In this document: positions 1 to 64,000 of the stretch, in pieces
How positions within the stretch are numbered: position 1 is the first letter of the stretch
Layout of the letters: the number at the start of each line of letters is the position of its first letter
From: a bacterium
GTDB lineage: Bacteria > Patescibacteriota > Patescibacteriia > HK-STAS-PATE-3
Length of the DNA stretch: 64,000 nucleotides
Direction: 5' to 3'
NCBI GenBank assembly: GCA_043800725.1
Contig: JAZDMR010000034.1
Coordinates: forward strand, 4,374 to 68,373
Position numbers and translations under genes: made by a program
Notes under the pieces: generated by a model
Databases searched by the model: none
The model's input: the letters and a program-made list of their open reading frames with translations, nothing else
Told to the model about the DNA's origin: nothing

Positions 1-632
1 GAGACCATCTTGGAAACCGGAGCTTGCCTAATCACTTCCTCCATGCCCGGCTCGGTAATATCCAAGGGCTGCCCCTCAGTCGAGGCGCCTAAATCAGTTT
101 CCGTGTCTTTCAGAGCCTCTTCAACCTCAGCCGATAAGCTTTCGTACTGCCGCAAGATGTATTTAATGCCCGATTCGGAAGCAATATGGTATTTGATTTT
201 CACATTATTTTTTCGAGCAATAAATTCGATCGCTTCTAAGGCCTTGAAGTCAGACGGATTAACCATGGCGACGCTTAGCTCGTCGGCTGATTTCTGAAAA
301 GACACCATGCGATAATTCTGAGCCAGCTCCTGAGGAATAATATTCAGTATTTCAGCTCTGACAATCCGGCCAAACAAGTCCATATAAGGGATGTTATAAA
401 GCTTGCCTTTGGCTTTGACAATATCCTCTTCCCGGATAGTATGAGAATTCAATAAAACAGCCTGCAATGGCTGATGGGCTGCCTTGGCTTTGGCAATTAA
501 TTCATCCAAATCTGCCTGAGTAACGATTTTTTCTTGAATTAGGGTATCAAGCAGCTCCTGAGGCATGCCCAAAACATCAACTGAAGCTGACTGGATAGCG
601 GCAGATGAATGGGCTGGTTTTGCCGGGCTCAC
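1..632 (-). CDS. pilB: Type IV pilus assembly ATPase PilB/GspE, N-terminal (GspII_E_N-like) part. The gene runs off the left edge, so only the N-terminal ~210 aa are present.
   Basis: The minus-strand translation from GTG at 632 (rc of 630-632) reads VSPAKPAHSSAAIQSASVDVLGMPQELLDTLIQEKIVTQADLDELIAKAKAAHQPLQAVLLNSHTIREEDIVKAKGKLYNIPYMDLFGRIVRAEILNIIPQELAQNYRMVSFQKSADELSVAMVNPSD..., the typical N-terminal domain of PilB/GspE secretion ATPases. A GAGGAG Shine-Dalgarno lies 8 nt upstream of the GTG. The GTG overlaps the TGA stop of the upstream ORF (GTGA), and an alternative ATG sits at 566. No stop codon occurs before position 1. The gene follows pilMNO. Confidence 0.6.
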   Translation of the reverse strand, partial: MSPAKPAHSSAAIQSASVDVLGMPQELLDTLIQEKIVTQADLDELIAKAKAAHQPLQAVLLNSHTIREEDIVKAKGKLYNIPYMDLFGRIVRAEILNIIPQELAQNYRMVSFQKSADELSVAMVNPSDFKALEAIEFIARKNNVKIKYHIASESGIKYILRQYESLSAEVEEALKDTETDLGASTEGQPLDITEPGMEEVIRQAPVSKMV

Positions 633-922
633 GGGATTATCTCCTCAAACGGGTTATCTCTGCCTGCATTCCCGATATTCACCGGCAGGTCGCCATAAGG
701 CTGAAGAGAACGATAGCGAGGGTCGTCAAAAAGATCATCGCCAAAATCCTTGATTATAAGCAAATCTCGACGAATAACCGAATCCTCAGTCGTAGTAGAC
801 GTGGTCGAGCTTGGCACCGCAATCCATAAGAAATAAAAGAGACCGCCGCCCACAACTATTATTACCAAGGCGATTATTAAAATAAGCGTGCGCTGACTGT
901 TGCTTTTTTGGACTAAGGCCAT
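629..922 (-). CDS. Small membrane-anchored protein (97 aa) in the pilus operon, PilP-position. Its C-terminus carries the NIGNAGRDNPF motif shared with the giant-protein family.
   Basis: N-terminal hydrophobic helix (LILIIALVIIVVGGGLFYFLWIAV). It sits between pilO and pilB and is translationally coupled to pilB. Its IGNAGRD motif matches 'EIGNAGRDI/LGNAGRDI' in ORFs 13302..16826 and 10790..11611. Confidence 0.5.
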   Translation of the reverse strand: MALVQKSNSQRTLILIIALVIIVVGGGLFYFLWIAVPSSTTSTTTEDSVIRRDLLIIKDFGDDLFDDPRYRSLQPYGDLPVNIGNAGRDNPFEEIIP

Positions 923-925
923 GCT

Positions 926-1606
926 TTATGTTTCCTCCTCAAAATAGAAAGTCCTCATGTTTATGGTGTATGTTTCTTTCTGCTCAGTTAGCTCTCCCGG
1001 ATTCCTGCTAAGAGCCTGGGCCGGATTGAAATTTAACGACTGAACATTGAATATCCGCAAGCTATTTTCGATATTGGTTAAAAATTCCTTAAAATGCTCA
1101 TAGGAGCGCCCTCCGCTCACTGAGATAGAAATATCAAATGATTTAAGTCCGGTATTGAGCAATAACGTATTCTGGCCCGCGGAGGTCGAGCCGGTATTTA
1201 CGCTCTGCTGGGAAGACGCGGCGCCCGGCTGACTCAGGCTGGCCGGAGCAATGGCAATGCTGTTCAGCTGCAAATCACTCTGCTCGACCAAATCATCAAC
1301 AATCACAAACAAATCGGCAATGTCGGACTTTTTGGGCAGTACCTGATCAAGCTCCTCCAAACTTCGCTTATTCAGGTCATCGTATCTATCCAGCATCTCC
1401 TCCACGCGGGTCAAATATTCTCCTCGATCCTCTAATAATTTCTGCTCGGTATTACGGTCGGATAAACCTAATTGCCGAATTTCATTTAACTCCGGTCCGA
1501 TTATAATAACATAACCAACAACCAAAATAATTACCGCCACCGCGATCAGAATGTAGCGGAACTGTTCGAAAATCAGCTTTTTAAAAGATATGCCAAACAG
1601 TTTCAT
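926..1606 (-). CDS. pilO: Type IV pilus assembly protein PilO-like (226 aa).
   Basis: Single N-terminal TM segment, then a coiled-coil region (EQKLLEDRGEYLTRVEEMLDRYDDLNKRSLEELDQ) and a periplasmic domain. Its start overlaps the pilN stop in an ATGA junction. It sits directly downstream of the PilM/PilN genes. Confidence 0.55.
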   Translation of the reverse strand: MKLFGISFKKLIFEQFRYILIAVAVIILVVGYVIIIGPELNEIRQLGLSDRNTEQKLLEDRGEYLTRVEEMLDRYDDLNKRSLEELDQVLPKKSDIADLFVIVDDLVEQSDLQLNSIAIAPASLSQPGAASSQQSVNTGSTSAGQNTLLLNTGLKSFDISISVSGGRSYEHFKEFLTNIENSLRIFNVQSLNFNPAQALSRNPGELTEQKETYTINMRTFYFEEET

Positions 1607-2943
1607 GGATTTGGATTAGTATTGGTAACTGTTGAGGAATTCGTGTTGGGATTTGATTGATTGGTGTTTAATACGGAAGAATTGGTGTTTAGATTGCCGG
1701 ACCTATTCGCGTTTGTCGACGCGTTGGTATTTAAGTTAGTTGAACTGTTCGTGTTGCTGCCGGTATTCTGGGGGAAGGTAAGATTGTATATTTCCGGTTC
1801 AAACCTTCCTCTGGGATAGCTTGCTTCGTCATAATAATAGATGTCCGGCACCAGAGTAGCGCTAATTGTAAAAGCTACTTGCCGGGCTACCACGCTGCCC
1901 GGCGGCAAATTCACATCAGTAACATCGGAGGCGGTCGCCGAATTGATCGAAACATTTGTAACAAAATCATCCGCTTGTTCCAAAAGCAGCAGCTGTCGGG
2001 CCGGCGAGGTAAAAGACCCTCCTAGAGCCGACAAGGTTATTTGTCCGCTCAAGCTACCGCTGAAAGCTCCGGTATAATAAACATCGTCAATAGTATAATC
2101 CTCCAGCTTACTAAAGAACTTTGTCCAATAAATATGCTGGTCAAGCAGCCCGGTAATAATTTGCAGCCTGGAATTTACGGCAATTGCCTCCTTTTGCTTG
2201 GGTTTAAGGTTTTGGATCTGGTCTTCGATGCCGGATCGCTCAGTCCTAAGATTCTGGATATCCTCGATTATCGAGGTGCGATAAATTGTCAGCAGCGCAT
2301 AAGCCCCGCCGATAACAAATATTGTGGCAAATAAAGTGATCCCCAGGCTGATTAATTTTGACTTCGGGTTAATTGATTGCTTGAAATCCGTAGGCAGAAG
2401 ATTTACTAGGAAGGACCGGTCAGTAGGCTTATCCGACTTTGCGGGCTTGGAAGTCAACGGCGGCAGGGGCGGAGTATCTTTTTTCTCCAGTTTAGGCTCT
2501 GGTGATTTTTTCGGCTTATTAATTGAAAAATCAGGTATCGCAGGCGGGGCCTGTTTTGTTAATTTAGGCTTGGATGGTTCTTTTCCTAGCATTGGCGTAT
2601 CAGACATATGAGGCAGGGGCGGGGTATTATCGGGATAAAGCTTTTGTTTATCAAGGCCAGCGAAAATATCTTCTGGATTTGGGGATTTATTCTGTTCAAA
2701 TTTAGGAATAGGCGGAGGTTTTATCGATTTGGGTTTTTGTTCTATCTCTTTTTCAATTTCATCTATCTTCTTTTTGCCACGTAAAGATTTCAGCCATACG
2801 GCAAAGCGCGAGGGTAGTTTTGGCTCTTTTGGGGCGGGTTCAACCTTTTTCGGGTCAGTTAACTTTGGAGCTAAAGGCTCACCGGCCTTTTTGTCCGTCT
2901 TTTCATCATTTTTCGTGTCTTTTAATAGATTTATATCAACCAT
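1603..2943 (-). CDS. pilN: Type IV pilus assembly protein PilN-like (446 aa) with a ~180-aa Lys/Pro/Glu-rich N-terminal extension and an Asn/Thr-rich C-terminal tail.
   Basis: TM segment (LISLGITLFATIFVIGGAYALLTIY) followed by a PilN-like periplasmic region (IEDIQNLRTERSGIEDQIQNLKPKQKEAIAVNSRLQIITGLLDQHIYWTKFF). It lies immediately downstream of pilM. The N-terminal 180 aa and the C-terminal NTN-repeat tail are low complexity. Confidence 0.55.
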   Translation of the reverse strand: MVDINLLKDTKNDEKTDKKAGEPLAPKLTDPKKVEPAPKEPKLPSRFAVWLKSLRGKKKIDEIEKEIEQKPKSIKPPPIPKFEQNKSPNPEDIFAGLDKQKLYPDNTPPLPHMSDTPMLGKEPSKPKLTKQAPPAIPDFSINKPKKSPEPKLEKKDTPPLPPLTSKPAKSDKPTDRSFLVNLLPTDFKQSINPKSKLISLGITLFATIFVIGGAYALLTIYRTSIIEDIQNLRTERSGIEDQIQNLKPKQKEAIAVNSRLQIITGLLDQHIYWTKFFSKLEDYTIDDVYYTGAFSGSLSGQITLSALGGSFTSPARQLLLLEQADDFVTNVSINSATASDVTDVNLPPGSVVARQVAFTISATLVPDIYYYDEASYPRGRFEPEIYNLTFPQNTGSNTNSSTNLNTNASTNANRSGNLNTNSSVLNTNQSNPNTNSSTVTNTNPNP

Positions 2944-2948
2944 GGGTG

Positions 2949-4046
2949 TTATACGATTTCTCTCATGGCCAGGCCGATGGCAACTGAAAACCTCGGGCCC
3001 AACTCATCTAAAACCGGCTTTAATTCAACCGGATAAATTACTCGTGACCAGGGATCGCCAATAAAGCTCTTAAGTTGCACGGTTTTTTCCAAATAATCTG
3101 ACAAGTTAGGTAAAAAAGCAGAGCCTCCGGATAATATGATTTTTTCAATGGGACGTTCTCCCTGGCTTTGGTAAAGCGATAGTATGTAGCGTATTTCATT
3201 TACTATGTTATTCATAACAAACTCAATTACTTTGGGTATCTGGCTGGTGCCGGCCTCGGTCAATACTCCGAAATCGCGCTTAATCTGCTCGGCTCTTTCC
3301 AAGTCGATATTCAGTCCATTGGCAATCGACTTCGTAATAGTGTCCCCTCCTACGTCAATGCTTCGATTAAGAAAAGGGAAACCATCCAAAATAACGCTGA
3401 TCTCGGTGGCGATTGCGCCGATATCAATAATCATAACAGCCGATTGGTCATTGCCTAATAAAGAACGCACTACGGCAAAAGATTCTGTCTCAAGGCTGAC
3501 AATTTCCAGCTCCGCCAGTTTGAATATATCAATATATCTTTTTACCAGATTCTTCGGAGCCGCCGTGATTAGAATCTTCAAGTTTTTCGGGCCTTGAATA
3601 TCACTTTCAATTTTGGGCTTTTTAAACTTTTTTTCTTTCTTTTCATTTTCAATTTCCGAGGGATCACGCAGAACTCGCCAATCCAAGACCATTTCATCAA
3701 TCGACATAGGGACGATTTTTTTTGCCTCCCAGCGGACCGCTGAATAAAGATCCTTTTTGGGCATGACCGGCAGGCTCAAAATCGAATTAAACACAGCAAA
3801 ACTAGGCAAAGCGGAAATGATTTTTTTGCTAGAAACCTTGGCTTTCTTCAGTACAGACTTGATATTCACTACCATCTGTTGAAGCGCCTCATCCGAATCA
3901 CTTTTTATTATCTCCGTCGGCTGTTCAATAAAACCGTAAGTTACTAATTTAGGCCGTCCGCCTTCATCAAACAACTCAACTGCCTTAATACTGGACGTGC
4001 CAATATCAATTCCCACATAACTCTGTTTTTTATTAAATAAAGGCAT
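2949..4046 (-). CDS. pilM: Type IV pilus assembly protein PilM (actin-like ATPase, 365 aa).
   Basis: N-terminus KQSYVGIDIGTSSIKAVEL (actin/FtsA-fold phosphate-1 motif), with further actin-fold motifs (MIIDIGAIATEISV, ILSGGSAFLPNLSDYL). It is the first gene of the pilMNO unit. Confidence 0.8.
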   Translation of the reverse strand: MPLFNKKQSYVGIDIGTSSIKAVELFDEGGRPKLVTYGFIEQPTEIIKSDSDEALQQMVVNIKSVLKKAKVSSKKIISALPSFAVFNSILSLPVMPKKDLYSAVRWEAKKIVPMSIDEMVLDWRVLRDPSEIENEKKEKKFKKPKIESDIQGPKNLKILITAAPKNLVKRYIDIFKLAELEIVSLETESFAVVRSLLGNDQSAVMIIDIGAIATEISVILDGFPFLNRSIDVGGDTITKSIANGLNIDLERAEQIKRDFGVLTEAGTSQIPKVIEFVMNNIVNEIRYILSLYQSQGERPIEKIILSGGSAFLPNLSDYLEKTVQLKSFIGDPWSRVIYPVELKPVLDELGPRFSVAIGLAMREIV

Positions 4047-4100
4047 CCCCTGATTATCTTCCTAATTTCTAATTTATTAAACTTGTAAAATTTCAAAAGA

Positions 4101-4129
4101 ATTATAGCACTTTTTTAAATAATTGGCAA
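4101..4129 (-). promoter_or_regulatory. Sigma70-type promoter for the pilM operon.
   Basis: On the minus strand there is a TTGCCA -35 element (rc of 4124-4129), an exact 17-nt spacer, and a TATAAT -10 element (rc of 4101-4106). An AGGAAG Shine-Dalgarno follows ~11 nt before the pilM ATG. Confidence 0.5.
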
Positions 4130-4134
4130 ACATT

Positions 4135-7100
4135 TTAAAAGGGTATTTCCTCCCTTATCCTGGGCAGGACTTGGGCGAAATCGCTAAATCCGGGGGGCGG
4201 ATTGGCAATTACCCTTCCGTCATAGGTTATTTCTTCGGCGGGCAACGGATCAGTCAAGGTGCCTCGGAAAGTTCTGCCAAATTTATACGAAGGCGAAATC
4301 ATTAAGCCCTGAGCTTGAAATGCCTTTTCATCAAGCGAATTCTCAATTTCAATTCCGTTAGTTTTATTAGTATATCCCGGGTCGCCAAAGGCAATATATG
4401 AACCGACAATCGTGCGCACGTTGCCGGTTATTATAATCGACCCTTTGACAATTATTCCCAAAGAAGCCAGATCGCGGATTTTATCAAAATTTTCCGCTTG
4501 ATAGACAATATTAACGTCAATCGTTAAATCACCCTGGACCACGATTGTGCCTGCCCCGGAAACAGAATTAGGATTGGTAATATCGCGATTATTAATTTTC
4601 CATTCAGTAATATAGCCTTCTCCTGAATCACACCGGCCAATAGTAAAATCATTATTGATATTATAAACAGTATTATCCAAATTAACTCCTATCGCGCATA
4701 AACCCAGCTCTGTTAAATTTTTATCATCACTATTTACTATTTTATTGCCATACTTATTTTTTCCATCGCCGATATCAGTAATTGTCCCATTCAAATCAAT
4801 ACTGCCTAACACATTGGTATAATTGTTTGACTCACTTGGGAAATAGATTGATTCATAGCCTTGCTGGAAATAAGGGCGATCCATATAACCCGTTTCCACT
4901 TCACCAAAACCCTGTCCATAAAGAGTGCAATAATTAGAAATAGTGCCTGCCGCACTGATCACATAAGTAGCGTTGCACTTGTCAGACGGCGCTGAAGGCG
5001 TGTTGGCGCTGCCGATGTCTGCCCGTGCATAAATATCCCCAAACTTGGTCTGGAGCCAGGCCTGGCTGTAATAATTAGTCCTGGAAAAATCAACCCAGCC
5101 CAATTCGCCTTCTTGCTCAGCGCTGTTTCCGCTCCAGCCAAAGCCGGTTACTTTTCCGGTAGCATCATCAATTGACACTCCATAAGAATCGCATGACGCG
5201 CAAGTATCGCAGAATATTGTGCCAAGACAGACCCCGCCATAAGCACTACACGCCATATCACCGTCAGATGCGCACTCCACCGTATGGTTTCCCTTACATC
5301 GACGGGTACATGATCCGCCGTCAGTCGAACACATATTGCATGATATTTTTGTTTCATCCGCACTATCGTAAACATCAGCTGTTGTATTACAAATTTTACA
5401 AACCTCTACTGTGCATGTTCCAGCTTCCGCATCTTCACATTCATTGCCGGAACACTGGATTGAGGTGTCTCCAGAGCAAAATGTGGCGCAGTTTTTACAC
5501 TCTCCAAATGGTGCAATCACGGCTGGGTTCGCGGTTACGTCCTCACCTCTTAATTTGATCCAGCCGCCGTCGTTTGCGTCTTGTTTTAACGATAATAATC
5601 TGCCCCAGCCCACAACTTTTCCCGTACTCGGATCAAACTTTGCTATATAATTCTGATTACCGTCATTAAAGGGCTGAGCAGGCGGAACGCCGGATTCTTC
5701 CTCAAATAATCCAACTGGCGCATATTTGTTAAAAGACAACCAGCCGGTTGACTGGCAAATATTGATGTTTTCAGAGCAGCGGCAATCCGTATCCTCATCA
5801 CATTCTACTAAATCATTTGAATCACATACTCCTTCTTCTTCACCTGCGGGTATATTGCAATCATCTTTAATATAGGCGTTGGGATCAGCATCACCCAGCC
5901 ATATATATCCGGCGATCGCTCCCTGATTGGCGCCGCTTCTTCTAATATTAACGCCATAAGTAAAGCCGGCGCTTTCGCAGTAATCCTGGTTGGCGCAGCT
6001 GCCGCTGCCCCAGCCAATAGAATCCCTGCTGTTATTGTTCGTGCTAGCACCCAGCCAAAGCCAGCCGAAAATATTGCCGGGAGTGCTGGTAATAATATTG
6101 GATTTTTGGCCAACCGCCCGCACCTCGGTTAAACTGGCCGCTGACACGCCATTTAAGTGTTCTCCATCATTATTGGAGTCTTGGCGCTCCCAGATATGGC
6201 CATTGAATTGGAATATGGCGCCGTTTTGTGAATCATTATCAATATTCCCTACAGCATAGGCATTATATAAATCCAGCGCCGGGTTATAAAAAGCGCTAAC
6301 ATCATTTATTTGGATATTTGCCACGGTTGTATGCTGAAGTTCCCAGAAACCCCTATCACTATCATAATCGTAAATTTGCCCCTTTCCTCCTGGAGTATAT
6401 GCTGACGCCCAAGCAAGATAGCGCGTCTCGCTTACTTTTATCGCCTCAATTCCGGTGAAAGACACATTACCTATTTCATAATCCAAGATCCAGGTATTAC
6501 CATTAATATCGCTATTCCGATAGATTTTCCCCTGATCAGTCACGGCCCAGACATGAGTTGGGTCAACTGCTTCAATGCCAAATACTCCTCCTGTCACATT
6601 CGCAGATGAGGAAAACATTAACTTTTCGTTTATTCCGGACAGCTTTCCATGACGAATTTTGCCATCGTTTTCACCTACAAAAACAACAATTTCAGAAGCA
6701 TCGTCTACCGCAGCAACTGCGGTAAGGTTGGCTCCCATAAAAATATCTTTATCAGGACAAGGCGCGACTGGATCGCAAATAATGCTGCTATTGCGCCAGT
6801 ACCAAATTCTGCCATTATTGCCCACGGCCCAAACCAAATATTGTGCTCCTGATTCATAATAAATTGCATCGACATCATTTAATGTCTCAGGATTTGCGCT
6901 CAAGGCATCATCATCGAATACTTCCCAAAAAGACCCATTATAAAACATCACAGTATCTCGGACTGGCTCTTCTGGCCCCTTATATAGCTGATCACCCACT
7001 ATCCAGCCCAAATATTTCCCATCACTGGGATTCTGAACAAACTTTACCGCGTTAAAGTTTGTCTTAACATCCTGATAAATCTTGGGCGCCTTTTGAACCT

Positions 7101-7215
7101 CCCATTCCAGTCCGGCTTGGGACTGATGAGCCAATAATATGCCGAAACCAGCCAAAATCACGGCGCTTAGCCCGCTGATGAAAATTAGCCTTTTTCTTTT
7201 TAAAGCGTAGGACAT
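4135..7215 (-). CDS. Giant secreted protein (1026 aa): N-terminal signal peptide, beta-propeller-like repeats, and a very Cys-rich central region.
   Basis: Signal-peptide-like N-terminus (MSYALKRKRLIFISGLSAVILAGFGILLAHQSQAG). Blade-like repeats (GNNGRIWYW, GENDGKIRHGK, DQGKIYRNSD). A Cys-dense segment (CDSNDLVECDEDTDCRCSENINIC ... CKNCATFCSGDTSIQCSGNECEDAEAGTCTVEVCKICNTT...). It is separated by 2 nt from the upstream gene. Confidence 0.7.
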   Translation of the reverse strand: MSYALKRKRLIFISGLSAVILAGFGILLAHQSQAGLEWEVQKAPKIYQDVKTNFNAVKFVQNPSDGKYLGWIVGDQLYKGPEEPVRDTVMFYNGSFWEVFDDDALSANPETLNDVDAIYYESGAQYLVWAVGNNGRIWYWRNSSIICDPVAPCPDKDIFMGANLTAVAAVDDASEIVVFVGENDGKIRHGKLSGINEKLMFSSSANVTGGVFGIEAVDPTHVWAVTDQGKIYRNSDINGNTWILDYEIGNVSFTGIEAIKVSETRYLAWASAYTPGGKGQIYDYDSDRGFWELQHTTVANIQINDVSAFYNPALDLYNAYAVGNIDNDSQNGAIFQFNGHIWERQDSNNDGEHLNGVSAASLTEVRAVGQKSNIITSTPGNIFGWLWLGASTNNNSRDSIGWGSGSCANQDYCESAGFTYGVNIRRSGANQGAIAGYIWLGDADPNAYIKDDCNIPAGEEEGVCDSNDLVECDEDTDCRCSENINICQSTGWLSFNKYAPVGLFEEESGVPPAQPFNDGNQNYIAKFDPSTGKVVGWGRLLSLKQDANDGGWIKLRGEDVTANPAVIAPFGECKNCATFCSGDTSIQCSGNECEDAEAGTCTVEVCKICNTTADVYDSADETKISCNMCSTDGGSCTRRCKGNHTVECASDGDMACSAYGGVCLGTIFCDTCASCDSYGVSIDDATGKVTGFGWSGNSAEQEGELGWVDFSRTNYYSQAWLQTKFGDIYARADIGSANTPSAPSDKCNATYVISAAGTISNYCTLYGQGFGEVETGYMDRPYFQQGYESIYFPSESNNYTNVLGSIDLNGTITDIGDGKNKYGNKIVNSDDKNLTELGLCAIGVNLDNTVYNINNDFTIGRCDSGEGYITEWKINNRDITNPNSVSGAGTIVVQGDLTIDVNIVYQAENFDKIRDLASLGIIVKGSIIITGNVRTIVGSYIAFGDPGYTNKTNGIEIENSLDEKAFQAQGLMISPSYKFGRTFRGTLTDPLPAEEITYDGRVIANPPPGFSDFAQVLPRIREEIPF

Positions 7216-7217
7216 GG

Positions 7218-10200
7218 TTATAGTTTACAGCAACGGTAAAAAGTCGGGTGTCTGGTGCTTGAATTTCTTCGGAGGCCATTTAGGAATTGTCCGGCCGGAC
7301 AGACAGAACCATCCGCGACACTTACCCAATTGCATTGTTCAGTAACATTCTGATCAGCGATCACGTCTTCGGTAACCTGCACCTCACCGGTAAAGTCGGC
7401 AGATATTGCGTTGGTGGCAAAGCAGTACATTTCCGCGCCCACGGGCTGAGGCAAGCTTGAATCATAAAATGCCTGGTCAATACAGCTTAATCCTGAGTTA
7501 TCAATATGGTGACCGATTGACATTGCTTCTGATCGCGAATCCTGGATATCTGCTCCTCCCGCAGCTAATAGCAAATTGCCCTGTCCATCAATCGCCTGAA
7601 TCTTGCATTCGTCAACATTCGGACCGGTCTCAAAACAATAACTTGCGTAAACCACATCCCCTGCCCCTTTAAAAATCCGATAATCAATATTGCCCACATC
7701 ATCGGCGATTTCCAGATCGCTTGCCCATTTCTTGCTCCCATCTGCGGTATTTATCCTGTTCATAAGCAACCTACCGTCGCTTTCTCTGCGCCAAACAGCC
7801 GTCAGTTCACTATCATCGCTGACCAGCAACTGATGATTGATATCTGATGAATTAACGCTTTTACCAGGACCGAGATTAAGTCCGCCGGCCCAGGGCTGGG
7901 AGCCATCACTGACATTGAGCTTAAAAATCCATAGATCATTATTGGGGAATTGAGCTCTGGCATAGACCGCATTGTTATAATAAATCAAGCCTGCGCCGTT
8001 TAAAGTACTGCCGGTAACGTCCACGGTCCAATCTGCTGTTCCATTATTAAGAATATGGCGAGCTCTTAGGGTGCTGACTCCCGAGGTGTATATGATTACC
8101 AGCCCGCCCTGGCCATCTTCAGTCATGCCCTGTAAAACAGTGCCTGGTTCGGATGCCAGCTCCTTGGCGGTATTTGAACCGACAGTGCAACCTAAATCAG
8201 TGGACCACATCCGAGCGCCGTCGTCTTTATTTATTTTCATGCCGCAAATCTTGCCGCCATTATAAAAAGCAAATAATAAATTGTTAGCATTGGCAGATAG
8301 GCTCATATATTGGCCCGAATCAGCTTGGGATACGCCATAAGCGCTGTTTACGGCAGTATCCCAAATTGTGTTACCACTTGCGTCTACTCTGGCCATAAAA
8401 TGCTCGCGACCAATGCCCGGGCAATTGCTGGCCCAGCCCACATATGCCCCGTCGCCGCCATCCGAAATAAAACCAATATCATGGCCTGGCTGGCCGCAAC
8501 GATCCAGCGATGGGTCAAGAGCATTGCCCTCAGCCATGGTTCCGTCATCATCAACTGAAAACACTCTTGCCTGATTATCGGGATTAGTTCGTATGTAAGC
8601 GTACAGCCGGCTGGTTACAGTATTTTGAACCGGCCCTTGCCCGAACGGACCGGCAAAGACGCTGACTTCTGAAGTAAACGGCGAAGGCGACCACTCAGGA
8701 GTAAAATCATAATTTGAGGAATCCGTGTTTCTGGCAATCAAGGTAGGGTTGTCCGCAGAATTATTGACCGCCGTAACAGCCTGTCCGGCTATTGGATTGG
8801 TGAAATAGCCCGCGTAACAATTTTTTAACAAGCCGCAAGAAATCACCTCTCCGTAAATTCCGCTGCCGCCTGAATTAAAAGCCGCTCCGGCAAAACGACC
8901 GGCAATCCCCGCTCCAATCCAGGGTGAACCGTTTAAGCCCAGTCCGGTCGCTTCCAAGGTCGGCTTGCCGTCAATGCCTCCGGATAAATGCAGCCTTTGG
9001 CGATCAGTCGCTGCTATGCCCTGCAGGAATGAACCTGCTTCCGAAGTGTTTGGCCTAACATATATTGACCCTGAAGACAGCCAATCAATATTTATTTCGG
9101 TCTCAAAAGGATCATCAACTAATTTGCCAATTTCCAAAGAATCTGAATTTGTCACTCTGATGGTGCCATCGTAGATGGTTAATTTTTGCGGATCTGGGGA
9201 GCCAGTAGGATTAACCGTCCACTGGGCACCCGCGTTATTAGTCTGATTCAGCTCGTTAACGCAAGTAGCCGTCAGGGTCCATTGACCTTCTTTATCAATC
9301 ACTCCCGGATATTTCAAGCGAAAGGTTGAACCGGCCGAATTGGAAAAAGACACATTATTATAAATTACACTTGTTGGAGAGGCTAGGGTAAATCGCACAT
9401 CTTTTGTTGATACTGTGCCGGTATTGCAGGTGGTTTGAACGTGGGTAATCAAACCGCCGAATTGGGCATTTATACAGCTGCTGTAATTTAAACCTCCATC
9501 AATGCTGCAAGTCGGACTAGTAACAGTAATCGTCTCATCTGGGGGCAGGCCGGAGTTACCTGCTATCACCAAGACTTTTCCGGGATTTGCTACATCGATA
9601 TTCTGCATTTCCACATAAAGCAAACCATTATAAACCCCCAGCAGGCCTGATGCGTTTGCGGGCAGATCGCTGTTGAAAACCAGGCTGCCGTCTGTGGCGC
9701 TTAAAGCTTTTAATGACGTTCCGTTAATAAATAAATAAACAATTCCATTATCTGACACAATTAATTCAAGCCCTTTTTCAAGCGGGCCAAGGCTGCCGCT
9801 ATCCCAGGCTTCCGATCCATTATTGGCATTGAAAAAGATATATCTGGCCTGCCCGGCTGTTGATTCAAATGTATAGTACAATTTTCCATTCCAATAAGCG
9901 CCGTCCCATACTATTCCGTCATAATCTCCGGCTAATTCATGGTGCCAGTTTTTCACACCATTACTGGCATTATAAGAATTTATCCCGCAGACATTTCCAT
10001 AAACAGCGCCGCTATTATAAATTGGGCTATTATTATTGCTATCACCAGCTCCGCAATTTTCCTCAACAGTCCTCCAAATTAATAAGCCATTATCAGCCTC
10101 AAGAGCCACCATACCATGTACACCACCGTCATGATACTTTACAAATAATTTACTTTCACCGTACGCCGGGGTGGCGATTAACTGGGTATCATCACCTGCC

Positions 10201-10805
10201 GCGTCAAGAATTTCTGTCTGCCATAAAATGTCGCCATTGGCCTTATCAAGAGCATATACGCCTCCCGTAGCGCCCTCCTGCACTGAAATAAAAATTTTAT
10301 CTTCTGCCACCACTACGCCATGAGATACGGAATCAATTGACCAAACACTAAGATCTTTTTGCCATAACAATTTTTCAGTTTCAAGATTATACGCGTATAC
10401 AACAGAATGAGCGCCATCAACAGTAAAATAGCTAACGTCACCAGCTATGGCTGCATTGCTTCCATGACTGGTATCCGCAATTAGTTTTTGCTGCGGTACA
10501 TTGACCTCGTTATATTTATACAAACAGGTATTGCTGCCGTATTGGAAAATCGCCTGACCGCCTCTTATCCGAAAACCCTGGACGTCTTCTGAATCCCCCG
10601 CCACGCAGGGTCCGAGATATCCCGCTTCATTATATTCTGCCGGGCCGTAATCGTTTGAAGACCCTATATTGGCTTCATTTTTTTCTATTTGGTTCCAATT
10701 ATCATAAGCCTGTGTACTCGGAGCTATTAATAATCCAAATACTGCAATAAACAAGCTGATGAAAAATATTTTTTTGAGGTTTTTTATCGTCATAATTCGC
10801 AGCAA
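7218..10805 (-). CDS. Giant secreted protein (1195 aa) with PQQ-like beta-propeller repeats; a PilY1-like adhesin candidate. It contains the shared 'IGxxxDD...IYVRP...CYAGYF' module and ends ...FYRCCKL.
   Basis: Signal peptide (FFISLFIAVFGLLIAPSTQA). PQQ/BamB-like repeats (EKLLWQKDL, GDILWQTEIL, NGLLIWRTVE). The C-terminal half is homologous to the N-terminal half of ORF 13302..16826 (PVQNTVTSRLYAYIRTNPDNQARVFSVDDDGTMAEGNALD vs PLQNTPTSRLYLYEGS...VRVNDDGTSVEGNSFGLD). Confidence 0.7.
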   Translation of the reverse strand: MLRIMTIKNLKKIFFISLFIAVFGLLIAPSTQAYDNWNQIEKNEANIGSSNDYGPAEYNEAGYLGPCVAGDSEDVQGFRIRGGQAIFQYGSNTCLYKYNEVNVPQQKLIADTSHGSNAAIAGDVSYFTVDGAHSVVYAYNLETEKLLWQKDLSVWSIDSVSHGVVVAEDKIFISVQEGATGGVYALDKANGDILWQTEILDAAGDDTQLIATPAYGESKLFVKYHDGGVHGMVALEADNGLLIWRTVEENCGAGDSNNNSPIYNSGAVYGNVCGINSYNASNGVKNWHHELAGDYDGIVWDGAYWNGKLYYTFESTAGQARYIFFNANNGSEAWDSGSLGPLEKGLELIVSDNGIVYLFINGTSLKALSATDGSLVFNSDLPANASGLLGVYNGLLYVEMQNIDVANPGKVLVIAGNSGLPPDETITVTSPTCSIDGGLNYSSCINAQFGGLITHVQTTCNTGTVSTKDVRFTLASPTSVIYNNVSFSNSAGSTFRLKYPGVIDKEGQWTLTATCVNELNQTNNAGAQWTVNPTGSPDPQKLTIYDGTIRVTNSDSLEIGKLVDDPFETEINIDWLSSGSIYVRPNTSEAGSFLQGIAATDRQRLHLSGGIDGKPTLEATGLGLNGSPWIGAGIAGRFAGAAFNSGGSGIYGEVISCGLLKNCYAGYFTNPIAGQAVTAVNNSADNPTLIARNTDSSNYDFTPEWSPSPFTSEVSVFAGPFGQGPVQNTVTSRLYAYIRTNPDNQARVFSVDDDGTMAEGNALDPSLDRCGQPGHDIGFISDGGDGAYVGWASNCPGIGREHFMARVDASGNTIWDTAVNSAYGVSQADSGQYMSLSANANNLLFAFYNGGKICGMKINKDDGARMWSTDLGCTVGSNTAKELASEPGTVLQGMTEDGQGGLVIIYTSGVSTLRARHILNNGTADWTVDVTGSTLNGAGLIYYNNAVYARAQFPNNDLWIFKLNVSDGSQPWAGGLNLGPGKSVNSSDINHQLLVSDDSELTAVWRRESDGRLLMNRINTADGSKKWASDLEIADDVGNIDYRIFKGAGDVVYASYCFETGPNVDECKIQAIDGQGNLLLAAGGADIQDSRSEAMSIGHHIDNSGLSCIDQAFYDSSLPQPVGAEMYCFATNAISADFTGEVQVTEDVIADQNVTEQCNWVSVADGSVCPAGQFLNGLRRNSSTRHPTFYRCCKL

Positions 10806-11611
10806 TATAATTTGAATACCGAGGGGTCGGGTTCGGTATCACTGGCGATTCCGGCCAGCAATCGGTTATTAGAACAGATTAATTCGTCTTCTGCGTTGAA
10901 AAATTCCCATTCACAAGCGCCGCGAGTATTGCCTACGGCCCTGACAGTATCTGCAAGCACTTTACCCTCAAACGATCCGGCAATTCCGTTGGGATTATTA
11001 TTGGATGCTTTCAAGGCAGGCTCTAGAACATCAGAAGTATTGGAAATAGCCTGGACGCCGACATATTTATTGCCGCTGAAATAGCCTGCGTAACAAGTCA
11101 TCAGCGCGCCACAATCAGATACCTCGCCTTTAATCGCGCTGCCTACGGCATCTTCAATTCCTCCGTGAAAATATCCTGTTGAAGCGCCGAGTGTTGAATC
11201 AGTATCGGCAGTACCGGCCCAGGTAGCATCCAAAGTATGCTGGCCAGTGATTCCGCCGGTTAATTCCAAGCGCTGGCCAATCGAATCAGGTGATCCCTCA
11301 ATAAAAGATCCTCGAGAGCTGCCGTCTGGCCGAAGATATATTCTTCCGCCTGATTGGATATCGCGCCCAGCATTTCCCAGACGCAATTGAGCTGTGCTGT
11401 CTATCAACAAACTGCCATCGTAAATAGACAGCCGCTTAATAGGGGTAGATGGTCCGGCTGCTCGTGACAACTGAGACTGGTAGGAAATATTAAAGAAAAC
11501 AATTAAACCTAATCCGCCAATCAATCCAACGGATATTAAAATCCTGACCTGCTTGACAGTTAAAATCTGGAAATATTTGCCGAGTTTTTTCTTGTTTGAC
11601 TTATTAGGCAT
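10790..11611 (-). CDS. Membrane-anchored protein (273 aa) that consists essentially of the shared C-terminal module (LRLGNAGRDI...IYLRP...CYAGYF...KLYCCEL).
   Basis: N-terminal TM segment (ISVGLIGGLGLIVFFNI). The rest aligns with the C-terminal ~200 aa of ORF 13302..16826 and with the mid-region of ORF 7218..10805. It overlaps the upstream gene by 16 nt. Confidence 0.6.
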   Translation of the reverse strand: MPNKSNKKKLGKYFQILTVKQVRILISVGLIGGLGLIVFFNISYQSQLSRAAGPSTPIKRLSIYDGSLLIDSTAQLRLGNAGRDIQSGGRIYLRPDGSSRGSFIEGSPDSIGQRLELTGGITGQHTLDATWAGTADTDSTLGASTGYFHGGIEDAVGSAIKGEVSDCGALMTCYAGYFSGNKYVGVQAISNTSDVLEPALKASNNNPNGIAGSFEGKVLADTVRAVGNTRGACEWEFFNAEDELICSNNRLLAGIASDTEPDPSVFKLYCCEL

Positions 11612-11631
11612 GATAACTTTAATAATCTATC

Positions 11632-13320
11632 TTAGCGAAGACCTCCGGCATCCCCCTTGGCCATAATTGGAGAGCTGCCGCCGCATTCGGCATCTTCACA
11701 AACATTTACGCTTTCGCCACCATGATTTGAAAAAATACAACAGTAATCATATGGCGTATCATTGGCTACGCAAAATGGATCACTGGGACAAAGTAAGTTA
11801 ATGTGAAATCCTCTACTTCTCCACTCAGATTCGTTTCCATTATTATCCAGAGCGGAAATTGAGTAATAATAGTTTTCTCCCTGCGTAAGGGCCGGGTCAT
11901 CGTCTTTATAGCCGCCTATCAGAGATTCGCCAATTTTTACGCTATTGCGATAAATATTAAAATGGCTAAATCCGCTGTTTATACCTTCGGGCAAGTCGGT
12001 TTTCGGATGAGTCCAACCCAAGAGCGTATATTCTTCATCTCCTGGTATGGTGCCGTCGGGCAGATGAAGGTTGATACCAATTTGCGAGGTAATTGGAATA
12101 GGCGGAGTCTCATCAACAACCGACCCCGCTTCTAGGAAATTGTCGCCCGAAAACAGGAAAGTCCCGGATCCCTGGGTAGCGCCCCCGACACGATAGTGAT
12201 AATCTAGCGTTGAATCAATATTATCTACCAAAACCGAGTGGCTTATTCTATAAACTGGATCAGCAAGCTTACTGCCATAGTCCTCTGTCAGGCCATGCTC
12301 TACCACTGAGTACATAGGCCAATTCGAGGTCCAGGTAAATTCAGCACTGGTTGGGGTCTGCCATTCAGCAGTAATCTCGGATATTACCGGACAATCTGCT
12401 GGACAATCGATCGGATTCTCGGTACTTTCGGTACACACGCCATCACCGCAAGTAATTTCCGGAACGTGGCCATTAGGATCTCCTAGGACAGCGCTTAAAA
12501 AATGGCTGGAACCGTAAACAGCCGTGATGCCGGTTTGTAGGGTTGTGGGATATTCAGTCTGCAAAAACAAATAATCATTAACCCCTGAACCTTCGGGCCA
12601 GCTTGTACGGCAGTCACCGGGAGGATCTTCATCTTCCTCAAGCAAACACAGTTGAGACCCGGCAGTAATTTCAACGTTGCCGGTAAAATAGCCAGCATAG
12701 GCATTGGGATTGCCATTGTTGCCGCCAAAAATGCCATAGGCTAAAGCGTCTGATGATACTGACCCAGAATGAGCAGCCACACCCAAAACGCCGTAGCTCA
12801 ACCCCGGTAAGGCAACTACGGAACTAGACAGTCCGTAAAATCCATATGTATCTATAAGGGTTGGAGCGATGGCTCCAGAATGTAGGGCAAAGTTAGCATC
12901 ATCAGCCGCCTGGAAAGTGATTCCGCCTTGGATATGAATAAAATCAGAATCAGCACTAGTTGGAGATAAGTGAAGGATAGTGCCAATGGATCCGCCGGGC
13001 TCCCAGCCATTGATACAGGAATCGCCTAGGCAAAACTGCTCGTCTCCGTTTAACATTACGTTCAAGTTTCCTGAGGTAATAATTTCTCCAAGACTTGTCA
13101 AGCTTCCACTAGTATTCAGCTGACTGGATAATTTGAGAGGACCCCAACGCGTTTGGAGATCCGAGCCACCTGTAAGAATGGGCGCCTGGATATTGCCCTC
13201 CGGCGGATTTAATATTGGTTCATTAAAAGCCTGGGCAGTCCAAGCTAACACCAAGCCCGCTATAAAAAATAAACTGATACTGATGATACTTATGTTTCTA
13301 TTCATGGGTTTCCACAGCAA
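11632..13320 (-). CDS. Secreted protein (562 aa) with a Cys-bracketed N-terminal motif, an FN3 (PAP-N-like) domain and a CGDGxC...DC motif.
   Basis: Signal peptide (ISISLFFIAGLVLAWTAQA). Motifs FCLGDSCINGW and AYAGYFTGNVEITAGSQLCLLEEDEDPPGDCRTSWP. ITCGDGVCTESTENPIDCPADC. FN3-like region AEFTWTSNWPMYSVVEHGLTEDYG...DYHYRV. Confidence 0.65.
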   Translation of the reverse strand: MLWKPMNRNISIISISLFFIAGLVLAWTAQAFNEPILNPPEGNIQAPILTGGSDLQTRWGPLKLSSQLNTSGSLTSLGEIITSGNLNVMLNGDEQFCLGDSCINGWEPGGSIGTILHLSPTSADSDFIHIQGGITFQAADDANFALHSGAIAPTLIDTYGFYGLSSSVVALPGLSYGVLGVAAHSGSVSSDALAYGIFGGNNGNPNAYAGYFTGNVEITAGSQLCLLEEDEDPPGDCRTSWPEGSGVNDYLFLQTEYPTTLQTGITAVYGSSHFLSAVLGDPNGHVPEITCGDGVCTESTENPIDCPADCPVISEITAEWQTPTSAEFTWTSNWPMYSVVEHGLTEDYGSKLADPVYRISHSVLVDNIDSTLDYHYRVGGATQGSGTFLFSGDNFLEAGSVVDETPPIPITSQIGINLHLPDGTIPGDEEYTLLGWTHPKTDLPEGINSGFSHFNIYRNSVKIGESLIGGYKDDDPALTQGENYYYSISALDNNGNESEWRSRGFHINLLCPSDPFCVANDTPYDYCCIFSNHGGESVNVCEDAECGGSSPIMAKGDAGGLR

Positions 13321-16300
13321 TATATTCGATCATTTTCCCCGGGAGGGTTGTTTTCATAGCCGGAAATAAATCCATTATTAGGACAAACCAAATCCGCCCA
13401 AACCAGCGTTTCCCAATGGCACTCGGAAAAAAGCAGCTTTTCTGATTGGATATCCCCATCAGCCACGAAGTTGCCTTCAAATAATGCCGAAACATTATTC
13501 TCGGGACTGGCGCCGGCGCTGTTTTCAACTTTCAGGGCCGGGATGATCGAATCGCTTGATTCTGATAATAATCCTACTTCGTTGTTGCCTGCAAAATAAC
13601 CGGCGGCGCAGCCTCCTGCCGCGGCGCAGCTTACCACTTCGCCGTAAACAGCCGAGCCGCCCGCATTGTTATTGCTACCACTGAAGAAAGAAGCCACGGC
13701 ACTGGCGCCGTTACTGCTATTTTGGGTGCCGCTACCCTGGGCAAGGATTGTCGGCTGACCGGCAATACCGTAAGGAAAATGCAATCTCTGATCAGTCGTG
13801 CTGTCAGTCCCCTCCCAGAAGGCTCCCGCCAATGAATTATTTGGCCTAAGATAAATATTGCCCGTGGAGGCGATATCCCGCCCGGCATTCCCGATCTCCA
13901 GAGTATCACCGCTTGACTGGGCTATCTGAATAACGCCTTGATAGACTGACAGTTTTTGATTGGCAGAAAACGGCCAAGCACCAACGTCCCACTGCGCCTG
14001 ACTGGTGTCTTGCTGGCTGGCGGAATCCTTGCAAATTGCACTGATAGTCCATTGGCCTTCTTCATTTATCAATTTGGGATTATGCAGCGTGTAAGTATTA
14101 CCCACAACGTCACTGGCGATTAAATCTTCATATTTATAGCCAGAAGGAGCATTTAGGGTAAATTGTACCTGGGCAATATCGGCCGCCGCAGCTCCCACCG
14201 GGGAAATATAAACGTCAGTATTGATTCCGTCTTCCTCTTGTCTTTCCCAGACAATATTATTCCCGTTGATATGGGGAGCCGAATCAAAGCGAGGATGATC
14301 AGTTATTTGAATATCTCCGCTGTCATCCGCCGTGCCGAATAAACCGTCCGGCCCCAGGTCATAAACCATGACTTCAAAAAAATCAAAATCAACATCATCA
14401 TATCGCGAAAAAACAATCTTGGTCCCTGACATGCTTGGCAAATAATCAGTCAGTCCGGAAGTTGTCAGGCGGACCGTTCCAATATCATCCGTCGTATCCG
14501 GTGAACCGTCCGGCCCCAGGTCATACATATAGATATCAAAATTACACGTATCACATTCCCGAGCGGTCCACAGTACATATCGGGAATAAATTACCGGCCG
14601 CATCCCGGTAAGCGAATTTCCTTGAGGAAAATCAGATATTTCAAATGCTTCAGCATTGGTTAGATCCACCACAAATATTGAATCGTCTTCCGGGCCGCCT
14701 CCTTGGACACGGACTACGCCGTATCTGCCTCCCAGCTCCCCAGCATCCGCGTCAGTATGGCCAATCGTGTCAAAATCCGTTACTTCCGTGTCTCCCAGAT
14801 CATCACCAGTGCCCAATCTGCCATCAGGGCCCACATCATAAATGAACATATGGCCGTCGGGATTATTTAAAAATCGCTCATACAAAATATATCTGCCGTT
14901 AAAGCCAGCGTCATCAAGCTGATCTACCCGGAGACTGCCCGGATCAGTTTCTCCGGCTGCCCAGTTATACACCCAAATATAATCTTCCGCCCCAACATTC
15001 CCCGCAAAAAAAACATGGTCATCAGTAACATCCTCAACTAGGGCTGAACCTTGAGCGATTATTTCTGCTTCAGTGCCATCGTCCGGGGTGCCGAATAATT
15101 TATCTGCACCTAAATCATAACGGCTAATATAGCCGCTCGCTTCATAAATAACGTACTGATTGGTTAAATAGGGAAATCTCCAAGTCGTATCAGCCACATC
15201 ATTTAGCGCGCCTTCAGAAAATGGCTGGGCAGCGCCCGGGTCACAGCTAACTCGGACATGGCTTAATACGTTGCCATACTGCGCTTCGCTGCATAAGCCG
15301 AAGTCCGCCCCGCCATTGATGCTACAGATGGGATCGGTCACTGTGGGCAAGCTCCCAAGACAGTACTCTTGCACAGCCACTCTTATACCGCCGGGCTCGC
15401 CATAACCATGGCCAATGCACGATAGGCTATCATTTCCAACAATTTTATTATGTATGCCAAATTGCGGTTGTTGGTTATACGCTTCACTGCTTGGATCCAC
15501 AGTAATTCCATTACCGGGGAATATCTTTTGCCCTGCTCCGTCAAATCCTTGTATGGAACAGTCCCACTCATTGCCAATATCTTCACAAATTGCAAAATAT
15601 GAAACGCTCTGGGGTCCGGTAAAGTGATTAACAATACCTTGAAAGGGGGTTCTAACATAAATTAGCTTATCACTGGGCCAGACTTTTGTTCCATCCTCCA
15701 TATTGATTCTGTTGGTATAATTACTGCTATCCGCACTCAGCTCCCATTGTAAAGAAATCGCAGTATTATCAACCTGGACAATACGCGGATTATGAAAAAC
15801 ATTAGATACGTTATACGGTTCAGCCCAAGGCTGAGACCCATCAGCCACCTTTACGCGATCAATAAATAATTCTTTATTTGGCACTATGTCCTCGGTCCAG
15901 ATCATATAAACCGAACCATCGTAATAAAATGCACTGGTAACGCTTACATCAGGATCAGCTGTGAAGTCAACGCTCCATGCTAAATCACCGGCCGAATCAA
16001 TTCTATGCGCGCGCCCGGAACCAGACAGTATAATAATCCCGCCCTGTCCATCAGAAACCACTGTATGGACATACTCTCCCGTGAGTAGCCTACGGCCATC
16101 TTGCCCACCACATACTTGACTAGTCCACATACTTGCACTTGTCGTGCGATTTATTTTTACGCCACAGACATAATTTCCGTCTCTAAAGGTCATTATGGCA
16201 TGGCCATCACTTGCTAAAACTACATGGTTCCAGGCAGGAGATGTGTCTGTACCAAGCTGACCAGGACCTATCTCCCAAATTATGCCTCCATTTCCATTAA

Positions 16301-16826
16301 GCCGGGCAAGATATATATTATCTCCGTCAAATATAATACTCTTAGAAGAGGCGACATAAGCGCCATCTAAACCATCTGATATCATCCCCTTTTTGCGCTC
16401 ACCACCAACGGAAAATAGCTCTCGGTCCAAACCAAACGAATTGCCTTCAACTGAGGTGCCATCATCATTTACTCGCACCGGATGAAAATGATCATCAGGT
16501 CCTGGCTCGGAAACTGAGCCTTCATATAGATATAATCGACTGGTAGGGGTGTTTTGCAGTGGTCCGCTTAACATTCTATCTTGGTCATCGGCAATAGAGG
16601 AAAAATAAAGCGGCGGATCCCACTGCGGCACCAAAGAAAAGTCGGCTCGGGCCACCTCTGTTTTATTAATCACATAAACAACCAGTAACACACTGGCCAT
16701 CATCAAGCTAATGCTAATAATCACGGCCAACCGGATTTTTTTCATTATTGGATTTTTTGCGTAATTATCTGGCATAGGAATAAAATTACCAGCCCCCGCC
16801 GCCTTCCCAGCCGCCGGGATCTTCAT
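13302..16826 (-). CDS. Giant secreted protein (1174 aa) with a beta-propeller-rich N-half and the shared C-terminal module; ends ...DRIYCCGNP.
   Basis: TM/signal segment (LAVIISISLMMASVLLVVYVI). Repeated DGxxDDxGxxxxTD-like segments. C-terminus LEIGNAGRDIASTGNIYLRPNNSLAGAFWEG...VYGEVVSCAAAGGCAAGYFAGN.... The N-half is homologous to the C-half of ORF 7218..10805. Confidence 0.7.
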   Translation of the reverse strand: MKIPAAGKAAGAGNFIPMPDNYAKNPIMKKIRLAVIISISLMMASVLLVVYVINKTEVARADFSLVPQWDPPLYFSSIADDQDRMLSGPLQNTPTSRLYLYEGSVSEPGPDDHFHPVRVNDDGTSVEGNSFGLDRELFSVGGERKKGMISDGLDGAYVASSKSIIFDGDNIYLARLNGNGGIIWEIGPGQLGTDTSPAWNHVVLASDGHAIMTFRDGNYVCGVKINRTTSASMWTSQVCGGQDGRRLLTGEYVHTVVSDGQGGIIILSGSGRAHRIDSAGDLAWSVDFTADPDVSVTSAFYYDGSVYMIWTEDIVPNKELFIDRVKVADGSQPWAEPYNVSNVFHNPRIVQVDNTAISLQWELSADSSNYTNRINMEDGTKVWPSDKLIYVRTPFQGIVNHFTGPQSVSYFAICEDIGNEWDCSIQGFDGAGQKIFPGNGITVDPSSEAYNQQPQFGIHNKIVGNDSLSCIGHGYGEPGGIRVAVQEYCLGSLPTVTDPICSINGGADFGLCSEAQYGNVLSHVRVSCDPGAAQPFSEGALNDVADTTWRFPYLTNQYVIYEASGYISRYDLGADKLFGTPDDGTEAEIIAQGSALVEDVTDDHVFFAGNVGAEDYIWVYNWAAGETDPGSLRVDQLDDAGFNGRYILYERFLNNPDGHMFIYDVGPDGRLGTGDDLGDTEVTDFDTIGHTDADAGELGGRYGVVRVQGGGPEDDSIFVVDLTNAEAFEISDFPQGNSLTGMRPVIYSRYVLWTARECDTCNFDIYMYDLGPDGSPDTTDDIGTVRLTTSGLTDYLPSMSGTKIVFSRYDDVDFDFFEVMVYDLGPDGLFGTADDSGDIQITDHPRFDSAPHINGNNIVWERQEEDGINTDVYISPVGAAAADIAQVQFTLNAPSGYKYEDLIASDVVGNTYTLHNPKLINEEGQWTISAICKDSASQQDTSQAQWDVGAWPFSANQKLSVYQGVIQIAQSSGDTLEIGNAGRDIASTGNIYLRPNNSLAGAFWEGTDSTTDQRLHFPYGIAGQPTILAQGSGTQNSSNGASAVASFFSGSNNNAGGSAVYGEVVSCAAAGGCAAGYFAGNNEVGLLSESSDSIIPALKVENSAGASPENNVSALFEGNFVADGDIQSEKLLFSECHWETLVWADLVCPNNGFISGYENNPPGENDRIYCCGNP

Positions 16827-18468
16827 ATTGTAGATAACTTTCAGGAATTTCTTTTAACACAACAGGTGAACCGCCCGGCAGGGGTTCCCCACAGCCCAGC
16901 TCCCCATAGCACACGGGGTACAAAGGATTGGTGCAGTTTGAATTGCTGACGCAAGCGGTCGGCACATGGATTATTTCTGCATTAGATGGCTCTGACTCAT
17001 TGCCCAGCATATCAACCGCAGTAATCTCATATGAATAGTAGGCATCCTGGTCAACAAAATAATCAATATACCAAGCACTGGTCGTAGTATCGAAGGGAAT
17101 GCCCTCACGGTAAATAACAAAATGCGAAAAACCAGAACCCCCCGGATTATCCTGCAAAGTCTGGTACCAAGCGAGAGGTATCTGATCGGGCTTCGGCGTA
17201 GTGTTATGTAAATTGGCCGGCGGGAAAGGAGGGGTCGTGTCAATTAAAGAAGTAAAATTTAAAACACTTGATGCTCTGTAAGCGCCCGAATCAGCGATTG
17301 ATTGAACCTGATAATAATAAGCGGTCGAATAATTCAGGCTGGACAATAATACCGCGTGATCATAGGCCAGGGTCTCATCAACAATTTCGCTACCCAGGTC
17401 CGGGGTAGTGCCATAATTAACAACCGTAGAAGCAGGCGCGCTGGTTTGCCAGGTGATTACCGCCGTTCCATCCGTAATATTGGTAGGTGATACCTTATAA
17501 ACTGTAAAACAATCAACTTCGCAAGTAAAAATGGTTTCGCCGTTATTGCAGCTGCCGTCTCCGCAGGTAATTCCTATGCCTAAACCGGACGGATCGCCGC
17601 CCAGAATAAGGCTGGTAAAGACTGAGGTCGAGCCAGGACTCAAATCAACATTGCCCTGCTGGTTGGTTTCAGGGTCAAGCTTCACAAAATCGCCCTCCAT
17701 TTCTCCTGTGGGCCATTCATACTTACAATCTCCGGCAAAATCCAGGCAACCGTCAATTTCTACCTTACCCTTGAAATAAGCTGCGTAGGCCGGACCGACT
17801 AATGACGGGGCAGTTCCCCCAACACCTATTGAGAAGGGACTATTTGAACCAGCAACTCCATAAACGCCAGCTGACAAGTGGGCGGGCAGAGTGTCTCCGC
17901 TGCCCGCATACCCCATAATTGCGTGAGAAAGATTGGAACTCGAACGTCCGGCTTTGGCATACAAAGCTATCGGGCTCCCACTTTCATTTATATCGCCTTC
18001 GATAATCATATAACCCTCTTTCTCTTTCGTTGGATCAGGATCGCCCAATCTGATAAAGCCCAAGTCCGGATCAACCGGATTAATATGAACAAAATTACCT
18101 TCTTCAAAATCAAAATTGTTCTTACAAAGTGCTCCATCTCCGGTGTCGTTGATGCAAATTTCCCCGTCGTCATCTGGCAGGTCGGGAGATACTCGAAAAT
18201 TTTCATCTACTGATAACAGATTATTTGTTTGAATGCCCTGATCCAGAACTTCCAAGGTATTTTTAATAGTCAAATCTCCCTGAACGGTTTGAGGTGTTAC
18301 TGAAGTATTCAGAGGCGCTTCAGTGGTCCCCCCCCAAGGAGCCGCGCCAGCCCCGTCATTCCAGACAGGATCAACCCAGGCAGCTCTGACATATGAAATG
18401 CCAATAAATAAACTGACTAAAACAAGACCGGTAATCACAGAGTATTTTATTTTATGCTGAATAGTCAC
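16786..18468 (-). CDS. Secreted protein (560 aa), paralog of 11632..13320 and 18491..19591, with an FN3 (PAP-N-like) domain.
   Basis: Signal peptide (VITGLVLVSLFIGISYVRA). Motifs ICINDTGDGALCKNNF and AYAAYFKGKVEIDGCLDFAGDCKYEWP. ITCGDGSCNNGETIFTCEVDC. FN3-like region TAVITWQTSAPASTVVNYGTTPDLG...YYYQV. Confidence 0.65.
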   Translation of the reverse strand: MTIQHKIKYSVITGLVLVSLFIGISYVRAAWVDPVWNDGAGAAPWGGTTEAPLNTSVTPQTVQGDLTIKNTLEVLDQGIQTNNLLSVDENFRVSPDLPDDDGEICINDTGDGALCKNNFDFEEGNFVHINPVDPDLGFIRLGDPDPTKEKEGYMIIEGDINESGSPIALYAKAGRSSSNLSHAIMGYAGSGDTLPAHLSAGVYGVAGSNSPFSIGVGGTAPSLVGPAYAAYFKGKVEIDGCLDFAGDCKYEWPTGEMEGDFVKLDPETNQQGNVDLSPGSTSVFTSLILGGDPSGLGIGITCGDGSCNNGETIFTCEVDCFTVYKVSPTNITDGTAVITWQTSAPASTVVNYGTTPDLGSEIVDETLAYDHAVLLSSLNYSTAYYYQVQSIADSGAYRASSVLNFTSLIDTTPPFPPANLHNTTPKPDQIPLAWYQTLQDNPGGSGFSHFVIYREGIPFDTTTSAWYIDYFVDQDAYYSYEITAVDMLGNESEPSNAEIIHVPTACVSNSNCTNPLYPVCYGELGCGEPLPGGSPVVLKEIPESYLQYEDPGGWEGGGGW

Positions 18469-18490
18469 AAATTCTTTTTATTAAAAAAAT

Positions 18491-19591
18491 CTAGCGGCAA
18501 TCGACCGGACAAGTGCTATGGCTCTCGCCATTTCCCCCATAATTACATAGTCCGTCGCCGCAGGTTATTGATACTGGAGTAGACGGTAACGGCTCGCCAA
18601 GTACAAATTGCCCGGTTTTGGCCGAGCCTTCCACTTTTACTTCACCGGTTTGAAATACCGGCGTGGGCGAATCTTGGACCTTGACCAAAGAATCATCTGC
18701 TATCGGCCCCCAGTTGCTCGCGTTGCGGCAGTCGCCGTTTAAACAAAGATCTCCTTCAACTCCAACCCGTCCGTCAAATCGTCCTGCCCAAGACACAGGA
18801 TCTTCATTAAACCCACCGTCTGAGCCCCAAACGCCCCGAGTTATATTATTCGGCGTACAAACACCAGGCAGACAAGGGTCAGGATCATCCTCTACCAAAC
18901 AAGAGACATTAGGAGTTGACCCGCCTTGGCAATAAGCCGCATTAGTTGCCAGTCCAGCAATGCCATAGGTAGCAAGGTTGTTATTAGCACATATACCATC
19001 ATTGCAGTCTGAATCTTCATCACAAGGATTGCCATCACTCTCTCCACCAGAACAAAAAAGGCTAGCACTTTCCCCAACAATAGCCGCGGTACGATCTCCG
19101 GTGGGCTGATCAGCAGTGGCTTGTATGCCAAACTGATTGGCTAAAGGAATTATTTTTGAATTACTTTCAGGTCCAGCTGCCAGACTGGTTAAGCTGGGGG
19201 TACCTAAATCAGCCGTACCTGGATTTAAATGCACATAATTACCTGTTAAAGATCCCCAGCTTGAGATACACGCGTCATTTAAGCACAATTGCTTTCCATC
19301 AGCTATTTGTATATCGCTGTTGGTGTTTAATGTTGTTGTGTTTATGGTGTTTTGAATTTCCAGATTCCCCTGGACAATTAATCCGCCTTGTTTGGTTTGA
19401 GCTACATGGGTAGATGCTAAATTCTCATCACCAGCAATGATTGGCTGAGCCGTGGTCGAGTTCGGGGCGGTTTGGTCCGGTTCTGACCAAAAAGCCAAAC
19501 CCTGGCCAATTCCAAAAACCAGAGCTAATAGTAATATAGCGGTTATTAGGCCATATCGCTGGCTTTTAAGATTGAACCGGCGATTAAGCAT
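18491..19591 (-). CDS. Secreted protein (366 aa), smallest member of the paralog family; ends with ITCGDGLCNYGGNGESHSTCPVDCR.
   Basis: Signal peptide (LITAILLLALVFGIGQGLA). Motifs QLCLNDACISSW and WAGRFDGRVGVEGDLCLNGDCRNASNW. It is the first gene after the divergent promoter region. Confidence 0.6.
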   Translation of the reverse strand: MLNRRFNLKSQRYGLITAILLLALVFGIGQGLAFWSEPDQTAPNSTTAQPIIAGDENLASTHVAQTKQGGLIVQGNLEIQNTINTTTLNTNSDIQIADGKQLCLNDACISSWGSLTGNYVHLNPGTADLGTPSLTSLAAGPESNSKIIPLANQFGIQATADQPTGDRTAAIVGESASLFCSGGESDGNPCDEDSDCNDGICANNNLATYGIAGLATNAAYCQGGSTPNVSCLVEDDPDPCLPGVCTPNNITRGVWGSDGGFNEDPVSWAGRFDGRVGVEGDLCLNGDCRNASNWGPIADDSLVKVQDSPTPVFQTGEVKVEGSAKTGQFVLGEPLPSTPVSITCGDGLCNYGGNGESHSTCPVDCR

Positions 19592-19678
19592 TTATTTCGC
19601 ACCCCCGCAATAAATCACGATTTAGAAGATTTAGTTTCTTTATTAATTTTTCTGAGAAATCTATTTAAAAAACTTCTT

Positions 19679-19708
19679 TTGACAATCCCTAAAATACAAA
19701 GGTATAAT
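19679..19708 (+). promoter_or_regulatory. Consensus sigma70 promoter (TTGACA, 18-nt spacer, TATAAT) in the divergent intergenic region.
   Basis: TTGACA at 19679-19684 and TATAAT at 19703-19708. It is oriented toward the plus-strand gene at 19791. Confidence 0.5.
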
Positions 19709-19790
19709 AGCATAAAAGGGAGGAGTCAGTCGAAAGATAAAATACAGATTCTAAGTGACAAAATTCTACCATTTTCACTGACTAGCGTCA

Positions 19791-20309
19791 ATGAACAATA
19801 CATCCAGAAAAAAACTTAATATTAACAAGCTTACCCGTGCCCCGAAAAATGAATCAGACAGCTTAGTATCTGTTATGAAAGGGGTTATCGGCAGTGCTAT
19901 TGTTGTTACTGTTTTTGGCTTATTAATAACGGTTTTTCCGCTGACAAAAACCTCGCAGCGTATTCAGACGGCAAAAGTTACAGGCGGTTCAATTTCAGCT
20001 CTTGATGTTTTAAAAGGCAGTGCCGCTTCAAGCGACACCTCGATTATCGGACTTAGCGGCACTATTAAAGATATTGAAAGCGATCAATTTACCTTAACAT
20101 TGGCTAACGGACAAAACGCAAAAATTCAAACTGATTCCAATACTGAAATTCTCCAGGAATTGAAAATATCCGAAACAGTTTCAACAACTCAAAAAGTGCC
20201 TATCGGGCGATCCGACCTGAAAAAAGGCGCTAATGTGGAAATTCTGGCAAAAACAAACGGCGGCAGCTTACTGCAGGGAGTAGCTCAAAAAATATTGGTT
20301 ACTCAATAA
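19791..20309 (+). CDS. Hypothetical membrane-anchored/secreted protein (172 aa).
   Basis: N-terminal TM segment (VIGSAIVVTVFGLLITVFPL). It lies downstream of the consensus promoter. No recognisable catalytic motif. Confidence 0.5.
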   Translation: MNNTSRKKLNINKLTRAPKNESDSLVSVMKGVIGSAIVVTVFGLLITVFPLTKTSQRIQTAKVTGGSISALDVLKGSAASSDTSIIGLSGTIKDIESDQFTLTLANGQNAKIQTDSNTEILQELKISETVSTTQKVPIGRSDLKKGANVEILAKTNGGSLLQGVAQKILVTQ

Positions 20310-20336
20310 TATTTAATTATTAAACTAAAAAAACTC

Positions 20337-20894
20337 ATGGATACTACGTTATTGGTAATTCTAGGGGTGATAGTCTTAATAGCCTTGTGGTTTTGGACCA
20401 CATATAACGGCTTAATCACTAAGCGAAACCAGGCTGATGAGGCTTGGTCAGATATTGACGTTCAGCTCAAACGGCGCTATAACCTGATTCCAAATTTGGT
20501 GGAAACGGTCAAGGGCTATGCGTCTCATGAACGAGAAACTTTTGAAAAAGTGACTCAGGCTCGCTCACAAGCCATGAACGCGCAGGGCGCCGAAGCCAAG
20601 GCTCAGGCGGAAAATGTCTTGTCCGGCACTTTAAAGTCCTTGTTCGCCCTATCAGAGAACTATCCTCAGCTTCGGGCTTCTGAGAACTTCACTAAGCTGC
20701 AAGACGAGCTTTCGGACACAGAGAATAAGGTCCAGGCCTCAAGGCGCTTCTACAACGGCAATGTCAGGGATTTCAACACCAAGCTGCAGGTCTTCCCCAC
20801 CAATATAATTGCCGGCATGTTCGGCTTCAAGGCCCGCGAGTTTTTCGAAATCGAAGAACCTGGTCAGCGTGAAGCAGTTCAGGTTAAATTTTAA
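20337..20894 (+). CDS. lemA: LemA family protein (185 aa).
   Basis: N-terminal TM segment followed by the LemA-typical region (RNQADEAWSDIDVQLKRRYNLIPNLVETVKGYASHERETFEKVTQARS). It is adjacent to htpX, a commonly conserved pairing. Confidence 0.8.
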   Translation: MDTTLLVILGVIVLIALWFWTTYNGLITKRNQADEAWSDIDVQLKRRYNLIPNLVETVKGYASHERETFEKVTQARSQAMNAQGAEAKAQAENVLSGTLKSLFALSENYPQLRASENFTKLQDELSDTENKVQASRRFYNGNVRDFNTKLQVFPTNIIAGMFGFKAREFFEIEEPGQREAVQVKF

Positions 20895-20917
20895 AAGATC
20901 CAGTAAGCAATTCGTGA

Positions 20918-21814
20918 ATGGCCACAACTTATTCTCATATTGCTGCGAATAAAAGAAAGTCGGTAATATTACTGGCTTTCTTTGTTTTGATAATTGCGGC
21001 TTTGGGCTGGCTGGTGGATTACGTCGGCGGTTCGGGGACTAATATCTTGATATTAGCCGTCTTTATCTCATTGATTATGAGCCTGGCGGGCTATTTCCAG
21101 GGAGATAAAATTGCTCTTTGGTCGGCCGGAGCCAAGCCAAGCCAAAAACAGGACAACCCCTACCTTTATCGAATGATTGAAAATTTAGCTATTACCTCCG
21201 GTCTGCCCATGCCTAAAGTTTATTTAATCCCCGACCCCGCGCTAAACGCTTTTGCTACCGGCCGAAACCCCCAGCGAGCTTCAATAGCCGTTACCCAGGG
21301 CTTGGTCGACAATTTAGAGAATGAGGAGCTCGAAGGTGTCTTAGCTCATGAAATGTCCCATATAGGCAACTATGATATTCGTTTTATGATGCTAGTGGCC
21401 GTTTTGGTCGGAATAATTGTGATTTTTTCAGATATTTTTCTCAGAGCTACGCTTTGGGGTGGCATGAGCAATCGCCGCGATCGATCTTCTGTCAGCTCAA
21501 TTTTTGCGGTTATGGGTTTGGTCTTAATCATCCTTTCCCCGATCGTTGCCCAATTTATTAAACTGGCTGCTTCGCGCAAACGTGAATACCTGGCTGATGC
21601 CTCAGGCGCTTTGTTAACTCGCTACCCGGAGGGGCTGGCTACTGCCTTGGAAAAAATCAGCACTTCCCGGCCCATGCTTAAAAAATCAAACGCCACGGCT
21701 CACCTGTACATCTCAAACCCGTTTGGCAGGTCAGCTAAGGGCCTATCTAGGCTTTTTTCAACGCACCCGCCCATTGAAGAACGCATTAAAATATTAAGGC
21801 AAATGTCACACTAG
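20918..21814 (+). CDS. htpX: M48 zinc metalloprotease HtpX (298 aa).
   Basis: HEXXH motif (HEMSHIGNYD), multiple TM segments, and a C-terminus typical of HtpX (LFSTHPPIEERIKIL). Confidence 0.85.
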   Translation: MATTYSHIAANKRKSVILLAFFVLIIAALGWLVDYVGGSGTNILILAVFISLIMSLAGYFQGDKIALWSAGAKPSQKQDNPYLYRMIENLAITSGLPMPKVYLIPDPALNAFATGRNPQRASIAVTQGLVDNLENEELEGVLAHEMSHIGNYDIRFMMLVAVLVGIIVIFSDIFLRATLWGGMSNRRDRSSVSSIFAVMGLVLIILSPIVAQFIKLAASRKREYLADASGALLTRYPEGLATALEKISTSRPMLKKSNATAHLYISNPFGRSAKGLSRLFSTHPPIEERIKILRQMSH

Positions 21815-21816
21815 AT

Positions 21817-22512
21817 ATGACTGAAAACACGGCAAATCTTTATTCTTTTCGTAAGCTGCTCATTCTGGCCTGGAACAGGTATTGGCAATACTTCGGCAGC
21901 CTGGTAAGTGTTTTCTCAATTGTTTTTCTGTTGTCTCTGGGCCTTTATTTTTCAATATACGGAGCCGATGGCTTCAGGGCACTGCTTAATCTGCCTGTTA
22001 CCAATGAGTTCCCTATTTTAAATCAATCAAATTTTCTTAACATTCTGCCTGTTACTCTGGTCGATGCTTTATTCACCTCATTGGGCACGGGACTGATAAT
22101 CTTGATTATCAGCCAGCGCGCAAAAAATCTCCCCGATAGCTTAAATAAAATCCGGCCCCGATTAATGCCTTTTATTTTGGCTTGCTTATTGATGGGCGCA
22201 ATCATCATGGCCGGATTTATAGTCTTAATAATACCCGGATTTATCTTCGGACTGTGGTTTATTTTTACCGAATACTGCGTATTATTGGAGAACAAATCAC
22301 CCGTCTTAGCGCTAAGAGCCAGCCGAGAATTATGCCGAGGTGTTTTCTTTCCGGTTTTCTGGAGAGTTGCTGGATTCTACATTTTATTTTTTATTATTGC
22401 GGGAATAATCAATTCCGTTTCAGTGGCGGGGCCTTTGGCAGTATCGATAATTATGTCACCATTCGCTATAGTGTATCTGTATGAACTCTACCAAAACCTC
22501 AGCCGGAAATAA
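21817..22512 (+). CDS. Polytopic membrane protein (231 aa), function unknown.
   Basis: Five or six hydrophobic helices. It starts 3 nt after the htpX stop. Confidence 0.5.
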   Translation: MTENTANLYSFRKLLILAWNRYWQYFGSLVSVFSIVFLLSLGLYFSIYGADGFRALLNLPVTNEFPILNQSNFLNILPVTLVDALFTSLGTGLIILIISQRAKNLPDSLNKIRPRLMPFILACLLMGAIIMAGFIVLIIPGFIFGLWFIFTEYCVLLENKSPVLALRASRELCRGVFFPVFWRVAGFYILFFIIAGIINSVSVAGPLAVSIIMSPFAIVYLYELYQNLSRK

Positions 22513-23329
22513 TCAGCCCGCTCAGCCGGCTGCTGCTCCAGCCAATCCCCATATTGCTCCCACCAGGCTATTTCGTAATTGGTGGCTGGTTGATATTCGA
22601 AAAACTTGGCCGGCCTTGTTAATGATTTCCGTCATAGGCATCGGAGTTAACGCCCTAATCTTCACAGTAGCTTTGGTTTACCTGCCGAATTTATTTGATC
22701 TTTTTTTCGCCAGATCATTGTCTGGCTTATTTCAAGCCGGTCTTAATATCATCGGCAGCCCATGGCTTTGTTTGATATTGATTTTTATTCTAGCAATAGT
22801 TAATGTCTCGCTTATCGGCTGGATTACCGTGGCTCTATATAATAAAATTACTGAACCTGGCTCCGGATCGGGCCAAGCCAAGAATAAATTGCTCAAACTC
22901 TTTTATGTCGCGGCAATCGCCTTGATAATTTTATTGGCTATTAGCGTAATCGGCACAGCCCTGGCTTACGGCTTTAGCCGCTGGTATTTTGGTGTGGTTA
23001 TTCCTTTGCTCTTATTAACGGCTCTGTTGCTTTTAGTCTTCTCGGTTTGGTTTTCTTTTTTGCCATTTATCGTTATCTGGGAAGGAATATCAGGGACTCC
23101 GGCGCTGTCTCTGAGTCGGCAGCGAGCGCGCAAATCAGCAGGCCGAATAATTTTAATAACCCTAGTCACGCTCCTTATTCCTTTTTTCCTTTATTTTGAA
23201 TTAAACGGATTGCCTGTTTGGCTTAAACTTGCCCTTCTCGCCCTAATAATCCCCGTATACGCGTCATTGCTGGCCTCCCTCTATTCTGAGGCACGCAGTC
23301 GTGGTTTAATTATTAATAAAACCAACTAA
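22481..23329 (+). CDS. Polytopic membrane protein (282 aa), function unknown; likely paralogous in architecture to the preceding gene.
   Basis: Multiple TM helices. It overlaps the upstream gene by 32 nt. Confidence 0.5.
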   Translation: MNSTKTSAGNNQPAQPAAAPANPHIAPTRLFRNWWLVDIRKTWPALLMISVIGIGVNALIFTVALVYLPNLFDLFFARSLSGLFQAGLNIIGSPWLCLILIFILAIVNVSLIGWITVALYNKITEPGSGSGQAKNKLLKLFYVAAIALIILLAISVIGTALAYGFSRWYFGVVIPLLLLTALLLLVFSVWFSFLPFIVIWEGISGTPALSLSRQRARKSAGRIILITLVTLLIPFFLYFELNGLPVWLKLALLALIIPVYASLLASLYSEARSRGLIINKTN

Positions 23330-23334
23330 AAAAC

Positions 23335-23363
23335 CATTGACAAATACCGGGTGCTTTGGTATT
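23335..23363 (+). promoter_or_regulatory. Possible promoter for the clpC-like gene (TTGACA-17-TATTTT).
   Basis: TTGACA at 23335-23340, a 17-nt spacer, then TATTTT. If used, translation would start at the ATG at 23382 with a very short leader. Confidence 0.3.
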
Positions 23364-25898
23364 TTTGGTGATACTTTTTCCATGGAAAGCAATAAACCCA
23401 ACATTCTGAATAAATTTACTACCCATCTAAAGAAGACGCTGGAACAAGCTTCTGGTCTGGGTTTTGAATTGCGTCATGCTTTTGTAAATCCTGAGCATAT
23501 TTTATACGGATTATCCGAAAGCCGGGGCGGAATTGCCGCAGAAATACTATCCAAGGCCGGAGTAGATTCGGAAAAATTAAAAACATTCATCATTTCCCGC
23601 AATGAGCCCCTGACCGAGGATATCTCTTTTATCCCTGACCAGCTAAAATTATCCTTGCCGTCCAAAAAAGCCCTTGAAAAAGCCGGTCTGGTAGCTAATG
23701 AATACGCTCATAAATATGTTGGCACGGAACATTTGCTTTTTGGTCTCTTGGAATTAAATGATCCGACTTTGGAGAGATATTTTTCCGAACAGCAAATAAA
23801 GGTTAAAGAGGTTCGTCAGCATTTGATAGTAGTTTTAAAGAGCACTACCAAATTTCCAGACCTGACCGGCTTTTTTGATGTTTCAAAAGACAGCGAGGTG
23901 ATTGAGGAGGGTTTTATTAGCGACAAGGGGGGTAAAAATCCGGCCCTGGATTTCTTTACTAGCGATTTAACTGAGCCAAGCCTGCAAAAAACTATTGATC
24001 CGGTTATCGGTCGAATTAAAGAAATTGACCGGGTTATGCATATTTTATCCCGTAGAACAAAGAATAATCCGGTATTAATCGGTGATCCGGGTGTGGGTAA
24101 GACTGCTATCGTCGAAGGATTAGCAAAAAATATCACCGAGGGCAACGTGCCTGATGCCCTGAGAAATAAGCGCCTGCTTAATTTAGATATGAGCCTTTTG
24201 GTGGCCGGTACCATGTATCGCGGTGAATTTGAAAGCCGCCTGCGTCAAGTTATTGAGGAAATCAAATCCGATCCAAATATCATACTATTTATTGATGAGC
24301 TTCATACCATAGTGGGAACCGGCTCGGCCTCCGGCTCAATGGATGCGGCAAATATTCTCAAGCCGGCCCTGGCTAAAGGACAAATTAGATGTATTGGCGC
24401 TACTACCATTGATGAGTATCGTAAGCATATCGAAGCTGATGCTGCTTTGGAAAGGCGCTTTCAGCCGATTATGGTAGAAGAGCCCAGCCCAGAAGAAACT
24501 TTAACAATTTTAAAGGGAATCAAGCAAAACTATGAGCAGTTCCACCGCGTCTCAATTTCAGATGATGCTCTAGACTCAGCCGTTCAACTGAGCGTCAGGT
24601 ATATCCAAGATAAATTTTTGCCGGATAAAGCAATTGATCTTCTGGATGAAGCTTCTTCAAAACGAAAAATCAATCGTAAAAAAAGCCCTCTGGTAAAGCA
24701 ATATGAACAAATAGAAGAAATCATTTCCGAACTAGTTAGTCAAAAGCAAGCCGCTGTTAAAGAAGAAAACTTTGACCGGGCGATAACGATAAAACAGCAG
24801 GAAATGCTAGCTCGGCGCAAGCAACAAAAAATCAGAGAGAAAATGCTCAAAGAAGAACAGCGATTTGAGGGCACTATCACAGATCAAGATATTGCTGATG
24901 TCGTGGCCCGAACGACCGGAATTCCGGTCGAGGATCTGCTTAAAGAAGAAAAGCAAAAGCTGCTTAAACTGGAACAGTCATTAAACAGCCAAATTATCGG
25001 ACAAAATGAAGCTATTGAAAAAATCGCTAATTTTATCAGGCGCTCCCGGGTAGGCTTAAGCCATCCTAACAAGCCAATTGCTTCTTTTATATTCCTGGGC
25101 CCGTCCGGGGTAGGAAAAACTGAAACTGCAAAAAAAATCGCTGAAACTATTTTTGAGAATTCCAAATCGCTGATTAGAATTGATATGTCGGAATTTAGCG
25201 AAAGTTTCACCTCTTCTAAGCTGATCGGCGCCCCGGCTGGTTACGTGGGCTACAAAGACCAGAATTCTCTGACCGATCTGGTCAAAAGAAAGCCTTACTC
25301 GGTAATATTGTTAGACGAAATTGAAAAAGCTCATCCGGATATTTTTAATATTTTTTTGCAAGTGCTTGACGAAGGACAGCTGACTGACGGAGGCGGCCGG
25401 ACTGTGAATTTTAAAAACACCCTTATAATTATGACTTCCAACGTTGGGGTAGCTGAGCTTAATAATACAGCCAGGATGGGCTTTTCTGCTCCAGACGATT
25501 ACGCCGATAGCAACCTGGAGACCGAATATCAAAGAGTCAAAGAGCAGGTTCTCAAGGATCTGGAAAAAAAATTCCGACCGGAGTTTCTAAACCGTTTGGA
25601 CGAAATAATCGTTTTCCGGCCTCTCACTCAATCAGACGTTATCAAAATCGTCCGTTTGCAGATTGCTGAGCTGCAGGAGCGCCTAAAAGATCAAGAAATA
25701 GCTATCTCTGTCACACCGGCTGCTGAAAAGCTGATTGCCAAACAAGGATTTAAGCCGGAATACGGCGCTCGTGCAGTCCGTCGGGTAATCCAAAGCTCCA
25801 TTGAAAATCCTTTGGCTGGAAAACTGCTTGATAACGCCAATAATCAAGGACGCAAGATTGTAGTTGACGCTGAACAGGATAAAGTTATACTAAAATAA
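23337..25898 (+). CDS. clpC: ClpC/ClpB-family AAA+ chaperone ATPase (Clp N-domain repeats + two AAA modules). The probable true start is the ATG at 23382 (MESNKP...).
   Basis: Walker A motifs GDPGVGKT and GPSGVGKT. Walker B motifs ILFIDELH and [10 protein letters not shown]. Clp-N repeat region ([25 protein letters not shown]). Confidence 0.85.
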
Positions 25899-25937
25899 CC
25901 AGATAAAAAGCAAGGTGGCGATCAGTCAGCTTGTTTT

Positions 25938-26642
25938 ATGCATCAATTGAATAATATATCTCAAGCGCTCCTTGATCTGATCTTTCCGATCACCTGCTTG
26001 GGTTGTCAAAAAGAAGGCCCTTGGCTGTGCGCTGACTGCTGCGCTAAGCTGCCCCGAACCAAGAACCAATGTCCTTTTTGCAATCAGCCCAATAATAATT
26101 CACAAACCTGCCCTCGCTGCGCCGCAAAGAATTCTTTATCAGGGGCTCTCTCTTGCTTTGCTTACCAGCATCCTTTGGTCAAATCTTTGATTCATGGCGC
26201 TAAATATCGCTATTGGAAATCCATCCTGCCTCAACTTGCCCAACAAATGGCTAAAAAAGTCGAGCAAAATAATAAAATTATCAACATTAAAAATTCCTGG
26301 GTAATCACCCCGGTTCCTTTACATAGATCCAAACACAAAATAAGGGGGTATAATCAATCACTGTTATTAGCGCAAGGTATTTCTGCTTACTTGGACGCTC
26401 CCCTTTCTAGGGATTTGGTTCGATCAACCAATACTCAAGCACAAGCCAAGCTTGGTAAACAGGCAAGATTTGCCAATGTGAATGGGGTATTTTCATTAAA
26501 ATCGAATATTGATTTTTCAAGCAAATCTGTTATAATCATCGATGATGTGTTCACTACAGGAGCTACCCTGGATTCAGCAGCTCGGATCTGCCAAGAGCAC
26601 GGCGCCAAAAAGGTTTGGGGACTTACTTTTGCCCATGGATAG
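25938..26642 (+). CDS. comF: ComF-family phosphoribosyltransferase (competence protein ComFC-like, 234 aa).
   Basis: N-terminal double zinc-ribbon (CLGCQKEGPWLCADCC...CPFCNQ...CPRC) and a C-terminal PRTase motif (VIIIDDVFTTGATL). Confidence 0.75.
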   Translation: MHQLNNISQALLDLIFPITCLGCQKEGPWLCADCCAKLPRTKNQCPFCNQPNNNSQTCPRCAAKNSLSGALSCFAYQHPLVKSLIHGAKYRYWKSILPQLAQQMAKKVEQNNKIINIKNSWVITPVPLHRSKHKIRGYNQSLLLAQGISAYLDAPLSRDLVRSTNTQAQAKLGKQARFANVNGVFSLKSNIDFSSKSVIIIDDVFTTGATLDSAARICQEHGAKKVWGLTFAHG

Positions 26643-26649
26643 TAATACC

Positions 26650-26667
26650 AATACCAGGAGAGGTGCG
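26650..26667 (+). repeat. 18-nt exact copy of the 5' flank plus 5' acceptor region of tRNA-Ser(GCT) (AATACCAGGAGAGGTGCG); the second copy is at 26976..26993.
   Basis: Direct sequence comparison. This copy lies at the base of an imperfect hairpin (GGAGA-GGTGCG-TGTCC-AGACG-GGACA-TCTCC). Confidence 0.6.
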
Positions 26668-26982
26668 TGTCCAGACGGGACATCTCCCGCAGGCATGACT
26701 AAACCAAAACACTCATGTTCTACGTGTACTTTTTAAAAAAAAGTCAGCGGAATGGCGATTTATATATCGGATCTTGCGAGGATTTAACCATTCGCGATAA
26801 AAGGCATAATCTTGGTTTTGTACGGTCCATAAAAACAAATCAAACCTGGAAAACTAGTAGGCTATGAGAAGCATTCTACCTGCGGCGATGCGGTTCAACG
26901 TGAACGCTTTGTGAGCGCTTTCTTAAAACCGGTCAACAAAAAGAACAGGTAAAAAAAAGAGATTTGATAAATACTAATACCA

Positions 26983-27073
26983 GGAGAGGTGCGCCGAATG
27001 GTAAGGCAGCGGTTTGCTAAACCGTAACGGTCTTTAAAGCCGTTTGTGGGTTCGACTCCCACCCTCTCCGCCA
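26983..27073 (+). tRNA. tRNA-Ser (anticodon GCT), type II with a long variable arm and an encoded CCA.
   Basis: Acceptor GGAGAGG/CCTCTCC. Anticodon stem GCGGT/ACCGT with loop TTGCTAA. Long variable arm AACGGTCTTTAAAGCCGTT. T arm GTGGG-TTCGACT-CCCAC. Discriminator G followed by CCA. Confidence 0.8.
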
Positions 27074-27196
27074 CACTTCGCAAAAAGCTTCGTATGGCTC
27101 GAAGCTACATAATCCGACATTTAATACAATAAGCTAGGACGACATAAATAGTAAAACGAAGTGTGTAACCCGGAATAAAAGTGAAGGGTTACCAAA

Positions 27197-27436
27197 ATGA
27201 ATAATATGCATACGGTATATTTACTAAAATTATCTAATAATAAAATATACACTTGCTCAACTCCGAATATTCAACGAAGAATACAAGAGAACAATAAAGG
27301 ACTTTCTCAAGCAACTCGAAAATATACTCCCGTAAAACTACTCTGGTATTGAGTCTTCCCTAATAGACTAACTGCTCGTAGATTTGAGCGCTACCTAAAA
27401 ATGGCTCTGGACAAGCATTCCGGACTAAACGTCTAA
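27197..27436 (+). pseudogene. GIY-YIG nuclease-superfamily small ORF (YhbQ/UPF0213-like, ~79 aa) interrupted by an in-frame TGA at 27350-27352.
   Basis: Translation MNNMHTVYLLKLSNNKIYTCSTPNIQRRIQENNKGLSQATRKYTPVKLLWY-[TGA]-VFPNRLTARRFERYLKMALDKHSGLNV. The GIY-YIG pattern (VYLL...KIY.G.T.N...R...H) spans both sides of the stop in a single frame. Neither half is 60 aa, so the ORF track misses it. Confidence 0.5.
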
Positions 27437-27585
27437 TAACTCAGAGTTTATTTAATCCTAACACTCAATGATAACATTAAGGGTGGGCTGGCTGAGTGGT
27501 CTTCACCGCCAAGCGGGATCCCGCCTTCTATATTATAAATATCCAGCGAGGCGGGAAAAGCGACGGTCTTGTCCCGCAGCATGGT

Positions 27586-27675
27586 GGAGGCGTGACAGAG
27601 TGGACGATTGTACCGGTCTTGAAAACCGGAGTGCCTGAAAGGGCACCGGAGGTTCGAATCCTCCCGCCTCCGCCA
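27586..27675 (+). tRNA. tRNA-Ser (anticodon TGA), type II, with an encoded CCA.
   Basis: Acceptor GGAGGCG/CGCCTCC. D stem ACAG/TTGT. Anticodon stem CCGGT/ACCGG with loop CTTGAAA. Long variable arm AGTGCCTGAAAGGGCACC. T arm GGAGG-TTCGAAT-CCTCC. Discriminator G followed by CCA. Confidence 0.8.
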
Positions 27676-27688
27676 TGCTGCGGGAGAA

Positions 27689-27703
27689 TCCACCCTCTCC
27701 GCC
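27689..27703 (+). repeat. Degenerate copy of the 3' end of tRNA-Ser(GCT) (TCCACCCTCTCCGCC; the tRNA has CCCACCCTCTCCGCC at 27059..27073).
   Basis: Direct sequence comparison: 14/15 identity to the T-arm and acceptor 3' strand of the tRNA at 26983..27073. Confidence 0.5.
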
Positions 27704-27766
27704 TTCTTACGGAATAATGATGCTTCTCCCATCGCCAATTAAATAATTTTTTAACGAAATAAACAT

Positions 27767-28258
27767 ATGCCCGAAGAAAACAACGATTTCGGAAAAGTGC
27801 TAATGTCCTGGGAATTCCCCTCGCACATCAAACAAAAAAGAAATCGACGCTGGTACACTATTGCCGGAATAATCGGTGGATTAAGCTTTGCTTTCGCGGT
27901 AATCACCCTGAACTTTCTGTTTGCTTTCATCCTGATCATGATCGTACTTATTATGGTTATGCAGAATCGACAAGAACCGAGTAAGATTATCTGCAACATT
28001 ACCGAGGATGGCATAAAGATGGCTGATGATTTTTTTAAGTATGATGATCTGAAGGAGTTTTGGATTGCCTATAAACCGCCTGAGGTGAAAAAATTGTATC
28101 TTATCTTTAGAAGCTCGCTGAGACCCATGCTAATCATCCCGCTTGAGGAACAGAATCCTTTAAAAATACGCAAAGTTTTACTGGTTTATTTGGATGAAAA
28201 CTTGTCTCAAGAAGATGAAACAACCACTGAAGCCCTGGGTCGTTTACTTAAATTCTAA
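27767..28258 (+). CDS. Hypothetical membrane protein (163 aa).
   Basis: Two hydrophobic helices (IAGIIGGLSFAFAVITLNFLFAFILIMIVLIMV). No recognisable motif. Confidence 0.5.
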   Translation: MPEENNDFGKVLMSWEFPSHIKQKRNRRWYTIAGIIGGLSFAFAVITLNFLFAFILIMIVLIMVMQNRQEPSKIICNITEDGIKMADDFFKYDDLKEFWIAYKPPEVKKLYLIFRSSLRPMLIIPLEEQNPLKIRKVLLVYLDENLSQEDETTTEALGRLLKF

Positions 28259-28280
28259 TTTTAAAGATACCAGCGCCAAA

Positions 28281-28351
28281 GGTGGATCAGCCTATAGCTG
28301 AGGATAGAGCACAGGCTTGCTCTCGCCTTTCGGCGGTATAAACTCCGCCTT
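28281..28351 (+). other. Degenerate tRNA-Arg-like fragment (pseudo-tRNA) immediately upstream of the intact tRNA-Arg.
   Basis: TATAGCTGAGGATAGAGCACAGGCTTGC closely matches the D-arm and anticodon-arm region of the downstream tRNA (TAGCTCAGTTGGATAGAGCGCAGGCTTGC), but the acceptor and T arms cannot be folded. Confidence 0.3.
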
Positions 28352-28367
28352 TAACATTCATGATATG

Positions 28368-28444
28368 CGCCCGTAGCTCAGTTGGATAGAGCGCAGGCTT
28401 GCGGAGCCTGAGGTCGTAGGTTCGATCCCTGCCGGGCGCACCAG
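28368..28444 (+). tRNA. tRNA-Arg (anticodon GCG as read) with an encoded CCA.
   Basis: Acceptor GCGCCCG/CGGGCGC. D arm GCTC-AGTTGGATA-GAGC. Anticodon stem CAGGC/GCCTG with loop TTGCGGA. T arm GTAGG-TTCGATC-CCTGC. Discriminator A followed by CCA. Confidence 0.8.
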
Positions 28445-28472
28445 AAATATTTAAATCAAACAATAATTTCAC

Positions 28473-29429
28473 ATGATACAGGCGATTATCCTACTCATTC
28501 TCGGACTCGGTTTACTCATCGGCGGCGCTGAAGCGCTGGTCCGAGGTTCTGCCTCGCTAGCCCGTCGATGGGGTATTACGCCGCTGGTTATCGGACTGAC
28601 AGTGGTGGCTTTTGGCACCTCTGCTCCAGAAATGATTGTTAACTTGTTTTCGGCCATCAGGGGGTCGGGAGACATTGCCCTGGGCAACATCTTGGGCAGT
28701 AATACAGCCAACATATTGCTGATTTTAGGAATCGCTGCCTTCCTGCGTCCCATGATGGTTAAGCACAGCACTACTTGGAAAGAAATTCCGTTCGCTTTTT
28801 TAGCAGTCGTGCTTCTGTTGGTTCTAGGAAATGATATTTTCTTTGACGGTTTTTCAAGAAACTACATTTCCCGTACTGACGGACTGGTCTTGATAGCCAT
28901 TTTCGCAATATTTATTTATTACTCATTAAGTACTGCCCGAGTTCAAGGCGATCCTGGTGAAAAAATTACGGTATACCATAAATCTAACTCTCTTATCCTT
29001 GTTATTACCGGATTAATCGGTCTATTCATTGGCGGTAAATTACTGGTAGACAACGCTGTTATTCTGGCCACCTTGGCCGGGATATCAGAATCGTTAATTG
29101 GCTTAACTATTATCGCTGTCGGCACTTCTTTGCCTGAATTGGCTACTTCAGTGATTGCTGTTTTACGCGGGCACAATGATATCGCCATCGGTAATGTGGT
29201 TGGCTCGAATATCTTCAACGTATTCTGGGTACTGGGCGGTACGGCCATTATCGCTCCTCTGTCTTACAACTCGGTGATTAATATTGACGTCATAGTGGCT
29301 ATTGCCGCGACTATCCTGCTATTTATAGCAATCTTTGTCGGCAAAAAACATGTTTTGGCCCGCGGTGAAGGTATTGCTTTTATATTGCTTTATCTCATCT
29401 ATATCGGCTACTTAATCGCTCGGGGCTAA
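28473..29429 (+). CDS. CaCA-family sodium/calcium exchanger (YrbG-like, 318 aa).
   Basis: Two alpha-repeat signatures ([12 protein letters not shown] and [11 protein letters not shown]), the motifs FGTSAPEM and VGTSLPEL, and ~10 TM helices. Confidence 0.8.
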
Positions 29430-29531
29430 ACTATCATCTTTAAGAGTGAGGGATTTTTTAGGATAGATCAAAAGTAACGCCCTTTCCTTAAAAATAATTA
29501 TTTCCCATAAAAACAGTAGCCAGAATAAGGG

Positions 29532-29549
29532 CTGGTTTTCGAAAACCAG
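29532..29549 (+). promoter_or_regulatory. Perfect 18-nt palindrome (CTGGTTTTCGAAAACCAG) 22 nt upstream of the recG GTG start; candidate operator or terminator stem.
   Basis: Read directly; the two 9-nt halves are exact reverse complements. Confidence 0.3.
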
Positions 29550-29570
29550 AGTTATTGGTAGACTGATTGG

Positions 29571-31628
29571 GTGATTCAATTTAATACTCCAGTCCAATCT
29601 CTGGCCCGAGTCGGTCTAAAAATCGCCTCCGCCTTAAACCGTTTGGAAATATTTACAGCGGCTGACTTGCTTAATCATTTTCCGTTTCGTTATGACGATT
29701 TTACGAAAATAGTGCCGATTGCCCGCCTAAAATCTGAAACGGTTGCTACGGTCCAAGGCAAAATAGAGCTAATCGGCAGTCGCCGTAGTTTTCGCAAGCG
29801 AATGGTAGTGACTGAAGCCGCTATCCGAGACGATACTGGTTATCTTAAAATTGTCTGGTTTAATCAGCCATATTTAAAAAAAATCCTCAAGCCCGGAGAC
29901 GATATTATGGTCAGCGGCAAAGTTAGCCTGCAATACGGCAGTCCCCAGATGCTTAGCCCTTCTTACGAAAAAATACAGGCTGAGCAAACTCACGTCGGCC
30001 GGATTGTGCCAGTCTATGGGGTGACTGAAGGTATAACGCCTAAATATTTCCGATCATTGATTAAACAAGTCCTGCCGCTGGCTAATAAAATTAGCGAGCC
30101 CCTGCCTGGGGCAATAATTAAACAAGAAAAATTATTATTCCAAAGCAGAGCAATTTCAGCTATCCATTTCCCTAAAACCAGCCAAGAGCTAGATAAGGCT
30201 CAGTATCGCTTGGCTTTCAACGAGCTCCTGCGCCTGCAATTAGAAAGCCGGCAAACAAAAAATCTCTTAAAAACCAGTCCGGCTAGTCAAATAACTTTTC
30301 AAAAGGAAAAGACTAAAAAATTTGTGGATCAGCTGCCGTTTCAGCTAACCAAAGCCCAGAAAAAATCAGCCTGGGAAATAATAAAAGACTTAGGCAGCCT
30401 CCACCCCATGAATCGCCTACTACAGGGTGATGTTGGCTCTGGAAAGACCGTGGTAGCCGTACTAGCCATGCTTAATGCCCATTGGAATAATTTCCAAGCA
30501 GTCTTTATGGCGCCTACGGAAATATTGGCTGAACAGCATTTTCAAACTATAACTAAGCTGCTTGGCCAGAATATAAACCTTGGCCTGCTTACCGGCTCAC
30601 AATCGAAAACCAGCCAACAGCCTGTTATTTCCAAGCAAGATTTAAAAGACCAACTGAAGCAGGGAAAGTTGCCTATTGTATTCGGCACTCATGCTTTAAT
30701 AGAGCAGGATGTTGAATTCAAATCTCTTGGCCTAGTAATCATTGATGAGCAACATCGCTTCGGGGTAAATCAAAGACAGACCCTAAAAGATAAGAGTTCA
30801 AAGCAAAACCAAGCCATGCCTCATTTCCTGTCTATGACCGCCACGCCCATCCCCCGCACTTTGGCTTTGACCCTCTATAGTGATCTGGATATTTCAACAA
30901 TTGACGAGCTGCCAAAAAACCGCTTGCCTATAATCACTAAACTGGTACCGCCGGATAAGCGCAATGAAACGTACGGGTTTATCCGCAAGCAGATTGATAA
31001 GGGTTTTCAAATCTTTATCATCACGGCTTTAATAGACGAATCTGATTCGCTGGGCATAAAAGCAGCCACCAAAGAGCATGTTCGGCTGTCTGAACAGATT
31101 TTTCCTGACTTAAATATCGGCTTATTGCATGGACGTTTGCCCGGTAAAACCAAAGAACAAATAATGAGGGACTTCGCTGATAATAAATTTAATATCCTAG
31201 TATCTACAGCAGTGGTGGAGGTGGGCGTGGATATTCCTAACGCAACAGTAATGGTAATAGAAGATGCCGAACGTTTTGGTTTGGCGCAGCTGCATCAATT
31301 CCGCGGCCGGGTCGGCCGTAGCAAGGCACAATCGTATTGCTTCCTATTTACCGAATCGACCGGCAAAAATGCCCGGCTGGACACCATGACCAAGATAACC
31401 GACGGCTTCGCAATTGCCGAAGCTGATTTGAAATTACGGGGCCCGGGCGAGCTACGGCGCGGCAAGCAGTCCGGCCTGCCGGATTTTGCCATGAGTTCGT
31501 TGCATGACATTGAGCTAATAAAAAAGACTCGCGATATAGCACGACAGATTCTAGAACAGGACCCGGAACTAACTAATTCCCCTCTCCTAAAACACTCCTT
31601 GTCCGATACTAGCATTCACTGGGAATAG
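29571..31628 (+). CDS. recG: ATP-dependent DNA helicase RecG (685 aa, GTG start).
   Basis: Wedge-domain N-terminus, helicase motifs GDVGSGKT and IIDEQHRFGV, and QLHQFRGRVGRS. Confidence 0.9.
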   Translation: MIQFNTPVQSLARVGLKIASALNRLEIFTAADLLNHFPFRYDDFTKIVPIARLKSETVATVQGKIELIGSRRSFRKRMVVTEAAIRDDTGYLKIVWFNQPYLKKILKPGDDIMVSGKVSLQYGSPQMLSPSYEKIQAEQTHVGRIVPVYGVTEGITPKYFRSLIKQVLPLANKISEPLPGAIIKQEKLLFQSRAISAIHFPKTSQELDKAQYRLAFNELLRLQLESRQTKNLLKTSPASQITFQKEKTKKFVDQLPFQLTKAQKKSAWEIIKDLGSLHPMNRLLQGDVGSGKTVVAVLAMLNAHWNNFQAVFMAPTEILAEQHFQTITKLLGQNINLGLLTGSQSKTSQQPVISKQDLKDQLKQGKLPIVFGTHALIEQDVEFKSLGLVIIDEQHRFGVNQRQTLKDKSSKQNQAMPHFLSMTATPIPRTLALTLYSDLDISTIDELPKNRLPIITKLVPPDKRNETYGFIRKQIDKGFQIFIITALIDESDSLGIKAATKEHVRLSEQIFPDLNIGLLHGRLPGKTKEQIMRDFADNKFNILVSTAVVEVGVDIPNATVMVIEDAERFGLAQLHQFRGRVGRSKAQSYCFLFTESTGKNARLDTMTKITDGFAIAEADLKLRGPGELRRGKQSGLPDFAMSSLHDIELIKKTRDIARQILEQDPELTNSPLLKHSLSDTSIHWE

Positions 31629-31711
31629 ATTTAATTCCTAATTATCAGTTACGAAATACTATTTGATTATTGTTTTTTGATATTTGATTATTTTTAATAT
31701 ATACTATTACT

Positions 31712-32305
31712 ATGGATATTAAAAGAGACCTTGAATTCTTGTTTGAAATCGGTATGCTTCGTTTTGTTCCTAGGACTTGGGAGCAGTTTTTACACGAAGA
31801 TGTGCAGAATGTTAGTGAGCATAATTACCGGGTTACATGGATTGCGTTAATAATTGCCAAGCATGAACATGTAGAAAATCACGAAAAAATCATGAGGATG
31901 GCCATGGTTCATGACGTGCCGGAATCCAGAACCGGTGACGTGCATTATATCTCTCGCATCTATACCCAGAGAAATGAACACGGGGCAATTAAAGACCAGC
32001 TTAAAAACACTCAACTGGAAAAAGAGTTTATCGGATTATTTGAGGAATATGAAAAGCGAGAATCAATAGAAGCTAAAATAGTCAAAGACGCCGATATAAT
32101 CGACCAGGAACTTGAGCTCCAAGAACAAAAATATAAAGGCAATAAAATAAAAGACGTTTTTGATGAAAAGCGGCAAGCCATCTTGCCTAACAAGCTGTTT
32201 ACTAAAACTGCTCAACAGTTATGGCAGGAAATTCAAAGTTCCAATCCCCATGACTGGCATATAAAAGGCCGAAATCGTTTTACTGACGGTGACTGGCAGT
32301 CTTAG
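31712..32305 (+). CDS. HD-domain phosphohydrolase (YfbR-like 5'-deoxynucleotidase family, 197 aa).
   Basis: HD-domain His...HD...D motif (H...MAMVHDVPESRTGD...D) within an all-alpha protein of typical size. Confidence 0.7.
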   Translation: MDIKRDLEFLFEIGMLRFVPRTWEQFLHEDVQNVSEHNYRVTWIALIIAKHEHVENHEKIMRMAMVHDVPESRTGDVHYISRIYTQRNEHGAIKDQLKNTQLEKEFIGLFEEYEKRESIEAKIVKDADIIDQELELQEQKYKGNKIKDVFDEKRQAILPNKLFTKTAQQLWQEIQSSNPHDWHIKGRNRFTDGDWQS

Positions 32306-32446
32306 CACTTTCTGAGGATAGATAAATAATTGGTCATAAATAAACCAACCCGACTAAAGTCGGTTAGAAGGTAGCTTGTCCGTCTACTATCACTATAGGG
32401 CGGGAAAACCAGTTAGAACGATATTCTTCAGGGGTACAAAATGCCT

Positions 32447-32479
32447 TCCCAAGCCACTTCAGTGGCGTAGGGCTTTTTT
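32447..32479 (+). terminator. Rho-independent terminator candidate downstream of the HD hydrolase gene.
   Basis: Hairpin CCC..GCCAC-TTCA-GTGGC..GGG followed by TTTTTT at 32474-32479. Confidence 0.4.
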
Positions 32480-32657
32480 AACCAACCTGACTACCACTAC
32501 TTAGGGCAGTCATCGCCATATAATTATATCTTTTTTGGGAGGGTGGAGTAACGCTAAATCGGGAGTTCCCGCCTTCCTTAAATTTGAAAAACTATGTGAC
32601 TGGAAAGCCGGTTAGAATACCTAATCCTAACCATCAATAAAAATTAGTAACTCGTAA

Positions 32658-34001
32658 TTAGTAATTAATTATTATTTTCAAGGCTTCGCGAACTGTTTTT
32701 ACTTTTACTAAATTAATCTTACCTGCTTTCACTTGGCTGTTATGGCTCAATACAACGCGATTAAATCCCAGCTTCGTAAGTTCGACAATTCGCTTATCAA
32801 TATTTGAAACGCTTCTTAACTCGCCGCCCAAGCCCACCTCGCTAATCATGGCAGTTTTCGGATCCACTGACTTGTCTTTCAGGGCAGACGCAATTGCCGT
32901 GGCAACGGCCAAATCAGCAGCCGGTTCTTTGACTGATAGCCCCCCCACTACATTTAAATAAACATCTTGGGCTCCCAGCTTTAAACCAACACGTCGGCTT
33001 AGAACTGCCATAATCAATTGCAGCCTTTGAGCGTCTACTCCCATGGCGGTCCGCCGAGGCATACCGAAAACAGTGGGATTTACCAAGGCTTGCAGTTCAA
33101 CCAGCCAGGCCCTGCTCCCCTCAACTGTGGCAGTCACCACCGTACCGCTGCCTGGCTGGCGTTCTGATAAAAACATTTCCGAAGGATTGGGCACTTCCAC
33201 TAGACCGGTTTTATTCATGGAAAAAATACCAATCTCGTTGGTCGAGCCAAAGCGATTCTTAGCCGAGCGCAGCAATCGATACTGATGCTTATTATCTCCT
33301 TCTAAATACAAAACCGTATCAACCAAGTGTTCCAATGTTTTGGGGCCCGCTACGCTGCCTTCTTTTGTTACATGACCGATAATCAATACTGCACAGGTTT
33401 GCTTTTTGGCGAATTGAAGCAGCTGATTCGTCACTGTCCTTACTTGGGCTATGGTCCCCGCCTCAGACGGCAATAATGATGAGGTCATGGTTTGGATTGA
33501 GTCAACAATCAAGAAATCCGGCTTATTTGATTCAGCTGCGGCAATAATACTCTCGACTTCTGTCTCCCCCAAAAAGTCCATCATTTCGCCGGACAGTTTC
33601 AAACGATCTAAGCGAAGCTTTATCTGCTCTCCTGATTCTTCGCCCGAGACGTAAAGCGTTTTCTTTTTTTGCTCAGCCAGGCCGCTGGCAATTTGTACCA
33701 CCAAAGTCGACTTGCCAATACCCGGAGCGCCGCCCAATAAGCTAAGCGAACCAGGCACTATGCCTCCGCCCAATACGTGATCAAGTTCATTGATGCCGGT
33801 CACCAAGCGTGCCACGCCTTTTCCCTGAATTTCAGTAAACGAAGTGACATTGGGAGCTTTAACTTTTTCTAAGTTATTTTTCGTCTGGGATATTTGCGGC
33901 TCCAAAGTGCCCCAGGCCGAACACTCTGGACAGCGCCCTTGCCAGACAGGAAACTGATTATCGCATTTTGAGCACAGGAAGATGGTCTTACTTTTTGGCA
34001 T
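32658..34001 (-). CDS. radA: DNA repair protein RadA/Sms (447 aa).
   Basis: N-terminal zinc finger (CSKCDNQFPVWQGRCPECSAW), Walker A motif GGAPGIGKST, the KNRFG motif, and a Lon-like C-terminal domain. Confidence 0.9.
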   Translation of the reverse strand: MPKSKTIFLCSKCDNQFPVWQGRCPECSAWGTLEPQISQTKNNLEKVKAPNVTSFTEIQGKGVARLVTGINELDHVLGGGIVPGSLSLLGGAPGIGKSTLVVQIASGLAEQKKKTLYVSGEESGEQIKLRLDRLKLSGEMMDFLGETEVESIIAAAESNKPDFLIVDSIQTMTSSLLPSEAGTIAQVRTVTNQLLQFAKKQTCAVLIIGHVTKEGSVAGPKTLEHLVDTVLYLEGDNKHQYRLLRSAKNRFGSTNEIGIFSMNKTGLVEVPNPSEMFLSERQPGSGTVVTATVEGSRAWLVELQALVNPTVFGMPRRTAMGVDAQRLQLIMAVLSRRVGLKLGAQDVYLNVVGGLSVKEPAADLAVATAIASALKDKSVDPKTAMISEVGLGGELRSVSNIDKRIVELTKLGFNRVVLSHNSQVKAGKINLVKVKTVREALKIIINY

Positions 34002-34095
34002 GATAGCAAATAAACAATTCTATTATAATTTCAAACAAATATAAAATTACTAGCGTATAATAAATACAAATAATTCATAATCAGTAATTTAATAA

Positions 34096-35292
34096 TTATT
34101 CATTACTCCAGCCCCAACTCTGAGCTCTCTGATACATAGCTTCTACGGTAGGCACGTAAACGCGAGTCTCAGCATAACCGGGATTTTCCGAGCATTCCCA
34201 CCAGGTTAAGCCTTTGACATCACCACTTGGCGGACAAGAAATGGAGGAGCAATTGGCTGATAGACCGCCATTATAGGCGGCGATCATATAATGCCAGTTA
34301 TTAGTACAATTAGTATATTCCGGCTTACATTGAACGGTCTGACCGCTCTTATACGTAGCACGATCAGGACAAGCATTGCTTTTTAATTTTTTTAATAATG
34401 CTACGCCAGCCCTGATATTCTGCTCAGCAGTGGCTTCTCCTTTCAGGCAATTTCCGCCTGAGTTATACGGCATCACTTGCATTAGCCCGCAAGCTCCGGC
34501 TGGGGAAACCGCGTCTGGATTGCCTCGCGATTCAATCATCATTACAGCTTTGACATAAAAACCATCCAAATCGTTGGCCGCCGATATTTCTTTTATCAGG
34601 CTGTCCCATTTAGTTACATTCTGAATCGTGGAAACATCTCCGCCTTGAGGAAACGGGCTGGCCGGCGAGCCCTTTTCACTAGTCATCATATTTTCATCTA
34701 AAATAATAGCCGGCACTTGAAAAATCGATAAATCACGAAAGCTAACCAAGGAAGGATTAATCGTCCTTAAAATTACAAAAGAGCCCAAGGTCAAAAGTAA
34801 TCCGATCACGGCGCCATTCATGGTTGACTTGGCATTGGTAATTTTTGATGCGTCGCCCGCCGCGGTAATCCATTGTATGCCGGCGTATATTGTCATAACC
34901 GCGGCTAAAATCCCCACCACCCAGACAAAATAGACATAAAAAGATCTGATGTACCTACTGAGCAAGCTGCCATCAACCAGCTGCTTCCCTTCAAATACCC
35001 CGGGAATAGGCGCATTGGGCGTAAAATAAATCTCATCAGAAGTTTCCACTAGTATATCAATATCAGGCATGTCCCCAGGGCAGTCTGAGTCCAGTCCAGA
35101 CCATTGATATCCGCCCATTACTTCCTGGCAGCTGCTACCAGGATTGATATTTACACGGCTACACATTTCTTGTCCAAAAAATACATTACAGCAACACGTC
35201 TCATAGGCCTGTGCTGGACTGGGAATAAACAGCATCCAGGTAAGAAAAATCCCGAGTACCAAGAATAGACTAATTTTTAAAGTTAGGTTCAT
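34096..35292 (-). CDS. Secreted/membrane protein (398 aa) with a C-terminal lytic transglycosylase (SLT, VirB1-like) domain and an internal VirB2/TrbC-like two-helix hydrophobic segment.
   Basis: Signal peptide. SLT motif MMIESRGNPDAVSPAGACGLMQVMPY. Hydrophobic hairpin FYVYFVWVVGILAAVMTIYAGIQWITAAGDASKITNAKSTMNGAVIGLLLTLGSFVIL, shared almost identically with ORF 37234..38367. Confidence 0.65.
   Translation of the reverse strand: MNLTLKISLFLVLGIFLTWMLFIPSPAQAYETCCCNVFFGQEMCSRVNINPGSSCQEVMGGYQWSGLDSDCPGDMPDIDILVETSDEIYFTPNAPIPGVFEGKQLVDGSLLSRYIRSFYVYFVWVVGILAAVMTIYAGIQWITAAGDASKITNAKSTMNGAVIGLLLTLGSFVILRTINPSLVSFRDLSIFQVPAIILDENMMTSEKGSPASPFPQGGDVSTIQNVTKWDSLIKEISAANDLDGFYVKAVMMIESRGNPDAVSPAGACGLMQVMPYNSGGNCLKGEATAEQNIRAGVALLKKLKSNACPDRATYKSGQTVQCKPEYTNCTNNWHYMIAAYNGGLSANCSSISCPPSGDVKGLTWWECSENPGYAETRVYVPTVEAMYQRAQSWGWSNE
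34817..34944. repeat. ~128-nt near-identical DNA repeat (copy 1), shared between the two VirB2-like genes; copy 2 is at 37970..38095.
   Basis: Direct comparison: about 6 mismatches over ~126 aligned nt. It encodes the conserved two-helix hydrophobic hairpin. Confidence 0.7.
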
Positions 35293-35927
35293 GTTGACAA
35301 GAGTCCAGCAATTAGATTATCCATGAATTCAAAAGTCGGCGCTTCTTTGATAAGAAACCGGTCAATAAAAATGGTAGGCGTGGTATTTATCCCAAAGGCC
35401 AGCCCGCTCTGAACGCTTGACTCAACCAAATTCCTGGACACTAAACCACCCTGGCAATTAGTAAATTCTTCCACGTCCAAATTCAAATCTGCGGCAATAC
35501 GAGTATATGTTTCCGGCCCTAAACTTTCTTGATTTTGGTACAATGCATCATGGTATTCCCAGAAAGAATATTGTTGCTGGGCGCAGCGAGCCGCCACGGC
35601 AGCCTCTTTCGCTTTTGCGCGAATGCTCTCAACGGGAAAATCTTTCCAGACCAATCTGATTTGTGAACCGTATTTTACAGATAATAACTGATACACTTCA
35701 TGCCACTGTTTGCAGAATTCGCATTGAAAATCGCTGTATTCTATTATTGTCACAGCAGCCTTTTCCGAGCCGCGAACGGGATCAGTCAATTCTATTTCAG
35801 GCAACTTGCTTGATAGATTCGGCGAGCTAGGTATTCTAATCGCCCACCAGGTAAAGCCAGCCAATACCAAAATACTGGCGATATAAAGCCAAGTAACAGA
35901 TTTATTTGATTTGGTTTCTTGGTTCAT
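35289..35927 (-). CDS. DsbA-family thiol-disulfide oxidoreductase (thioredoxin fold, membrane-anchored, 212 aa).
   Basis: N-terminal TM segment, CxxC active site (DFQCEFCKQWH), and a DsbA-like length and layout. Confidence 0.7.
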   Translation of the reverse strand: MNQETKSNKSVTWLYIASILVLAGFTWWAIRIPSSPNLSSKLPEIELTDPVRGSEKAAVTIIEYSDFQCEFCKQWHEVYQLLSVKYGSQIRLVWKDFPVESIRAKAKEAAVAARCAQQQYSFWEYHDALYQNQESLGPETYTRIAADLNLDVEEFTNCQGGLVSRNLVESSVQSGLAFGINTTPTIFIDRFLIKEAPTFEFMDNLIAGLLST

Positions 35928-37177
35928 TATTTAAGCTTTATGGTTCTGATTAAGCCCTGGCCATCGCTAAAATACAGCTGATCGCCCTGGGCCGATAAAA
36001 ACACCTTATCAACCGAATATTGCGCCGTACCGCTTGTATCAGTCGGCTGAGCCAGTAATTGCTTGCTGCCCGAGGCAATATCAATCTGGTAGAATTCATA
36101 CGGCAGTGAATCGCTCAACTCAGGATATAACCCGCTGCCTCGAGGCAGGCCGATCGGCACGGCACAATAAACAGTGTTTGTATTTGAGCCAAAAGAGCAT
36201 TTATCAGGCCAAGTATTTACTCCCAAGTGTTGATTGTTTCGCCCGAGACTGTTGCCCTGTGACTGCACGATATAAAGCTCCGGATTATAAGAGGTAGCGG
36301 AGTTATAGACGCTGTAAAGAAGCCTGGCTCCACTCTGGTCATACATACCCTCAAAGCCCCGGCCATTTGTTTCAATAGATTTGAAGTTTTCACCCTGAAG
36401 GCCCAGCGGGATGATTTCCTGCCTTTCCGCGTTAATGGATTGCTGGTATGTTGCCACAATCTGAGAATTTGGCGACCAGTTGACAGTCACCTGACTGGCC
36501 TTTTCTCCCAGCGGCTCGATAACCTGCGCTTCGGAACCATCAGAATTAATAATCGCCAGCCAGTTATCTCCGGGAGTAGGGCCGATAAACTTTGCCGCCA
36601 GCTTGGTCGAATCAGGCGAAAAAGAAAATTCCTCCAGCTCTGTGGGCAGGGTTGCCTGCTTTTTGGTACGGAAATCATAGGTAATATTGGCGCCGTCTTG
36701 AAAGCCCAGAACTGCCACATCCTTGTTGGGAGCCCAGGTGACATCTTCAACCCCTTTAAAAATCTGGTCCGTCATGATAGTTCTTTGGGCGCCGGTTCGA
36801 TCCAGCTTATAAAACTTGCCTGTCAGAGGATCATAATACTGCATATCCACGCCGTTGCCTGCCAAGCTCAAGAATTTGGATTGGGTGTCCACTACTGCCG
36901 GAGCAATCGTTTTTCCCCCGTTAGCCACATCGGTGGGAGCCGGCAAACTGATATTGGTAAGCTGGACTGCCTGGCCTGTATTGGCATTTGTATCAACTGT
37001 GCGATTAATGTCACCGTTGACATTTGGCAACTGTCCGTTTGACAGTTCATTGCTGTTTTCATCCTCAGTCGGCGCCGGCGCAATAAAAGCCATATACAAA
37101 AGTAGGCCGATAATAAATACGGCGATTAAAAAGGCAGCTATGTAAATAATTTTTCTCCAGGGTATTGATTCGAACAT
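35927..37177 (-). CDS. Secreted beta-propeller protein, TolB/PD40-like (416 aa).
   Basis: N-terminal TM/signal segment. PD40-like blade motifs (FSFSPDSTKLAAKF, WSPNSQIVATY, GDQLYFSDGQG). Confidence 0.6.
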   Translation of the reverse strand: MFESIPWRKIIYIAAFLIAVFIIGLLLYMAFIAPAPTEDENSNELSNGQLPNVNGDINRTVDTNANTGQAVQLTNISLPAPTDVANGGKTIAPAVVDTQSKFLSLAGNGVDMQYYDPLTGKFYKLDRTGAQRTIMTDQIFKGVEDVTWAPNKDVAVLGFQDGANITYDFRTKKQATLPTELEEFSFSPDSTKLAAKFIGPTPGDNWLAIINSDGSEAQVIEPLGEKASQVTVNWSPNSQIVATYQQSINAERQEIIPLGLQGENFKSIETNGRGFEGMYDQSGARLLYSVYNSATSYNPELYIVQSQGNSLGRNNQHLGVNTWPDKCSFGSNTNTVYCAVPIGLPRGSGLYPELSDSLPYEFYQIDIASGSKQLLAQPTDTSGTAQYSVDKVFLSAQGDQLYFSDGQGLIRTIKLK

Positions 37178-37233
37178 GAGTCTAGTTTTTTAGTAGTAAT
37201 TAATACAAATTCGAAATTGCGATAATAAAATCA

Positions 37234-38367
37234 CTAAGAGCACGGCATACCACATCTATTCCATATTTTTTGGAAATCAAAGTTAAACTCTTTTGTAGCC
37301 GGACCGCCGGGAGTAATAGGTATTTCAAAAATAAAGCAGTTTGATTCATTTTCTGGATCAGCTTGCTTACAGAGAGTGTGGAAGTAGGGGGTCCCAGATT
37401 CAAAATAAACATCCAGCCAAAACTGAGTCAGTGGTACTGGGTCTTGACTTTCTGATTTCAGAATAAAGCTTTTATTTAATTCAAAATTTTCCTCACCTTC
37501 CAATGTTCCGACCTTATGTTTATCATTATCACAATCCGGACAAGTGCGCCAAAGTTCAATTCTATTTAGTTTTTTTCCGTCAACCACGCTGACAACTTTC
37601 CCTCTGATTTCTATGAAGTTATCATAATAGCCGCACTGATAGCCACCTCCGGTACATGAGTCATACGGATCATGTTCTCCTTTACAGGGTAAGCAGGATT
37701 GAGTATTATAGGGGCAAGACTGGCTCAGGCAGAACAGGTCACCTTTTTCTTTCTTAGAATCTTCATAATGATAAACATCTCCGCAATAAACCTCTGCACC
37801 GGTCGCATATTTTTGGTAATCTATCCCATCTAGGGTCCGACAGAAATCACCAGCAAATTTTGGTTTTACTCCGATAACGGACGGCACTCTTAATTTCACT
37901 AAATCAGGGTTTATCGCGGCTAACAGCACATACGAGGTAAGAACGAGTATTAGGCCTATGACTGCTCCGTTCATGGTTGACTTGGCATTGGTAATTTTTG
38001 ATGCGTCGCCCGCCGCGGTAAGCCACTGTATGCCGGCGTACATTGTCATAACCGCGGCTAAAATCCCCACCACCCAGACAAAATATACGTAAAAACCCTT
38101 GATATAAGTTGATATTGCCGCGCTGCCGTCTCCGCCAATAAAATTGTGAGTTTGTATCCCGCCCGTGGTTTTGATACACTTAAGCGTTTCAGTAACGCCT
38201 GGCAAGGGAATATTCAAATGCACCTTGCCTGTGACTTGGCTGATAAAATTTGCGTCATCACATCTAAGCAAGACTCCTTCTTGGGCATAAGTTAATACGG
38301 GCATCAGGGCAAATAAAAAACCTGCCCCCATAATGCAAATTATAATTTTTTTTGTTTTGCTCGGCAT
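37234..38367 (-). CDS. Secreted/membrane protein (377 aa) with the VirB2/TrbC-like hydrophobic hairpin and a Cys-rich C-terminal domain; paralog of 34096..35292.
   Basis: Signal peptide. Shared segment FYVYFVWVVGILAAVMTMYAGIQWLTAAGDASKITNAKSTMNGAVIGLILVL. Cys-rich C-terminal region (CLSQSCPYNTQSCLPCKGEHDPYDSCTGGGYQCGYY...CPDCDNDKH). Confidence 0.55.
   Translation of the reverse strand: MPSKTKKIIICIMGAGFLFALMPVLTYAQEGVLLRCDDANFISQVTGKVHLNIPLPGVTETLKCIKTTGGIQTHNFIGGDGSAAISTYIKGFYVYFVWVVGILAAVMTMYAGIQWLTAAGDASKITNAKSTMNGAVIGLILVLTSYVLLAAINPDLVKLRVPSVIGVKPKFAGDFCRTLDGIDYQKYATGAEVYCGDVYHYEDSKKEKGDLFCLSQSCPYNTQSCLPCKGEHDPYDSCTGGGYQCGYYDNFIEIRGKVVSVVDGKKLNRIELWRTCPDCDNDKHKVGTLEGEENFELNKSFILKSESQDPVPLTQFWLDVYFESGTPYFHTLCKQADPENESNCFIFEIPITPGGPATKEFNFDFQKIWNRCGMPCS
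37970..38095. repeat. Copy 2 of the ~128-nt near-identical repeat (see 34817..34944).
   Basis: Direct comparison. Confidence 0.7.
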
Positions 38368-38386
38368 TCGGTGTTTGAGTAGTTTT

Positions 38387-39220
38387 TTATAAATTTATTA
38401 CTTCTGCTAGCTTGTCCAAAATAAGATTCCAAAGTATCTCTTTATAATTCTGAAACACATAAACAATTGCAAAGAGAATAAATAACCAGACCAGAGTAAG
38501 TACTACAAAAATAAGTGCTTTGGCGCCCCGCACTACCAGTTCAGGCGGCGTCATCGAAGGTACTAGCGCTAATTCGAAACCTTTGACATTAATCGTAAAC
38601 ATTTTACCCAATAAATTTCCGATAAACAGCCGTACCCCAAACAAGGCTAAGGGGATGATTGATAAAAATGGCACCCAGAAGTAGACAAGAGCTGCTTCTT
38701 CTAGGGCTTCATGGGCAATTTTCCATACCGCTCTCTGCGCCTGTACTGCTAATTGCTCGCCGACGGCTATAATTTGTTCTTTTGCGACCGACATGCCGAT
38801 TGCCTGTTTCTGGCCGCCGATTGCTTGTCGCGCCCTGCGAAGAGCGGCCATCGGGCTTCTTGAGAGGGTTTCGGAAGATTCGGTTTTACTGGAGGATTTA
38901 TCAGATATTATTAGATTGTTTTGCTTTGTTTGTGCTTGTTTATCAGTTCGCCTCTCCTGCTGAAGCCGTCTTCTCCGGTCATCTGAACTGACAGGCTGCT
39001 CTTGGGCCATTAACTGATTGTCTTCCTGATAATCTTCCTCCTGATCAGTTCCGTTTTCTGGCATTTGTTCTGGTTGTAAAGAGCTAGAAGATCCCGGAAG
39101 TTTTATCTTCGATTGGCTAGTCTTGGGCCTTACCAGCCGCCGTTCAGCTCGATAACTGCGCCGATGCTGACGCTCGATCCCAGGCACTGGCTGCGTAGTT
39201 GTTGCTTCATTAGCCACCAT
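38387..39220 (-). CDS. Membrane protein (277 aa) with a charged, low-complexity N-terminal half and ~4 C-terminal TM helices.
   Basis: Hydrophobic C-terminus (VYFWVPFLSIIPLALFGVRLFIGNLL...ALIFVVLTLVWLFILFAIVYVF). It overlaps the downstream gene by 11 nt. Confidence 0.5.
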   Translation of the reverse strand: MVANEATTTQPVPGIERQHRRSYRAERRLVRPKTSQSKIKLPGSSSSLQPEQMPENGTDQEEDYQEDNQLMAQEQPVSSDDRRRRLQQERRTDKQAQTKQNNLIISDKSSSKTESSETLSRSPMAALRRARQAIGGQKQAIGMSVAKEQIIAVGEQLAVQAQRAVWKIAHEALEEAALVYFWVPFLSIIPLALFGVRLFIGNLLGKMFTINVKGFELALVPSMTPPELVVRGAKALIFVVLTLVWLFILFAIVYVFQNYKEILWNLILDKLAEVINL

Positions 39221-39803
39221 TTCCTCCCGGCTGGATGCTGGACGGCTTCCATTCTGCTCCGTCGACTAGCCAGCGACCTCCCTGAAAAATAAAGGTTAAA
39301 GACAGTGTTTCATAGTACTCAACGTCTGGCGCGCCAACTCGCTTCTCCGTCCGGACGACCGAGACATCAACCTTGGCTTGAGTTTGCGCTTGCCAATTTT
39401 TTATCAGGGTAGACAAGCTGTGACTGGCGATTGAGCTGAGCGACTCAGCGGCTTCTACCGACTCATGGGTCGACCTCATAACGCTCGAATATGCGGTGGT
39501 CAGCCAGGGCTTCAATTCCAGCAAGTACTCAGAGAGCGACCCCGATGACCAGCTGCCGTATCGTTCGGCAAAGCTTCTGGCAATTCCCAGTAGCTCAGCC
39601 TGTTCAGTTACTTCGATTGTCTGGATCACCGCGCTATTGGTGCCGCTATTTATAGTCACTGTCTGATTGGCATTGGCGACCACTACATTGCTGTTATTGA
39701 TATTGGCTTGATCATCAGTATCTCGCCCTAAAAGCAAGGCAATAACCGCGGCGACCGTCAGAACCACGGCAATGATCATTATGATAATAAATATTCGGCG
39801 CAT
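39210..39803 (-). CDS. Membrane-anchored periplasmic protein (197 aa); VirB8-position protein, function unknown.
   Basis: Single N-terminal TM segment (IFIIIMIIAVVLTVAAVIALLL). It lies between the VirB4-like gene and a membrane-protein gene. Confidence 0.45.
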   Translation of the reverse strand: MRRIFIIIMIIAVVLTVAAVIALLLGRDTDDQANINNSNVVVANANQTVTINSGTNSAVIQTIEVTEQAELLGIARSFAERYGSWSSGSLSEYLLELKPWLTTAYSSVMRSTHESVEAAESLSSIASHSLSTLIKNWQAQTQAKVDVSVVRTEKRVGAPDVEYYETLSLTFIFQGGRWLVDGAEWKPSSIQPGGNGG

Positions 39804-39823
39804 AAGAATAGTTTGTTAATAAA

Positions 39824-41836
39824 TTAGCCTAAGCCCTCGGTCTGACTGATTGACCTAGTGGCGGTTGTGGTTTCTTGTCCTGGGGTTTGTTCTTGTATTC
39901 CGCGAGCAACTTCTTCGGGGTTCTGACCGGAGGCTAATGCATCATCAAACTCTTCTTTGGCTTGCTCGATTTCCAGCAGTTGTCTGGGGTCAGAAGTAAT
40001 AATTTGATCTTCAGTATAACTGGCCACAACTTTAATGGCCGCGTGTTTGGCTCCGGCAAAAAATATGCCTTCTCCCACATTACACTCCAGCAATAAATAC
40101 TTTTCCCCTTGAGTGAGCAGAAAAGTCTTTTGGACTATGTCGATTCCGGCTGAAGACTGTTTCATTAGCAGCTGCAAAGCCGAGTTATTGACAATGGCCT
40201 GGCCATAAGGCGAGCGCAGAAAATCGTTAACGTCCTGGGTAATGGTGGTCACGCCCAAATAATACTTGCGGCACCTTTTAACCAGGGCGTAAATAAACTT
40301 GGCCGAATCCTCATGCTGCATTAACCACCAAGCTTCATCAATCACTAGAATCCGTTTTTTCATCTGAGAACGGACTATATTCCAGATATATGTCACGATA
40401 GTCGAGATGCCCACCGGCCGTAATTCATCTTCTAAATCACGAACGGAAAAAACCACCAGCTGATTATCTAATTCAATATTAGTGGCGCTATTGAAAAGAC
40501 CAGCAAAAGTCCCTTCGGTAAATTTTTTCAGGCGCTCGACCAGGTCTTTGGTACCGACCATGTCGGTAAGAACCTCTTCCAAATCCTTCATCAGGGGCGA
40601 TTCGACATTGGATAAATCTGAATCAGGGGTAATGTCTTTCTTGGCATAGGTCTCCAGCAGAGCTCGGTCAATCAGTGAATCCTCCTCATGAGTCAGCTCG
40701 CCTAGCATTAGGCGGAACAGCGATTTAAGGGTAATCACCGCGGAGCGGATAACATCGGCGGTTTTTTCTTCGCTGTGCTTCGGTTTGGGCAGATCAAAAG
40801 GATTTATCTTGGAATCTGCATTCAATGAAATATTTATATAAGTACCGCCCACTGCATCAGATAAATGCTTATATTCCATTTCCGGATCAATAACAATCAC
40901 GTCTGTGCCCAGCATCAGGCTGCGCAATATTTCCAGCTTAATAGCATAGCTCTTACCTGCGCCGGCAGTAGCAAAAACCACAAAATTGGCATTTTGCAGG
41001 CTGAACCTGTCAAATAAAATCAAGCTGTTGTTGTGGCGGTTAATTCCATAAAGTATGCCATTATCTGAAGTCAGATCCGAAGAAATAAAGGGGAAAGACG
41101 AGGCAATCGGCGACGAACTCATATTATAAGTAACCTGCAATTCATCATTGCCCAGAGGAATTGTAGAATTAAATCCTTGCTCAGCTTGGAAAAATGACCG
41201 TTTAGAATAAATTAAACGGCCGCCAAGCATTGACTCGATCTTTTCGGTAAGCAAATCAAGATAGTCTTTCCGGGTCGAATAAAGGGTAACGTACAGGGCG
41301 AATTGGAAAAACTTCTCTGTCCCCTGGGTTAAATCATCTCTTAACTTTTCAATATCTCGCAGGGCGGTCTCACGCACCGGATCACGAGGCGCTCCTTTTT
41401 CCGCATCGGAAATTATCTGAGCCTCCAAAACACCCACTTTATTCCTCAGCTGCTTGAGAATTACCGAGGATTCAATAGGATAAAAAAACATGCTGATATC
41501 CAGAGGAATATTAAAATTTATTATTGGCGCAAACCAACCTACAGAAATATACCGGGGGTAGGAAACAATGAATAAAGTGCGCACGTATTGGCTGCCTAAG
41601 CGAATAAAATCAGCTTCTACCTTCATGGCCGCGGGAGCAATTAAATCTCTGACCGTGACTACCCCGGCCCGATAGATTCTTTCTGACTCGAGTAATTCTC
41701 TTTCTTTTTCCGCTTGCTCGTGTTCCGACTGCTCTTTTTCGGATTCGCTAATTTTCTTCTTCATGGGAGCTGGGGGCTCTGTTCTGCCGGTAGCTTTGGC
41801 TAAATCAATTTCTGGCATATTCGCCTCCTTCAACAT
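39824..41836 (-). CDS. VirB4/TraC/TrbE-family type IV secretion ATPase (670 aa).
   Basis: Walker A motif FATAGAGKSYAIK, the DEAW Walker B motif (RILVIDEAWWLM), and a family-typical C-terminal region. Confidence 0.8.
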   Translation of the reverse strand: MLKEANMPEIDLAKATGRTEPPAPMKKKISESEKEQSEHEQAEKERELLESERIYRAGVVTVRDLIAPAAMKVEADFIRLGSQYVRTLFIVSYPRYISVGWFAPIINFNIPLDISMFFYPIESSVILKQLRNKVGVLEAQIISDAEKGAPRDPVRETALRDIEKLRDDLTQGTEKFFQFALYVTLYSTRKDYLDLLTEKIESMLGGRLIYSKRSFFQAEQGFNSTIPLGNDELQVTYNMSSSPIASSFPFISSDLTSDNGILYGINRHNNSLILFDRFSLQNANFVVFATAGAGKSYAIKLEILRSLMLGTDVIVIDPEMEYKHLSDAVGGTYINISLNADSKINPFDLPKPKHSEEKTADVIRSAVITLKSLFRLMLGELTHEEDSLIDRALLETYAKKDITPDSDLSNVESPLMKDLEEVLTDMVGTKDLVERLKKFTEGTFAGLFNSATNIELDNQLVVFSVRDLEDELRPVGISTIVTYIWNIVRSQMKKRILVIDEAWWLMQHEDSAKFIYALVKRCRKYYLGVTTITQDVNDFLRSPYGQAIVNNSALQLLMKQSSAGIDIVQKTFLLTQGEKYLLLECNVGEGIFFAGAKHAAIKVVASYTEDQIITSDPRQLLEIEQAKEEFDDALASGQNPEEVARGIQEQTPGQETTTATRSISQTEGLG

Positions 41837-42503
41837 TTACTTTTGATAAATCAGCGAACTTTTGTTGTCCTACGGATTCTGGATTGTAAGTGTTGTAATA
41901 AAGCTCTATCAGGCTCTGAGTGTCTAGCATTATGGACTTCAATCCGCTGGCGCTCAATCCATCAATCACGTAATCAGCCCGCTTGAGCAGCTCTTCCCGG
42001 TAAATCATGAATTGCCGTTGTTTAAGATGAATAACCGTCGAGGGCGATAACGCTTCTAGAATCCTATTGAAAAATCTTTTTGGCTTGTCCGAATGCGGCA
42101 TAAAAGGAATAACCACATAAAATCGCTTGGACATTAAATCGGCAATCTGAATCAGCTCGCTGACATACTCCCGATATTCCCTGGTTTGCATTCTGAGCAG
42201 CTCATTGCGCTGGCCTAGTTCGCTTTCTTTCAAGCGCTCTAAATAATTATCAATATTCAGCTTGCGAGATTGAATAACAATCTGAATGGAAAAATCCAAA
42301 GAGTTTAAAAACTGCGTATAGCTGGCAATAACCGCGTTCTGCTCTTCTTCTGACTTGAGTGAAAAATTGATTGATGAAACTAATAATACGGCGCGGATAG
42401 TGCCGTCTTTCAAAACAACGATATCGTCCTTGATCTCGAGAATATCAATATACCGCTGAGTCGGTATTACGTTTCGTTTTTGTTTTGCCGGTTTATTCGC
42501 CAT
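41805..42503 (-). CDS. VirB4 N-terminal-domain-like protein (232 aa) encoded separately; together with 39824..41836 it suggests a split VirB4.
   Basis: Pattern QRYIDILEIKDDIVVLKDGTIRAVLLVSSINFSLKSEEEQNAVIASYTQFLNSL, resembling VirB4/TraC N-domains. It overlaps the ATPase gene by 32 nt. Confidence 0.45.
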   Translation of the reverse strand: MANKPAKQKRNVIPTQRYIDILEIKDDIVVLKDGTIRAVLLVSSINFSLKSEEEQNAVIASYTQFLNSLDFSIQIVIQSRKLNIDNYLERLKESELGQRNELLRMQTREYREYVSELIQIADLMSKRFYVVIPFMPHSDKPKRFFNRILEALSPSTVIHLKQRQFMIYREELLKRADYVIDGLSASGLKSIMLDTQSLIELYYNTYNPESVGQQKFADLSKVNVEGGEYARN

Positions 42504-42999
42504 TATTGTTATCCGATAATTTTTCAGACTGTCGTTGAATCTTAATATCGGGGGTTAATTCTCCCTCATCGGGAGCATGGTAAGCCCCTCCAGTATCAAC
42601 CACTAAAGAAAGAGCAGCCAATCTGGATTTGGTTAAAACCTTTTTTTTGATATCCGGCGTAGTAATAGTGATATCCAAATCTTTTTTCCTTAATTCTGAA
42701 GTGCTGACCTGTTTATTCCAGATGCGCAGTCTCGGTTCGCGAATTGTAATTATCAAGTTCAATAGAAAAAGATGAAAAGGGCGCCCGTTTACTCTGACAA
42801 AGGCCAAAACAATAGTAATGACCGCTAAAATAATTGCGCTGAATAGAAAAAACCAAAAGTTGTTATTCAACCGATAAATCAATTCATAGCTGAAAAAAAT
42901 CAAGCCTACTCCGGATAAAAGAATTACAAACTGCCGAACGGAGATCGGGCCGATTACCTTATCTTCCACGTCAATGAATTGTGGTACTACAAATTGCAT
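42493..42999 (-). CDS. Small two-TM membrane protein (168 aa); VirB3/PrgI-like candidate.
   Basis: Two hydrophobic helices. Its position immediately upstream of the VirB4 genes matches the conserved VirB3-VirB4 order. Confidence 0.4.
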   Translation of the reverse strand: MQFVVPQFIDVEDKVIGPISVRQFVILLSGVGLIFFSYELIYRLNNNFWFFLFSAIILAVITIVLAFVRVNGRPFHLFLLNLIITIREPRLRIWNKQVSTSELRKKDLDITITTPDIKKKVLTKSRLAALSLVVDTGGAYHAPDEGELTPDIKIQRQSEKLSDNNNGE

Positions 43000-43005
43000 A
43001 TTTTT

Positions 43006-44385
43006 TTAAAAACGCAGCTTTCTATTTAAATCCACGATAGCGTGGTATTCAGCTTCTGTTAAGAGGGGCTGAGAAGCGATTTCCCTTGCTTTAACTACCT
43101 CCTTGATGTCCAGGCCTTGCTCCAGGCTCTCGCGGCTCATTGATAAGTACAGCTTATGAGTCGGACTTTGCCGCCAAGCCTGTATGCCCTCGATCCGCTT
43201 GCTAAAAGATTCCTGCCCGAGCAATGTTATCTTTTCATACACTTTTCGCACTTGACTTCCAGAATCTTCCCCTAACTTGCGAAATCCCTCAATCGACAAG
43301 CTTCCTAATTCTTCTACGGGTCCGACTAATCGACGCGGTCTGTCTGGAGCCTTGATATCTTCAACTATCGGCCGATCTGATTGTGTGGCTAATCGTATCG
43401 GAATGACCGGCCGATTTGTAGCTTGATATTTTGGAACGGGGGCAGGAGTATTTTCAGCTTTTACTGGCACCTGGCTTGATCCAGCTTCGGAGCCAAGAGC
43501 CGCAGCGGCTTTGCTGGCAGGTTGAAGATTTTTTTTCGACAGGAAGGGCTCGGGAATTTTTGGAGGTTTGGGAATCGGTGCCTCTAGCCGGACCGCTGCT
43601 GGGCTTGGATGAACTGACGGCAATTCATCGCGGACTTTATCAGACGCTTTATTAAAATCTTCGGCAACTGCTTGAGCTTGATTCTGCTCTAAGCCTAAGC
43701 CTCCGATCTTGGGTGTTCGAGTTAATAATTCCCGCGTCTCTCTGGAGCTTCTAATCTCTTTTAATCGCGCGGTGCCAATAGCGAAAAATCTTTTTTTTAT
43801 CAGATCGCTGTCCAAAATAAGATGATTTTTTTCAGCTATCCTTTCCAAAAGAGAATCAATGTCATGACCATCCTCAAGATCAAAGCTGGACAGGCGATTG
43901 GTATTCCGGCGTATTTCTTCTTCATCCTCTGGTGATTCATATGAAACGGGCACTGGTTTATGAGCCGAACTGGACTCTAGTTTAGCCTGAAAAGCGCCTA
44001 CCGACTTGGGCAATTCCCCAAAAGATGCCGCTGGCTTGCTCTTTTTGAAAACGGAAGGAGGTTGATCAACAAAATGGCCTAATTGAAAAAACTTAATTTC
44101 TCCCGAGACATTCCGTACCGGCACCCTGGCCTCGCCAGGCTGGCTAATCTTGCTTTTTATCAGGGAAACCGGGGTTGTCTGAGCCAGCAAATCCAGGAGC
44201 GGTGAATACCTCTGAGTAATCGGATTATTGGGATCACTGGGCAATAAGCGCTTAAGATACGAAAGCAGGGTGTTGGCTTTATTGGCATCACCGCTGTTAT
44301 TTATAACGCCTACTTCTTCCTTAATTATGGCTAAAGTAGCTGGTTGATTAATTGTACTGCCATTGATCGTTGATAGATCTAGCAT
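43006..44385 (-). CDS. Hypothetical Pro-rich protein (459 aa).
   Basis: ORF with coding periodicity and tight spacing inside the cluster. No recognisable motif. Confidence 0.5.
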   Translation of the reverse strand: MLDLSTINGSTINQPATLAIIKEEVGVINNSGDANKANTLLSYLKRLLPSDPNNPITQRYSPLLDLLAQTTPVSLIKSKISQPGEARVPVRNVSGEIKFFQLGHFVDQPPSVFKKSKPAASFGELPKSVGAFQAKLESSSAHKPVPVSYESPEDEEEIRRNTNRLSSFDLEDGHDIDSLLERIAEKNHLILDSDLIKKRFFAIGTARLKEIRSSRETRELLTRTPKIGGLGLEQNQAQAVAEDFNKASDKVRDELPSVHPSPAAVRLEAPIPKPPKIPEPFLSKKNLQPASKAAAALGSEAGSSQVPVKAENTPAPVPKYQATNRPVIPIRLATQSDRPIVEDIKAPDRPRRLVGPVEELGSLSIEGFRKLGEDSGSQVRKVYEKITLLGQESFSKRIEGIQAWRQSPTHKLYLSMSRESLEQGLDIKEVVKAREIASQPLLTEAEYHAIVDLNRKLRF

Positions 44386-44509
44386 GTTTCTGCTTTGTCT
44401 TTTTAGATTCGCCCCTTATATTTACGCTCAAGAAGCGCTGTTCTCAACGCTAATTTTTTATGGAAAAAATCAATAAAAGTATAACATATACTGACTGTTT
44501 CAGCAATCT

Positions 44510-44836
44510 CTACTTTTCACGTTCTGCTGCTTTATTTTGGCCGATTAAAAAAACAATTCTGCTTGCTTCCGCCTCAACTGTTGGGCCGTCATATTCTCCG
44601 GCATGAGCCGCTGTCCCCTGATAACTGGGTTTTTTCATATCCAAATGAAGGTTTAACACTAGTTCCTGAGGATTATCCTTATGCAGGTACATATGGAAGC
44701 GCGGATAAACATAGCCGCCCATCCTTCGCGAAAAACTCATTTGTGACTGCGACCTGCTCCGATCCGGGCTATAACCTAGCTTTCTGAGCAGAGTGAGAAT
44801 ATTAACTTGTCGAGGAAAATTAAATTCAAGTCGCAT
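44510..44836 (-). CDS. Hypothetical small protein (108 aa).
   Basis: ORF in the cluster, flanked by ~120-nt and ~30-nt gaps. Confidence 0.4.
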   Translation of the reverse strand: MRLEFNFPRQVNILTLLRKLGYSPDRSRSQSQMSFSRRMGGYVYPRFHMYLHKDNPQELVLNLHLDMKKPSYQGTAAHAGEYDGPTVEAEASRIVFLIGQNKAAEREK

Positions 44837-44865
44837 TAATAAGTAACAGGCGTTATCAGATTGAG

Positions 44866-46245
44866 TTAAACTATTTTTGACGACATTAGCCCGTCTTCAG
44901 GTCGAATATCCGTTTTAGCCCAGCGATATCCTTCAGCACCCAGATCAAAATAAGCAAAAGTCGCTTCTGGGCCCACTTTTCCTTCCGGCATTAAGCTTGC
45001 CAAATGGACCATTAATCGCGCAGCATCGTTTTCCGATCCGGCTGCCTTATTAAATAGCAGTCTTAGAAATTCTTTAAGCATAATTAATCGATTGGTCGGC
45101 AAATCGACCGCCCGGCTGGCAATCTCAGACGACAGCTGAAAAGCCGACTGGAGATACGGCAAAACCGCTGATCGCATAACCCGGATCATGCTTGCTTCCG
45201 TTAATATCGGCTCCATCCCGAGCTCACGCACTATCTGGAAAAAGCCGGCCACCGCTCGCCCTGAATCCCCTTTTGCTAATGCTTGGTCTGCCAAAGTCGC
45301 CAGCTGCGCCACGCTGGATTTCTGCAGAGCAGGCAGCTCTTTTTCAATCGTTTCAAAGTGTCTGATTAAATTCTGGCTGTTGGTTAAGCTGGCTTGGACA
45401 ATCTGTTCCTCAGTTTTACTTGGCTGGCTGGGAATATTATCCGGAGCCGGGATGGCGGGTTTGCCGGCTGGGCTAAACTGATTGCTATACAGCTTATTAA
45501 TCGGCCTAACAAAACCATCGGGGACTTGGTTAACAGGAGTGATTTTTTCTTCGCCCTGCACAGATAATACCGGACCTTCTTCAAACCTAAGGATATTAAA
45601 CCAATTAAATAATTTATTAAGAAGCTGTATTTCTTCTTCTGGTAGATCTTGCACATTAGGACTTTTAGCGATATATTCAGCGATCATTACATTACCGCTG
45701 GATGGATGGTTAGTGGCAAATTTTTCATAGTCGTCAATCCAGTTTCCAATCGTCGGGTCAACTGTAGCGCCAGTATAAATCTTAATACGCTTTGTGCTGA
45801 TTAATTCGGTCGCTGTCCTTAGTCCATTTGTCAAAGCATCCAGCCACCTTATAATATAGTCGGGTAATACTTCTTTTGACAGCAAGAGCATGGTTATGAC
45901 CTTATTTATTTCGGTATATTCCGATTCAAAAATAGGCAAGGCATGTGCGCTGATAAAAGATTTAACTTGTTCCGGAGACCAGGAACTAATCTGCCAAAAT
46001 TGACCAATCGCCCTAATCGCTTCAATCTCAGTCTTTATCTCCTTGGAAAACGTCATTCCGGGAACGCTTTTTATTTTCTGATCTAGGATTTCAAGAAAAC
46101 TGCCTGCCGCGCCGGATTTTTCCCGATAATACGGGTGATCAATTGATTTGCGAATAAGGCGCAGGGCTTCTACGCTGTTTAATTCGTCCGCTTCAATCAG
46201 AGACAATTCAGCGGGGTATATTGGATCGAGGTCTGGAATTGGCAT
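44866..46245 (-). CDS. Hypothetical protein (459 aa).
   Basis: ORF 15 nt downstream of the VirB6-like gene. No recognisable motif. Confidence 0.5.
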   Translation of the reverse strand: MPIPDLDPIYPAELSLIEADELNSVEALRLIRKSIDHPYYREKSGAAGSFLEILDQKIKSVPGMTFSKEIKTEIEAIRAIGQFWQISSWSPEQVKSFISAHALPIFESEYTEINKVITMLLLSKEVLPDYIIRWLDALTNGLRTATELISTKRIKIYTGATVDPTIGNWIDDYEKFATNHPSSGNVMIAEYIAKSPNVQDLPEEEIQLLNKLFNWFNILRFEEGPVLSVQGEEKITPVNQVPDGFVRPINKLYSNQFSPAGKPAIPAPDNIPSQPSKTEEQIVQASLTNSQNLIRHFETIEKELPALQKSSVAQLATLADQALAKGDSGRAVAGFFQIVRELGMEPILTEASMIRVMRSAVLPYLQSAFQLSSEIASRAVDLPTNRLIMLKEFLRLLFNKAAGSENDAARLMVHLASLMPEGKVGPEATFAYFDLGAEGYRWAKTDIRPEDGLMSSKIV

Positions 46246-46259
46246 TGTAAATATTAATA

Positions 46260-49200
46260 TTATTTCTTATCAGGGCCTGCTCCACTGTCCGGTTTCGGTT
46301 TTTTTTCATCTTCTTTGTCGCCCTTTGCTTTCTCCCCAATTTTTGAAGTGGGTTCGACGGTGGATTCCTGAACCGCGCTTACTAGCTTTCTCAAGAGCAT
46401 ACCGGATTCACGGAAATAATTCTTTTGCGATTGTTCCCCGCCGCCATAAAATTCCCGTCGATTACTTACGGACTGCTTGTTTTTCTTTATTTCTTCGGCC
46501 AGGGATTCAAGTTCTTCTTTTATTTTTGGCTCTTTCATTGACTTAGACAAATCTTCTATACTGTTTGCTATGGAATCCATCTGCCCGCTTACCTGATGCA
46601 GGGCGTTAGTAAGACCTTCTTCGTTCTTGGGCAATGAATCTGAAACTTTTTCTGACTCATCAGCCACTGTCGTTGCTTCGTTAATTATTTTATTATGGAC
46701 TTCAGTCCGCTCTACCTTATGCTCCTCTGGAACCGTAAACTCTGCCTTAACAGCGCCAATCCTTTCGCCCATATGAGCGGAAGATTTTGCCATTTGAACA
46801 TTTTTTACCACCCATTCTTGAGTGCCTTCTTCTTTATTTTTAGGATCTGGCACTAGGTAATCGGCACGATCGGCATTGCCGTGGAATTTATTTCGATACC
46901 ATTTTTGATATGCTATTGGACTAATTTCTTCTAACGCGGTAGCTCGATCGCGTGATTGCGCCTCTCTTATATCACTGGCTTCGTCTAGGGTGATATCATC
47001 GCCGGTTTTAAGCTTGTGCTCTTTTTGAATCCTTTCATGTTCCGCTTTATCCCCTCTATAAAAAGAACCAAATTTCGTAAATACGGCTTCATCATTAGTT
47101 ATATCCCCTTCAACTCCGAGCGTCTGATTTTTAATTCTGACTGCGGTACGGCTGAGTATACGCTCGGTCGCATCTTCTGCCATACTTAACTTCATTCGTC
47201 CAAGAACCGACATATTTTTATAGTCAGTGCTTATCTTGACTTCGCCATCGGTCAAAGAATTATACCTCGGTACTTCGGAGTGCGGGCTGGATTTCTCATA
47301 TACATGCTGAGCGCCCTGTTTTCTGAGTAATGTCATGGATGAAGCGGCAGCTTCGGGCTCGCTCATCACATAAGCAAAGGCTTCTTCTTCGTCATATTTG
47401 CCCCAGCGCTGTTCCACGTGGCCTCCGTTCTCAAGCGATAGCTCTCCCTGTGTTTCTAATTGCATGAGCTTGAACCTATCTTCAGTCCCGGCTTTTCTGG
47501 CATTGTCTCTGGTAGTCTCATTGGCTTTCTTAATGATCGGATCGATTATTGCCAGAGCCTTTTGCTCTTTATCAACATACGCTCTGACAAGCAAATCGTC
47601 CCAATCCTCTTCGGGGTGGATTTTTTTTAGCTCTCTCTGGGCCAATAGGTCGGGATCATATTTTTCTCGATCCAACTTTAAATAATCCATCAGCATAACT
47701 TTCATGTGGTGACCTGTTTCTTCATTATAATGCCGGTGGTCTTCTACGTCCGGATCAAAGCCATGTTGTTCCATAAGCCGTATTATTTCTTCTTCCGTTG
47801 CTTTTTTGTCTTTACCTTTTTTCGTAGCTTTAATCTCTCTTTTGATTTTATCTTGATTCCAGTCGTCAAAATTGCCATGCTTGACCCCGCTGATAAGTCT
47901 TCCTCCGCGATCTTCGATACCCTCATTACCGCCGGTTTTTTCAGCGGCATTCAATGCTTGGACAATTTTTTCCGTAGTCGGGTTCGACCCGAGAATTTTT
48001 TCACTTTCAGCATGATTGGTCATAAGCAAGTTCCTTCGGAATATTTCTTCATAGTCGGTGACCGAGCTTTTAGGTAAGTGGCCGAGGAACCGCTTATGAA
48101 AAGCGTCAATCCTTGTGCGTCCTTTAGCTTTCATCCAATCTTTAGTAATTTGTCCTCGTTCTTCGCCTCTGGCTTTTACTCCGCCCCAGAATTCCTTGGT
48201 CAGGTAGCTTAGCGGCATGGATTTGCCAATTTTAATTCCTTCCACGGCTTTTCGTCCGATAGCCCCGCCAGCCATTTTGACTCCGCCCCGAGCCGCACGC
48301 ATAGCCAGACGCGCTCCGGCCACGCCGCTCAATACGCCCGCGGCAGTTAACCCGCCGGTGCGGATCTTTTGCGACCAGTCGCCGGCGATCTTGCTGCCGG
48401 CCACGCCCAACTGCTGAGCCGCCTGAAGCGAGCCTAAGAGCAAGCCGATGGTAATCATATAGGTTAATAAGCGATCGGATTCACTAATCTTGCTTATGGC
48501 GGCTGACATGTTCATTGCGGTACCGCCGCCTGTGCCATAAACTTGCCCGATCACGGCTGAACCCTCGCGCTTACTTACCTCTTTGAACTCATACCTGGCA
48601 TCTGCCCCGGTAACTGAAATAATCGTCATTGACAGCCATAAAAAGAAAGCCATAACCGGACCGACCATAATATATTTATTAAATTCCCCCCACCACTGAT
48701 CTGAATACTTGGCCGTATTGGGAAAAACTCTGGTTAAAAAAGCTAAAGGCGAAAAAACAATTAACAGCCAAAGCATTATTACTCGGAAAATTAATGTTAT
48801 GGTCATAATCACGACCACAATCACGGCAATCATCAGCAGGGCGATCGCCAGCAGTACGGCAATGTATATCCCTGTTCCACTTACATCGCCGACTGAAGGA
48901 TTATCGGCCAAAGTAAGCATATTAGACATGCCTAAACCGGAAGCCAGGTTGCCGGCCGCCGCATCTTTGAAGCCGTTAACAAAAGTCAGCATGATCACCT
49001 GGCCTATATCAATCCAGAATCCGGCAATAAATTTGGAAAAGTTGATTAAAAAAGCGTAAATAATCAGCTTGCCCAGCAAGCGATTGTAGCGGTACTGCTC
49101 CAGCTTAAAAATCGTGCCAAAAGCGATAATCAGCAAAAACACAATAAAGAACATATTGCATAAGTCGCGAACAATCACCCAGCCTTTGACCACGGCAACG

Positions 49201-49457
49201 GCATTTATAAAATCATTATATTGAGCAACGGCAATCAGAATATTAACAATTATTATAAACAAATTGGCTAACATTTGGACTATCGGGTAGAGTATTCCAT
49301 TGATAAACCAATTCGTAACTGTATCCCCTGGCCCTGCCAAAACACTGCTCTGAGGAAACAGCAGCATACAGACAGCCAAACCGCAGGCCATAATCAGGCC
49401 AACCTGGGTAGGACGATGTTTTTTTATTAATTTTCCAATTCTTGCGAAGTTCTGCAT
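46260..49457 (-). CDS. VirB6/TrbL-like polytopic membrane protein (1065 aa) with a ~650-aa charged, coiled-coil-rich C-terminal extension.
   Basis: N-terminal ~400 aa carry 6-8 TM helices with TrbL/VirB6-like spacing. The remainder is strongly K/E/D-rich. Confidence 0.55.
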   Translation of the reverse strand: MQNFARIGKLIKKHRPTQVGLIMACGLAVCMLLFPQSSVLAGPGDTVTNWFINGILYPIVQMLANLFIIIVNILIAVAQYNDFINAVAVVKGWVIVRDLCNMFFIVFLLIIAFGTIFKLEQYRYNRLLGKLIIYAFLINFSKFIAGFWIDIGQVIMLTFVNGFKDAAAGNLASGLGMSNMLTLADNPSVGDVSGTGIYIAVLLAIALLMIAVIVVVIMTITLIFRVIMLWLLIVFSPLAFLTRVFPNTAKYSDQWWGEFNKYIMVGPVMAFFLWLSMTIISVTGADARYEFKEVSKREGSAVIGQVYGTGGGTAMNMSAAISKISESDRLLTYMITIGLLLGSLQAAQQLGVAGSKIAGDWSQKIRTGGLTAAGVLSGVAGARLAMRAARGGVKMAGGAIGRKAVEGIKIGKSMPLSYLTKEFWGGVKARGEERGQITKDWMKAKGRTRIDAFHKRFLGHLPKSSVTDYEEIFRRNLLMTNHAESEKILGSNPTTEKIVQALNAAEKTGGNEGIEDRGGRLISGVKHGNFDDWNQDKIKREIKATKKGKDKKATEEEIIRLMEQHGFDPDVEDHRHYNEETGHHMKVMLMDYLKLDREKYDPDLLAQRELKKIHPEEDWDDLLVRAYVDKEQKALAIIDPIIKKANETTRDNARKAGTEDRFKLMQLETQGELSLENGGHVEQRWGKYDEEEAFAYVMSEPEAAASSMTLLRKQGAQHVYEKSSPHSEVPRYNSLTDGEVKISTDYKNMSVLGRMKLSMAEDATERILSRTAVRIKNQTLGVEGDITNDEAVFTKFGSFYRGDKAEHERIQKEHKLKTGDDITLDEASDIREAQSRDRATALEEISPIAYQKWYRNKFHGNADRADYLVPDPKNKEEGTQEWVVKNVQMAKSSAHMGERIGAVKAEFTVPEEHKVERTEVHNKIINEATTVADESEKVSDSLPKNEEGLTNALHQVSGQMDSIANSIEDLSKSMKEPKIKEELESLAEEIKKNKQSVSNRREFYGGGEQSQKNYFRESGMLLRKLVSAVQESTVEPTSKIGEKAKGDKEDEKKPKPDSGAGPDKK

Positions 49458-49466
49458 TATTATTTA

Positions 49467-52400
49467 TTAGGTGCCTAAAGGCTGTACTCTGACCTCAATG
49501 GGCGATCGGTAGTCAGAATTTTTCCAAGAAGGCGGGAAAGCCTGTAAACCGGCTCCGCAGTTAAAGTTTGAATAAATATCCGAATCAACACAAATACTAA
49601 ACCTGGGCTCGCACACCTGGCCAATCGGACAAGCATCTGACGTGCAATCCGCGCCTGATTCAAATGCGTCCGGTACTGCGTTGCACCAGCCCCAATTGTC
49701 CTCTACCACTATTCTGGGCTGGAACACGCAGGTATCGGTACTGACATCACGACATGGATAGCTCCGATCTGCGGGTATGGTTGAACATGTACCACCCGGG
49801 CAATCATCTTGAGACGTACAAACGTTTCCATTATTTGTTCCATTTTTGCAAAGCGTTTTACAAAAAGCAAGATCATCCCGGTAGCTGGTGTTGCAGAAAT
49901 AGCGATGGCTTAAGACATGGGGCGAGGCTGGATCGGCTTTTGGCGCATAGGGAAAGTAGATTGATTGCTGGTCTGTTTCATCCCAATTAATTAGAATTGA
50001 ACTCAACGGCTGCTGCTCCGTATCGGCCGTGGTATTGAACTTAAGCGTTACCCAGCTGCCATCTCGAATATCAGCTGTTTGCTGATCATTAACAGCTATG
50101 CCAAAAACATTGGGCCGGACTCCGCAATAGTCGGCTTCTGCCGCATTTGTATTGCGACTGCCGCGCTGATGTTCGATAGCGCATGAATCGCCGCTGCAAT
50201 TTCCACTTACAATGCAGGCCATGTTTGAGGTCTGGCAAGTTTTACACATAATATCCGGCGGTTCCCAATTATTAGTCCCGCTTACTTCATTGGTACTTAT
50301 AGGCTGGGACTGGTATTTTCCCAGCTCTGGATTCCATGTCCAGAAACCATAGCTCTGGGCAAACAGCCTTTGTACGTTATCCACTCCGATGCCCAAATCG
50401 TCATACCCTGCAGTGATACCTCCGCCACATTTATCTCCCTCAATATAAGTGCCGCATAACAGATCGCCCGTGTCTTCATCGCCACAATCCCCATCATCAC
50501 TGCAGTAGCACCAGGCTCCGGATATCTCACACTGCCACTTGTCGCGATAATTGTATACTTGAGCGCCTTTATTGCTGAGAGCCCCGCCAATACAAATGTC
50601 ATCCGGATTGGTAGCTGAACAGCAATCTTCAATGTTGCCGGTCGGACATGTATTAGCAGTAAAGTCATAATTTGCCGAACAGCCTTTCAACGAAATAGAA
50701 CAGGTCCCAACACCGCTACACACGCCTTGCTGGCCGTCTGAAGACTTGCAATCACTGGCTAAGCGACATATTTTGCCGTCTTTGACTCCCCCGCCAATAC
50801 AAATCCTTTCAGAGCAATCTCCTTTGCAGGCTGCTGGCAACCCTGCTCGCGTTTGATAGGGAAAAGTGAATAATTCATTGTCGCGCGGCGCTTCGATAAA
50901 CAGCAGCTCGTTCCAAGTGTCTGTATCGCTTGATAGGGTAACCGAACCGCCAAACGGCGACAGGTCAGAGGTCCTTGTATAGTTTGATACTCTGGTCTGA
51001 TATCCGCTACCGATTGATAAGCGTCCGGACCAGGCTTTGTTAGTTCCGTCATCGTTAACAACTTTAACTATCTTATTGCATCTTTCTCTTAATACATACT
51101 CAACTCGAGCCACCATTCCACCATTGGCACCTGATTCATCGCAGCCGTATAATTGATAGCCTTGAAGAATTCCATTGGCATTAAAATCAGCCCTGACATC
51201 AAATTCATTATTACCATAAGCAAACGTAGCAGAGTTATGCCAGCCATTTGATTCATCCAGGACAATGGGACCGAATTCCCAGTCACCATGAGTCCATTCT
51301 ATGGCTCTTATTACTATCATAGATATTTCATTTTTCTCATATTGATCTGCTATCTCAACCGGATAATAACCATCATCATTTGGTCCGCCAAAGGGACCGT
51401 CACCATTACATGAACCAAACAAAGCATTTTCATTACACCCATATATTAAACTTTCTGATCTGCCTTCCGCGCTGGCGTCATAACCGTAAATCAAGCAACA
51501 TCCTGGTTCATTCTGGATATACCCCTCCATGGTAGTTCTGCCCAATTTAACTCCTTCAACTTCAAATGAATACTGTTCCCATTCACAAGGCGTACAACGG
51601 TTTTGATTAAGATCGGCTTTACATCGATATCGAGCGGTGTCCACTTGATCGCCTCCCATTACCCCTTCAGCCTCCATACAGAAATACAAAGGCGTCCGGT
51701 CGTTATAACCCGCTTGGACTTCCGATCCGAAGGTGCCGAAAATATCCGTTTCTCCGCCGATAATGTCAACCGGCCACCAGGAAATGCATCGATCAGTGAA
51801 CTTGGAATCTTTTTCCAGGCAGTATCCGTACCAGCCTTTGTATTGAATGCCGGATTCATCTCGGTATTCGCACAACAAAGAGTCTTCTCGGGGAAATAGC
51901 CGGCAGGACCGGTTTACATATTCGACAATCGGATTTTCATTGGATCCGCCTATTCTTTGAACTCCTAAAACGATTCTGATAGACACGTCATCAATAAAGA
52001 ACGGCTCCGTACTGCCACCGGTTCTGACAAACTGCAAGCTAGCCGTACCGCCCGAAGCTTTGATTGGCTTGGTTATTACGGTCTGCCAGCCGGTAGTCAG
52101 TATTAAATTTTTATCATAATATTGAGAGCCATCCGGTGAGAATAAGCGGGGCCGGACTTCCTGGTTGTCAGGAGTTGATGATTTTATTTTAAATGAAAGA
52201 TAATACTTGGCATTTTCCAGGGTAGAAAAGGATACCAGGGGAGCTTGCGCTCCAGAATAGGCGTCCAACAAGCAAGTGCCTCCTCCTAAACAGGCGGCGT
52301 TGCTGCTACATAAATCGCCTGAATTGGTGCCTCCCTCGCAAACCGGCTGTGAATCAGTCGGATCTATCTTTAAAATATGATTCGGGCTGTTTTGATTTGA

Positions 52401-54113
52401 GGGATCCTCGGCAATCACCATTATTACCGGAGAGGTATTGTCTGATCCGCGCCGTCCAATTGCTTTCCAGGGTTTAGCGGTATATTCAGTTCTGGTCTTC
52501 TGAGTACCGTCCTCGTTAACAGTGGTAATCGCTTCCCTCTGCTCAAAATTTTCATTGCCAATGTTCACGACTGAACCTTCCTGGGGCATATAAAACCAAG
52601 GGAAGTTGCCTTCATAAGAGCCGCTTGGCCATAAATCATTGGGGATATGGCCGGTAGTCCAAGTCAAGCCGACATTAATCGCACCGCTTAAGTAGCGGAT
52701 CTTCTGGATATCATCAGGCGTCTGATAAGTAACATTGGGCGGATAAAAATTAACGCAGGTGCCTAAATCGGGCGCGCATTGATCATTATTGGTACACGGT
52801 TTAAAATCAAATATTCCATCATCTTCTTCCGGGGAACTGCACCACTTACCCGATGTGGGATAGCAAAGCGGGACATCGCAATCAGCTCCGCTTTCGCAGA
52901 AGCGCAAAGGATCGCCGGCGCAATATTTGCCAAACAGCGGCTTGGAGCAGTTGCCGTCAGGACCCAGGGCGGCACAGGCCGACATGTCATAGCATAGTGA
53001 TTCAGTCTGCTTGGTTACCGGATTTTTCACTTCTGTTTGGGTGCGGCAGGTCATCCATTTATTGCAGACGCGGTCTTTTTGGACTTTCAGTACAGTGTTA
53101 GCGTTGCACTTGATCCAGCTCACATAGCAGCCCGGACCGGCCGGCTCCATAAACACTCCGTCTTCATTATAGCAGCTGGGGGGATTGCACTGATAAGCGC
53201 TTATGCCTGAAGTCGGATCGTCTGTACAGGCCCCGCCGTTCCGGCAAGTCTCACCTACCTGGCATTCATAGCCGCATAATTCACAATTCAGCGTTAATCC
53301 TCCGGGCCCGCAATAATAGCCATACTCATTGCATTGATTTATGGGCGTACCGTCTTCTAGGCATACGCCAGGAGTAAAAGTATGATCTTCAAAAGTATTT
53401 CCAGTCTTGAAAGACAGAGGACCATAACTGGCCAAGTTGTTCTCAATGTCAGTCAGCTCAATGGTATAGCCATAAATACTGGAGGCTTGTAAGGACGGCG
53501 CGCCCGGACCAAAGTCAGCCGGATATGGGACACTAAAAGACTGGCCGAAAACTTCGCCCGAATCCGCAGAAAAACCGTCTCCGAGCAAGCCTGGCGCAAC
53601 GATTGTGATAACATATTTGGCATCTTCATTGGTGGCAAAGTTAAACATAGCTGAACAGCAGTTATTATTTACACTCAAATCAATGATCCTGGGCGGATTA
53701 TCATCAGAACCCCCTCCGGCTGGCGTCCAAAACTGAAGTACCGGCCCCCAAGTGCGTTCTGATTCGTCCTCTGAATCCAGCTTGGAACCTACCCGGTATT
53801 CATAGGGCGTGTTGGGGATAAGGGGCTCCATGGGCAGACTATGATTTATCACTAAATCAATTGATGATACGACTTCATTCAAACCAAAACCCAAAATACC
53901 ATAGCGGACCTTGGAGTCAGCGGCTTGGTCCGTGGTCCAGGCAGTAACAGCCCTCTCCGAGGTCCTCTCGATAATTCTGATATCCGAAAGATTGACCACG
54001 CCAGCCAAGGCCTGTTGCCCGCCGCTGATCAAAATAACCGCCACAGCAACCGCAAACAAGCTGGCTAATTTCCAGTTTTTTTTCTTCCGTATTGTCCGCT
54101 TTTTTTTCTTCAT
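49467..54113 (-). CDS. Giant secreted Cys-rich protein (1548 aa) with an N-terminal FN3 (PAP-N-like) domain.
   Basis: Signal peptide (LASLFAVAVAVILISGGQQALA). FN3 pattern VTAWTTDQAADSKVRYG...PYEYRV. Dozens of Cys residues in CxxC and CxxxxC arrangements. It starts 10 nt before the VirB6-like gene. Confidence 0.7.
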   Translation of the reverse strand: MKKKKRTIRKKKNWKLASLFAVAVAVILISGGQQALAGVVNLSDIRIIERTSERAVTAWTTDQAADSKVRYGILGFGLNEVVSSIDLVINHSLPMEPLIPNTPYEYRVGSKLDSEDESERTWGPVLQFWTPAGGGSDDNPPRIIDLSVNNNCCSAMFNFATNEDAKYVITIVAPGLLGDGFSADSGEVFGQSFSVPYPADFGPGAPSLQASSIYGYTIELTDIENNLASYGPLSFKTGNTFEDHTFTPGVCLEDGTPINQCNEYGYYCGPGGLTLNCELCGYECQVGETCRNGGACTDDPTSGISAYQCNPPSCYNEDGVFMEPAGPGCYVSWIKCNANTVLKVQKDRVCNKWMTCRTQTEVKNPVTKQTESLCYDMSACAALGPDGNCSKPLFGKYCAGDPLRFCESGADCDVPLCYPTSGKWCSSPEEDDGIFDFKPCTNNDQCAPDLGTCVNFYPPNVTYQTPDDIQKIRYLSGAINVGLTWTTGHIPNDLWPSGSYEGNFPWFYMPQEGSVVNIGNENFEQREAITTVNEDGTQKTRTEYTAKPWKAIGRRGSDNTSPVIMVIAEDPSNQNSPNHILKIDPTDSQPVCEGGTNSGDLCSSNAACLGGGTCLLDAYSGAQAPLVSFSTLENAKYYLSFKIKSSTPDNQEVRPRLFSPDGSQYYDKNLILTTGWQTVITKPIKASGGTASLQFVRTGGSTEPFFIDDVSIRIVLGVQRIGGSNENPIVEYVNRSCRLFPREDSLLCEYRDESGIQYKGWYGYCLEKDSKFTDRCISWWPVDIIGGETDIFGTFGSEVQAGYNDRTPLYFCMEAEGVMGGDQVDTARYRCKADLNQNRCTPCEWEQYSFEVEGVKLGRTTMEGYIQNEPGCCLIYGYDASAEGRSESLIYGCNENALFGSCNGDGPFGGPNDDGYYPVEIADQYEKNEISMIVIRAIEWTHGDWEFGPIVLDESNGWHNSATFAYGNNEFDVRADFNANGILQGYQLYGCDESGANGGMVARVEYVLRERCNKIVKVVNDDGTNKAWSGRLSIGSGYQTRVSNYTRTSDLSPFGGSVTLSSDTDTWNELLFIEAPRDNELFTFPYQTRAGLPAACKGDCSERICIGGGVKDGKICRLASDCKSSDGQQGVCSGVGTCSISLKGCSANYDFTANTCPTGNIEDCCSATNPDDICIGGALSNKGAQVYNYRDKWQCEISGAWCYCSDDGDCGDEDTGDLLCGTYIEGDKCGGGITAGYDDLGIGVDNVQRLFAQSYGFWTWNPELGKYQSQPISTNEVSGTNNWEPPDIMCKTCQTSNMACIVSGNCSGDSCAIEHQRGSRNTNAAEADYCGVRPNVFGIAVNDQQTADIRDGSWVTLKFNTTADTEQQPLSSILINWDETDQQSIYFPYAPKADPASPHVLSHRYFCNTSYRDDLAFCKTLCKNGTNNGNVCTSQDDCPGGTCSTIPADRSYPCRDVSTDTCVFQPRIVVEDNWGWCNAVPDAFESGADCTSDACPIGQVCEPRFSICVDSDIYSNFNCGAGLQAFPPSWKNSDYRSPIEVRVQPLGT

Positions 54114-54198
54114 AACTGACTAATAATTATACCTTATTTATCACCCAACCAATAACTTTTTAATTTTTAATTCGTGATTACTATTGGGCAGTTATTTC

Positions 54199-57100
54199 CT
54201 AGCCCCCGCACTGTCCGCAGTTCAAGCCCGCATCACACGACTCGGCCATGAAATGGTAGGTCTGGCCGGATTCTAGAGGATCATCAGAACCACCGATAGT
54301 GATCGCGTGCTCAGTTACGGGCGTGTTTTCAATCTTCGCCTGGCAGTAGTAGCACAGGGGACCCATCTGGCCGTTGGCGCAGTAGCCGTTGCCAATACAT
54401 TTGCCACAGGTACCGAGCGCAGTGCCTTCATAGCAATAGTAAATCCTGGAATCAGACGCTTCATTGGTCGCCCAGGTCATAGTGGCCCAGTTACTGCCCC
54501 ACTGATACTCCAATCCGGTACAGATCGGGGCGGTCGAGTCGTTCAGGACATTAATGGTAATGCTGTCTTGGCCTGGGTTTTGAGAGGTATCTTTGGCAAT
54601 GGCGGTTAAAGTGTGGTTGCCGTTGCTGACCGAGCTGGTGTTCCAGCTCTGTTCGCAATAATAAGGCGCGCAGCCGGGCGGATTGGTATCGGTGCTGATG
54701 GAAGTGCCGTCAACCAGGAATTGGACATCGACAATGCCCACGTTATCAAAAGCTGTTACTTTGAGAGGAATGGTGCCGGAAACTGTTTGTCCGTCAGTGG
54801 GGTCAAACCAGCTGACTTCCGGAAACTCATTGTCGTCAAATGACTCGGTATGACAGACGCCCGGGGGTATGGGAAAGCGGCCGGTGCAATTACCTGATTG
54901 GTCGCAAGACTCTACCTGGTAATAGTAGTCTGCGCCTTCTTGCAGTCCGGACTTGGTAACCAAGTGGTTAATTATATACCCATCTCCTTCGACCTCGGTG
55001 CTGCCGGGAGGCGAAGTTGTGCCATAGTAGAGAGTGCCGTCAGCCGGCTCATCCGTGGTCCAGTTTACTGTGATACTGCCTACGCCGGGCAAGCAAACTA
55101 CTGAGGCCGGATCAATGACTGGCGGATCATTGTCAGTGTCACAGCCTACGACTTTGAAATTTATTTGAGCTTCGCGGTAGTCGTCCGGAGGACCGACAAC
55201 CTGGTCATCCCGCCCTTTGGCGTCAGCTTCGTATTGCTTACACTCGGCAGATCCGCCTGCCAAGACAACCACATTAACGTCAACCGTGCCATCCGGCGGC
55301 GGAGTAACGGTAATTATATCCGAATCATTATCAACAAACCACACGATCACTCCTTGCCACTCATTAGGATAATTCGGAAACATATCTTCGATCGTCATGC
55401 GCACCGGTTCATTAAAGCCATTAATCGAACGGACTTGAACGTCCCAAATACGGCTGCCGCCCTGACTTATATTATAGTATATCCAATCACTGTCAGAGTG
55501 GAATACTTCAAAATCCGGCTGCGGCTCTTCTTCTATTATCAATTCAACAGTGGCAAAATGCGTTTGAGTTAATGGGAGGTCAGTTCCCACGCCTTTAAAG
55601 GTTAGAGTGTAAGTATCCGGCGGCGCGTCTGCAGAAATATTAATAGTCACAACCCGATCAGTTCCGGGATTTGGACTGGGTGTGATATTATTGGGCAGAC
55701 TGGCCGTGGTAATTTTATCTGACTGGTCGCCTTCATCGTCTCCCCAGACTTGGTCTAAGGTTACGTTCACGGGCCAGTTATAAACCGGGATTGTTTCACG
55801 CAAAGTAAGGGTATAATCGACCGAGCCGCCCAGCTCGCCTTCTTGAGAAAGCGGATTTGCCAGAATTTCATAATCAGGGGAATCGCCAACCACCAGCGTA
55901 AGATTAATATAGCGGGTTCGATTCCAGCTCCCGTCCTGGCCCGAGGCCTTCACTTGTATGGTATAGGTGCCTATGGCCAAGCTGGCATTAGTGGTAACTG
56001 TCAGGGTCGAATCGCCCGAACCGTAAGGCGACGCTTTCAGGCTGGCTGTAGAAAAATTTAAGCTGGTGATATTGCCGCCATGATTCGGAATGATTGAATT
56101 GATGGACAGATTAATGTCGAAATTGTACACAGGAGTCGTTTCCTGGAGATGAAGCGGATAAGTTGCGCCACTGCCCGGCTGAATTGTTTCCTGTGAATCA
56201 GCTGAACTGATCGCGAAATCCGGCCCATCAGCAACAATCAATTGAAAGTAAACCACTTGATAAGTACTGGTTCCGATCTTATTGGCGCGCGCGCTTAAAT
56301 CATAGGTATCGCTGACCAGATTGGCCGTATTGATATTCAATGTCAGATTCTGTCCTGGTGCGGACGGAGGAACAAACTGATTGTCGTCTGCCCAGCTAAA
56401 ACGAGTCGCTGGAATGTTGTCACGAGCATACCGTTCGGCCAATACTTCAGAGCTCCAATTATTAAACCCTGTCAGGTTAAACGTGAATTGTGCTTGTTCT
56501 CCTTCATATACAGTCAGGGGCGAATCAGACACTAAAGAAAACTCATAGTAAGGCGCCTCATATATTAGAGTAATGGCATCATAACCATAAAGCCCAATAT
56601 TATCTTTTGCTCGTGCTTCAATAATATTTTCTCCGGGCTGAAGAGGTATTGATGGTCTTGACCAGGTAGCAGTACCCGAAGCTAATAACCAAGTTCCATT
56701 ATTCACGCGAACGTGAACCTGTGAAATACTGCCGTCCGGATCCGAAGCCGTGCCCGAGATTGTAACACTGTCGTTATCCACGATCTCTCCGTCTTCATGG
56801 GAGGTAATATTAATGGTAGGCGGCTGGCCCCGATTGACCACAATCTGCTTAAAGCCCACAAAGCCCGTGGCATCCTCCGCCTCGACCCGGATAGTATTCC
56901 CGCCCACATCCAAAGAAATGGTTTTTGGCCCCCAGCCGACGTTCTGGCTCGAGGTAATATCAATAGGTTGCCAGGCTCCGCCATTAACCTGAACCCGCAT
57001 AGGGTTGTCGATATTATTGTCAGCATCCGTGGCCGTACCGCTCAGATTGATGGTATCCGTATCCACTTGCTGGCCGTTGGTATGGCTGATGATATTCACG

Positions 57101-58773
57101 ACCGGCGGAGCGCCTCGATAAACATTAATAGAAGTAACGGTTGATTGGGAATCGTTATCTGTGGCCTTGGCTTGCAACTGATACGATCCGTAAGAAGAGA
57201 ATGTTTGGCTTTTATCCCAATTATCAAAAGCCCAGGCGCCGCCTCGGTTGGTGGCATTGCTATAAGCTTGGTTTGTGCAAGTGCCCAGACAGGCGCGCAC
57301 TCCGACAGTATCAACGTGTCCGTCATTATCCCCGGCTCGTCCGACGACCAAATACGGACTGGTCGTAATTAATCCGTTATTTACCGGATCAGTAATGGAA
57401 ATATAGGGCGGTACTAATGCGGTGGTGGTAAAAACTTTATCCCCGGAATCAACGCAGACAAAACCATTGCATGACCTCACCTTGTAGTGATAAGTAGTAT
57501 TGGGATTCAGTCCGGTTAACACTCTGCTGTGATCCGGAGACATTGTCGCGCTGCTAACGTGTGTTCCGTAAGCAGTGGTTGGCCCATAATAAACATGGGT
57601 ATCTGAATCCGTATTTGTAGTCCAGCTGATAGTGGCGCTCCGCGGCCCGATCGGATTGGCAGTCGGACCGGAAGTGATGGCTAAATTTGCTTCGTCAGCA
57701 AAGTCATACTTGGTTACCTGCCCGGACGAATTCCGATGAGTTACCCAGATAGAGTCTCCTACTAATTCCAAGCGCATAGGAGGGCCGGCGGCAGAAGTAT
57801 CCGCAATTCCTGTTTGTACGCGCTCGTATGTTTCAGTATTCCATCGCCGGACAACAACTGTATTATTATTATATTCAACTAAATCATAGATACTTTCTTC
57901 TTCATCATAAACAGCATCGCGAATAGTGGCTGAGGCTTGCTCAAAATAGACCGTGGTGAGTAAATCTGCCGGGTCATATACGCGTATATCAAAATAATTA
58001 TGTCCGAAAATCCATACTTTTTCACCGTCCCATATGCTGACTCCCGGATAATCAACATTGACATAATTAAACGAAGTGGAACGGGAATCAATCAATTCAA
58101 GAGTTTGTAGATTGAGAGTTTGTCTTACAAGTTTATATTGATAATTTGATGGCTGTCCGGGAATATGGGTGGTAGCGGCAACAAACAGCGTATTATTATC
58201 GATTGCGTGTACGCCAAATGGATCATAATATAAAGTAGCAGAAGGATACTGATATTCATCCAATAGATTACCTGACTGATCTATCTTATATATTTCACCA
58301 GCGGGCTGCGTTCCGGATTTCCCATAATATCGATTAGACATCTTGCGACTGAATTCATCCGCGTCATATTCAGGAGATGAGCTTCCTGTCTCTCCTCCTC
58401 CAGGATAATATTGGACATCGTCTCCTAAAATACGGATTATCGCGGAAGAATTATTCCCGCTCATTTTTCGCACCCAGATGTATGATCCATCCCAGTGAAT
58501 CGGCCCGGGTACGAAATCCGCCGGCGGATTAATTGTCTTGGTAACGCTGCCATTAGAAGGATTAACCCGCTTAATAACATGATCTTGAGCGCTTGAAAAC
58601 CAAACCGAAGAATTATCATAGGCCACATACGCCTGCTCGACGCCCAGATTATAAACCGTTTTTGTCAGGGCCTGAGCCGGCGCAGTCCACCCCAGTACGC
58701 TAACAACAACCAATATAGCCACGGCGCAAATAAATGACGCGCTGGTAAGTTTGAAAATTTGTGGCTTGGTCAT
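54199..58773 (-). CDS. Giant secreted protein (1524 aa) with at least three FN3 (PAP-N-like) domains and Ig-like repeats.
   Basis: Signal peptide (FICAVAILVVVSVLGWTAPAQA). FN3 motifs ATISWTTNTDSDTHVYYGPTTAYG...YHYKV, ITVNWTTDEPADGTLYYGTT...YYYQV and ATMTWATNEASDSRIYY. Repeated ~90-aa Ig-like segments (NIISHTNGQQVDTDTINLSGTATDADNNI and NITSHEDGEIVDNDSVTISGTASDPDGSI). Confidence 0.7.
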   Translation of the reverse strand: MTKPQIFKLTSASFICAVAILVVVSVLGWTAPAQALTKTVYNLGVEQAYVAYDNSSVWFSSAQDHVIKRVNPSNGSVTKTINPPADFVPGPIHWDGSYIWVRKMSGNNSSAIIRILGDDVQYYPGGGETGSSSPEYDADEFSRKMSNRYYGKSGTQPAGEIYKIDQSGNLLDEYQYPSATLYYDPFGVHAIDNNTLFVAATTHIPGQPSNYQYKLVRQTLNLQTLELIDSRSTSFNYVNVDYPGVSIWDGEKVWIFGHNYFDIRVYDPADLLTTVYFEQASATIRDAVYDEEESIYDLVEYNNNTVVVRRWNTETYERVQTGIADTSAAGPPMRLELVGDSIWVTHRNSSGQVTKYDFADEANLAITSGPTANPIGPRSATISWTTNTDSDTHVYYGPTTAYGTHVSSATMSPDHSRVLTGLNPNTTYHYKVRSCNGFVCVDSGDKVFTTTALVPPYISITDPVNNGLITTSPYLVVGRAGDNDGHVDTVGVRACLGTCTNQAYSNATNRGGAWAFDNWDKSQTFSSYGSYQLQAKATDNDSQSTVTSINVYRGAPPVVNIISHTNGQQVDTDTINLSGTATDADNNIDNPMRVQVNGGAWQPIDITSSQNVGWGPKTISLDVGGNTIRVEAEDATGFVGFKQIVVNRGQPPTINITSHEDGEIVDNDSVTISGTASDPDGSISQVHVRVNNGTWLLASGTATWSRPSIPLQPGENIIEARAKDNIGLYGYDAITLIYEAPYYEFSLVSDSPLTVYEGEQAQFTFNLTGFNNWSSEVLAERYARDNIPATRFSWADDNQFVPPSAPGQNLTLNINTANLVSDTYDLSARANKIGTSTYQVVYFQLIVADGPDFAISSADSQETIQPGSGATYPLHLQETTPVYNFDINLSINSIIPNHGGNITSLNFSTASLKASPYGSGDSTLTVTTNASLAIGTYTIQVKASGQDGSWNRTRYINLTLVVGDSPDYEILANPLSQEGELGGSVDYTLTLRETIPVYNWPVNVTLDQVWGDDEGDQSDKITTASLPNNITPSPNPGTDRVVTINISADAPPDTYTLTFKGVGTDLPLTQTHFATVELIIEEEPQPDFEVFHSDSDWIYYNISQGGSRIWDVQVRSINGFNEPVRMTIEDMFPNYPNEWQGVIVWFVDNDSDIITVTPPPDGTVDVNVVVLAGGSAECKQYEADAKGRDDQVVGPPDDYREAQINFKVVGCDTDNDPPVIDPASVVCLPGVGSITVNWTTDEPADGTLYYGTTSPPGSTEVEGDGYIINHLVTKSGLQEGADYYYQVESCDQSGNCTGRFPIPPGVCHTESFDDNEFPEVSWFDPTDGQTVSGTIPLKVTAFDNVGIVDVQFLVDGTSISTDTNPPGCAPYYCEQSWNTSSVSNGNHTLTAIAKDTSQNPGQDSITINVLNDSTAPICTGLEYQWGSNWATMTWATNEASDSRIYYCYEGTALGTCGKCIGNGYCANGQMGPLCYYCQAKIENTPVTEHAITIGGSDDPLESGQTYHFMAESCDAGLNCGQCGG

Positions 58774-59034
58774 GGTGGTGATGTTAGTTGATGATTGGTA
58801 ACTAGTAGTTACGAATTATTTAGTTACTTATTTAATGTATATTAATTATGTTACTTTCTTACTGACTTTTCCGCCTGAGGCGGATGCGCCTATGGCGCAA
58901 GTCAGGTTGTTAATTAATGCGCCTACGCTGCTCCCTACTGCACTCGCCTGACAGCAAAGTTGTTGGCGGGCAGGAAAGTGATTTTGAAGCTACTAGTAAT
59001 TGCTATTTATTAATTAATAATTGATAACTTTTTA

Positions 59035-62000
59035 TTAGCCTCCAATAAAATTAGTAATTGGATTAGCTGTATCGTAAAAGGGCTGACAGCCGATTTCAAA
59101 GTCGATCAGCGAACCGCATTCGGATACCTGGCTTGTTAAACTCTGCCTAAGAATGTAATAAGGCTGACAGCCGGGCCGGCCCGCATCGCTCGTGCCATAA
59201 GGCTGGCACTCAGGGCCGATTTCCAGATAGTTGCCTTTTTCATCCAAATGCAAAGTACAGTCAATATTACAGCCTTCAGAATAACGAGGCTGTTTGGGCG
59301 GATCTAGCGGGTCTCTAAACTCGGTACATCCCGCTGCTCCGGCATTGCACTGGCCTACCCAATAATTCGAGCAAGTAGCCACCGGGTCTCCGCAATCAGC
59401 GACCTCACAACAGTCATCATCAGTTCGGCAAGCGTAACCATCAAGAGGTCCGCCCGCACAAGTAACACTCGGTCGGCCAACTGATGGTACGGCTACGCAG
59501 ACTCCATTATTTTCCGGAACCGAAATCAAATTATGACAGTTGTTTTGATCGGTATTAATCGATCCTGAATGACGTCCGTCGCAATATGGCCGTGCTCCGC
59601 CATCGCCGCACTTACCCACGCTGCAGACCCCTCCCCCTAGTTCACAGTCCTGATCACTGTCATTTATAAGGCAGCTCTGGCCATTTTCCGGACCGCCCTG
59701 ACAAATATTGCCGCAATCTCCGTTATTCAAACACTGCTTGCTTTGATCAGCGCCGCCGTTGCAGGTGCCGGCGCAAACTAAACTGACTTCTTTTTCCTCG
59801 CCATCATAAGGATAGGCAATACAGTATCCTCCGGAAATCAAGCAGGCTTTTTGTTCTTCTACGGTCCGGCATAATTCACCGGCCAAGGCTCCGCCTCGGC
59901 AGGTCAGAGAAACTGTAGGACAGGGGTCATTGGTCCCGCTTATAAACCAACCGTCAACCAGCAGGCCTGATTGGGCTGCCCCGGTTCGATATTCACACGT
60001 ACGATTCCCAGGATCTCTGAAATACGACTGTGCTCCGGTAATCTCCTCGGTATATTCCGCACACCATAGTTCATCCGGATGACAAGCGCTGAAACTGTAG
60101 GTATCCGGATCATTGATCAAGTTAGCTGCTGACCAGTCTTGGACTTGATTATCCTTATCTATGACCGGCAAGCCAAATTCTTGGCAGCCTTGATCGTCGG
60201 CCCGGCAGCTGTATTTTGGTGAATTAACAAAACCGAGGGTGGTATCGCCGGGAACCAGGAATTCGGGATCCTCGTGTATCTTCTGAACAAAAGGATAATC
60301 TGAATTTTGGGTATAGGTGAAAGCCTCGCAGCCTACTGCGCGATCAGCGCACAGGTTGCTAAATGAAGTTATGGCAATAGGCTTATTATTTCGATCAATA
60401 TAAAGCGAGCAACCGGCATAGGCCGCTTCACAGCTGGTCTGGGTTCCTTTAATTTTAAAGATGCTGTCTATCGACTCAATAATGCTAATATTATCAATCC
60501 ATCCGCCCGGCAAAGTGCTGGTAACCGGAGTAGTGAATTCAAAAGTAAACACTGATGACGGCGGATCTGCGAGAAAATTCAAATAAACCGGCCCTAATTC
60601 ATATTCAGCCCATTCTGAAGTTACTGTTACGACCTGGCTGGGAACCTCGTTGCCAAACTCATCACTGATCCGAAAAGCCAACTGTCCGCCCGGATCACGG
60701 GGCTTGTACCAGAATTTAACGCCGTAGCTGTTGCCGTTGGAAATTGATTCAGACAGATCTATGCTGAATATCGTATCCTTAGTCGTGCGCATCGAGTGTC
60801 CGCCGGCATTGACTGACTCGTTGGAATAGCTGACACCGCCGACCCAGTCGCCGATGGTCCCGTTTTCAAAAGTATCCGAATAAATTGACCTGGTACTGCC
60901 GGCGGTCGTGCCTTTGTATTGCCGGCAACCGGCGGCTGATTCAGAACATCGAACGGCCTGGCTGGGAATTATCTGATAAATGTTATCAATCCCGGCTTGA
61001 GCGTCAATCGTATTGCGATACGGGTGGCAATCGTCAGACACAAAAATAGTCCTGGATTTCAATCGATAGAAAACTTCTCCATTATCGCCAAAGTACTCCG
61101 TACAGTCAGGATTAATGCCGATATCGGTGATTAAACAGGTCGCGATATTTGCTGGATCATCTTCGCAAACAGGATCCGTGATAGTGCTGCCGACTGATAG
61201 ATTGGTACACGGAGCCGTGCCTGTTTCCGGAAGCAGCGGACCCCCCTCGTCTGGGTCAAATGCCGTATTGACCAGATTGCTTTTTAGTAATTTGAAAGCC
61301 CGGAGCTGATAGCCGCTGTCCTCACTGCCTTCCCAAGTATAGAAATTGGCCGCATTGGGATCCGACGGCTTGACGCACTGCCGAATCTTAAGGAAGTACT
61401 CTTTTTCTTCGCCGCCCGAGCCCTCTATATCCAGATTGGTATATTCTTCGCAGCCTACCTGTGAAACACTGCATTGATTGCCAGATGACTCAATGAAATA
61501 AACCGGATCAATGACGGGCCGATCGGGAACTCTTTCGATGGGCATTTCCCTAAACTGCCGGCAGCCGACTTGGCTGTTGGGGCAGATATCCGAAGGAAGG
61601 ACAATTCCGCTAACCGATGATCCCAGGCCGATCGGGCGATATCTTTCACAGCCCACCTCGCCTTTGGTGCAGATAAGCGGACTTTCGGTAACCTTGAGAT
61701 TATCGCACCAGATACTGCCCGAGCCGTCAGCCTGAATGCCTCCGATATCAGAAGCCACGTTGTAGCAAAGAATTTTCACAAAACCGATATCCGGATTATT
61801 GGCCGTGATATTGAATCGTACTGGGGTCCAGTCTTGCGCGCCCAGGACAGCGAACTGATTATCCCCGTCTTCCACGGACGGCCTGATGTGGGTTTCAAAG
61901 TTGGCCAGCAAGCACTCGCTCGGCTCATCAGCCGGTGGGAAGAAAACATCATAAGCATCCGGCTGGTCTGGGCCGTAAACGCACTCGGTGACGATGGCGC

Positions 62001-64000
62001 CGAATGGCTTATCGCCCCCATTCGCGTCTAAATTCGTCTTAATCATGCCGCTGACCTCATAAGTCTTGCCGAATTCGACCGGAACCAGCTGCTCCGCGTA
62101 CAGGCGATTATTCGCCGTCGTAAGCTTTAAGGAAGTGGAATCAAAATAACCCAGGGTTTTATCAATCTCGGATATTCCGCCGGCTCCGAGCGCCCAGCCG
62201 TCAGGAATCAAATCATCAGCCGAAGAATTATCTTGGTCAGCTGGCGCGGGATATGAGAAAAAGTCAGTACCGTCGTCCAGGCTAAAGTCGCCGTTGGACA
62301 TCAGGGTGGTTTGATCGATTTTCAAAGATACCTCGTTAACAGTCTGATAATCAGTATAGCCGGTTAGCGTGTCGCCTATCTCAAGCTTGGCGCTGTCAAC
62401 AAGGGCGGAACATCCGGGAGGAGTATTGATATAAGCTATGATCCTTGAGTCTGTATAAACAAGTTCTGGAATATTGAAAGTCGCACTTAACCTTTGCCAA
62501 TCATCAGTATAATTGGCTGGCGGTTCATCAGCCACGCCCAGAGTAAATACTGTATCAAAGCTTTGCAGCCCAAAGCTGCTGTTACATGCGCCGCCAGTGC
62601 TTTTTCCATAATAAGAAAAAGTGACTGATAACCCGGACAAACTCCGATAAGTATCAAAAATATGTTCAATTCTTGTGCCGCTGGCACCTGATAACTGCAG
62701 TGAAGTGGAGTTGGGTGAGCCCACGCCGCTGGTATCTGTACTGATGGCCAATGTCTCAACTAAATTGCTGGAAGCCCGCCAGCCATCACAAACATAGGGT
62801 GAACCGCCACAATCAGCATTGGTCAAGCAGGCATTGCCATTCTGGCTGCAATATCCGAAGGTATCAGCCACAGCATCATCAGCCTCTCCGGAATAATATT
62901 CAAATCCGGCATTTTTCAGAACATTGGAGCCGTTTGAAGTGCGAACCAATTCTGTGCAGTCCACGGCGCTATCATTGCAGGACCGTACGTCACGGTCAAA
63001 GAAAAATTTATCACCGCTGTCTTCTCGGCAGTTCCAACTATTATTTACGTCATTATAACCATAATCAGAGCAATACCATTTACAACCGGCGTTTTCGGGA
63101 CTGCAGTCCCCTGAATCCAGGGTATCTTTCAGATAATAATTTTTAACGCCCAAAGCGTCAACATAAGTCCGGCAAGACGAATAATAACCAGGGCATTCTT
63201 CTCCGCCGAATCGCCAGATGGGCTTTTCTTCAAAGCAATAACCAAAAGCCAGACAATTGCCCCGTTCGTCTTCCTTTATGCAATTGGGCTCATCCACGCA
63301 AACTTCCGGATTGCGGGCGATTGTCCAGCTGCCGATATCGCCGCCGCCAATATCACTGGGACTGCAGTTATTCTTGCCGTCGCCATTGGTATCCTGATCA
63401 CAGTTAAATTGCCGGCTGATAATTTCATCGCCCGCGCCCTGCCTGCGGCAATAAGTCTCCGGAGCCTTCAATACCCAGGCAGGATCAATCAAGCCGCAGA
63501 AAGGCGAGGCTAAGAAATTATCAGGATTGAAAGGATCTACTATGCCGTGCTGAGCATCTTGTCCGCACCAGTCATATAAATCAATCAGTTCCTGCAAACC
63601 ATAAGCTTGCTGATCAGCATCTCGGATATGAATCGCGGCCAGCTCCCAGCCTACCGGGACGACGCGGTATTTGCGCAAATAAACAATGCTCCGATAGGGT
63701 ATGCCGGTCTCTGCTTCAACATTTGACTCATCAAAACCAAATGTCTTATTGCCGTTAATCAGGCCGTTTTCAATGGCTTCGCGTAATGTCATCTTATCGT
63801 CAATCGCCTGCCTGAATCCTGAATCAATAATGCCCGTAGATACCAGACGGTCGCTTACCGCTATGGTCGATTTGGCCGGATCGCCGGTACGATAGTCCAC
63901 TCTGGCCAAGCTAGAAAACTGCAAGCGGGCCGCGGCAATGCCCCTGGGCGCATTGGACCCGAATAAAAGACCTCCTAAGCGCGACTCGGTAGCTGACGGT
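59035..64000 (-). CDS. Giant Cys-rich protein (>1650 aa); its N-terminus lies beyond the right window edge.
   Basis: The reading frame stays open to position 64000; the ORF track begins at an internal TTG at 63924. Extremely Cys-rich C-terminal third (CAGTCNGGADQSKQCLNNGDCGNICQGG...CELGGGVCSVGKCGDGGARPYCDG). Confidence 0.7.
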   Translation of the reverse strand, partial: PSATESRLGGLLFGSNAPRGIAAARLQFSSLARVDYRTGDPAKSTIAVSDRLVSTGIIDSGFRQAIDDKMTLREAIENGLINGNKTFGFDESNVEAETGIPYRSIVYLRKYRVVPVGWELAAIHIRDADQQAYGLQELIDLYDWCGQDAQHGIVDPFNPDNFLASPFCGLIDPAWVLKAPETYCRRQGAGDEIISRQFNCDQDTNGDGKNNCSPSDIGGGDIGSWTIARNPEVCVDEPNCIKEDERGNCLAFGYCFEEKPIWRFGGEECPGYYSSCRTYVDALGVKNYYLKDTLDSGDCSPENAGCKWYCSDYGYNDVNNSWNCREDSGDKFFFDRDVRSCNDSAVDCTELVRTSNGSNVLKNAGFEYYSGEADDAVADTFGYCSQNGNACLTNADCGGSPYVCDGWRASSNLVETLAISTDTSGVGSPNSTSLQLSGASGTRIEHIFDTYRSLSGLSVTFSYYGKSTGGACNSSFGLQSFDTVFTLGVADEPPANYTDDWQRLSATFNIPELVYTDSRIIAYINTPPGCSALVDSAKLEIGDTLTGYTDYQTVNEVSLKIDQTTLMSNGDFSLDDGTDFFSYPAPADQDNSSADDLIPDGWALGAGGISEIDKTLGYFDSTSLKLTTANNRLYAEQLVPVEFGKTYEVSGMIKTNLDANGGDKPFGAIVTECVYGPDQPDAYDVFFPPADEPSECLLANFETHIRPSVEDGDNQFAVLGAQDWTPVRFNITANNPDIGFVKILCYNVASDIGGIQADGSGSIWCDNLKVTESPLICTKGEVGCERYRPIGLGSSVSGIVLPSDICPNSQVGCRQFREMPIERVPDRPVIDPVYFIESSGNQCSVSQVGCEEYTNLDIEGSGGEEKEYFLKIRQCVKPSDPNAANFYTWEGSEDSGYQLRAFKLLKSNLVNTAFDPDEGGPLLPETGTAPCTNLSVGSTITDPVCEDDPANIATCLITDIGINPDCTEYFGDNGEVFYRLKSRTIFVSDDCHPYRNTIDAQAGIDNIYQIIPSQAVRCSESAAGCRQYKGTTAGSTRSIYSDTFENGTIGDWVGGVSYSNESVNAGGHSMRTTKDTIFSIDLSESISNGNSYGVKFWYKPRDPGGQLAFRISDEFGNEVPSQVVTVTSEWAEYELGPVYLNFLADPPSSVFTFEFTTPVTSTLPGGWIDNISIIESIDSIFKIKGTQTSCEAAYAGCSLYIDRNNKPIAITSFSNLCADRAVGCEAFTYTQNSDYPFVQKIHEDPEFLVPGDTTLGFVNSPKYSCRADDQGCQEFGLPVIDKDNQVQDWSAANLINDPDTYSFSACHPDELWCAEYTEEITGAQSYFRDPGNRTCEYRTGAAQSGLLVDGWFISGTNDPCPTVSLTCRGGALAGELCRTVEEQKACLISGGYCIAYPYDGEEKEVSLVCAGTCNGGADQSKQCLNNGDCGNICQGGPENGQSCLINDSDQDCELGGGVCSVGKCGDGGARPYCDGRHSGSINTDQNNCHNLISVPENNGVCVAVPSVGRPSVTCAGGPLDGYACRTDDDCCEVADCGDPVATCSNYWVGQCNAGAAGCTEFRDPLDPPKQPRYSEGCNIDCTLHLDEKGNYLEIGPECQPYGTSDAGRPGCQPYYILRQSLTSQVSECGSLIDFEIGCQPFYDTANPITNFIGG

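What the first reader, a model, noticed from the sequence alone, without database searches (positions are those of the whole stretch)
26644..27712. tRNA-Ser(GCT) gene bracketed by duplicated fragments of its own 5' and 3' ends
An exact 18-nt copy of the 5' flank plus acceptor (AATACCAGGAGAGGTGCG) lies 326 nt upstream at 26650..26667, directly after the comF stop. A 14/15 copy of the tRNA 3' end (TCCACCCTCTCCGCC) lies ~630 nt downstream at 27689..27703. The interval between tRNA and 3' copy contains a degraded GIY-YIG nuclease gene and a second tRNA-Ser. Partial tRNA duplications of this kind are the classic scars of site-specific integration and excision at tRNA genes, or of homing-endonuclease activity.
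Basis: partly seen in the sequence, partly recalled or inferred. Interest (0 to 1): 0.5.

Follow-up and report, generated by a model that had tools for sequence, protein, structure and literature searches.

The report
Dead nuclease cassettes flanking tRNA-Ser
The tRNA-Ser gene is bracketed by bits of itself because two tiny, now-dead GIY-YIG nuclease gene cassettes sit on either side of it; intact versions of the upstream type lie beside tRNA genes in about 76 of 80 related loci, a pattern I could not find described.

Summary
A 24-nt direct repeat (23/24; its last 11 nt are tRNA-Ser(GCT) positions 1-11) lies at 26644-26667 and 26970-26993. An exact 14-nt copy of the tRNA 3' end lies at 27690-27703.

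It lies between the 5' copy and the tRNA, preceded by a decayed GC-rich double hairpin and a further 7 nt of the tRNA (positions 35-41).

This layout recurs. In 76 of 80 related genome loci, an intact ~80-aa GIY-YIG gene lies within 300 nt of a same-strand tRNA. Most of these carry a partial copy of that tRNA, interrupted in a loop by a ~30-nt double palindrome whose stems covary. Several tRNA-Cys loci also have a hairpin-interrupted 3' partial copy downstream, so the intact tRNA is bracketed as here.

psi2 and its leader belong to a sister subfamily that sits downstream of tRNAs, sometimes followed by a copy of the tRNA 3' end.

No integrase or intron is present. I read the locus as fossils of selfish, homing-type nuclease cassettes that target tRNA genes. 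The mechanism is inferred, and the origin of the 3' fragment is uncertain.

The parts
26644..26667 (+). Upstream partial copy of tRNA-Ser(GCT): 13 nt of 5' flank plus tRNA positions 1-11. It is copy 1 of the 24-nt direct repeat.
   Evidence: (D2). It aligns with the partial tRNA copies that precede intact GIY-YIG genes in L004, L005, L009 and L015.
26668..26698 (+). Decayed double-hairpin palindrome: TGTCCagacGGGACA, then TCTCCCgcaGGcatGA.
   Evidence: Homologous to the 30-nt and 61-nt double hairpins of L015 and L009. In intact relatives the two 6-3-6 palindromes covary.
26699..26705 (+). CTAAACC, equal to tRNA-Ser(GCT) positions 35-41: the tRNA copy resumes after the hairpin.
   Evidence: t35-41 at 26699-26705, 7/7. 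L015 and L009 show the same resumption.
26715..26966 (+). psi1: GIY-YIG pseudogene of the FLKTGQQK subfamily, with two frameshifts. It is 68% identical to intact P0121 when reconstructed.
26970..27073 (+). Copy 2 of the direct repeat (26970-26993) and the intact tRNA-Ser(GCT) gene (26983-27073).
27074..27196 (+). Structured leader of the downstream-type cassette. One hairpin overlaps the tRNA 3' end (GCCACAC...GTATGGC). CACACTTCGC pairs with ACGAAGTGTG at long range, and a GTAACCC/GGGTTAC hairpin precedes the ATG.
   Evidence: Homologous to the leaders between a tRNA and intact psi2-like genes in L084, L085, L086, L089 and L090.
27206..27438 (+). psi2: GIY-YIG pseudogene of the YLKTGSG subfamily. 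It has an in-frame TGA at 27350-27352 and a frameshift near 27397, and has lost conserved motif residues (YIG reads YTC; EH reads EN). It is 63% identical to intact P0122.
27569..27688 (+). tRNA-Ser(TGA) (27586-27675) enclosed by a leader/trailer stem, CCCGCAGCATGG paired with CCATGCTGCGGG.
   Evidence: (I1). The same stem, with compensating changes (CCGTGCCATGG/CCATGGCACGG), flanks the orthologous gene in L004.
27686..27703 (+). 3' fragment: an exact 14-nt copy (27690-27703) of the T-stem and acceptor 3' strand of tRNA-Ser(GCT), preceded by a GAATCC T-loop-like sequence.
   Evidence: (D8). No extension downstream. Absent from the orthologous locus L004.
28290..28350 (+). Decayed partial copy of tRNA-Arg(GCG) (positions 3-36 at 28290-28320) followed by a small GC hairpin. 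It lies just upstream of the intact tRNA-Arg gene, with no ORF left between them.
   Evidence: (0 of 300 shuffles).

Best explanation
The bracket is the fossil of two small selfish cassettes that live beside tRNA genes.

Each cassette is an ~80-codon GIY-YIG nuclease gene with GC-rich hairpin palindromes and a partial copy of the neighbouring tRNA. The upstream type (psi1 family) reads: tRNA 5' part, double hairpin in a tRNA loop position, 5-13 more tRNA bases, nuclease gene, intact tRNA. The downstream type (psi2 family) reads: intact tRNA, structured leader, nuclease gene, and sometimes a hairpin plus a copy of the tRNA 3' end.

The proposed mechanism is inferred, not shown:
1. The nuclease breaks a cassette-free tRNA gene at or near a loop position.
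2. The break is repaired from a cassette-bearing copy.
3. One intact tRNA is kept, and hairpin-interrupted partial copies are left on the outer side or sides.
4. The nuclease gene is transcribed with the tRNA.
5. Afterwards the nuclease gene decays and is eventually lost.

In this window both nuclease genes are dead, the hairpin is degraded, and the upstream partial copy has lost positions 12-34. The arrangement is therefore a relic, not an active element.
For: SHOWN:

1. Linkage to tRNA genes. In 76 of 80 genome loci holding psi1-family genes, a same-strand tRNA lies within 300 nt. In 65 the gene is directly upstream, and 41 of those are tRNA-Cys(GCA). In 49 of 80 metagenome loci of the psi2 family a same-strand tRNA is adjacent, upstream in 42.

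2. Partial tRNA copy. Most upstream-type loci carry a partial copy of the local tRNA, often 33-38 nt exact. It is split by a 30-nt insert (sometimes 20, 40 or 60 nt) at fixed positions: 33/34 or 34/35, 10/11, 16/17, 21/22, or the T loop. The tRNA copy resumes for 5-13 nt before the ATG.

3. The insert is two 6-3-6 palindromes. In them 99% of cells pair, 8 of 12 pairs show changes on both sides, and there are no one-sided (G-U type) changes. The loop consensus TNC and GNA are reverse complements of each other.

4. The window's 26644-26714 aligns with these leaders, and 27074-27196 aligns with psi2-type leaders.

5. Nine tRNA-Cys loci also have a hairpin-interrupted 3' partial copy 10-25 nt downstream of the intact tRNA. 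This gives the same bracket as in the window.

6. Hairpin class follows nuclease clade.

7. All stages of decay exist: intact genes, frameshifted genes (window), one cut down to its last 16 codons (L051), and absent (L070). About 17-20 loci show two GIY-like regions each, and several partial copies carry two or three hairpin inserts.

8. tRNA-Cys(GCA) and tRNA-Ser(GCT) are the main partners of one clade. Their anticodon arms share a similar sequence at the insertion point (GGTCTG|CAAAACC versus GGTTTG|CTAAACC).

9. The protein model (pLDDT 94) is closest to UPF0213 and to the Slx1 structure-specific nuclease domain.

10. Relatives differ by insertions and deletions. The orthologous locus L004 has an intact psi1 homologue but neither psi2 nor the 3' fragment. 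L015 has the two tRNA-Ser genes 21 nt apart.
Against: No cleavage, homing or presence/absence polymorphism between close strains was seen. The closest relatives of this genome are distant: the best ComF match is about 40% identical.

No pair of loci from different genomes exceeds about 82% nucleotide identity, so no recent transfer was caught. The cassette sits at the same comF-tRNA-Ser(GCT) position in the window, L004 and L005, which also fits long vertical inheritance.

The intact tRNA next to the cassette keeps the presumed target sequence, so a simple homing model does not explain immunity. An 80-aa protein has no separate DNA-binding domain. The origin of the hairpin, and of the short tRNA piece between hairpin and ORF, is unexplained.

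For the 3' fragment: it lies after tRNA-Ser(TGA), 245 nt from psi2. Its T-loop part resembles tRNA-Ser(TGA) more than tRNA-Ser(GCT). The closest psi2 relatives (L084-L089) have no such copy right after the ORF.
Confidence: 0.55

Rival explanations
1. A host-serving RNA-level module, not a mobile element. The partial tRNA copy and the GC hairpins would be processing, stability or regulatory signals for a small nuclease gene co-transcribed with the tRNA and inherited vertically. The window would then simply hold decayed copies.
For: The cassette occupies the same comF-tRNA-Ser(GCT) position in distant relatives. Loci differ by about 25-30% at the nucleotide level, with no recent-transfer pairs. 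The hairpins sit 3-20 nt before an A-rich region and the ATG. The partial copy is often 100% identical to the local tRNA, as if constrained. GC-rich palindromes flanking tRNA genes are known in Neurospora mitochondria (reference list of PMC2800124).
Against: Stem changes are strictly Watson-Crick, with no G-U steps, and the two loops are reverse complements. That fits a DNA palindrome better than an RNA helix. The same hairpins occur downstream of tRNAs in 3' partial copies, and in an ordinary intergenic region of the window (58870-58899), where no ORF follows. The family sits beside at least 15-20 different tRNA species, each with its own partial copy. Tandem arrays, multiple inserts, pseudogenes, truncated remnants and empty sites are common. 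No Rfam family matches.
Confidence: 0.2
2. Plain local duplication and decay of tRNA-Ser genes through slippage or unequal recombination in a tRNA cluster. The GIY-YIG pseudogenes would be neighbours by accident.
For: The region is a tRNA cluster with paralogous tRNA-Ser genes that share 3' sequences (D1). The 3' fragment cannot be assigned to one parent gene. tRNA-Arg also has a decayed partial copy with no ORF beside it.
Against: The same ordered layout (partial copy, hairpin, resumed tRNA bases, ORF, tRNA) recurs in dozens of unrelated genomes and tRNA species. The window's leader sequences are homologous to those of intact cassettes.
Confidence: 0.08
3. Scars (attL/attR) of a tyrosine- or serine-integrase element that integrated into tRNA-Ser and later lost almost all its content.
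For: A direct repeat of the tRNA 3' end downstream of an intact tRNA is what integrase-mediated insertion leaves (established knowledge). The 14-nt exact copy exists.
Against: There is no integrase remnant among the ORFs of 26644-27712. The repeat-bounded interval is only 630 nt. The 5' repeat has no counterpart in that model and is explained by the GIY-YIG leader. Relatives with the same kind of repeats likewise carry only ~80-aa GIY-YIG genes.
Confidence: 0.03

Closest known systems
Mitochondrial double-hairpin elements (DHEs) and the mobile endonuclease-ORF/hybrid atp6 element of Allomyces
   Same: Both have short GC-rich elements that fold into two adjacent hairpins, are thought to be mobile, and insert into intergenic regions and structural RNA genes (PMC10085805 and PMC2800124). 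From my own recollection, not checked here, of Paquin et al. 1994 and 2000: the Allomyces macrogynus atp6 element carries an endonuclease ORF plus a replacement piece of the host gene, leaves the displaced resident piece as a fragment, and has DHEs at its borders. That is the same logic as a nuclease ORF, a partial gene duplicate and a double hairpin.
   Different: This case is bacterial (Patescibacteria-like and some Bacteroidota-like genomes), not mitochondrial. The target is a tRNA gene, not a protein gene. The nuclease is only ~80 aa. The hairpin sits at defined tRNA loop positions. No sequence homology to DHEs was tested.
Free-standing GIY-YIG homing endonucleases, e.g. phage T4 SegB in the tRNA gene cluster
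   Same: Both have a GIY-YIG nuclease gene lying among tRNA genes. SegB cleaves the tRNA gene region of a related phage and drives inheritance of its own region (PMC2330249, abstract seen).
   Different: SegB-type enzymes are larger and have DNA-binding regions. No partial tRNA duplications or hairpin modules are described for them. They act between co-infecting phages, not on cellular chromosomes.
Slx1 / UPF0213 (YhbQ, YazA, BH0048) minimal GIY-YIG nucleases
   Same: These are the best fold matches of the intact homologue P0121: BH0048 (E = 1.7e-3) and the Slx1 nuclease domain (TM 0.66-0.71, 22-31% identity). Slx1 cuts branched and stem-loop DNA (titles of PDB entries 6sei and 7cq4), which fits a hairpin- or cloverleaf-shaped target.
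   Different: Those proteins are housekeeping repair factors, or of unknown role, with no known link to tRNA genes or to repeats. Sequence similarity is weak (phmmer E = 0.78).
GIY-YIG ORFs in non-intron insertions of CPR rRNA genes
   Same: They occur in the same group of bacteria. The GIY-YIG ORFs lie in insertions that match neither group I nor group II introns. Most of the rRNA insertions surveyed in that paper sit at the tip or base of stem-loops of a structural RNA gene (PMC11270868).
   Different: Those are in rRNA genes, and that paper does not mention tRNA. Partial gene duplicates and double hairpins are not described there. The authors considered these GIY-YIG insertions to lie outside spread by homing.
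Integrase-mediated insertion at tRNA genes (attL/attR repeats)
   Same: Both keep an intact tRNA and leave a short direct repeat of its 3' end.
   Different: There is no integrase here. The intervals are 300-650 nt. Many loci duplicate the 5' part of the tRNA. Hairpin inserts mark the junctions.

Membership tests
tRNA-targeting integrase island | Integrase (tyrosine or serine recombinase) gene, or a remnant of one, inside the repeat-bounded interval | tested here: not met
   ORFs of 30 aa or more in 26644-27712 were listed. The only domain hits among the four ORFs scanned are GIY-YIG. tblastn maps the two pseudogenes.
tRNA-targeting integrase island | Direct repeat of the tRNA 3' part at the far end of the insert | tested here: met
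   An exact 14-mer lies at 27059-27072 and 27690-27703. It is short, and its parent gene is ambiguous.
GIY-YIG nuclease superfamily | GIY-YIG catalytic domain with conserved Tyr, Tyr, Gly, Arg, His/Asn and Glu | tested here: met
   Pfam PF01541 hits: psi2 at 2.6e-6 (above the cut-off) and psi1 at 1.3e-3 (below the cut-off). Intact homologues carry PF01541. Y5, Y17, R27 and E63 are invariant and G19 and H31 nearly invariant in the alignment. The model shows the GIY-YIG fold. Both window copies are pseudogenes.
Classical homing endonuclease gene (HEG) | Separate DNA-binding domain giving a long specific recognition site | tested here: not met
   Intact homologues are 77-120 aa, essentially the catalytic domain alone.
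Classical homing endonuclease gene (HEG) | Insertion at a fixed site of a conserved gene | tested here: met
   Junctions fall at fixed tRNA positions within each clade (33/34, 10/11, 16/17, 21/22, T loop).
Classical homing endonuclease gene (HEG) | Insertion destroys the enzyme's own target, giving immunity | tested here: not met
   An intact tRNA with the same sequence remains beside every cassette.
Classical homing endonuclease gene (HEG) | Presence/absence polymorphism between close relatives, and a cycle of invasion, decay and loss | tested here: inconclusive
   Intact, frameshifted, truncated and empty states exist across species. No close-strain pairs were available.
Classical homing endonuclease gene (HEG) | Demonstrated site-specific cleavage of the cassette-free allele | not testable with these tools
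   This needs biochemistry.
Double-hairpin elements (DHE-like palindromes) | Short GC-rich sequence folding into two adjacent hairpins, repeated in the genome, with structure conserved through compensating changes | tested here: met
   Covariation test on 17 modules. In 871 kb, 85 double 6-3-6 palindromes were found against 9 in shuffles; roughly 60 of them are of the GC-rich T...A|T...A type. The window copy at 26668-26698 is decayed, and an intact one lies at 58870-58899.
Double-hairpin elements (DHE-like palindromes) | Evidence of mobility (differential presence at orthologous sites) | tested here: inconclusive
   Partial copies carry one, two or three inserts at different loop positions in different genomes. 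No orthologous filled/empty pair was examined.
Group I intron in a tRNA gene | Group I ribozyme core between two tRNA exons that together make one tRNA | tested here: not met
   No intron family matched at E up to 10 in 26000-28800, or at E up to 1 in 14 related loci. An intact uninterrupted tRNA is present.

The most novel reading that the evidence does not exclude
An undescribed class of minimal bacterial mobile element. It would consist of an ~80-aa Slx1-like GIY-YIG nuclease gene plus a double-hairpin DNA palindrome. It would enter the loop positions of tRNA genes, recognising DNA shape as much as sequence, and duplicate or replace part of the gene so that one intact tRNA survives. It would ride on the tRNA's transcription. 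The intact tRNA would then lie inside the element, between hairpin-interrupted halves of the resident gene. That could make the element hard to lose.
Probability: 0.35. Interest if true: 0.8.

Novelty: new variant of a known kind. Interest (0 to 1): 0.62.

Why it matters
If the reading holds, tRNA genes in Patescibacteria (and some Bacteroidota-like genomes) host a large, unrecognised population of very small selfish cassettes.

- Annotation: the cassettes would explain many stray tRNA fragments and the short "GIY-YIG nuclease family protein" genes next to tRNAs in these small genomes.
- Biology: they would give a bacterial counterpart to the mitochondrial double-hairpin elements, whose mechanism has been open since the 1990s.
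- Experiment: an 80-residue nuclease with a defined DNA hairpin partner and a defined tRNA-gene target is a simple system for asking how structure-specific GIY-YIG enzymes can drive gene mobility.

For this window alone, the practical result is that the repeats are relics, with no active element and no integrase island.

Tried and rejected
- Group I intron, ribozyme or other known RNA: Rfam at permissive thresholds found only the tRNAs.
- Split or permuted tRNA made from the outer fragments: together they give only 11 + 16 nt of tRNA, and an intact tRNA is present.
- Integrase island: no such ORF.
- Extension of the 3' repeat into the downstream flank, as in L144-type loci: not significant.
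- Region 27480-27530 as a decayed tRNA-Ser copy: the local alignment is not better than shuffles (48-60 of 300).
- The CCCGCAG motif seen three times (26684, 27571 and its reverse complement at 27677) as evidence that tRNA-Ser(TGA) sits inside a cassette hairpin: the leader/trailer stem is conserved with compensating changes in L004, where it has no hairpin-module sequence. It is therefore a feature of that tRNA gene. The resemblance stays unexplained.
- Recent horizontal transfer between sampled genomes: none found.
- Orthologous comparison with close relatives: impossible, because the nearest ComF is about 40% identical.
- Literature: seven full-text searches found no description of GIY-YIG genes with partial tRNA copies in bacteria. 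One of them was wasted on terms that were too short.
- The first attempt to scan genomes with a mixed alignment failed for lack of a conserved stretch.
Full report
SOURCE AND OBSERVATION

The window is part of contig JBDRPK010000004.1 of MAG GCA_043827125.1. The best ComF relatives among 5.8 billion proteins are only 39-42% identical, so the lineage has no close sequenced relative.

- A 24-nt direct repeat (23/24) lies at 26644-26667 and 26970-26993. Its last 11 nt are positions 1-11 of tRNA-Ser(GCT) (gene at 26983-27073).
- An exact 14-mer, CCACCCTCTCCGCC, lies at 27059-27072 and 27690-27703.

Both are far beyond chance. A second, independent assembly is identical from 25322 to 27638. That covers everything except the 3' fragment.

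WHAT LIES BETWEEN THE REPEATS

There are two GIY-YIG pseudogenes, not one.
- psi1 (26715-26966) lies between the 5' fragment and the tRNA. It needs two frameshifts to read through, and when reconstructed it is 68% identical to an intact 81-aa protein, P0121.
- psi2 (27206-27438) lies after the tRNA. It has an in-frame TGA and a frameshift and is 63% identical to the intact 79-aa P0122.

The two are only 31% identical to each other and belong to different subfamilies. No integrase, intron or other known RNA is present.

THE KEY COMPARATIVE RESULT

I scanned one genome per species for psi1-family genes and obtained 80 loci, mostly labelled Patescibacteria.
- In 76 of them a same-strand tRNA lies within 300 nt.
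- In 65 the gene ends 0-130 nt (usually 1-20 nt) before the tRNA.
- 41 of those partners are tRNA-Cys(GCA) and 11 are tRNA-Ser(GCT).

With roughly 45 tRNAs per ~1-Mb genome, my own rough estimate of the chance expectation is a few per cent.

Upstream of the gene, most loci carry a partial copy of the very tRNA that follows, often 33-38 nt exact and starting 0-7 nt before tRNA position 1. A gap-tolerant alignment shows that this copy is interrupted by an insert of about 30 nt (sometimes 20, 40 or 60). The tRNA sequence then resumes for 5-13 nt, right up to the ATG. The insert sits at fixed positions:
- 33/34 or 34/35 (anticodon loop) in tRNA-Cys and in the tRNA-Ser(GCT) loci L009 and L015;
- 10/11 in L004, L005 and L046;
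- 16/17, 21/22 or the T loop in other clades.

The window fits this plan exactly. It reads tRNA positions 1-11, then a decayed insert, then CTAAACC (positions 35-41), then nine bases, then the ATG of psi1. It aligns column by column with L015, L009, L005 and L004. The window's partial copy lacks positions 12-34, which I take to be a later deletion.

L004 is a true orthologous locus. It has comF, the partial copy with hairpin, intact P0121, tRNA-Ser(GCT), tRNA-Ser(TGA), the same 163-aa membrane protein and tRNA-Arg(GCG). L005 shares the comF side.

THE INSERT

In the commonest class the insert is two adjacent 15-nt palindromes (6-bp stem, 3-nt loop), for example TCTCCCTACGGGAGA|TCTGCCGTAGGCAGA. 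Across 17 loci:
- 99% of cells pair;
- 8 of 12 pairs have changes on both sides;
- none of 500 shuffles and none of the slid registers comes close;
- there is not one one-sided (G-U type) change.

The loop consensus of the first hairpin (TNC) is the reverse complement of that of the second (GNA), so the module has a near two-fold symmetry. Both points suggest a DNA-level palindrome (hairpin or cruciform) rather than an RNA helix. This is an inference. No Rfam family matches.

Other nuclease clades carry other palindromes: a 36-40-nt pair built on GTCATTCGAC/GTCGAATGAC, and a perfect 20-mer, CCTGCCTGCCGGCAGGCAGG. Hairpin class follows nuclease clade. So hairpin and gene are inherited together.

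A scan of 871 kb found 85 double palindromes against 9 in shuffled sequence. Roughly 60 were of this GC-rich type, and about 45 of those lie next to a cassette. One intact example lies in an ordinary intergenic region of the window (58870-58899), closed by a CTGACTT/AAGTCAG stem.

THE BRACKET IS GENERAL

In nine tRNA-Cys loci (L023, L026, L030, L031, L032, L037, L039, L042, L044), a second hairpin module lies 10-25 nt downstream of the intact tRNA. It is flanked by tRNA positions ~26-33 on one side and 34-76 on the other, sometimes with a further hairpin in the T loop.

The full layout is therefore: 5' partial copy with hairpin, nuclease gene, intact tRNA, 3' partial copy with hairpin.

In L031 and L037 the short tRNA piece after the upstream hairpin shares differences with the downstream copy rather than with the intact tRNA. 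The two hairpin-bearing flanks are thus copies of each other. That is what one expects if a segment (nuclease gene plus intact tRNA) lies inside a hairpin-interrupted resident gene, or if the hairpin and its short flanks were duplicated on insertion. I cannot tell which.

THE DOWNSTREAM SUBFAMILY

A metagenome scan with psi2-like proteins gave 80 loci. In 42 the gene lies 27-230 nt downstream of a same-strand tRNA.

The spacer is a conserved structured leader. One hairpin overlaps the tRNA 3' end (GCCACAC...GTGTGGC), there is a long-range pairing (CACACTTCGC with GCGAAGTGTG), and a further hairpin precedes the ATG. Window 27074-27196 is homologous to it.

L084, L086 and L087 have the same order as the window: tRNA-Ser(GCT), leader, gene, tRNA-Ser(TGA).

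A minority of loci (L077, L078, L090, L108, L116, L140, L144, L164) have, after the gene, a hairpin followed by a copy of the tRNA 3' end, starting at the T loop or T stem and identical or nearly so (14/16 to 16/16).

THE 3' FRAGMENT

Three origins fit:
1. the downstream partial copy of the psi1-type bracket;
2. the distal 3' copy of a psi2-type cassette;
3. the tail of an older tRNA-Ser allele displaced when the present tRNA-Ser(TGA) arrived.

Its T-stem and acceptor part matches tRNA-Ser(GCT), but its T-loop part (GAATCC) matches tRNA-Ser(TGA) better. It lies 13 nt after tRNA-Ser(TGA), not after psi2. The repeat does not extend further, and L004 lacks it. I therefore rate its link to the cassettes as likely but not established (about 0.5). 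The 5' fragment's link is close to certain.

tRNA-Arg(GCG) also has a decayed partial copy with a small hairpin just upstream, and no ORF (28290-28350). It is a third relic in the same cluster.

WHAT THE PROTEIN IS

Intact homologues are 77-120 aa, essentially a bare GIY-YIG domain. A confident model of P0121 (pLDDT 94) is closest to the UPF0213 protein BH0048 and to the nuclease domain of Slx1, which cuts branched and stem-loop DNA. The I-TevI catalytic domain is a weaker match. Sequence-level links are weak.

This fits an enzyme that reads DNA shape, such as palindromic hairpins or the cloverleaf-prone DNA of a tRNA gene. That again is inference.

MECHANISM: WHAT IS SHOWN AND WHAT IS INFERRED

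Shown:
- the linkage to tRNA genes;
- the fixed junction positions;
- the co-inheritance of hairpin class and gene clade;
- the bracket around the intact tRNA;
- about 17-20 loci with two GIY-like regions, and partial copies with multiple inserts;
- the series of states at tRNA-Cys: intact, frameshifted, truncated (L051 keeps only the last 16 codons) and absent (L070).

Inferred:
- the nuclease breaks cassette-free tRNA genes;
- repair from a cassette-bearing copy spreads the unit, plausibly after DNA uptake (a competence gene, comF, lies next door);
- the gene is expressed from the tRNA transcript, since the intergenic gaps leave no room for a promoter;
- decay and loss follow fixation.

Unexplained:
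- how the intact neighbouring tRNA escapes cutting;
- where the hairpin first came from;
- why 5-13 tRNA bases always separate hairpin and ORF;
- whether the partial copy stays identical to the tRNA because insertion was recent, through gene conversion, or by selection.

The main rival is a host-serving RNA processing or regulatory module inherited vertically. It is favoured by the shared genomic position in distant relatives and by the lack of recent-transfer pairs. It is disfavoured by the Watson-Crick-only, two-fold-symmetric palindromes, by their occurrence away from any ORF, and by the abundance of relics.

COMPARISON WITH KNOWN SYSTEMS

The nearest analogue I know is in fungal mitochondria. 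GC-rich double-hairpin elements there are regarded as mobile (PMC10085805, PMC2800124). From my own memory, not verified here, the Allomyces atp6 element combines an endonuclease ORF, a replacement piece of the host gene, a displaced resident fragment and DHEs at its borders.

T4 SegB is a GIY-YIG homing enzyme in a tRNA cluster, but it has no duplications or hairpins (PMC2330249).

In CPR bacteria, GIY-YIG ORFs are known in non-intron insertions of rRNA genes; most of the rRNA insertions surveyed there lie at stem-loop tips or bases (PMC11270868). The same paper does not mention tRNA.

Group I introns of Patescibacteria tRNAs (PMC13011429) are a different thing.

Seven full-text searches found no description of the tRNA-linked cassettes. 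The library is incomplete, so prior description elsewhere cannot be excluded.

VERDICT

- Observation: confirmed.
- Interpretation: partly supported. The homing-nuclease reading is plausible; the integrase reading is not.
- What the locus is: an inactive relic, a decayed member of a widespread tRNA-associated arrangement that is apparently undescribed.
- Novelty: a new variant of a known kind (a nuclease-driven selfish element that duplicates part of its host gene).
- Interest: 0.62. Most of it comes from the family the locus reveals, not from this copy.

Noticed in passing
window 28290-28350: A decayed partial copy of tRNA-Arg(GCG) (positions 3-36, about 90% identical with a 3-nt gap) is followed by a small GC hairpin (TCGCC-TTTC-GGCGG). 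It lies just upstream of the intact tRNA-Arg gene, with no ORF between them. It looks like a third cassette relic.
   Followed up: partly
window 27569-27688; L004 5826-5935: tRNA-Ser(TGA) sits inside a 13-bp leader/trailer stem that extends the acceptor stem and pairs the encoded CCA with the leader. The orthologous gene in L004 has the same stem with compensating changes (CCGTGCCATGG/CCATGGCACGG). It is probably a precursor-processing helix.
   Followed up: partly
window 58855-58915: An intact double-hairpin palindrome (TCCGCCTGAGGCGGA|TGCGCCTATGGCGCA) is closed by a CTGACTT/AAGTCAG stem. It lies in the 260-nt gap between two giant minus-strand ORFs (1524 and 1629 aa). TCCGCC-type double palindromes occur at non-tRNA sites in several related loci (for example L012, L030, L051, L075, L093).
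   Followed up: partly
window 26684-26697, 27571-27582, 27677-27687: The motif TCCCGCAG(G)CATG, or its reverse complement, occurs three times: in the psi1 hairpin remnant, in the tRNA-Ser(TGA) leader and in its trailer. Whether the processing stem was remodelled from a cassette hairpin is unresolved.
   Followed up: partly
L052 1850-2420: On this 2.9-kb contig, tRNA-Tyr is present only as pieces. Positions 1-57, a hairpin and 6 more nt lie before the GIY-YIG gene. A 3' part lies after the gene, followed by a further hairpin-interrupted 3' part. No intact tRNA-Tyr was called. Either the functional copy is elsewhere, or the insertion is tolerated or removed in some way.
   Followed up: no
L012 2683-2703 and other tRNA-Cys loci (L011, L013, L017-L020, L025): The nuclease ORF runs into the tRNA gene. 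In L012 its last seven codons and the stop are encoded by tRNA positions 1-21, so the gene and the tRNA overlap on the same strand.
   Followed up: partly
L015 3671-3934; also L030, L047, L054, L063, L078, L080, L085, L096, L103, L112, L147: Two GIY-YIG genes or remnants lie in tandem beside one tRNA, as in the window. In L015 the first gene ends exactly where the partial tRNA copy of the second begins, as expected from serial insertion.
   Followed up: partly
L004, L015, L048, L061, L081 (labelled Gammaproteobacteria); L040 (labelled Nanoarchaeota): These MAG records carry loci that by gene content and synteny look like Patescibacteria. L004 is orthologous to the window. The organism labels or binning are doubtful.
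   Followed up: no
L026 4307-4520: Two tandem ~105-nt units lie downstream of tRNA-Cys. Each is a tRNA-Cys copy lacking the D arm and interrupted by a double hairpin at 33/34, showing that the interrupted copies can themselves be amplified.
   Followed up: no

Follow-up and report, generated by a model that had tools for sequence, protein, structure and literature searches.

Introduction

Fungal mitochondria contain free-standing GIY-YIG open reading frames (ORFs) that insert at the 3' ends of genes and have a duplicated fragment of the gene's 3' end downstream; they use protein-coding genes as hosts and encode I-TevI-like enzymes that have DNA-binding domains. The Seg proteins and I-TevI are 200–250 residues or so in length, carry C-terminal DNA-binding modules and belong to the HEase/UvrC+ lineage. 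One of them, SegB, encoded in the tRNA gene cluster of phage T4, is reported to promote preferential inheritance of itself and of the adjoining tRNA region (PMC2330249). The prokaryotic Slx1 family, according to Dunin-Horkawicz et al. (2006, PMC1564403), is minimal, has mostly been passed on vertically and has a predicted role in repair, while the selfish GIY-YIG enzymes derive from the other (UvrC+) lineage.

Here, we analyse a 64,000-nt stretch of a Patescibacteriota genome (contig JAZDMR010000034.1; "the window"), in which a first-pass annotation had noticed a GIY-YIG reading frame with an in-frame TGA inside a tRNA island. It had offered a recently inactivated homing-type nuclease gene, a sequencing error or stop-codon readthrough as explanations. 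We have followed the interrupted frame to its intact relatives and compared the surroundings of the gene in each.

Results

The interrupted reading frame and the genetic code

Translation of 27197–27436 on the forward strand gives 80 codons with a sole internal stop, the TGA at codon 52 (27350–27352). With this codon masked, the frame matches the Pfam GIY-YIG domain (PF01541) over residues 4–73 at 45.6 bits (E = 8.8e-12; cutoff 22.6), compared with 28.1 bits for the N-terminal part alone, so that the homology extends beyond the TGA. A phmmer search of 1.84 billion proteins produced 833 matches at E ≤ 1e-3, with alignments covering query residues 3–70, and the best match has 56% identity (E = 4.4e-18). 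These homologues emerged by exhaustive HMMER search; a word-index protein search with the reconstructed ORF gave no match. The earlier statement that conserved positions lie on both sides of the TGA is thus borne out, and the residues flanking it align to homologues. The accompanying description of the frame as continuous except for one TGA is right as to the single in-frame stop, but the homology leaves the frame after the K at 27398–27400, and the in-frame tail that follows, MALDKHSGLNV, has no homology to the family. Because the family begins at MYYVY, the true start is the ATG at 27206, not that at 27197.

Under translation table 11, 37 long ORFs account for 93% of the window and five of them terminate at TGA, including ORFs with 4-nt ATGA-type overlaps with the following gene. 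A UGA-reading (TCA) anticodon is absent from all three tRNAs of the window. The genome uses the standard code, in which TGA is a normal stop. Some candidate phyla radiation lineages decode UGA as glycine, a precedent for a genome-wide or regional reassignment (code 4 or 25); however, the residue expected at this site is Cys (see below), neither Gly nor Trp. This and the coding statistics make the chance of reassignment negligible, in agreement with the first-pass annotation.

Lesions of the GIY-YIG gene

Searching six-frame fragments with a family HMM located three collinear pieces of the gene (GIY#2, 27206–27468), which occupy two frames; the TGA corresponds to HMM position 49. The N-terminal part (27206–27349, forward strand) covers positions 1–48 (60.6 bits, E = 1.5e-17). 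The middle part (27353–27396, forward strand) continues in the same frame from position 50 to ~65 (19.5 bits, E = 1.1e-4) and contains the catalytic-Glu motif FERYLK, and the third piece (27388–27468), in another frame, covers positions 65–78. The frameshift is located at positions 65–67, leaving the last ~13 conserved codons out of frame. Comparison of the frames places it in a run of five A residues (27397–27401, forward strand) where six are expected. The out-of-frame C-terminal part (27402–27474, forward strand; …NGSGQAFRTKRLITQSLFNPNTQ), which closes with the stops TGA TAA at 27469–27474, aligns to the homologue sequence YLKTGSGQAFRNKRLV. Since the in-frame tail is without homology and the other frame past the A5 run reads KNGSGQAFRTKRLI, the conserved C-terminus of the family, a 1-nt deletion in this run is indicated; the sequence CTA AAA AAT GGC, with one A added, would restore L-K-N-G. 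The ancestral gene probably ended at 27468.

The first-pass annotation had proposed an alignment to GIY-YIG homologues as the means of finding the residue expected at the TGA; this gives Cys. In the closest subfamily, 106 of 115 sequences have Cys in this column, as do 9 of the 20 best matches, and homologues read WYCVF or WFCAF here. With Cys expected, TGY to TGA is a single change. Across the wider family, position 49 is variable (E, C, A, I, S) and non-catalytic. In the N-terminal part of GIY#2, the Gly of the YIG motif, present in 259 of 265 homologues, is replaced by Cys, and the His of helix alpha1, present in all 265, is replaced by Asn. The GIY Tyr, the YIG Tyr, the Arg and the Glu are still there. 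GIY#2 is thus a degenerate member of the GIY-YIG superfamily that matches the profile and has lost the YIG Gly and the His. At least four lesions disrupt it (the premature TGA, the lost A and the exchanges of the family-invariant Gly and His), and the TGA and the frameshift leave it with no uninterrupted frame over the whole domain. The sole product in the absence of recoding would be an N-terminal stub of 48 residues from 27206 (51 from the ATG at 27197), which lacks the catalytic Glu, so no nuclease would be made. We conclude that 27206–27468 is very probably the dead remnant of a minimal, domain-only Slx1-like/UPF0213 GIY-YIG nuclease gene of ~78–88 codons.

Sequencing error and recoding

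The source is a metagenome-assembled genome (MAG), the TGA and the frameshift are both single-nucleotide events and the frameshift sits in a homopolymer, all of which would suit a sequencing or assembly error concealing a TGC or TGT codon at 27350 and an intact gene. Over 25322–27638 (2,317 nt), the window is 100% identical to an independent Logan assembly of SRR26275510, both lesion sites included, although the Logan contig may share the MAG's read set and the A5 run may contain a homopolymer error. Two separate mistakes within 50 nt would be required, and neither the TGA nor either missense change is of the homopolymer type. Even with both sites corrected, the invariant His and the YIG Gly would remain replaced. 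A second copy 500 nt upstream (GIY#1, below) is broken too, so that decay is the local norm. An error at one base cannot account for four lesions, and this explanation is very unlikely.

A UGA aligned with Cys is also the classic signature of a selenoprotein, and the A-run is a possible slippery site. Local recoding, in which the UGA is selenocysteine or is read through, perhaps with a −1 slip on A-AAA-A, would yield a low level of full-length nuclease, and low expression would suit a selfish enzyme. Against this, no SECIS-like stem-loop follows the UGA: the 61 nt that begin with it have z = −1.6 and form a 5-bp hairpin only. A tRNA-Sec and a UGA suppressor are absent from the window. Two independent inefficient events would be needed, for which no stimulatory structure was found, at a position that is variable in the wider family and has no catalytic role. 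The UGA-decoded product would still be frameshifted and still be without the invariant His and Gly. We therefore consider recoding, including the readthrough that the first-pass annotation had raised, exceedingly unlikely, and return to the reading of GIY#2 as a dead gene.

Family identity of the nuclease

A profile built from the intact relatives, which GIY#2 itself matches, finds PDB 1zg2 (E = 8e-16), PDB 1ywl (E = 3.3e-9) and eukaryotic SLX1 (E = 5e-7), but I-TevI at E = 0.059 only. With TIGR01453, the model for group-I-intron endonucleases, an intact relative reaches 25.4 bits (cutoff 56) and the window copy gives no match. At 78–80 residues, the family members are too small to house a DNA-binding domain. 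Their domain ends ~17 residues past the catalytic Glu and, in the sequence alignment (A2), has no invariant Asn there; a C-terminal Asn is the mark of the UvrC/HEase lineage (PMC1564403). By its profile matches and size, the family is a ~78-residue Slx1-like/UPF0213 minimal GIY-YIG nuclease with no DNA-binding domain, and not a homing endonuclease of the I-TevI type. What stands of the "recently inactivated homing-type nuclease" is therefore the inactivated GIY-YIG gene: "homing-type" is at odds with the family and its profiles, and "recently" finds no support in a gene with at least four lesions. The genomic context of the family nevertheless suggests selfish behaviour.

The tRNA island

The cassette is preceded by its host tRNA, an intact tRNA-Ser(GCT) at 26983–27073 on the forward strand (ARAGORN; Rfam tRNA model, 56.2 bits). 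Upstream of this tRNA, on the same strand, is a second and more decayed GIY-YIG remnant, GIY#1 (26715–26954; family HMM and Pfam). The family HMM matches at 26703–26864 (HMM 1–43, 28 bits), weakly at 26833–26949 and again at 26904–27017 (HMM 60–76, "CERFLKTGQQKEQVKKR"); the matches are spread over three frames, which requires at least two frameshifts, and the Pfam score of the N-terminal part, 19.4 bits, is under the cutoff. GIY#1 lies between the two copies of a 24-nt direct repeat found by repeat search (family D2; 26644–26667 and 26970–26993, forward strand, 96% identical). The repeat is composed of 13 nt of upstream flank and the first 11 nt of tRNA-Ser(GCT), that is, a 5' fragment of the tRNA, and its right copy runs into the tRNA itself.

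Downstream of GIY#2, a tRNA-Ser-like 5' fragment, read by eye at 27481–27507 on the forward strand (GGGTGGGCTGGCTGAGTGGTCTTCACC), lies upstream of tRNA-Ser(TGA); it was judged, also by eye, to be homologous to a 5' fragment in the same position of a related locus (L030). The tRNA-Ser(TGA) (27586–27675, forward strand; ARAGORN, Rfam) and its flanking inverted repeat together occupy 27569–27688. The inverted repeat, of 27 nt (27569–27595 with 27662–27688; pair I1 of the repeat search), is 89% complementary and would lengthen the acceptor stem. Just beyond it, at 27690–27703 on the forward strand, is a 14-nt copy of the 3' end of tRNA-Ser(GCT) (CCACCCTCTCCGCC; family D7), 100% identical to 27059–27072. 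The first-pass annotation's link between the ORF and duplicated tRNA fragments is upheld, with a 24-nt 5' repeat (D2) and an exact 14-nt 3' repeat (D7).

The anatomy of the window is therefore tRNA-Ser(GCT), leader, gene and 14-nt tRNA 3'-end repeat, with the older wreck GIY#1 upstream of the tRNA. The 14-nt repeat is ~220 nt beyond the ancestral stop, past tRNA-Ser(TGA), compared with within 75 nt of the stop in nine relatives. Between the tRNA-Ser(GCT) 3' end and its repeat, an interval that also holds tRNA-Ser(TGA), there is no homologous ORF besides the GIY-YIG gene and no integrase or recombinase.

The leader RNA

The interval between tRNA-Ser(GCT) and GIY#2 is a conserved structured leader (27071–27205, forward strand), recognised by its minimum free energy (MFE) fold, a covariance model (R1), covariation and a motif match. 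In the window it starts at the tRNA CCA, and the first helix begins at tRNA position A76. Helix P1 pairs 27073–27080 with 27157–27164, and P2 pairs 27165–27171 with 27186–27192, with a small apical stem. The fold has an MFE of −29.2 kcal/mol (z = −3.26, 0 of 200 shuffles), and R1 scores the window leader at 71.8 bits, the window sequence being part of the seed. RNAalifold recovered P1 and P2 from 17 loci with 10/16 compensatory pairs. P1/P2 cells are paired in 95.9% of cases compared with 82% in shuffles, none of 500 shuffles reaching the observed value, and 33–52% in slid controls. Among loci outside the seed, R1 also detects the leader ahead of the gene in many; the window contains a single full-length match, and two control loci (L003 and L004) contain none. 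The covariation gives good support to the leader as a candidate new RNA family.

In Rfam 15, tRNA-derived matches aside, no model matched the leader at E ≤ 1, either in the window or in 18 related loci, and a known ribozyme or riboswitch was rejected because no Rfam model fits the leader in any of these 19. A role as guide RNA was also discarded, the mean longest complementarity of the leader to its own tRNA being 6.08, compared with 5.97 to other tRNAs. A GA-type hairpin motif lies at 27076 in the minus orientation. It was considered as a genome-wide REP-like repeat and rejected, as in the window it occurs only at the cassette, the other three matches being at chance level. No sigma-70-like promoter was found in 26550–27800, a scan that is weak evidence either way.

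Relatives and their tRNA and tmRNA context

More than 7,800 members of the family were scored, of about 78–80 residues and, where source names are given, mostly from Patescibacteria lineages. Contig breaks are often close to the family genes. A same-strand tRNA ends 50–260 nt upstream of the gene in 41 of 60 assessable loci, and an opposite-strand tRNA in none. ARAGORN places a tmRNA upstream in five further loci, and elsewhere 3' fragments of tRNA or tmRNA are visible by eye. Three loci (L006, L011 and L030) have tRNA-Ser(GCT), an intact gene and tRNA-Ser(TGA) in exactly the arrangement of the window, and a locus of the sister MAG (L088) has tRNA-Ser(GCT), leader and intact gene. Downstream of the gene, 9 of 47 loci (~20%) carry 12–20 nt that exactly repeat the 3' end of the tRNA, a repeat being counted when its score exceeded the 99th percentile of a permutation control. 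ORFs that are ~80% identical in nucleotides follow different tRNAs; related ORFs are found behind tmRNA and at least 16 tRNA species. Foreign 3' fragments of tRNAs also accompany the cassette units.

One protein (P0285) considered as an intact paralogue from the same genome proved to belong to the sister MAG, GCA_043820855.1. A search of GTDB species genomes with the adjacent ComF gene, for an orthologous locus or empty site, returned only Bacteroidales at 30–31% identity, and in a set of 5.8 billion proteins the best ComF match was 42% identical, with no close relative of this genome. A phage origin of the family was rejected, as 2.9 million viral contigs (IMG/VR) contain only two related loci, neither with a tRNA.

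The window leader still folds well and keeps its pairs despite the broken ORF. This could mean either that the ORF died fairly recently or that the leader has a function independent of it. In the second case, the locus would be kept for a role of the RNA itself, such as processing or stabilising the tRNA co-transcript, and the link to tRNA genes would be functional and not the trace of a mobile element. The many G-U pairs indicate selection on the sense strand, at the RNA level. In one locus (L049), a near-identical leader stands in front of rpmG and not of a nuclease gene; the leader can therefore occur without a GIY-YIG ORF. On the other hand, R1 leaders are almost exclusively directly upstream of GIY-YIG ORFs although the same loci contain ~40 other tRNAs. 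This tie to the ORF, the variety of the tRNA hosts, and the tRNA 3'-end duplications and foreign 3' fragments that accompany the unit indicate insertion events. A locus kept solely for its leader is thus improbable.

Discussion

The GIY#2 ORF should be annotated as a pseudogene, with no evidence of stop-codon recoding. In itself, the decay of a very small nuclease gene is an ordinary finding. Tracing the wreck to its intact relatives reveals a very abundant family whose loci keep to a strict order: 3' end of a tRNA or tmRNA, structured leader, 78-residue GIY-YIG ORF and tRNA 3' repeat. This arrangement is apparently undescribed in the searchable literature.

We tentatively propose, as a reading that may well prove wrong, that the dead ORF is what remains of a compact selfish cassette, one of an undescribed class in Patescibacteria. 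Such cassettes would have a leader of ~90–150 nt from A76, would move between tRNA-like 3' ends and would leave duplications of 12–29 nt. The gene, having no recognisable promoter, would depend on the tRNA promoter for its transcription. The processed mRNA would be capped at its 5' end by P1, and P2 would mask the purine-rich ribosome-binding stretch. The cassette would spread among tRNA-like 3' ends through a recombination event triggered by the nuclease and, once fixed, would decay as it has in the window. We infer mobility from the scars and the distribution of the cassettes, with exact repeats in ~20% of loci and no pair of occupied and vacant sites found, and we know of no mechanism by which a GIY-YIG nuclease duplicates 12–20 nt. 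A further idea, with less weight, is that the nuclease has the leader RNA, or the GA-hairpins in it, as its substrate or specificity determinant.

The 1.1-kb tRNA island consists of two wrecked cassettes and tRNA scars. If mobile, the cassettes would rank with the smallest known protein-coding selfish elements, would be evidence that a minimal GIY-YIG domain of the Slx1-like kind can act selfishly, and would help to account for the clutter of tRNA fragments and the nearby contig breaks in candidate-phyla genomes. A minimal GIY-YIG lineage regarded as a vertically inherited repair enzyme would, if this is true, drive homing-like or transposition-like events directed at tRNA genes.

Comparison with known systems

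In protein architecture, the closest relatives are those of the Slx1-like/UPF0213 group (Bacillus halodurans BH0048, PDB 1ZG2; Enterococcus EF2693, PDB 1YWL; YazA/YhbQ), which have the same lone GIY-YIG domain of ~80–100 residues; unlike these enzymes, the window copy is non-functional. The family also differs from the Slx1 family as described (PMC1564403) in lying behind many tRNA and tmRNA genes, in its structured leader and tRNA 3' repeats, and in its ready decay.

T4 SegB provides a precedent for a GIY-YIG nuclease gene among tRNA genes with no intron. In contrast to the Seg proteins and I-TevI, the family here has only ~78 residues, matches I-TevI no better than E = 0.059 and falls under the TIGR01453 cutoff; unlike T4 Seg, it is cellular, the two loci in viral contigs comparing with at least 558 in metagenomes.

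Islands inserted by tyrosine integrases resemble the cassette in lying immediately 3' of tRNA or tmRNA genes, in leaving the tRNA gene intact, and in having a direct repeat of the tRNA 3' end (T-loop to terminus) at the far end of the insert. The cassette differs from them in having neither an integrase nor any other ORF. The whole of it, leader and 240-nt ORF, measures ~0.35–0.5 kb, and its repeat varies in length from 12 to 29 nt.

The free-standing ORFs of fungal mitochondria differ in host and enzyme, the hosts here being tRNA and tmRNA genes and the enzyme domain-only. They share with the cassette the placing of a selfish ORF at the end of an essential gene, that end being rebuilt on one side of the insert and a 3' fragment of the gene left on the other.

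Disruption of the GIY-YIG gene

Translation of 27197-27436 (+) gives 80 codons, of which the sole internal stop is the TGA at 27350-27352. With this stop masked, the frame matches Pfam GIY-YIG over residues 4–73 with 45.6 bits (cutoff 22.6), whereas the N-terminal 51 residues by themselves reach 28.1 bits, indicating that the homology extends past the TGA. An exhaustive phmmer run against 1.84 billion representative proteins returned 833 matches at E ≤ 1e-3, the best with E = 4.4e-18 and 56% identity, and most of the alignments cover query positions 3–70, crossing the stop. The genetic code of the window is standard. Under table 11, 93% of it is covered by 37 long ORFs ending in TAA (25), TAG (7) or TGA (5), several of the TGA stops being part of 4-nt overlaps with the next gene, and none of its three tRNAs, Ser(GCT), Ser(TGA) and Arg(GCG), reads UGA. 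The first-pass annotation was thus correct in describing a GIY-YIG frame with homology on both sides of a TGA, and in taking TGA as a normal stop here with no reassignment of UGA.

It had also described the frame as continuous except for this one codon, and in this respect a second lesion was missed. Lesions were mapped by alignment with the 26 best homologues and by comparing an HMM of intact relatives with six-frame stop-to-stop fragments of the window. The HMM finds three collinear GIY-YIG pieces in two frames: 27185-27349 (+; HMM positions 1–48, 60.6 bits), 27353-27433 (+; positions 50–67, same frame) and 27388-27468 (+; positions 65–78, different frame). The TGA is precisely HMM position 49. 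The in-frame tail after FERYLK, MALDKHSGLNV, has no homology in the homologue alignment or the family HMM; the alternative frame reads KNGSGQAFRTKRLI at this point, where the best matches have YLKTGSGQAFRNKRLV. The frame switch is located in the AAAAA run at 27397-27401, and one extra A there (CTA AAA AAT GGC) would restore the family sequence. Alignment of MHTVY with the family MYYVY places the true start at ATG 27206, and the ancestral stop position is 27469.

In the 265 homologues analysed, the column of the TGA is Cys in 106 of the 115 members of the closest subfamily, and it is Cys in 9 of the 20 best matches (family WYCVF, window WY-stop-VF). Cys is therefore the residue expected, and a single substitution, TGY to TGA, accounts for the stop. 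At the glycine of the YIG motif, which 259/265 homologues retain, the window has Cys, and at the invariant histidine (265/265) it has Asn. The ORF thus carries four independent lesions, the TGA, the frameshift and these two replacements, and its N-terminal stub lacks the catalytic Glu. It is a dead, multi-lesion pseudogene. The window belongs to contig JBDRPK010000004.1 of MAG GCA_043827125.1. Over 25322-27638, a stretch including both the TGA and the frameshift, it agrees at every base (100% identity) with a Logan contig assembled separately from run SRR26275510.

Reading of the UGA as selenocysteine had to be considered, as selenoprotein genes classically show a UGA opposite a Cys of the homologues. 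The 61 nt starting at the UGA form only a 5-bp hairpin (z −1.6) and nothing resembling a SECIS, the column is variable across the wider family, and readthrough of the stop would correct neither the frameshift nor the loss of the invariant His and Gly. Recoding was rejected on these grounds; the interrupted frame is real but ordinary, a dead gene.

A minimal Slx1-like nuclease family

Against the PDB, the profile of intact relatives matches UPF0213 BH0048 (1zg2, E 8e-16), then EF2693 (1ywl) and next eukaryotic SLX1 (E 5e-7 to 1e-4); I-TevI reaches only E 0.059. No NCBIfam model matches at its cutoff, the group-I-intron endonuclease model scoring 25 bits against a cutoff of 56. The family comprises at least 7,876 proteins at E ≤ 1e-10 among 8,000 candidates scored. 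Nearly all of the best 120 are 78–112 aa long, most of them 78–86 aa, and the named sources are mostly Patescibacteria (Falkow-, Berkel-, Levy-, Uhr-, Woyke-, Wildermuth- and Komeilibacteria). By sequence, the family is assigned to a minimal, domain-only Slx1-like branch, with the window gene a degenerate Slx1-like/UPF0213 member. This branch has been described as largely vertically inherited with a predicted role in repair, the selfish GIY-YIG enzymes deriving from another (UvrC+) lineage (Dunin-Horkawicz et al. 2006, PMC1564403); as a statement of family, the earlier label of a homing-type nuclease is therefore incorrect. The searched collections contain no close relatives of the source genome, its best ComF homologue being 42% identical, and among GTDB species genomes ComF finds matches of 30–31% identity only.

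Intact relatives abut tRNA and tmRNA genes

We sampled 80 metagenomic loci with close relatives, together with the locus of the best match. ARAGORN places a same-strand tRNA ending 50–260 nt upstream of the ORF in 41 of the 60 loci with sufficient upstream sequence, and an opposite-strand tRNA in none of these 60. Ser tRNAs are dominant (24 of the 49 loci having an upstream tRNA), alongside 15 other tRNA species. In five of the remaining loci ARAGORN finds a tmRNA (ssrA) ending just upstream (L017/L018, L023, L027, L033), and in most others a tmRNA or tRNA 3' fragment can be seen by eye to abut the leader (tmRNA in L016, L048, L056, L066 and L076). At tmRNA genes the cassettes begin right after the tRNA-like CCA end. 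The window arrangement, tRNA-Ser(GCT), ORF, tRNA-Ser(TGA), recurs with an intact ORF in L006, L011 and L030, and in L088, which belongs to a sister MAG within the same project, tRNA-Ser(GCT) is followed by the leader and an intact ORF. ORFs that share ~80% nucleotide identity follow different tRNAs, with pairs such as Asp and Ser or Ser(GCT) and Gln. Viral contigs seldom carry the family, with 2 loci in IMG/VR. Related ORFs are often ~50–300 nt from a contig end (L007, L022, L026, L030, L035, L044, L045 and others), a position that would fit repetition of the cassette or leader within genomes, with assemblies breaking at the copies.

An exact 12–20-nt copy of the upstream tRNA 3' end, extending from the T-loop or T-stem to the tRNA terminus, is found 0–75 nt past the ORF stop in 9 of 47 loci, each of these copies scoring above the 99th percentile of a control that paired tRNA ends with the downstream regions of other loci. 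In the window the 3' end of tRNA-Ser(GCT), CCACCCTCTCCGCC, is present at 27059-27072 and 27690-27703, the second copy lying ~220 nt past the ancestral stop and beyond tRNA-Ser(TGA), farther out than in the nine relatives. In L010, L028 and L042 the tRNA 3' fragment before the leader differs from the resident tRNA and looks as if it had been brought along by the unit.

A conserved structured leader

The sequence from tRNA to ATG has a conserved architecture, that of a structured element of ~90–150 nt. It opens with CCA-CAC(A)CTTCGC directly after the tRNA, and one hairpin or two then precede an A/T-rich stretch. Helix P1, beginning at tRNA A76, pairs the leader start with GCGAAGTGTG, 3' of the A/T-rich stretch, and is followed by hairpin P2 (stem, GAA, GC, tetraloop, GC, GAA, stem, with a GAA/GAA internal loop), and the ATG lies 5–25 nt beyond. 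The loci contain 65 copies of the GA-hairpin motif, compared with 4 in shuffles. Its orientation is constant: minus between −150 and −60 from the ATG, plus between −60 and 0, and once more plus just past the ORF. In the window its sole above-chance match is a minus-strand one at 27076.

When 17 leaders were aligned with MAFFT and folded with RNAalifold, both P1 and P2 were recovered, and 10 of the 16 pairs show compensatory changes. By pair counting, 95.9% of cells are paired in the alignment; column shuffles give 82%, the observed value not being attained in any of the 500, and slid controls give 33–52%. The many G-U pairs point to selection on the sense strand, and to RNA rather than a DNA cruciform. 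R1, the covariance model of the leader, finds full leaders directly upstream of the ORF in non-seed loci (L014, L028, L007, L015, L011, L074, L033, L069, L051, L049, L025, L088, L012, L013 and L065). In the window it detects a single full-length leader (27071-27208), and in two control loci it detects none. The window leader still folds well (z −3.26). With strong covariation, and no Rfam family matching it in the window or in 18 related loci, the leader is a candidate new RNA family. Two near-identical leaders in L049, at 2369-2503 (tRNA-Tyr to GIY-YIG ORF) and 2816-2945 (tRNA-Thr to rpmG), indicate that it can be duplicated without the nuclease gene. A guide role is unsupported, complementarity of leaders to their own tRNA being no greater than to other tRNAs.

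In L024 (~2280–2400) an apparent tRNA gene, not called by ARAGORN, lies just upstream of a cassette leader, and its D-loop region is interrupted by a GA-hairpin motif (GTCCCTCGTAGCCGTTTAGGCGAAGTGGGAG). REP-like tandem arrays of GA-type hairpins (e.g. GCCCTACGAAGCCTTGGCGAAGTAGGGC) flank the ORF in L021, L037, L054, L061 and L070.

A second remnant and tRNA fragments in the window

The family HMM identifies a second GIY-YIG remnant (GIY#1) at 26715-26954 (+), upstream of tRNA-Ser(GCT), and the HMM finds no further copies in the 64 kb. Its pieces lie in three frames (HMM 1–43, a weak middle piece, and 60–76, 'CERFLKTGQQKEQVKKR'), requiring at least two frameshifts, and its decay is beyond that of the ORF behind tRNA-Ser(GCT). 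It is of a somewhat different subfamily (…WKLVGYE…RERF…LK) and has on either side a copy of a 24-nt direct repeat (26644-26667 and 26970-26993), which comprises tRNA upstream flank and the first 11 nt of the tRNA. The pair of different remnants is mirrored in L064, where a second GIY-YIG ORF of another subfamily (2735-3055; …LYYETF…REMFFK) stands in tandem, with a 29-nt copy of the tRNA-Ser 3' end beyond both ORFs.

Around tRNA-Ser(TGA), a 27-nt inverted repeat (27569-27595 and 27662-27688; leader CCCGCAGCATGGT, trailer CCATGCTGCGGG) would lengthen the acceptor stem by ~13 bp. A third copy of its leader arm is at 26678-26697, beside a tRNA-Ser 5' fragment, and analogous pairing surrounds the tRNA-Ser(tga) of L030. 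Between the GIY-YIG ORF and tRNA-Ser(TGA) lies a tRNA-Ser-like 5' fragment (27481-27507) reaching the anticodon loop; the distantly related L030 has an equivalent (495-535), with 5' and 3' pieces of a further tRNA-Ser on either side of its intact tRNA. A 5'-half fragment of tRNA-Arg(GCG), ~30 nt and ending in the anticodon loop (28291-28320), is found 47 nt upstream of the intact gene (28367-28443), with a 19-nt core 95% identical.

Discussion

The weight of the finding lies in what the dead ORF is a relic of. Its intact relatives are shown to be cassettes abutting tRNA or tmRNA genes, with a covarying leader and, in many, flanking repeats of the tRNA 3' end. This cassette family merits attention in its own right. 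A promoter scan, weak evidence in itself, recognised no promoter of the cassette's own, and we infer transcription from the tRNA promoter. Processing of the tRNA 3' end would then leave an mRNA with the P1 helix as its 5' end, a stabilising cap. P2 may hide a purine-rich stretch (GCGAAGG...; AAGGAGG in a second leader type), a possible ribosome-binding site, which would keep nuclease expression low. Other selfish endonuclease genes are known to be weakly expressed. A nuclease-made break presumably initiates spread between tRNA-like 3' ends, and recombination using the conserved T-arm and acceptor sequences presumably completes it; the scar would then be the displaced 3' end of the tRNA. Once fixed, the ORF would be dispensable and decay, and the two wrecks in the window may represent this end state.

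Full-text searches of open-access papers, among them a 2026 one on Patescibacteria tRNA genes, turned up no account of such cassettes. Fungal mitochondrial GIY-YIG ORFs duplicate gene 3' ends, and in behaviour the cassettes resemble them. They are also like integrative elements targeting tRNA and tmRNA genes and like free-standing GIY-YIG homing endonucleases such as T4 SegB in its tRNA cluster (PMC2330249). Unlike all three, they lack any recombinase, measure only ~0.4 kb, and combine a domain-only Slx1-like nuclease with a conserved leader abutting the tRNA.

Follow-up and report, generated by a model that had tools for sequence, protein, structure and literature searches.

Chromosomal T4SSs of the ultra-small Patescibacteria have been described in Southlakia epibionticum (SEML1_0006-0019; PMC10633639) and in a survey (PMC12102498), and their published lack of a nearby relaxase or T4CP (PMC10633639, PMC12102498) matches the locus described here; in ABY1 the published T4SS context consists of comF, recG and radA (PMC12102498). 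An oxidoreductase proper to the secretion system has its precedent in F-type T4SSs, where TrbB occurs together with the Cys-rich TraN, TraU and TraH (PMC11315126). Among Gram-positive conjugative systems (MPF_FATA), the prgA-pcfG region of pCF10 runs in the order adhesins, VirB6 (PrgH), VirB3 (PrgI), VirB4 (PrgJ), hydrolase (PrgK) and VirB8-like protein (PrgL). The DNA-uptake system ComB of Helicobacter, on its side, is not known to have a relaxase, T4CP or VirB11.

The locus lies in a 64,000-nt stretch of a Patescibacteria (CPR) MAG, here called the window (GCA_043800725.1 JAZDMR010000034.1:4374-68373), and is of a known, published kind, the chromosomal non-conjugative Patescibacteria T4SS, here in its ABY1-class form. 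Like the described members it is chromosomal, has a same-clade VirB4, a TrsD-like gene, PrgI/VirB3, a large VirB6, an NTF2/VirB8-like protein, a peptidoglycan hydrolase and VirB2-like pilins (PF18895), lacks a nearby relaxase or T4CP and has the ABY1-specific neighbours comF, recG and radA; the core machine, these neighbours included, is already published (PMC10633639, PMC12102498). The sequence-only reading had proposed a non-conjugative secretion or contact apparatus, in agreement with that literature, but had not recognised the system as the published one. Taken as a whole, the locus is read by us, with a probability of about 0.7, as an ABY1 Patescibacteria chromosomal T4SS, MPF_FATA-derived (monoderm), non-conjugative and serving as a contact organelle.

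The cluster of roughly 30 kb on a single strand that had been proposed is real: positions 34096-64000 hold 16 genes, all on the minus strand, and the run extends about 2 kb beyond the right edge of the window (Table 1). For the spacing, previously given as 0-125 nt, the junctions show values between an overlap of 32 nt and a gap of 124 nt, with one exception of 261 nt between giant 1 and giant 2. From this spacing only we infer one operon for the whole run; promoter and terminator scans of the locus gave no signal above chance level. The left-end genes are those listed before, but their order is corrected to pilin-Cys, propeller, DsbA, pilin-SLT. The giant at the edge, announced as longer than 1650 aa, has 1655 aa in the window and 2053 aa in full, and is preceded, outside the window, by a conserved 269-aa gene. 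Base composition of the locus shows no anomaly and its setting is one of housekeeping genes (RadA, RecG, a ComF-like protein, Clp ATPase, tRNAs and KsgA), with KsgA, a Sua5/YrdC-family protein, an MFS transporter and a tRNA synthetase in the 4.8 kb past the right edge. Inside the window there is also a type IV pilus cluster (pilM, pilO), and at 4135-19591 a comparable block of large secreted proteins adjoins type IV pilus genes.

Table 1. Features of the T4SS locus and its downstream neighbour (window positions).
Feature	Position	Strand	Evidence
RadA/Sms	32658-34001	-	same-strand downstream neighbour, 94 nt past last T4SS gene; machine membership not shown
VirB2-like hairpin protein 2 + lytic transglycosylase, 398 aa	34096-35292	-	T4SS_pilin 31.6 bits vs 26.6; SLT E 3e-15
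152-nt direct repeat	34802-34953 and 37955-38106	.	90% identical; encodes hairpin first helix in both pilin-like genes
Membrane-anchored DsbA-like thiol:disulfide oxidoreductase, 212 aa	35289-35927	-	Thioredoxin_4 E 5.8e-26, DSBA E 2.7e-11
Membrane-anchored PD40 (TolB-type) beta-propeller, 416 aa	35927-37177	-	PD40 in family members
VirB2-like hairpin protein 1, 377 aa	37234-38367	-	T4SS_pilin PF18895 35.0 bits vs gathering 26.6
Membrane protein, 277 aa, long charged N-terminal tail, 2 TM	38387-39220	-	
PrgL/VirB8-like bitopic protein, 197 aa	39210-39803	-	hhalign vs PrgL family
VirB4 ATPase, 670 aa	39824-41836	-	TraG P-loop/AAA_10 E 1e-30
TrsD-like protein, detached VirB4 N-terminal domain, 232 aa	41805-42503	-	NCBIfam VirB4_plasma E 2.6e-10, TrsD E 1.8e-7
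PrgI/VirB3-like protein, 168 aa, 2 TM	42493-42999	-	Pfam PrgI 36 bits vs gathering score 27
Cytoplasmic protein, 459 aa	43006-44385	-	tblastn matches in 75/80 loci
Small cytoplasmic protein, 108 aa	44510-44836	-	detected in 9/80 loci; L084 homologue 40-55% identity
Cytoplasmic protein, 459 aa	44866-46245	-	homologue in L083, 35% identity
Extended VirB6/TrbL-like polytopic membrane protein, 1065 aa	46260-49457	-	TrbL E 0.0007-0.002
Giant 3, 1548 aa	49467-54113	-	signal or anchor, FN3-like N-terminal domain, CBM4-like beta-sandwich
Giant 2, 1524 aa	54199-58773	-	Big_7 E 8e-25, Pur_ac_phosph_N, fn3
Giant 1, C-terminal 1655 of 2053 aa	59035-64000, on to ~65196	-	Pfam CBM_4_9 E 1.5e-9

A comparison of 80 genome loci, which had been suggested beforehand, shows the gene order to be conserved, and since this order recurs in dozens of independent genomes it goes beyond chance. 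Judged from sequence, the membrane engine is made up of PrgI/VirB3, VirB4 in two pieces (TrsD-like N-domain and ATPase), the PrgL/VirB8-like protein and an extended VirB6; the earlier calls of VirB1, VirB2, VirB3, VirB4, VirB6, DsbA and a TolB-type propeller all agree with the profile tests (VirB6 via its orthologues). The PrgI/VirB3-like gene was detected in 78/80 loci. VirB4 scored 349.8 bits against NCBIfam CD1110 (cut-off 325) over profile positions 178-729, whereas the 232-aa TrsD-like protein, whose gene overlaps virB4 by 32 nt, matches positions 5-137 of the same profile as well as TrsD; the proposed split of VirB4 is therefore real. Homologues of the TrsD-like protein bear Pfam TraC-like PF26593. 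The identity of VirB4 to Patescibacteria VirB4 proteins is 71-87%, the best among the matches listed. By TM prediction, VirB6 has at least 6 TM within its first ~390 aa, followed by a ~670-aa charged cytoplasmic tail; the window protein stays below the Pfam threshold (18-20 bits vs 25.9), and TrbL is the single family matched among its orthologues, in 6/35 of them (best E 3.8e-7), so that the assignment is supported at family level.

Two membrane proteins had been noted after VirB4, and both are present, one of them being additionally PrgL/VirB8-like. Its family aligned with the PrgL family by hhalign (probability 90.6%, E 1.3e-6, 98 columns), PrgL being its sole match among 17 pCF10 proteins, and a gene of similar size, predicted to have one TM, follows VirB4 in 76/78 loci; its AF2 model is of low confidence (pLDDT 46), and the likeness to VirB8 is one of profile-profile similarity only. 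The other, the 277-aa protein, gave no match in family searches and is poorly conserved in sequence, though in many loci its place is taken by analogues with 2-3 TM. As for the cytoplasmic proteins, the one directly upstream of PrgI (43006-44385), a position kept in nearly all related loci, has no counterpart in Pfam, PDB or pCF10; the 108-aa protein found no match in family searches, nor did the protein at 44866-46245 in Pfam or NCBIfam.

Both VirB2-like proteins start with a signal peptide. In hairpin protein 1 there follow a short N-terminal ectodomain, the hairpin (aa 88-157) and, at the C-terminus, a variable domain of 220 aa, and of its 17 Cys one (C11) lies in the signal peptide, 16 in the ectodomains and none in the hairpin. 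Hairpin protein 2 (14 Cys) has a Cys-rich N-terminal ectodomain, the hairpin (aa 112-176) and an SLT domain (aa 232-347), in which the motifs ES, GLMQ and AYNGG read as intact. The hydrolase at this position varies between genomes (SLT, Peptidase_M15_4 or VanY) while the hairpin-then-hydrolase architecture stays constant; M23, among the pilin-like proteins, is probably a further fused type. Such fusions, formerly called unusual, are the rule in the lineage, where 38/40 pilin-like proteins are large and cysteine-rich. The two hairpins of the window are identical at 56/66 aa, the remainder of both proteins being unrelated, and median hairpin identity is 0.73 within a genome vs 0.45 between genomes; by these comparisons the two are held near-identical through concerted evolution, which together with the 152-nt repeat hints at co-assembly. 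A large ectodomain on every subunit may clash sterically with a canonical VirB2 pilus.

By its sequences, the conserved extracytoplasmic set comprises DsbA, the PD40 propeller and giants built of FN3/Ig-like, CBM4-like and disulfide-rich modules. DsbA has the active-site motif C69-E-F-C72. PD40 is matched by 13/22 members of the propeller family (best E 3.8e-8), whose profile reaches E 0.029 against TolB 7mx5 and whose Cys C327 and C338 are invariant. Cysteines number 91, 23 and 83 in giants 1, 2 and 3, 3 in VirB6, 4 in DsbA and 0-2 in the products of cytoplasmic genes; they are thus concentrated in the exported proteins, and 12 family members sharing 29-55% identity keep them invariant. Roughly half of the related loci whose flank is long enough lack DsbA and the propeller (18 and 21 of 41). 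The count comes from tblastn searches in which the proteins of this window were the queries, and such searches overlook divergent copies.

Giant 1, complete at L002:3578-9739, has positional homologues in L083, L084 and L085 (33-53% identity); giant 2, which starts with a signal peptide, combines FN3 with Big_7 Ig-like repeats and has such homologues in 6/6 contexts. Of the Cys of giant 3, dozens are invariant across its family, which counts 387 representative clusters, and Foldseek with an AF2 fragment returned CBM4/CBM22 matches (E 1e-7 to 1e-5, target-normalised TM-scores mostly 0.6-0.67). We infer that the three giants are sugar-binding, cysteine-rich surface proteins, glycan binding being predicted from CBM_4_9 in giant 1 and the CBM4-like fold of giant 3. 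Giants had been proposed as cargo or tip; all bear N-terminal Sec-type signal or anchor sequences and can be exported without the T4SS channel, which makes a cargo role unlikely, and surface or attachment components would be the better reading.

Sec signals or anchors, which make the T4SS unnecessary for export, also fit an explanation in which giants, DsbA and propeller are general envelope proteins merely beside a T4SS and the hairpins are anchors for wall-remodelling enzymes. The co-directional run reaches the housekeeping KsgA, Sua5/YrdC-family and MFS genes, which means that the limits of a functional unit cannot be drawn from strand and spacing by themselves; the block at 4135-19591 is a similar neighbourhood, and the giant 3 module recurs in many far larger proteins of its 387 clusters. 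However, the giant triad lies directly upstream of VirB6 in 6/6 homologue contexts (identity 26-53%), the distance from giant 3 to VirB6 being 3-9 nt (9 nt here), many genomes keep the pilin/propeller/DsbA/pilin-hydrolase block in the interval from VirB4 to RadA, and the hairpins, which evolve in concert, score above the gathering threshold of T4SS_pilin, all of which leaves a mere neighbourhood improbable. A DNA-uptake (competence) T4SS like Helicobacter ComB or archaeal Ced, with imported DNA processed by the ComF-like protein, RecG and RadA, would agree with the relaxase, T4CP and VirB11 absent at the locus as in ComB, with RadA on the same strand just downstream (downstream in 24/41 related loci, same strand in 21; RecG present in 32/41), with the ABY1 co-localisation published as possible functional coordination (PMC12102498) and with a weak VirB4 match to CedB (E 2.9e-11). 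That match, however, scores 42.7 bits where the cut-off is 700, ComB and Ced are not known to have giant CBM-bearing proteins or peptidoglycan hydrolases, and the pilM-pilO cluster could itself serve competence; in Saccharibacteria, as far as PMC12857230 relates Wang 2023, competence needs type IV pili and ComEC, and the T4SS is still essential where ComEC is dispensable. We consider an uptake function unlikely.

The absence of relaxase, VirD4 and VirB11 claimed earlier holds in the window and in the 4.8 kb beyond its right edge, and no integrase is found at the locus (window and flank genes). Conjugation, with relaxase and coupling protein encoded elsewhere or too divergent to recognise, would find some ground in the VirD4-like T4CPs that the majority of Patescibacteria genomes encode, as a rule well away from virB4 (one may exist elsewhere in this genome too), in the nearest non-Patescibacteria VirB4 relatives, which are conjugative (CD1110 and Mycoplasma ICE families), and in the gene order colinear with pCF10. 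On the contrary, relaxases occur in only 103/3,035 Patescibacteria genomes, tblastn searches queried with the relaxase and VirD4-like protein of pCF10 found nothing in 85 related neighbourhoods, and VirB4 inheritance is vertical and class-specific, with 71-87% identity to the best relatives among the matches listed, unlike a mobile element; the context is one of housekeeping genes and the composition is normal. Conjugation appears very unlikely.

The contact organelle of an ABY1 Patescibacteria T4SS is best read as disulfide-stabilised and made for host attachment and cell-wall breaching. VirB4 would power the assembly of both hairpin proteins into one shared pilus-like or channel structure with their ectodomains pointing outwards, and DsbA would oxidise the many Cys of pilin ectodomains and giants, giving stability outside the cell. 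The giants may stand in for PrgA/PrgB/PrgC, the adhesins of T4SSs in Gram-positive bacteria, by binding host-surface glycans, while the pilin-anchored peptidoglycan hydrolase would open the cell's own wall, the host wall, or both. Proteins or other molecules could then move across the contact, serving a host-dependent lifestyle, without relaxase-dependent conjugation.

Compared with pCF10, whose order it shares, the window locus has a VirB4 of the same NCBIfam family and a 197-aa protein related to PrgL, but is without a VirD4-like PcfC, relaxase and LPXTG adhesins; its VirB4 is split, its hydrolase is anchored via a pilin hairpin, and it has the VirB2-like pilins that Gram-positive systems lack. 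ComB and Ced, VirB4-based and likewise without relaxase, T4CP and VirB11, differ in that CedB similarity is far under the family cut-off, no outer-membrane core is found in the window, and giants, DsbA and hydrolase fusions, all present here, are missing there. As in F-type T4SSs (TrbB/TraF; TraN, TraU, TraH; PMC11315126), an own thioredoxin-fold oxidoreductase goes with Cys-rich extracytoplasmic parts, including an adhesin; here the enzyme is a membrane-anchored DsbA/Thioredoxin_4 type in a monoderm rather than a periplasmic DsbC-like isomerase, its clients have 80-90 Cys vs 6-22, and no homology with the F-type clients was detected. Giants, DsbA and PD40 propeller find no mention in the Patescibacteria survey (PMC12102498), nor do DsbA or disulfides in the main text of Wang 2023 (PMC10633639). 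With respect to the Patescibacteria-clade T4SSs, the window has two large pilins with Cys-rich ectodomains, one hydrolase-fused, in place of a six-small-pilin array, and adds DsbA, the PD40 propeller and the giant CBM/FN3/Ig triad upstream of VirB6; what goes beyond these papers is this conserved accessory set of giant triad, DsbA, propeller and pilin-anchored hydrolases.

The core of the locus is, from its sequence, a member of an already described Patescibacteria T4SS, since the window shows both the published ABY1 context and the subunit set. A survey of 3,035 Patescibacteria genomes (Quinonero-Coronel et al. 2025, PMC12102498) placed VirB4 of these bacteria in a monophyletic clade nested in MPF_FATA and associated with TrsD, PrgI/VirB3, VirB6, VirB2-like pilins and, occasionally, VirB1, with relaxases nearly absent; in class ABY1 the T4SS locus adjoins comF, recG and radA. 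Exactly this context is found in the window, where a ComF-like protein, RecG and RadA lie beside the T4SS, and the features of the Patescibacteria clade retrieved here are VirB4, TrsD, PrgI/VirB3, VirB6, two PF18895 pilins and the chromosomal context. An unusual, essential T4SS was reported in the saccharibacterium Southlakia epibionticum (Wang et al. 2023, PMC10633639); its subunits are Gram-positive-like, its pilins are essential, and neither a coupling protein nor a relaxase could be recognised. A T4SS requirement for host-dependent (epibiotic) growth was shown for this species only.

By ORF listing and translation, the minus strand carries an unbroken gene run between 34096 and the right edge, in which neighbours overlap (32 nt at most) or stand 6-124 nt apart. 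The gaps of 0-125 nt proposed by the sequence-only reading hold for most junctions, but not for the overlaps nor for a lone larger gap of 261 nt between giants 1 and 2; its gene-level assignments were nearly all verified by Pfam and NCBIfam scans. Promoter and terminator scans of the locus remained at chance level and are thus uninformative on operon structure, base composition is unremarkable, and an Rfam scan retrieved three tRNAs and nothing else. On the left, the run is flanked by RadA, an HD-motif protein, RecG, tRNAs, a ComF-like protein and a Clp ATPase, so that competence/recombination genes stand beside the T4SS; RadA is encoded on the same strand, 94 nt past the last T4SS gene, and the HD-phosphohydrolase-like motif was read by eye. 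The window forms part of contig JBDRPK010000004.1 (131 kb, GCA_043827125.1), and sequence fetched past the right edge (L002) completed giant 1, which contains 91 Cys. Giant 1 is preceded by the gene of an acidic membrane protein of 269 aa, whose aspartate-rich stretch DTDEDGLSDYDE resembles by eye a thrombospondin-type-3 calcium-binding repeat; a homologue with 36% identity occupies the same position in the homologue contig L085. Outward of this gene lie KsgA, a Sua5/YrdC-family protein, an MFS transporter and a tRNA synthetase (4.8 kb, housekeeping).

Table. Coordinates of the features discussed (window positions unless indicated; genes from 34096 onward are on the minus strand)
Feature	Position	Length	Remark
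Second co-directional block	926-19591		minus strand
pilO	926-1606
pilM	2949-4046
ComF-like protein	25938-26642
Three tRNAs	within 25938-34001
RecG	29571-31628
HD-motif protein	31712-32305	197 aa
RadA	32658-34001
Pilin 2 (SLT fusion)	34096-35292
DsbA	35289-35927
Propeller	35927-37177
Pilin 1	37234-38367
Membrane protein	38387-39220	277 aa
PrgL-like protein	39210-39803	197 aa
VirB4	39824-41836
TrsD-like protein	41805-42503	232 aa
PrgI/VirB3	42493-42999
459-aa protein next to PrgI	43006-44385	459 aa
108-aa protein	44510-44836	108 aa
Second 459-aa protein	44866-46245	459 aa
VirB6	46260-49457	1065 aa
Giant 3	49467-54113	1548 aa
Giant 2	54199-58773	1524 aa
Giant 1	59035 to beyond 64000	2053 aa	completed past the right edge
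269-aa protein	L002:2762-3571	269 aa	~65203-66012, outside the window
Direct repeat	34802-34953; 37955-38106	152 nt	90% identity
Giant 3 module	51600-52100		residues ~670-820
42-nt motif	53899-53940; 54434-54475; 55022-55063	42 nt	64-71% identity to reference copy

The absence of relaxase, VirD4 and VirB11, claimed from sequence alone, was borne out: Pfam scans found none of them among the 36 window ORFs, and the 4.8 kb beyond the edge hold no relaxase or coupling protein. Neither the window nor any of 85 related neighbourhoods gave a tblastn match to the coupling protein or relaxase of the Gram-positive conjugative plasmid pCF10, whereas the pCF10 VirB4 matched in all of them. Over this range no linked relaxase, VirD4 or VirB11 was found, and the VirB2, VirB3 and VirB6 assignments survived profile tests. 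A mobile element was rejected on context, composition and vertical conservation.

Among the best matches listed, VirB4 shares 71-87% identity with Patescibacteria VirB4 proteins, whose source names are Patescibacteria, Kerfeldbacteria, Falkowbacteria or Parcubacteria, and it scores 349.8 bits against the NCBIfam CD1110 family (cut-off 325). Since it covers only profile positions 178-729, and the TrsD-like protein covers positions 5-137 besides matching TrsD (E 1.8e-7) and VirB4_plasma (E 2.6e-10), the proposed split of VirB4 between two genes is real; the TrsD-like gene was found in 80/80 loci. The VirB3-like protein was confirmed by Pfam PrgI (36 bits vs 27). Taken alone, the window VirB6 is sub-threshold for TrbL in Pfam (18-20 bits vs 25.9), and the VirB6/TrbL-like assignment is supported by its orthologues, 6/35 of which match TrbL (best E 3.8e-7) and none any other family, as well as by polytopic topology and gene position.

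VirB4 is followed by a 197-aa bitopic protein, with similar-sized counterparts having one predicted TM in 76/78 loci. It gave no Pfam, NCBIfam or PDB sequence match, and its AF2 model, from four sequences, is unreliable (pLDDT 46) and too poor for a fold search. The family profile (36 members) aligned by hhalign over 98 columns (probability 90.6%, E 1.3e-6) with the PrgL family, seven members built from plasmid records, and PrgL was the sole match among 17 pCF10 proteins. As PrgL is a structurally validated VirB8-like protein (PMC12102498), these alignments identify the 197-aa product, with moderate confidence, as PrgL/VirB8-like. Neither the two 459-aa proteins nor the 108-aa and 277-aa ones had an hhalign counterpart among the same 17 proteins, whose single-sequence templates are insensitive, missing even TrsD vs PrgJ. 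For the 197-aa, 459-aa and VirB6 families and for giants 1 and 2, searching PDB sequences with profiles yielded nothing useful. One candidate for a lineage-specific T4SS component is the cytoplasmic 459-aa protein next to PrgI, located directly upstream of it in 75/80 related loci. Conservation is strong in its C-terminal region (consensus ...FRRLG...AWRQSPV...), but searches of Pfam, NCBIfam, PDB sequences and pCF10 gave no match.

Both hairpin proteins exceed the T4SS_pilin (PF18895) gathering score, in agreement with their description as VirB2-like. In each, the VirB2-like hairpin separates an N-terminal ectodomain, preceded by a signal peptide, from a C-terminal one. The hairpins are devoid of Cys, all of which lie in the ectodomains except one in the pilin 1 signal peptide. 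The suspected fusion of pilin 2 with a lytic transglycosylase was corroborated by an SLT domain (E 3e-15) with intact ES, GLMQ and AYNGG motifs. Among 40 related pilin-like proteins PF18895 was matched in 38, with SLT (6), Peptidase_M23 (2), VanY (2), Peptidase_M15_4 (1) and Big_7/beta-helix (1) as fusion partners; at the position before RadA the hairpin is followed by SLT in four genomes and by M15_4 and VanY in one each. This swapping of hydrolase types within a fixed architecture argues that the pilin-anchored peptidoglycan hydrolase is the feature under selection.

In the window the two hairpins are identical at 56/66 aa, the remainder of both proteins being unrelated, and the first helix is covered by a 152-nt direct repeat. 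Across 15 genomes with two such genes, median hairpin identity was 0.73 within and 0.45 between genomes, so that, by these comparisons, the two hairpins undergo concerted evolution. Matching within genomes points to gene conversion or to a co-assembly constraint: concerted evolution is expected if both proteins must pack into one assembly, whereas gene conversion is the alternative by which the likeness would arise without any packing constraint.

The other exported components also matched their first description, the DsbA-like oxidoreductase being a membrane-anchored DsbA/Thioredoxin_4 protein with a C-E-F-C active site and the TolB-like propeller belonging to a family in which PD40 (TolB-type repeat) is matched in 13/22 members. 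Each of the three giants starts with a Sec-type signal or anchor sequence, and the idea that they are T4SS cargo was therefore rejected; they have no LPXTG motif, no C-terminal anchor and no tblastn similarity to PrgB. Giant 1 carries a CBM_4_9 domain (Pfam), and giant 2 is built of FN3 and Big_7 Ig-like domains in series. The N-terminus of giant 3 is FN3-like, and an AF2 model of its residues 230-830 (mean pLDDT 57.7) contains a confident beta-sandwich whose best PDB matches are CBM4, CBM22 and CBM11 modules (E 1e-7 to 1e-5; target-normalised TM-scores mostly 0.6-0.67). Dozens of its Cys stay unchanged in 12 family members (29-55% identity) and are therefore structural. An exhaustive HMMER search with a giant 3 fragment retrieved 387 related representative clusters, nearly all of proteins of 1,200-4,000 aa, the commonest module being residues ~670-820. 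This Trp/Cys-rich module (SCRLYPREDSLLC...GWYGYCLE...SWWPVDIIGGE) matched no known family and recurs in hundreds of clusters, in proteins up to 4055 aa. Giants 2 and 3 have the FN3-like domain type in common: a 42-nt motif occurs once in this domain of giant 3 ('WTTDQ..ADS') and twice towards the C-terminus of giant 2.

In the proposed gene-order comparison, the layout recurs among 80 genome loci fetched around VirB4 homologues, across genomes labelled Kerfeldbacteria, Falkowbacteria and others: cysteine-rich giant, VirB6, variable cytoplasmic genes, 459-aa gene, PrgI, TrsD and VirB4, then PrgL-like protein, small membrane protein, pilin, propeller, DsbA, pilin-hydrolase and RadA. Part list, topology and conservation are here direct observations. 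In the 41 loci where 8 kb or more were available downstream of VirB4, pilin genes were found in at least 23, the propeller in at least 21, DsbA in at least 18 and RadA in at least 24 (downstream, same strand in 21), and a large ORF with at least 2.5% Cys was among the nearest three in at least 25 of the 38 loci with a plus-strand ORF upstream of VirB6; these are lower bounds, since the tblastn queries were the fast-evolving window proteins.

The 10-kb flanks of the fetched loci being too short for the other giants, six contigs with giant 3 homologues (26-52% identity) were examined. A VirB6-like gene lies 3-9 nt downstream and a Big_7/FN3 giant immediately upstream of the homologue in 6/6, and a further giant (1578-2053 aa) precedes the latter in 5/6; in three checked contexts it has ~80-90 Cys and is homologous to giant 1. 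The same arrangement in six contexts marks the triad, at the level of gene order, as a conserved part of the locus and led us to reject chance neighbourhood. The 269-aa gene is kept in one of the six. Median identity to the window proteins declines from VirB4 (74%) through TrsD (55%), PrgI (45%) and VirB6 (39%) to the giants (29% or less), and across related loci no alignment at all is obtained between the pilin ectodomains and those of the window; this gradient fits fast-evolving host-facing parts.

A second co-directional block encodes seven exported proteins (273-1195 aa, 6-32 Cys each), with Pfam matches to a PQQ_2/BamB-like beta-propeller, a weak propeller repeat and an FN3-like domain. 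It lies directly upstream of type IV pilus genes, namely pilM, an unassigned 446-aa gene and pilO, in an order that mirrors the giants-then-machine-genes layout of the T4SS locus.

Assembly, oxidation, host binding and wall opening by the locus are what we infer. As in Gram-positive T4SSs, VirB4, PrgI, VirB6 and the PrgL-like protein would make up the translocon in the membrane and the motor for assembly, whose products, polymerised or lining a channel, would be the two hairpin proteins. Oxidation of the exported cysteine-rich proteins would fall to DsbA, the giants with carbohydrate-binding modules would bind the host surface and the pilin-anchored hydrolase would open a wall. A bolder proposal, to which we give about one chance in four, is that the ABY1 T4SS was rebuilt into a disulfide-hardened feeding or penetration organelle. 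The two VirB2-like subunits, with their matched hairpins, would co-polymerise into a filament or conduit, on whose surface a peptidoglycan hydrolase is displayed together with cysteine-rich, hypervariable domains for recognition; the three CBM/FN3/Ig giants would be an extracellular attachment complex docking on host cell-wall glycans, functionally replacing the Gram-positive adhesins and the Gram-negative outer-membrane core, and the dedicated DsbA and PD40 propeller would serve as assembly factors. The main rival, in which DNA would be imported in coordination with the ComF-like protein, RecG and RadA, draws on the adjacency of these genes as its sole evidence, and is rated lower because the Saccharibacteria T4SS is essential independently of ComEC-dependent competence, according to the summary of Wang 2023 in PMC12857230. 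Against it are also the score of the window VirB4 with CedB of the ComB/Ced DNA-uptake T4SSs (42.7 bits, cut-off 700) and the lack of VirB7, VirB9 and VirB10 matches in Pfam/NCBIfam scans of the locus.

The core T4SS and its ABY1 context were known; the giant triad, the pilin-hydrolase fusion and the matched hairpins are apparently undescribed, no published description of them or of cysteine-rich T4SS giants having been found in an incomplete coverage of the literature. The survey (PMC12102498) does not mention DsbA, thioredoxin, propeller or disulfide, nor does the main text of Wang 2023 (PMC10633639) mention DsbA or disulfide. The Patescibacteria T4SS is essential in the one species tested, S. 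epibionticum. The ABY1 form overturns nothing and offers specific, testable candidates for the extracellular half of the machine: putative glycan-binding giants at the position of Gram-positive adhesins, pilin-anchored wall hydrolases whose enzyme type differs by lineage, and a dedicated disulfide-forming enzyme encoded in the locus. We predict that the CBM modules bind host-wall glycans, that the two hairpin proteins co-assemble and that the SLT, M15 or M23 domains lyse host or own peptidoglycan. The genes could also serve as markers to survey host-contact machinery across a large uncultured class.

Classical conjugative T4SSs of MPF_FATA type have a relaxase and a VirD4-type coupling protein, neither of which was found in the window or in the 4.8 kb past its right edge; their VirB8-like bitopic protein (PrgL/TraM) has its probable counterpart, by hhalign, in the 197-aa gene. 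The cell-wall-anchored LPXTG adhesins (PrgB) of MPF_FATA systems have features that the window giants do not share. The position of these giants in the locus is that of PrgA, PrgB and PrgC in the pCF10 operon. Among F-type systems, TrbB and the cysteine-rich TraN, TraU and TraH parallel the DsbA and cysteine-rich exported proteins of the window (PMC11315126).
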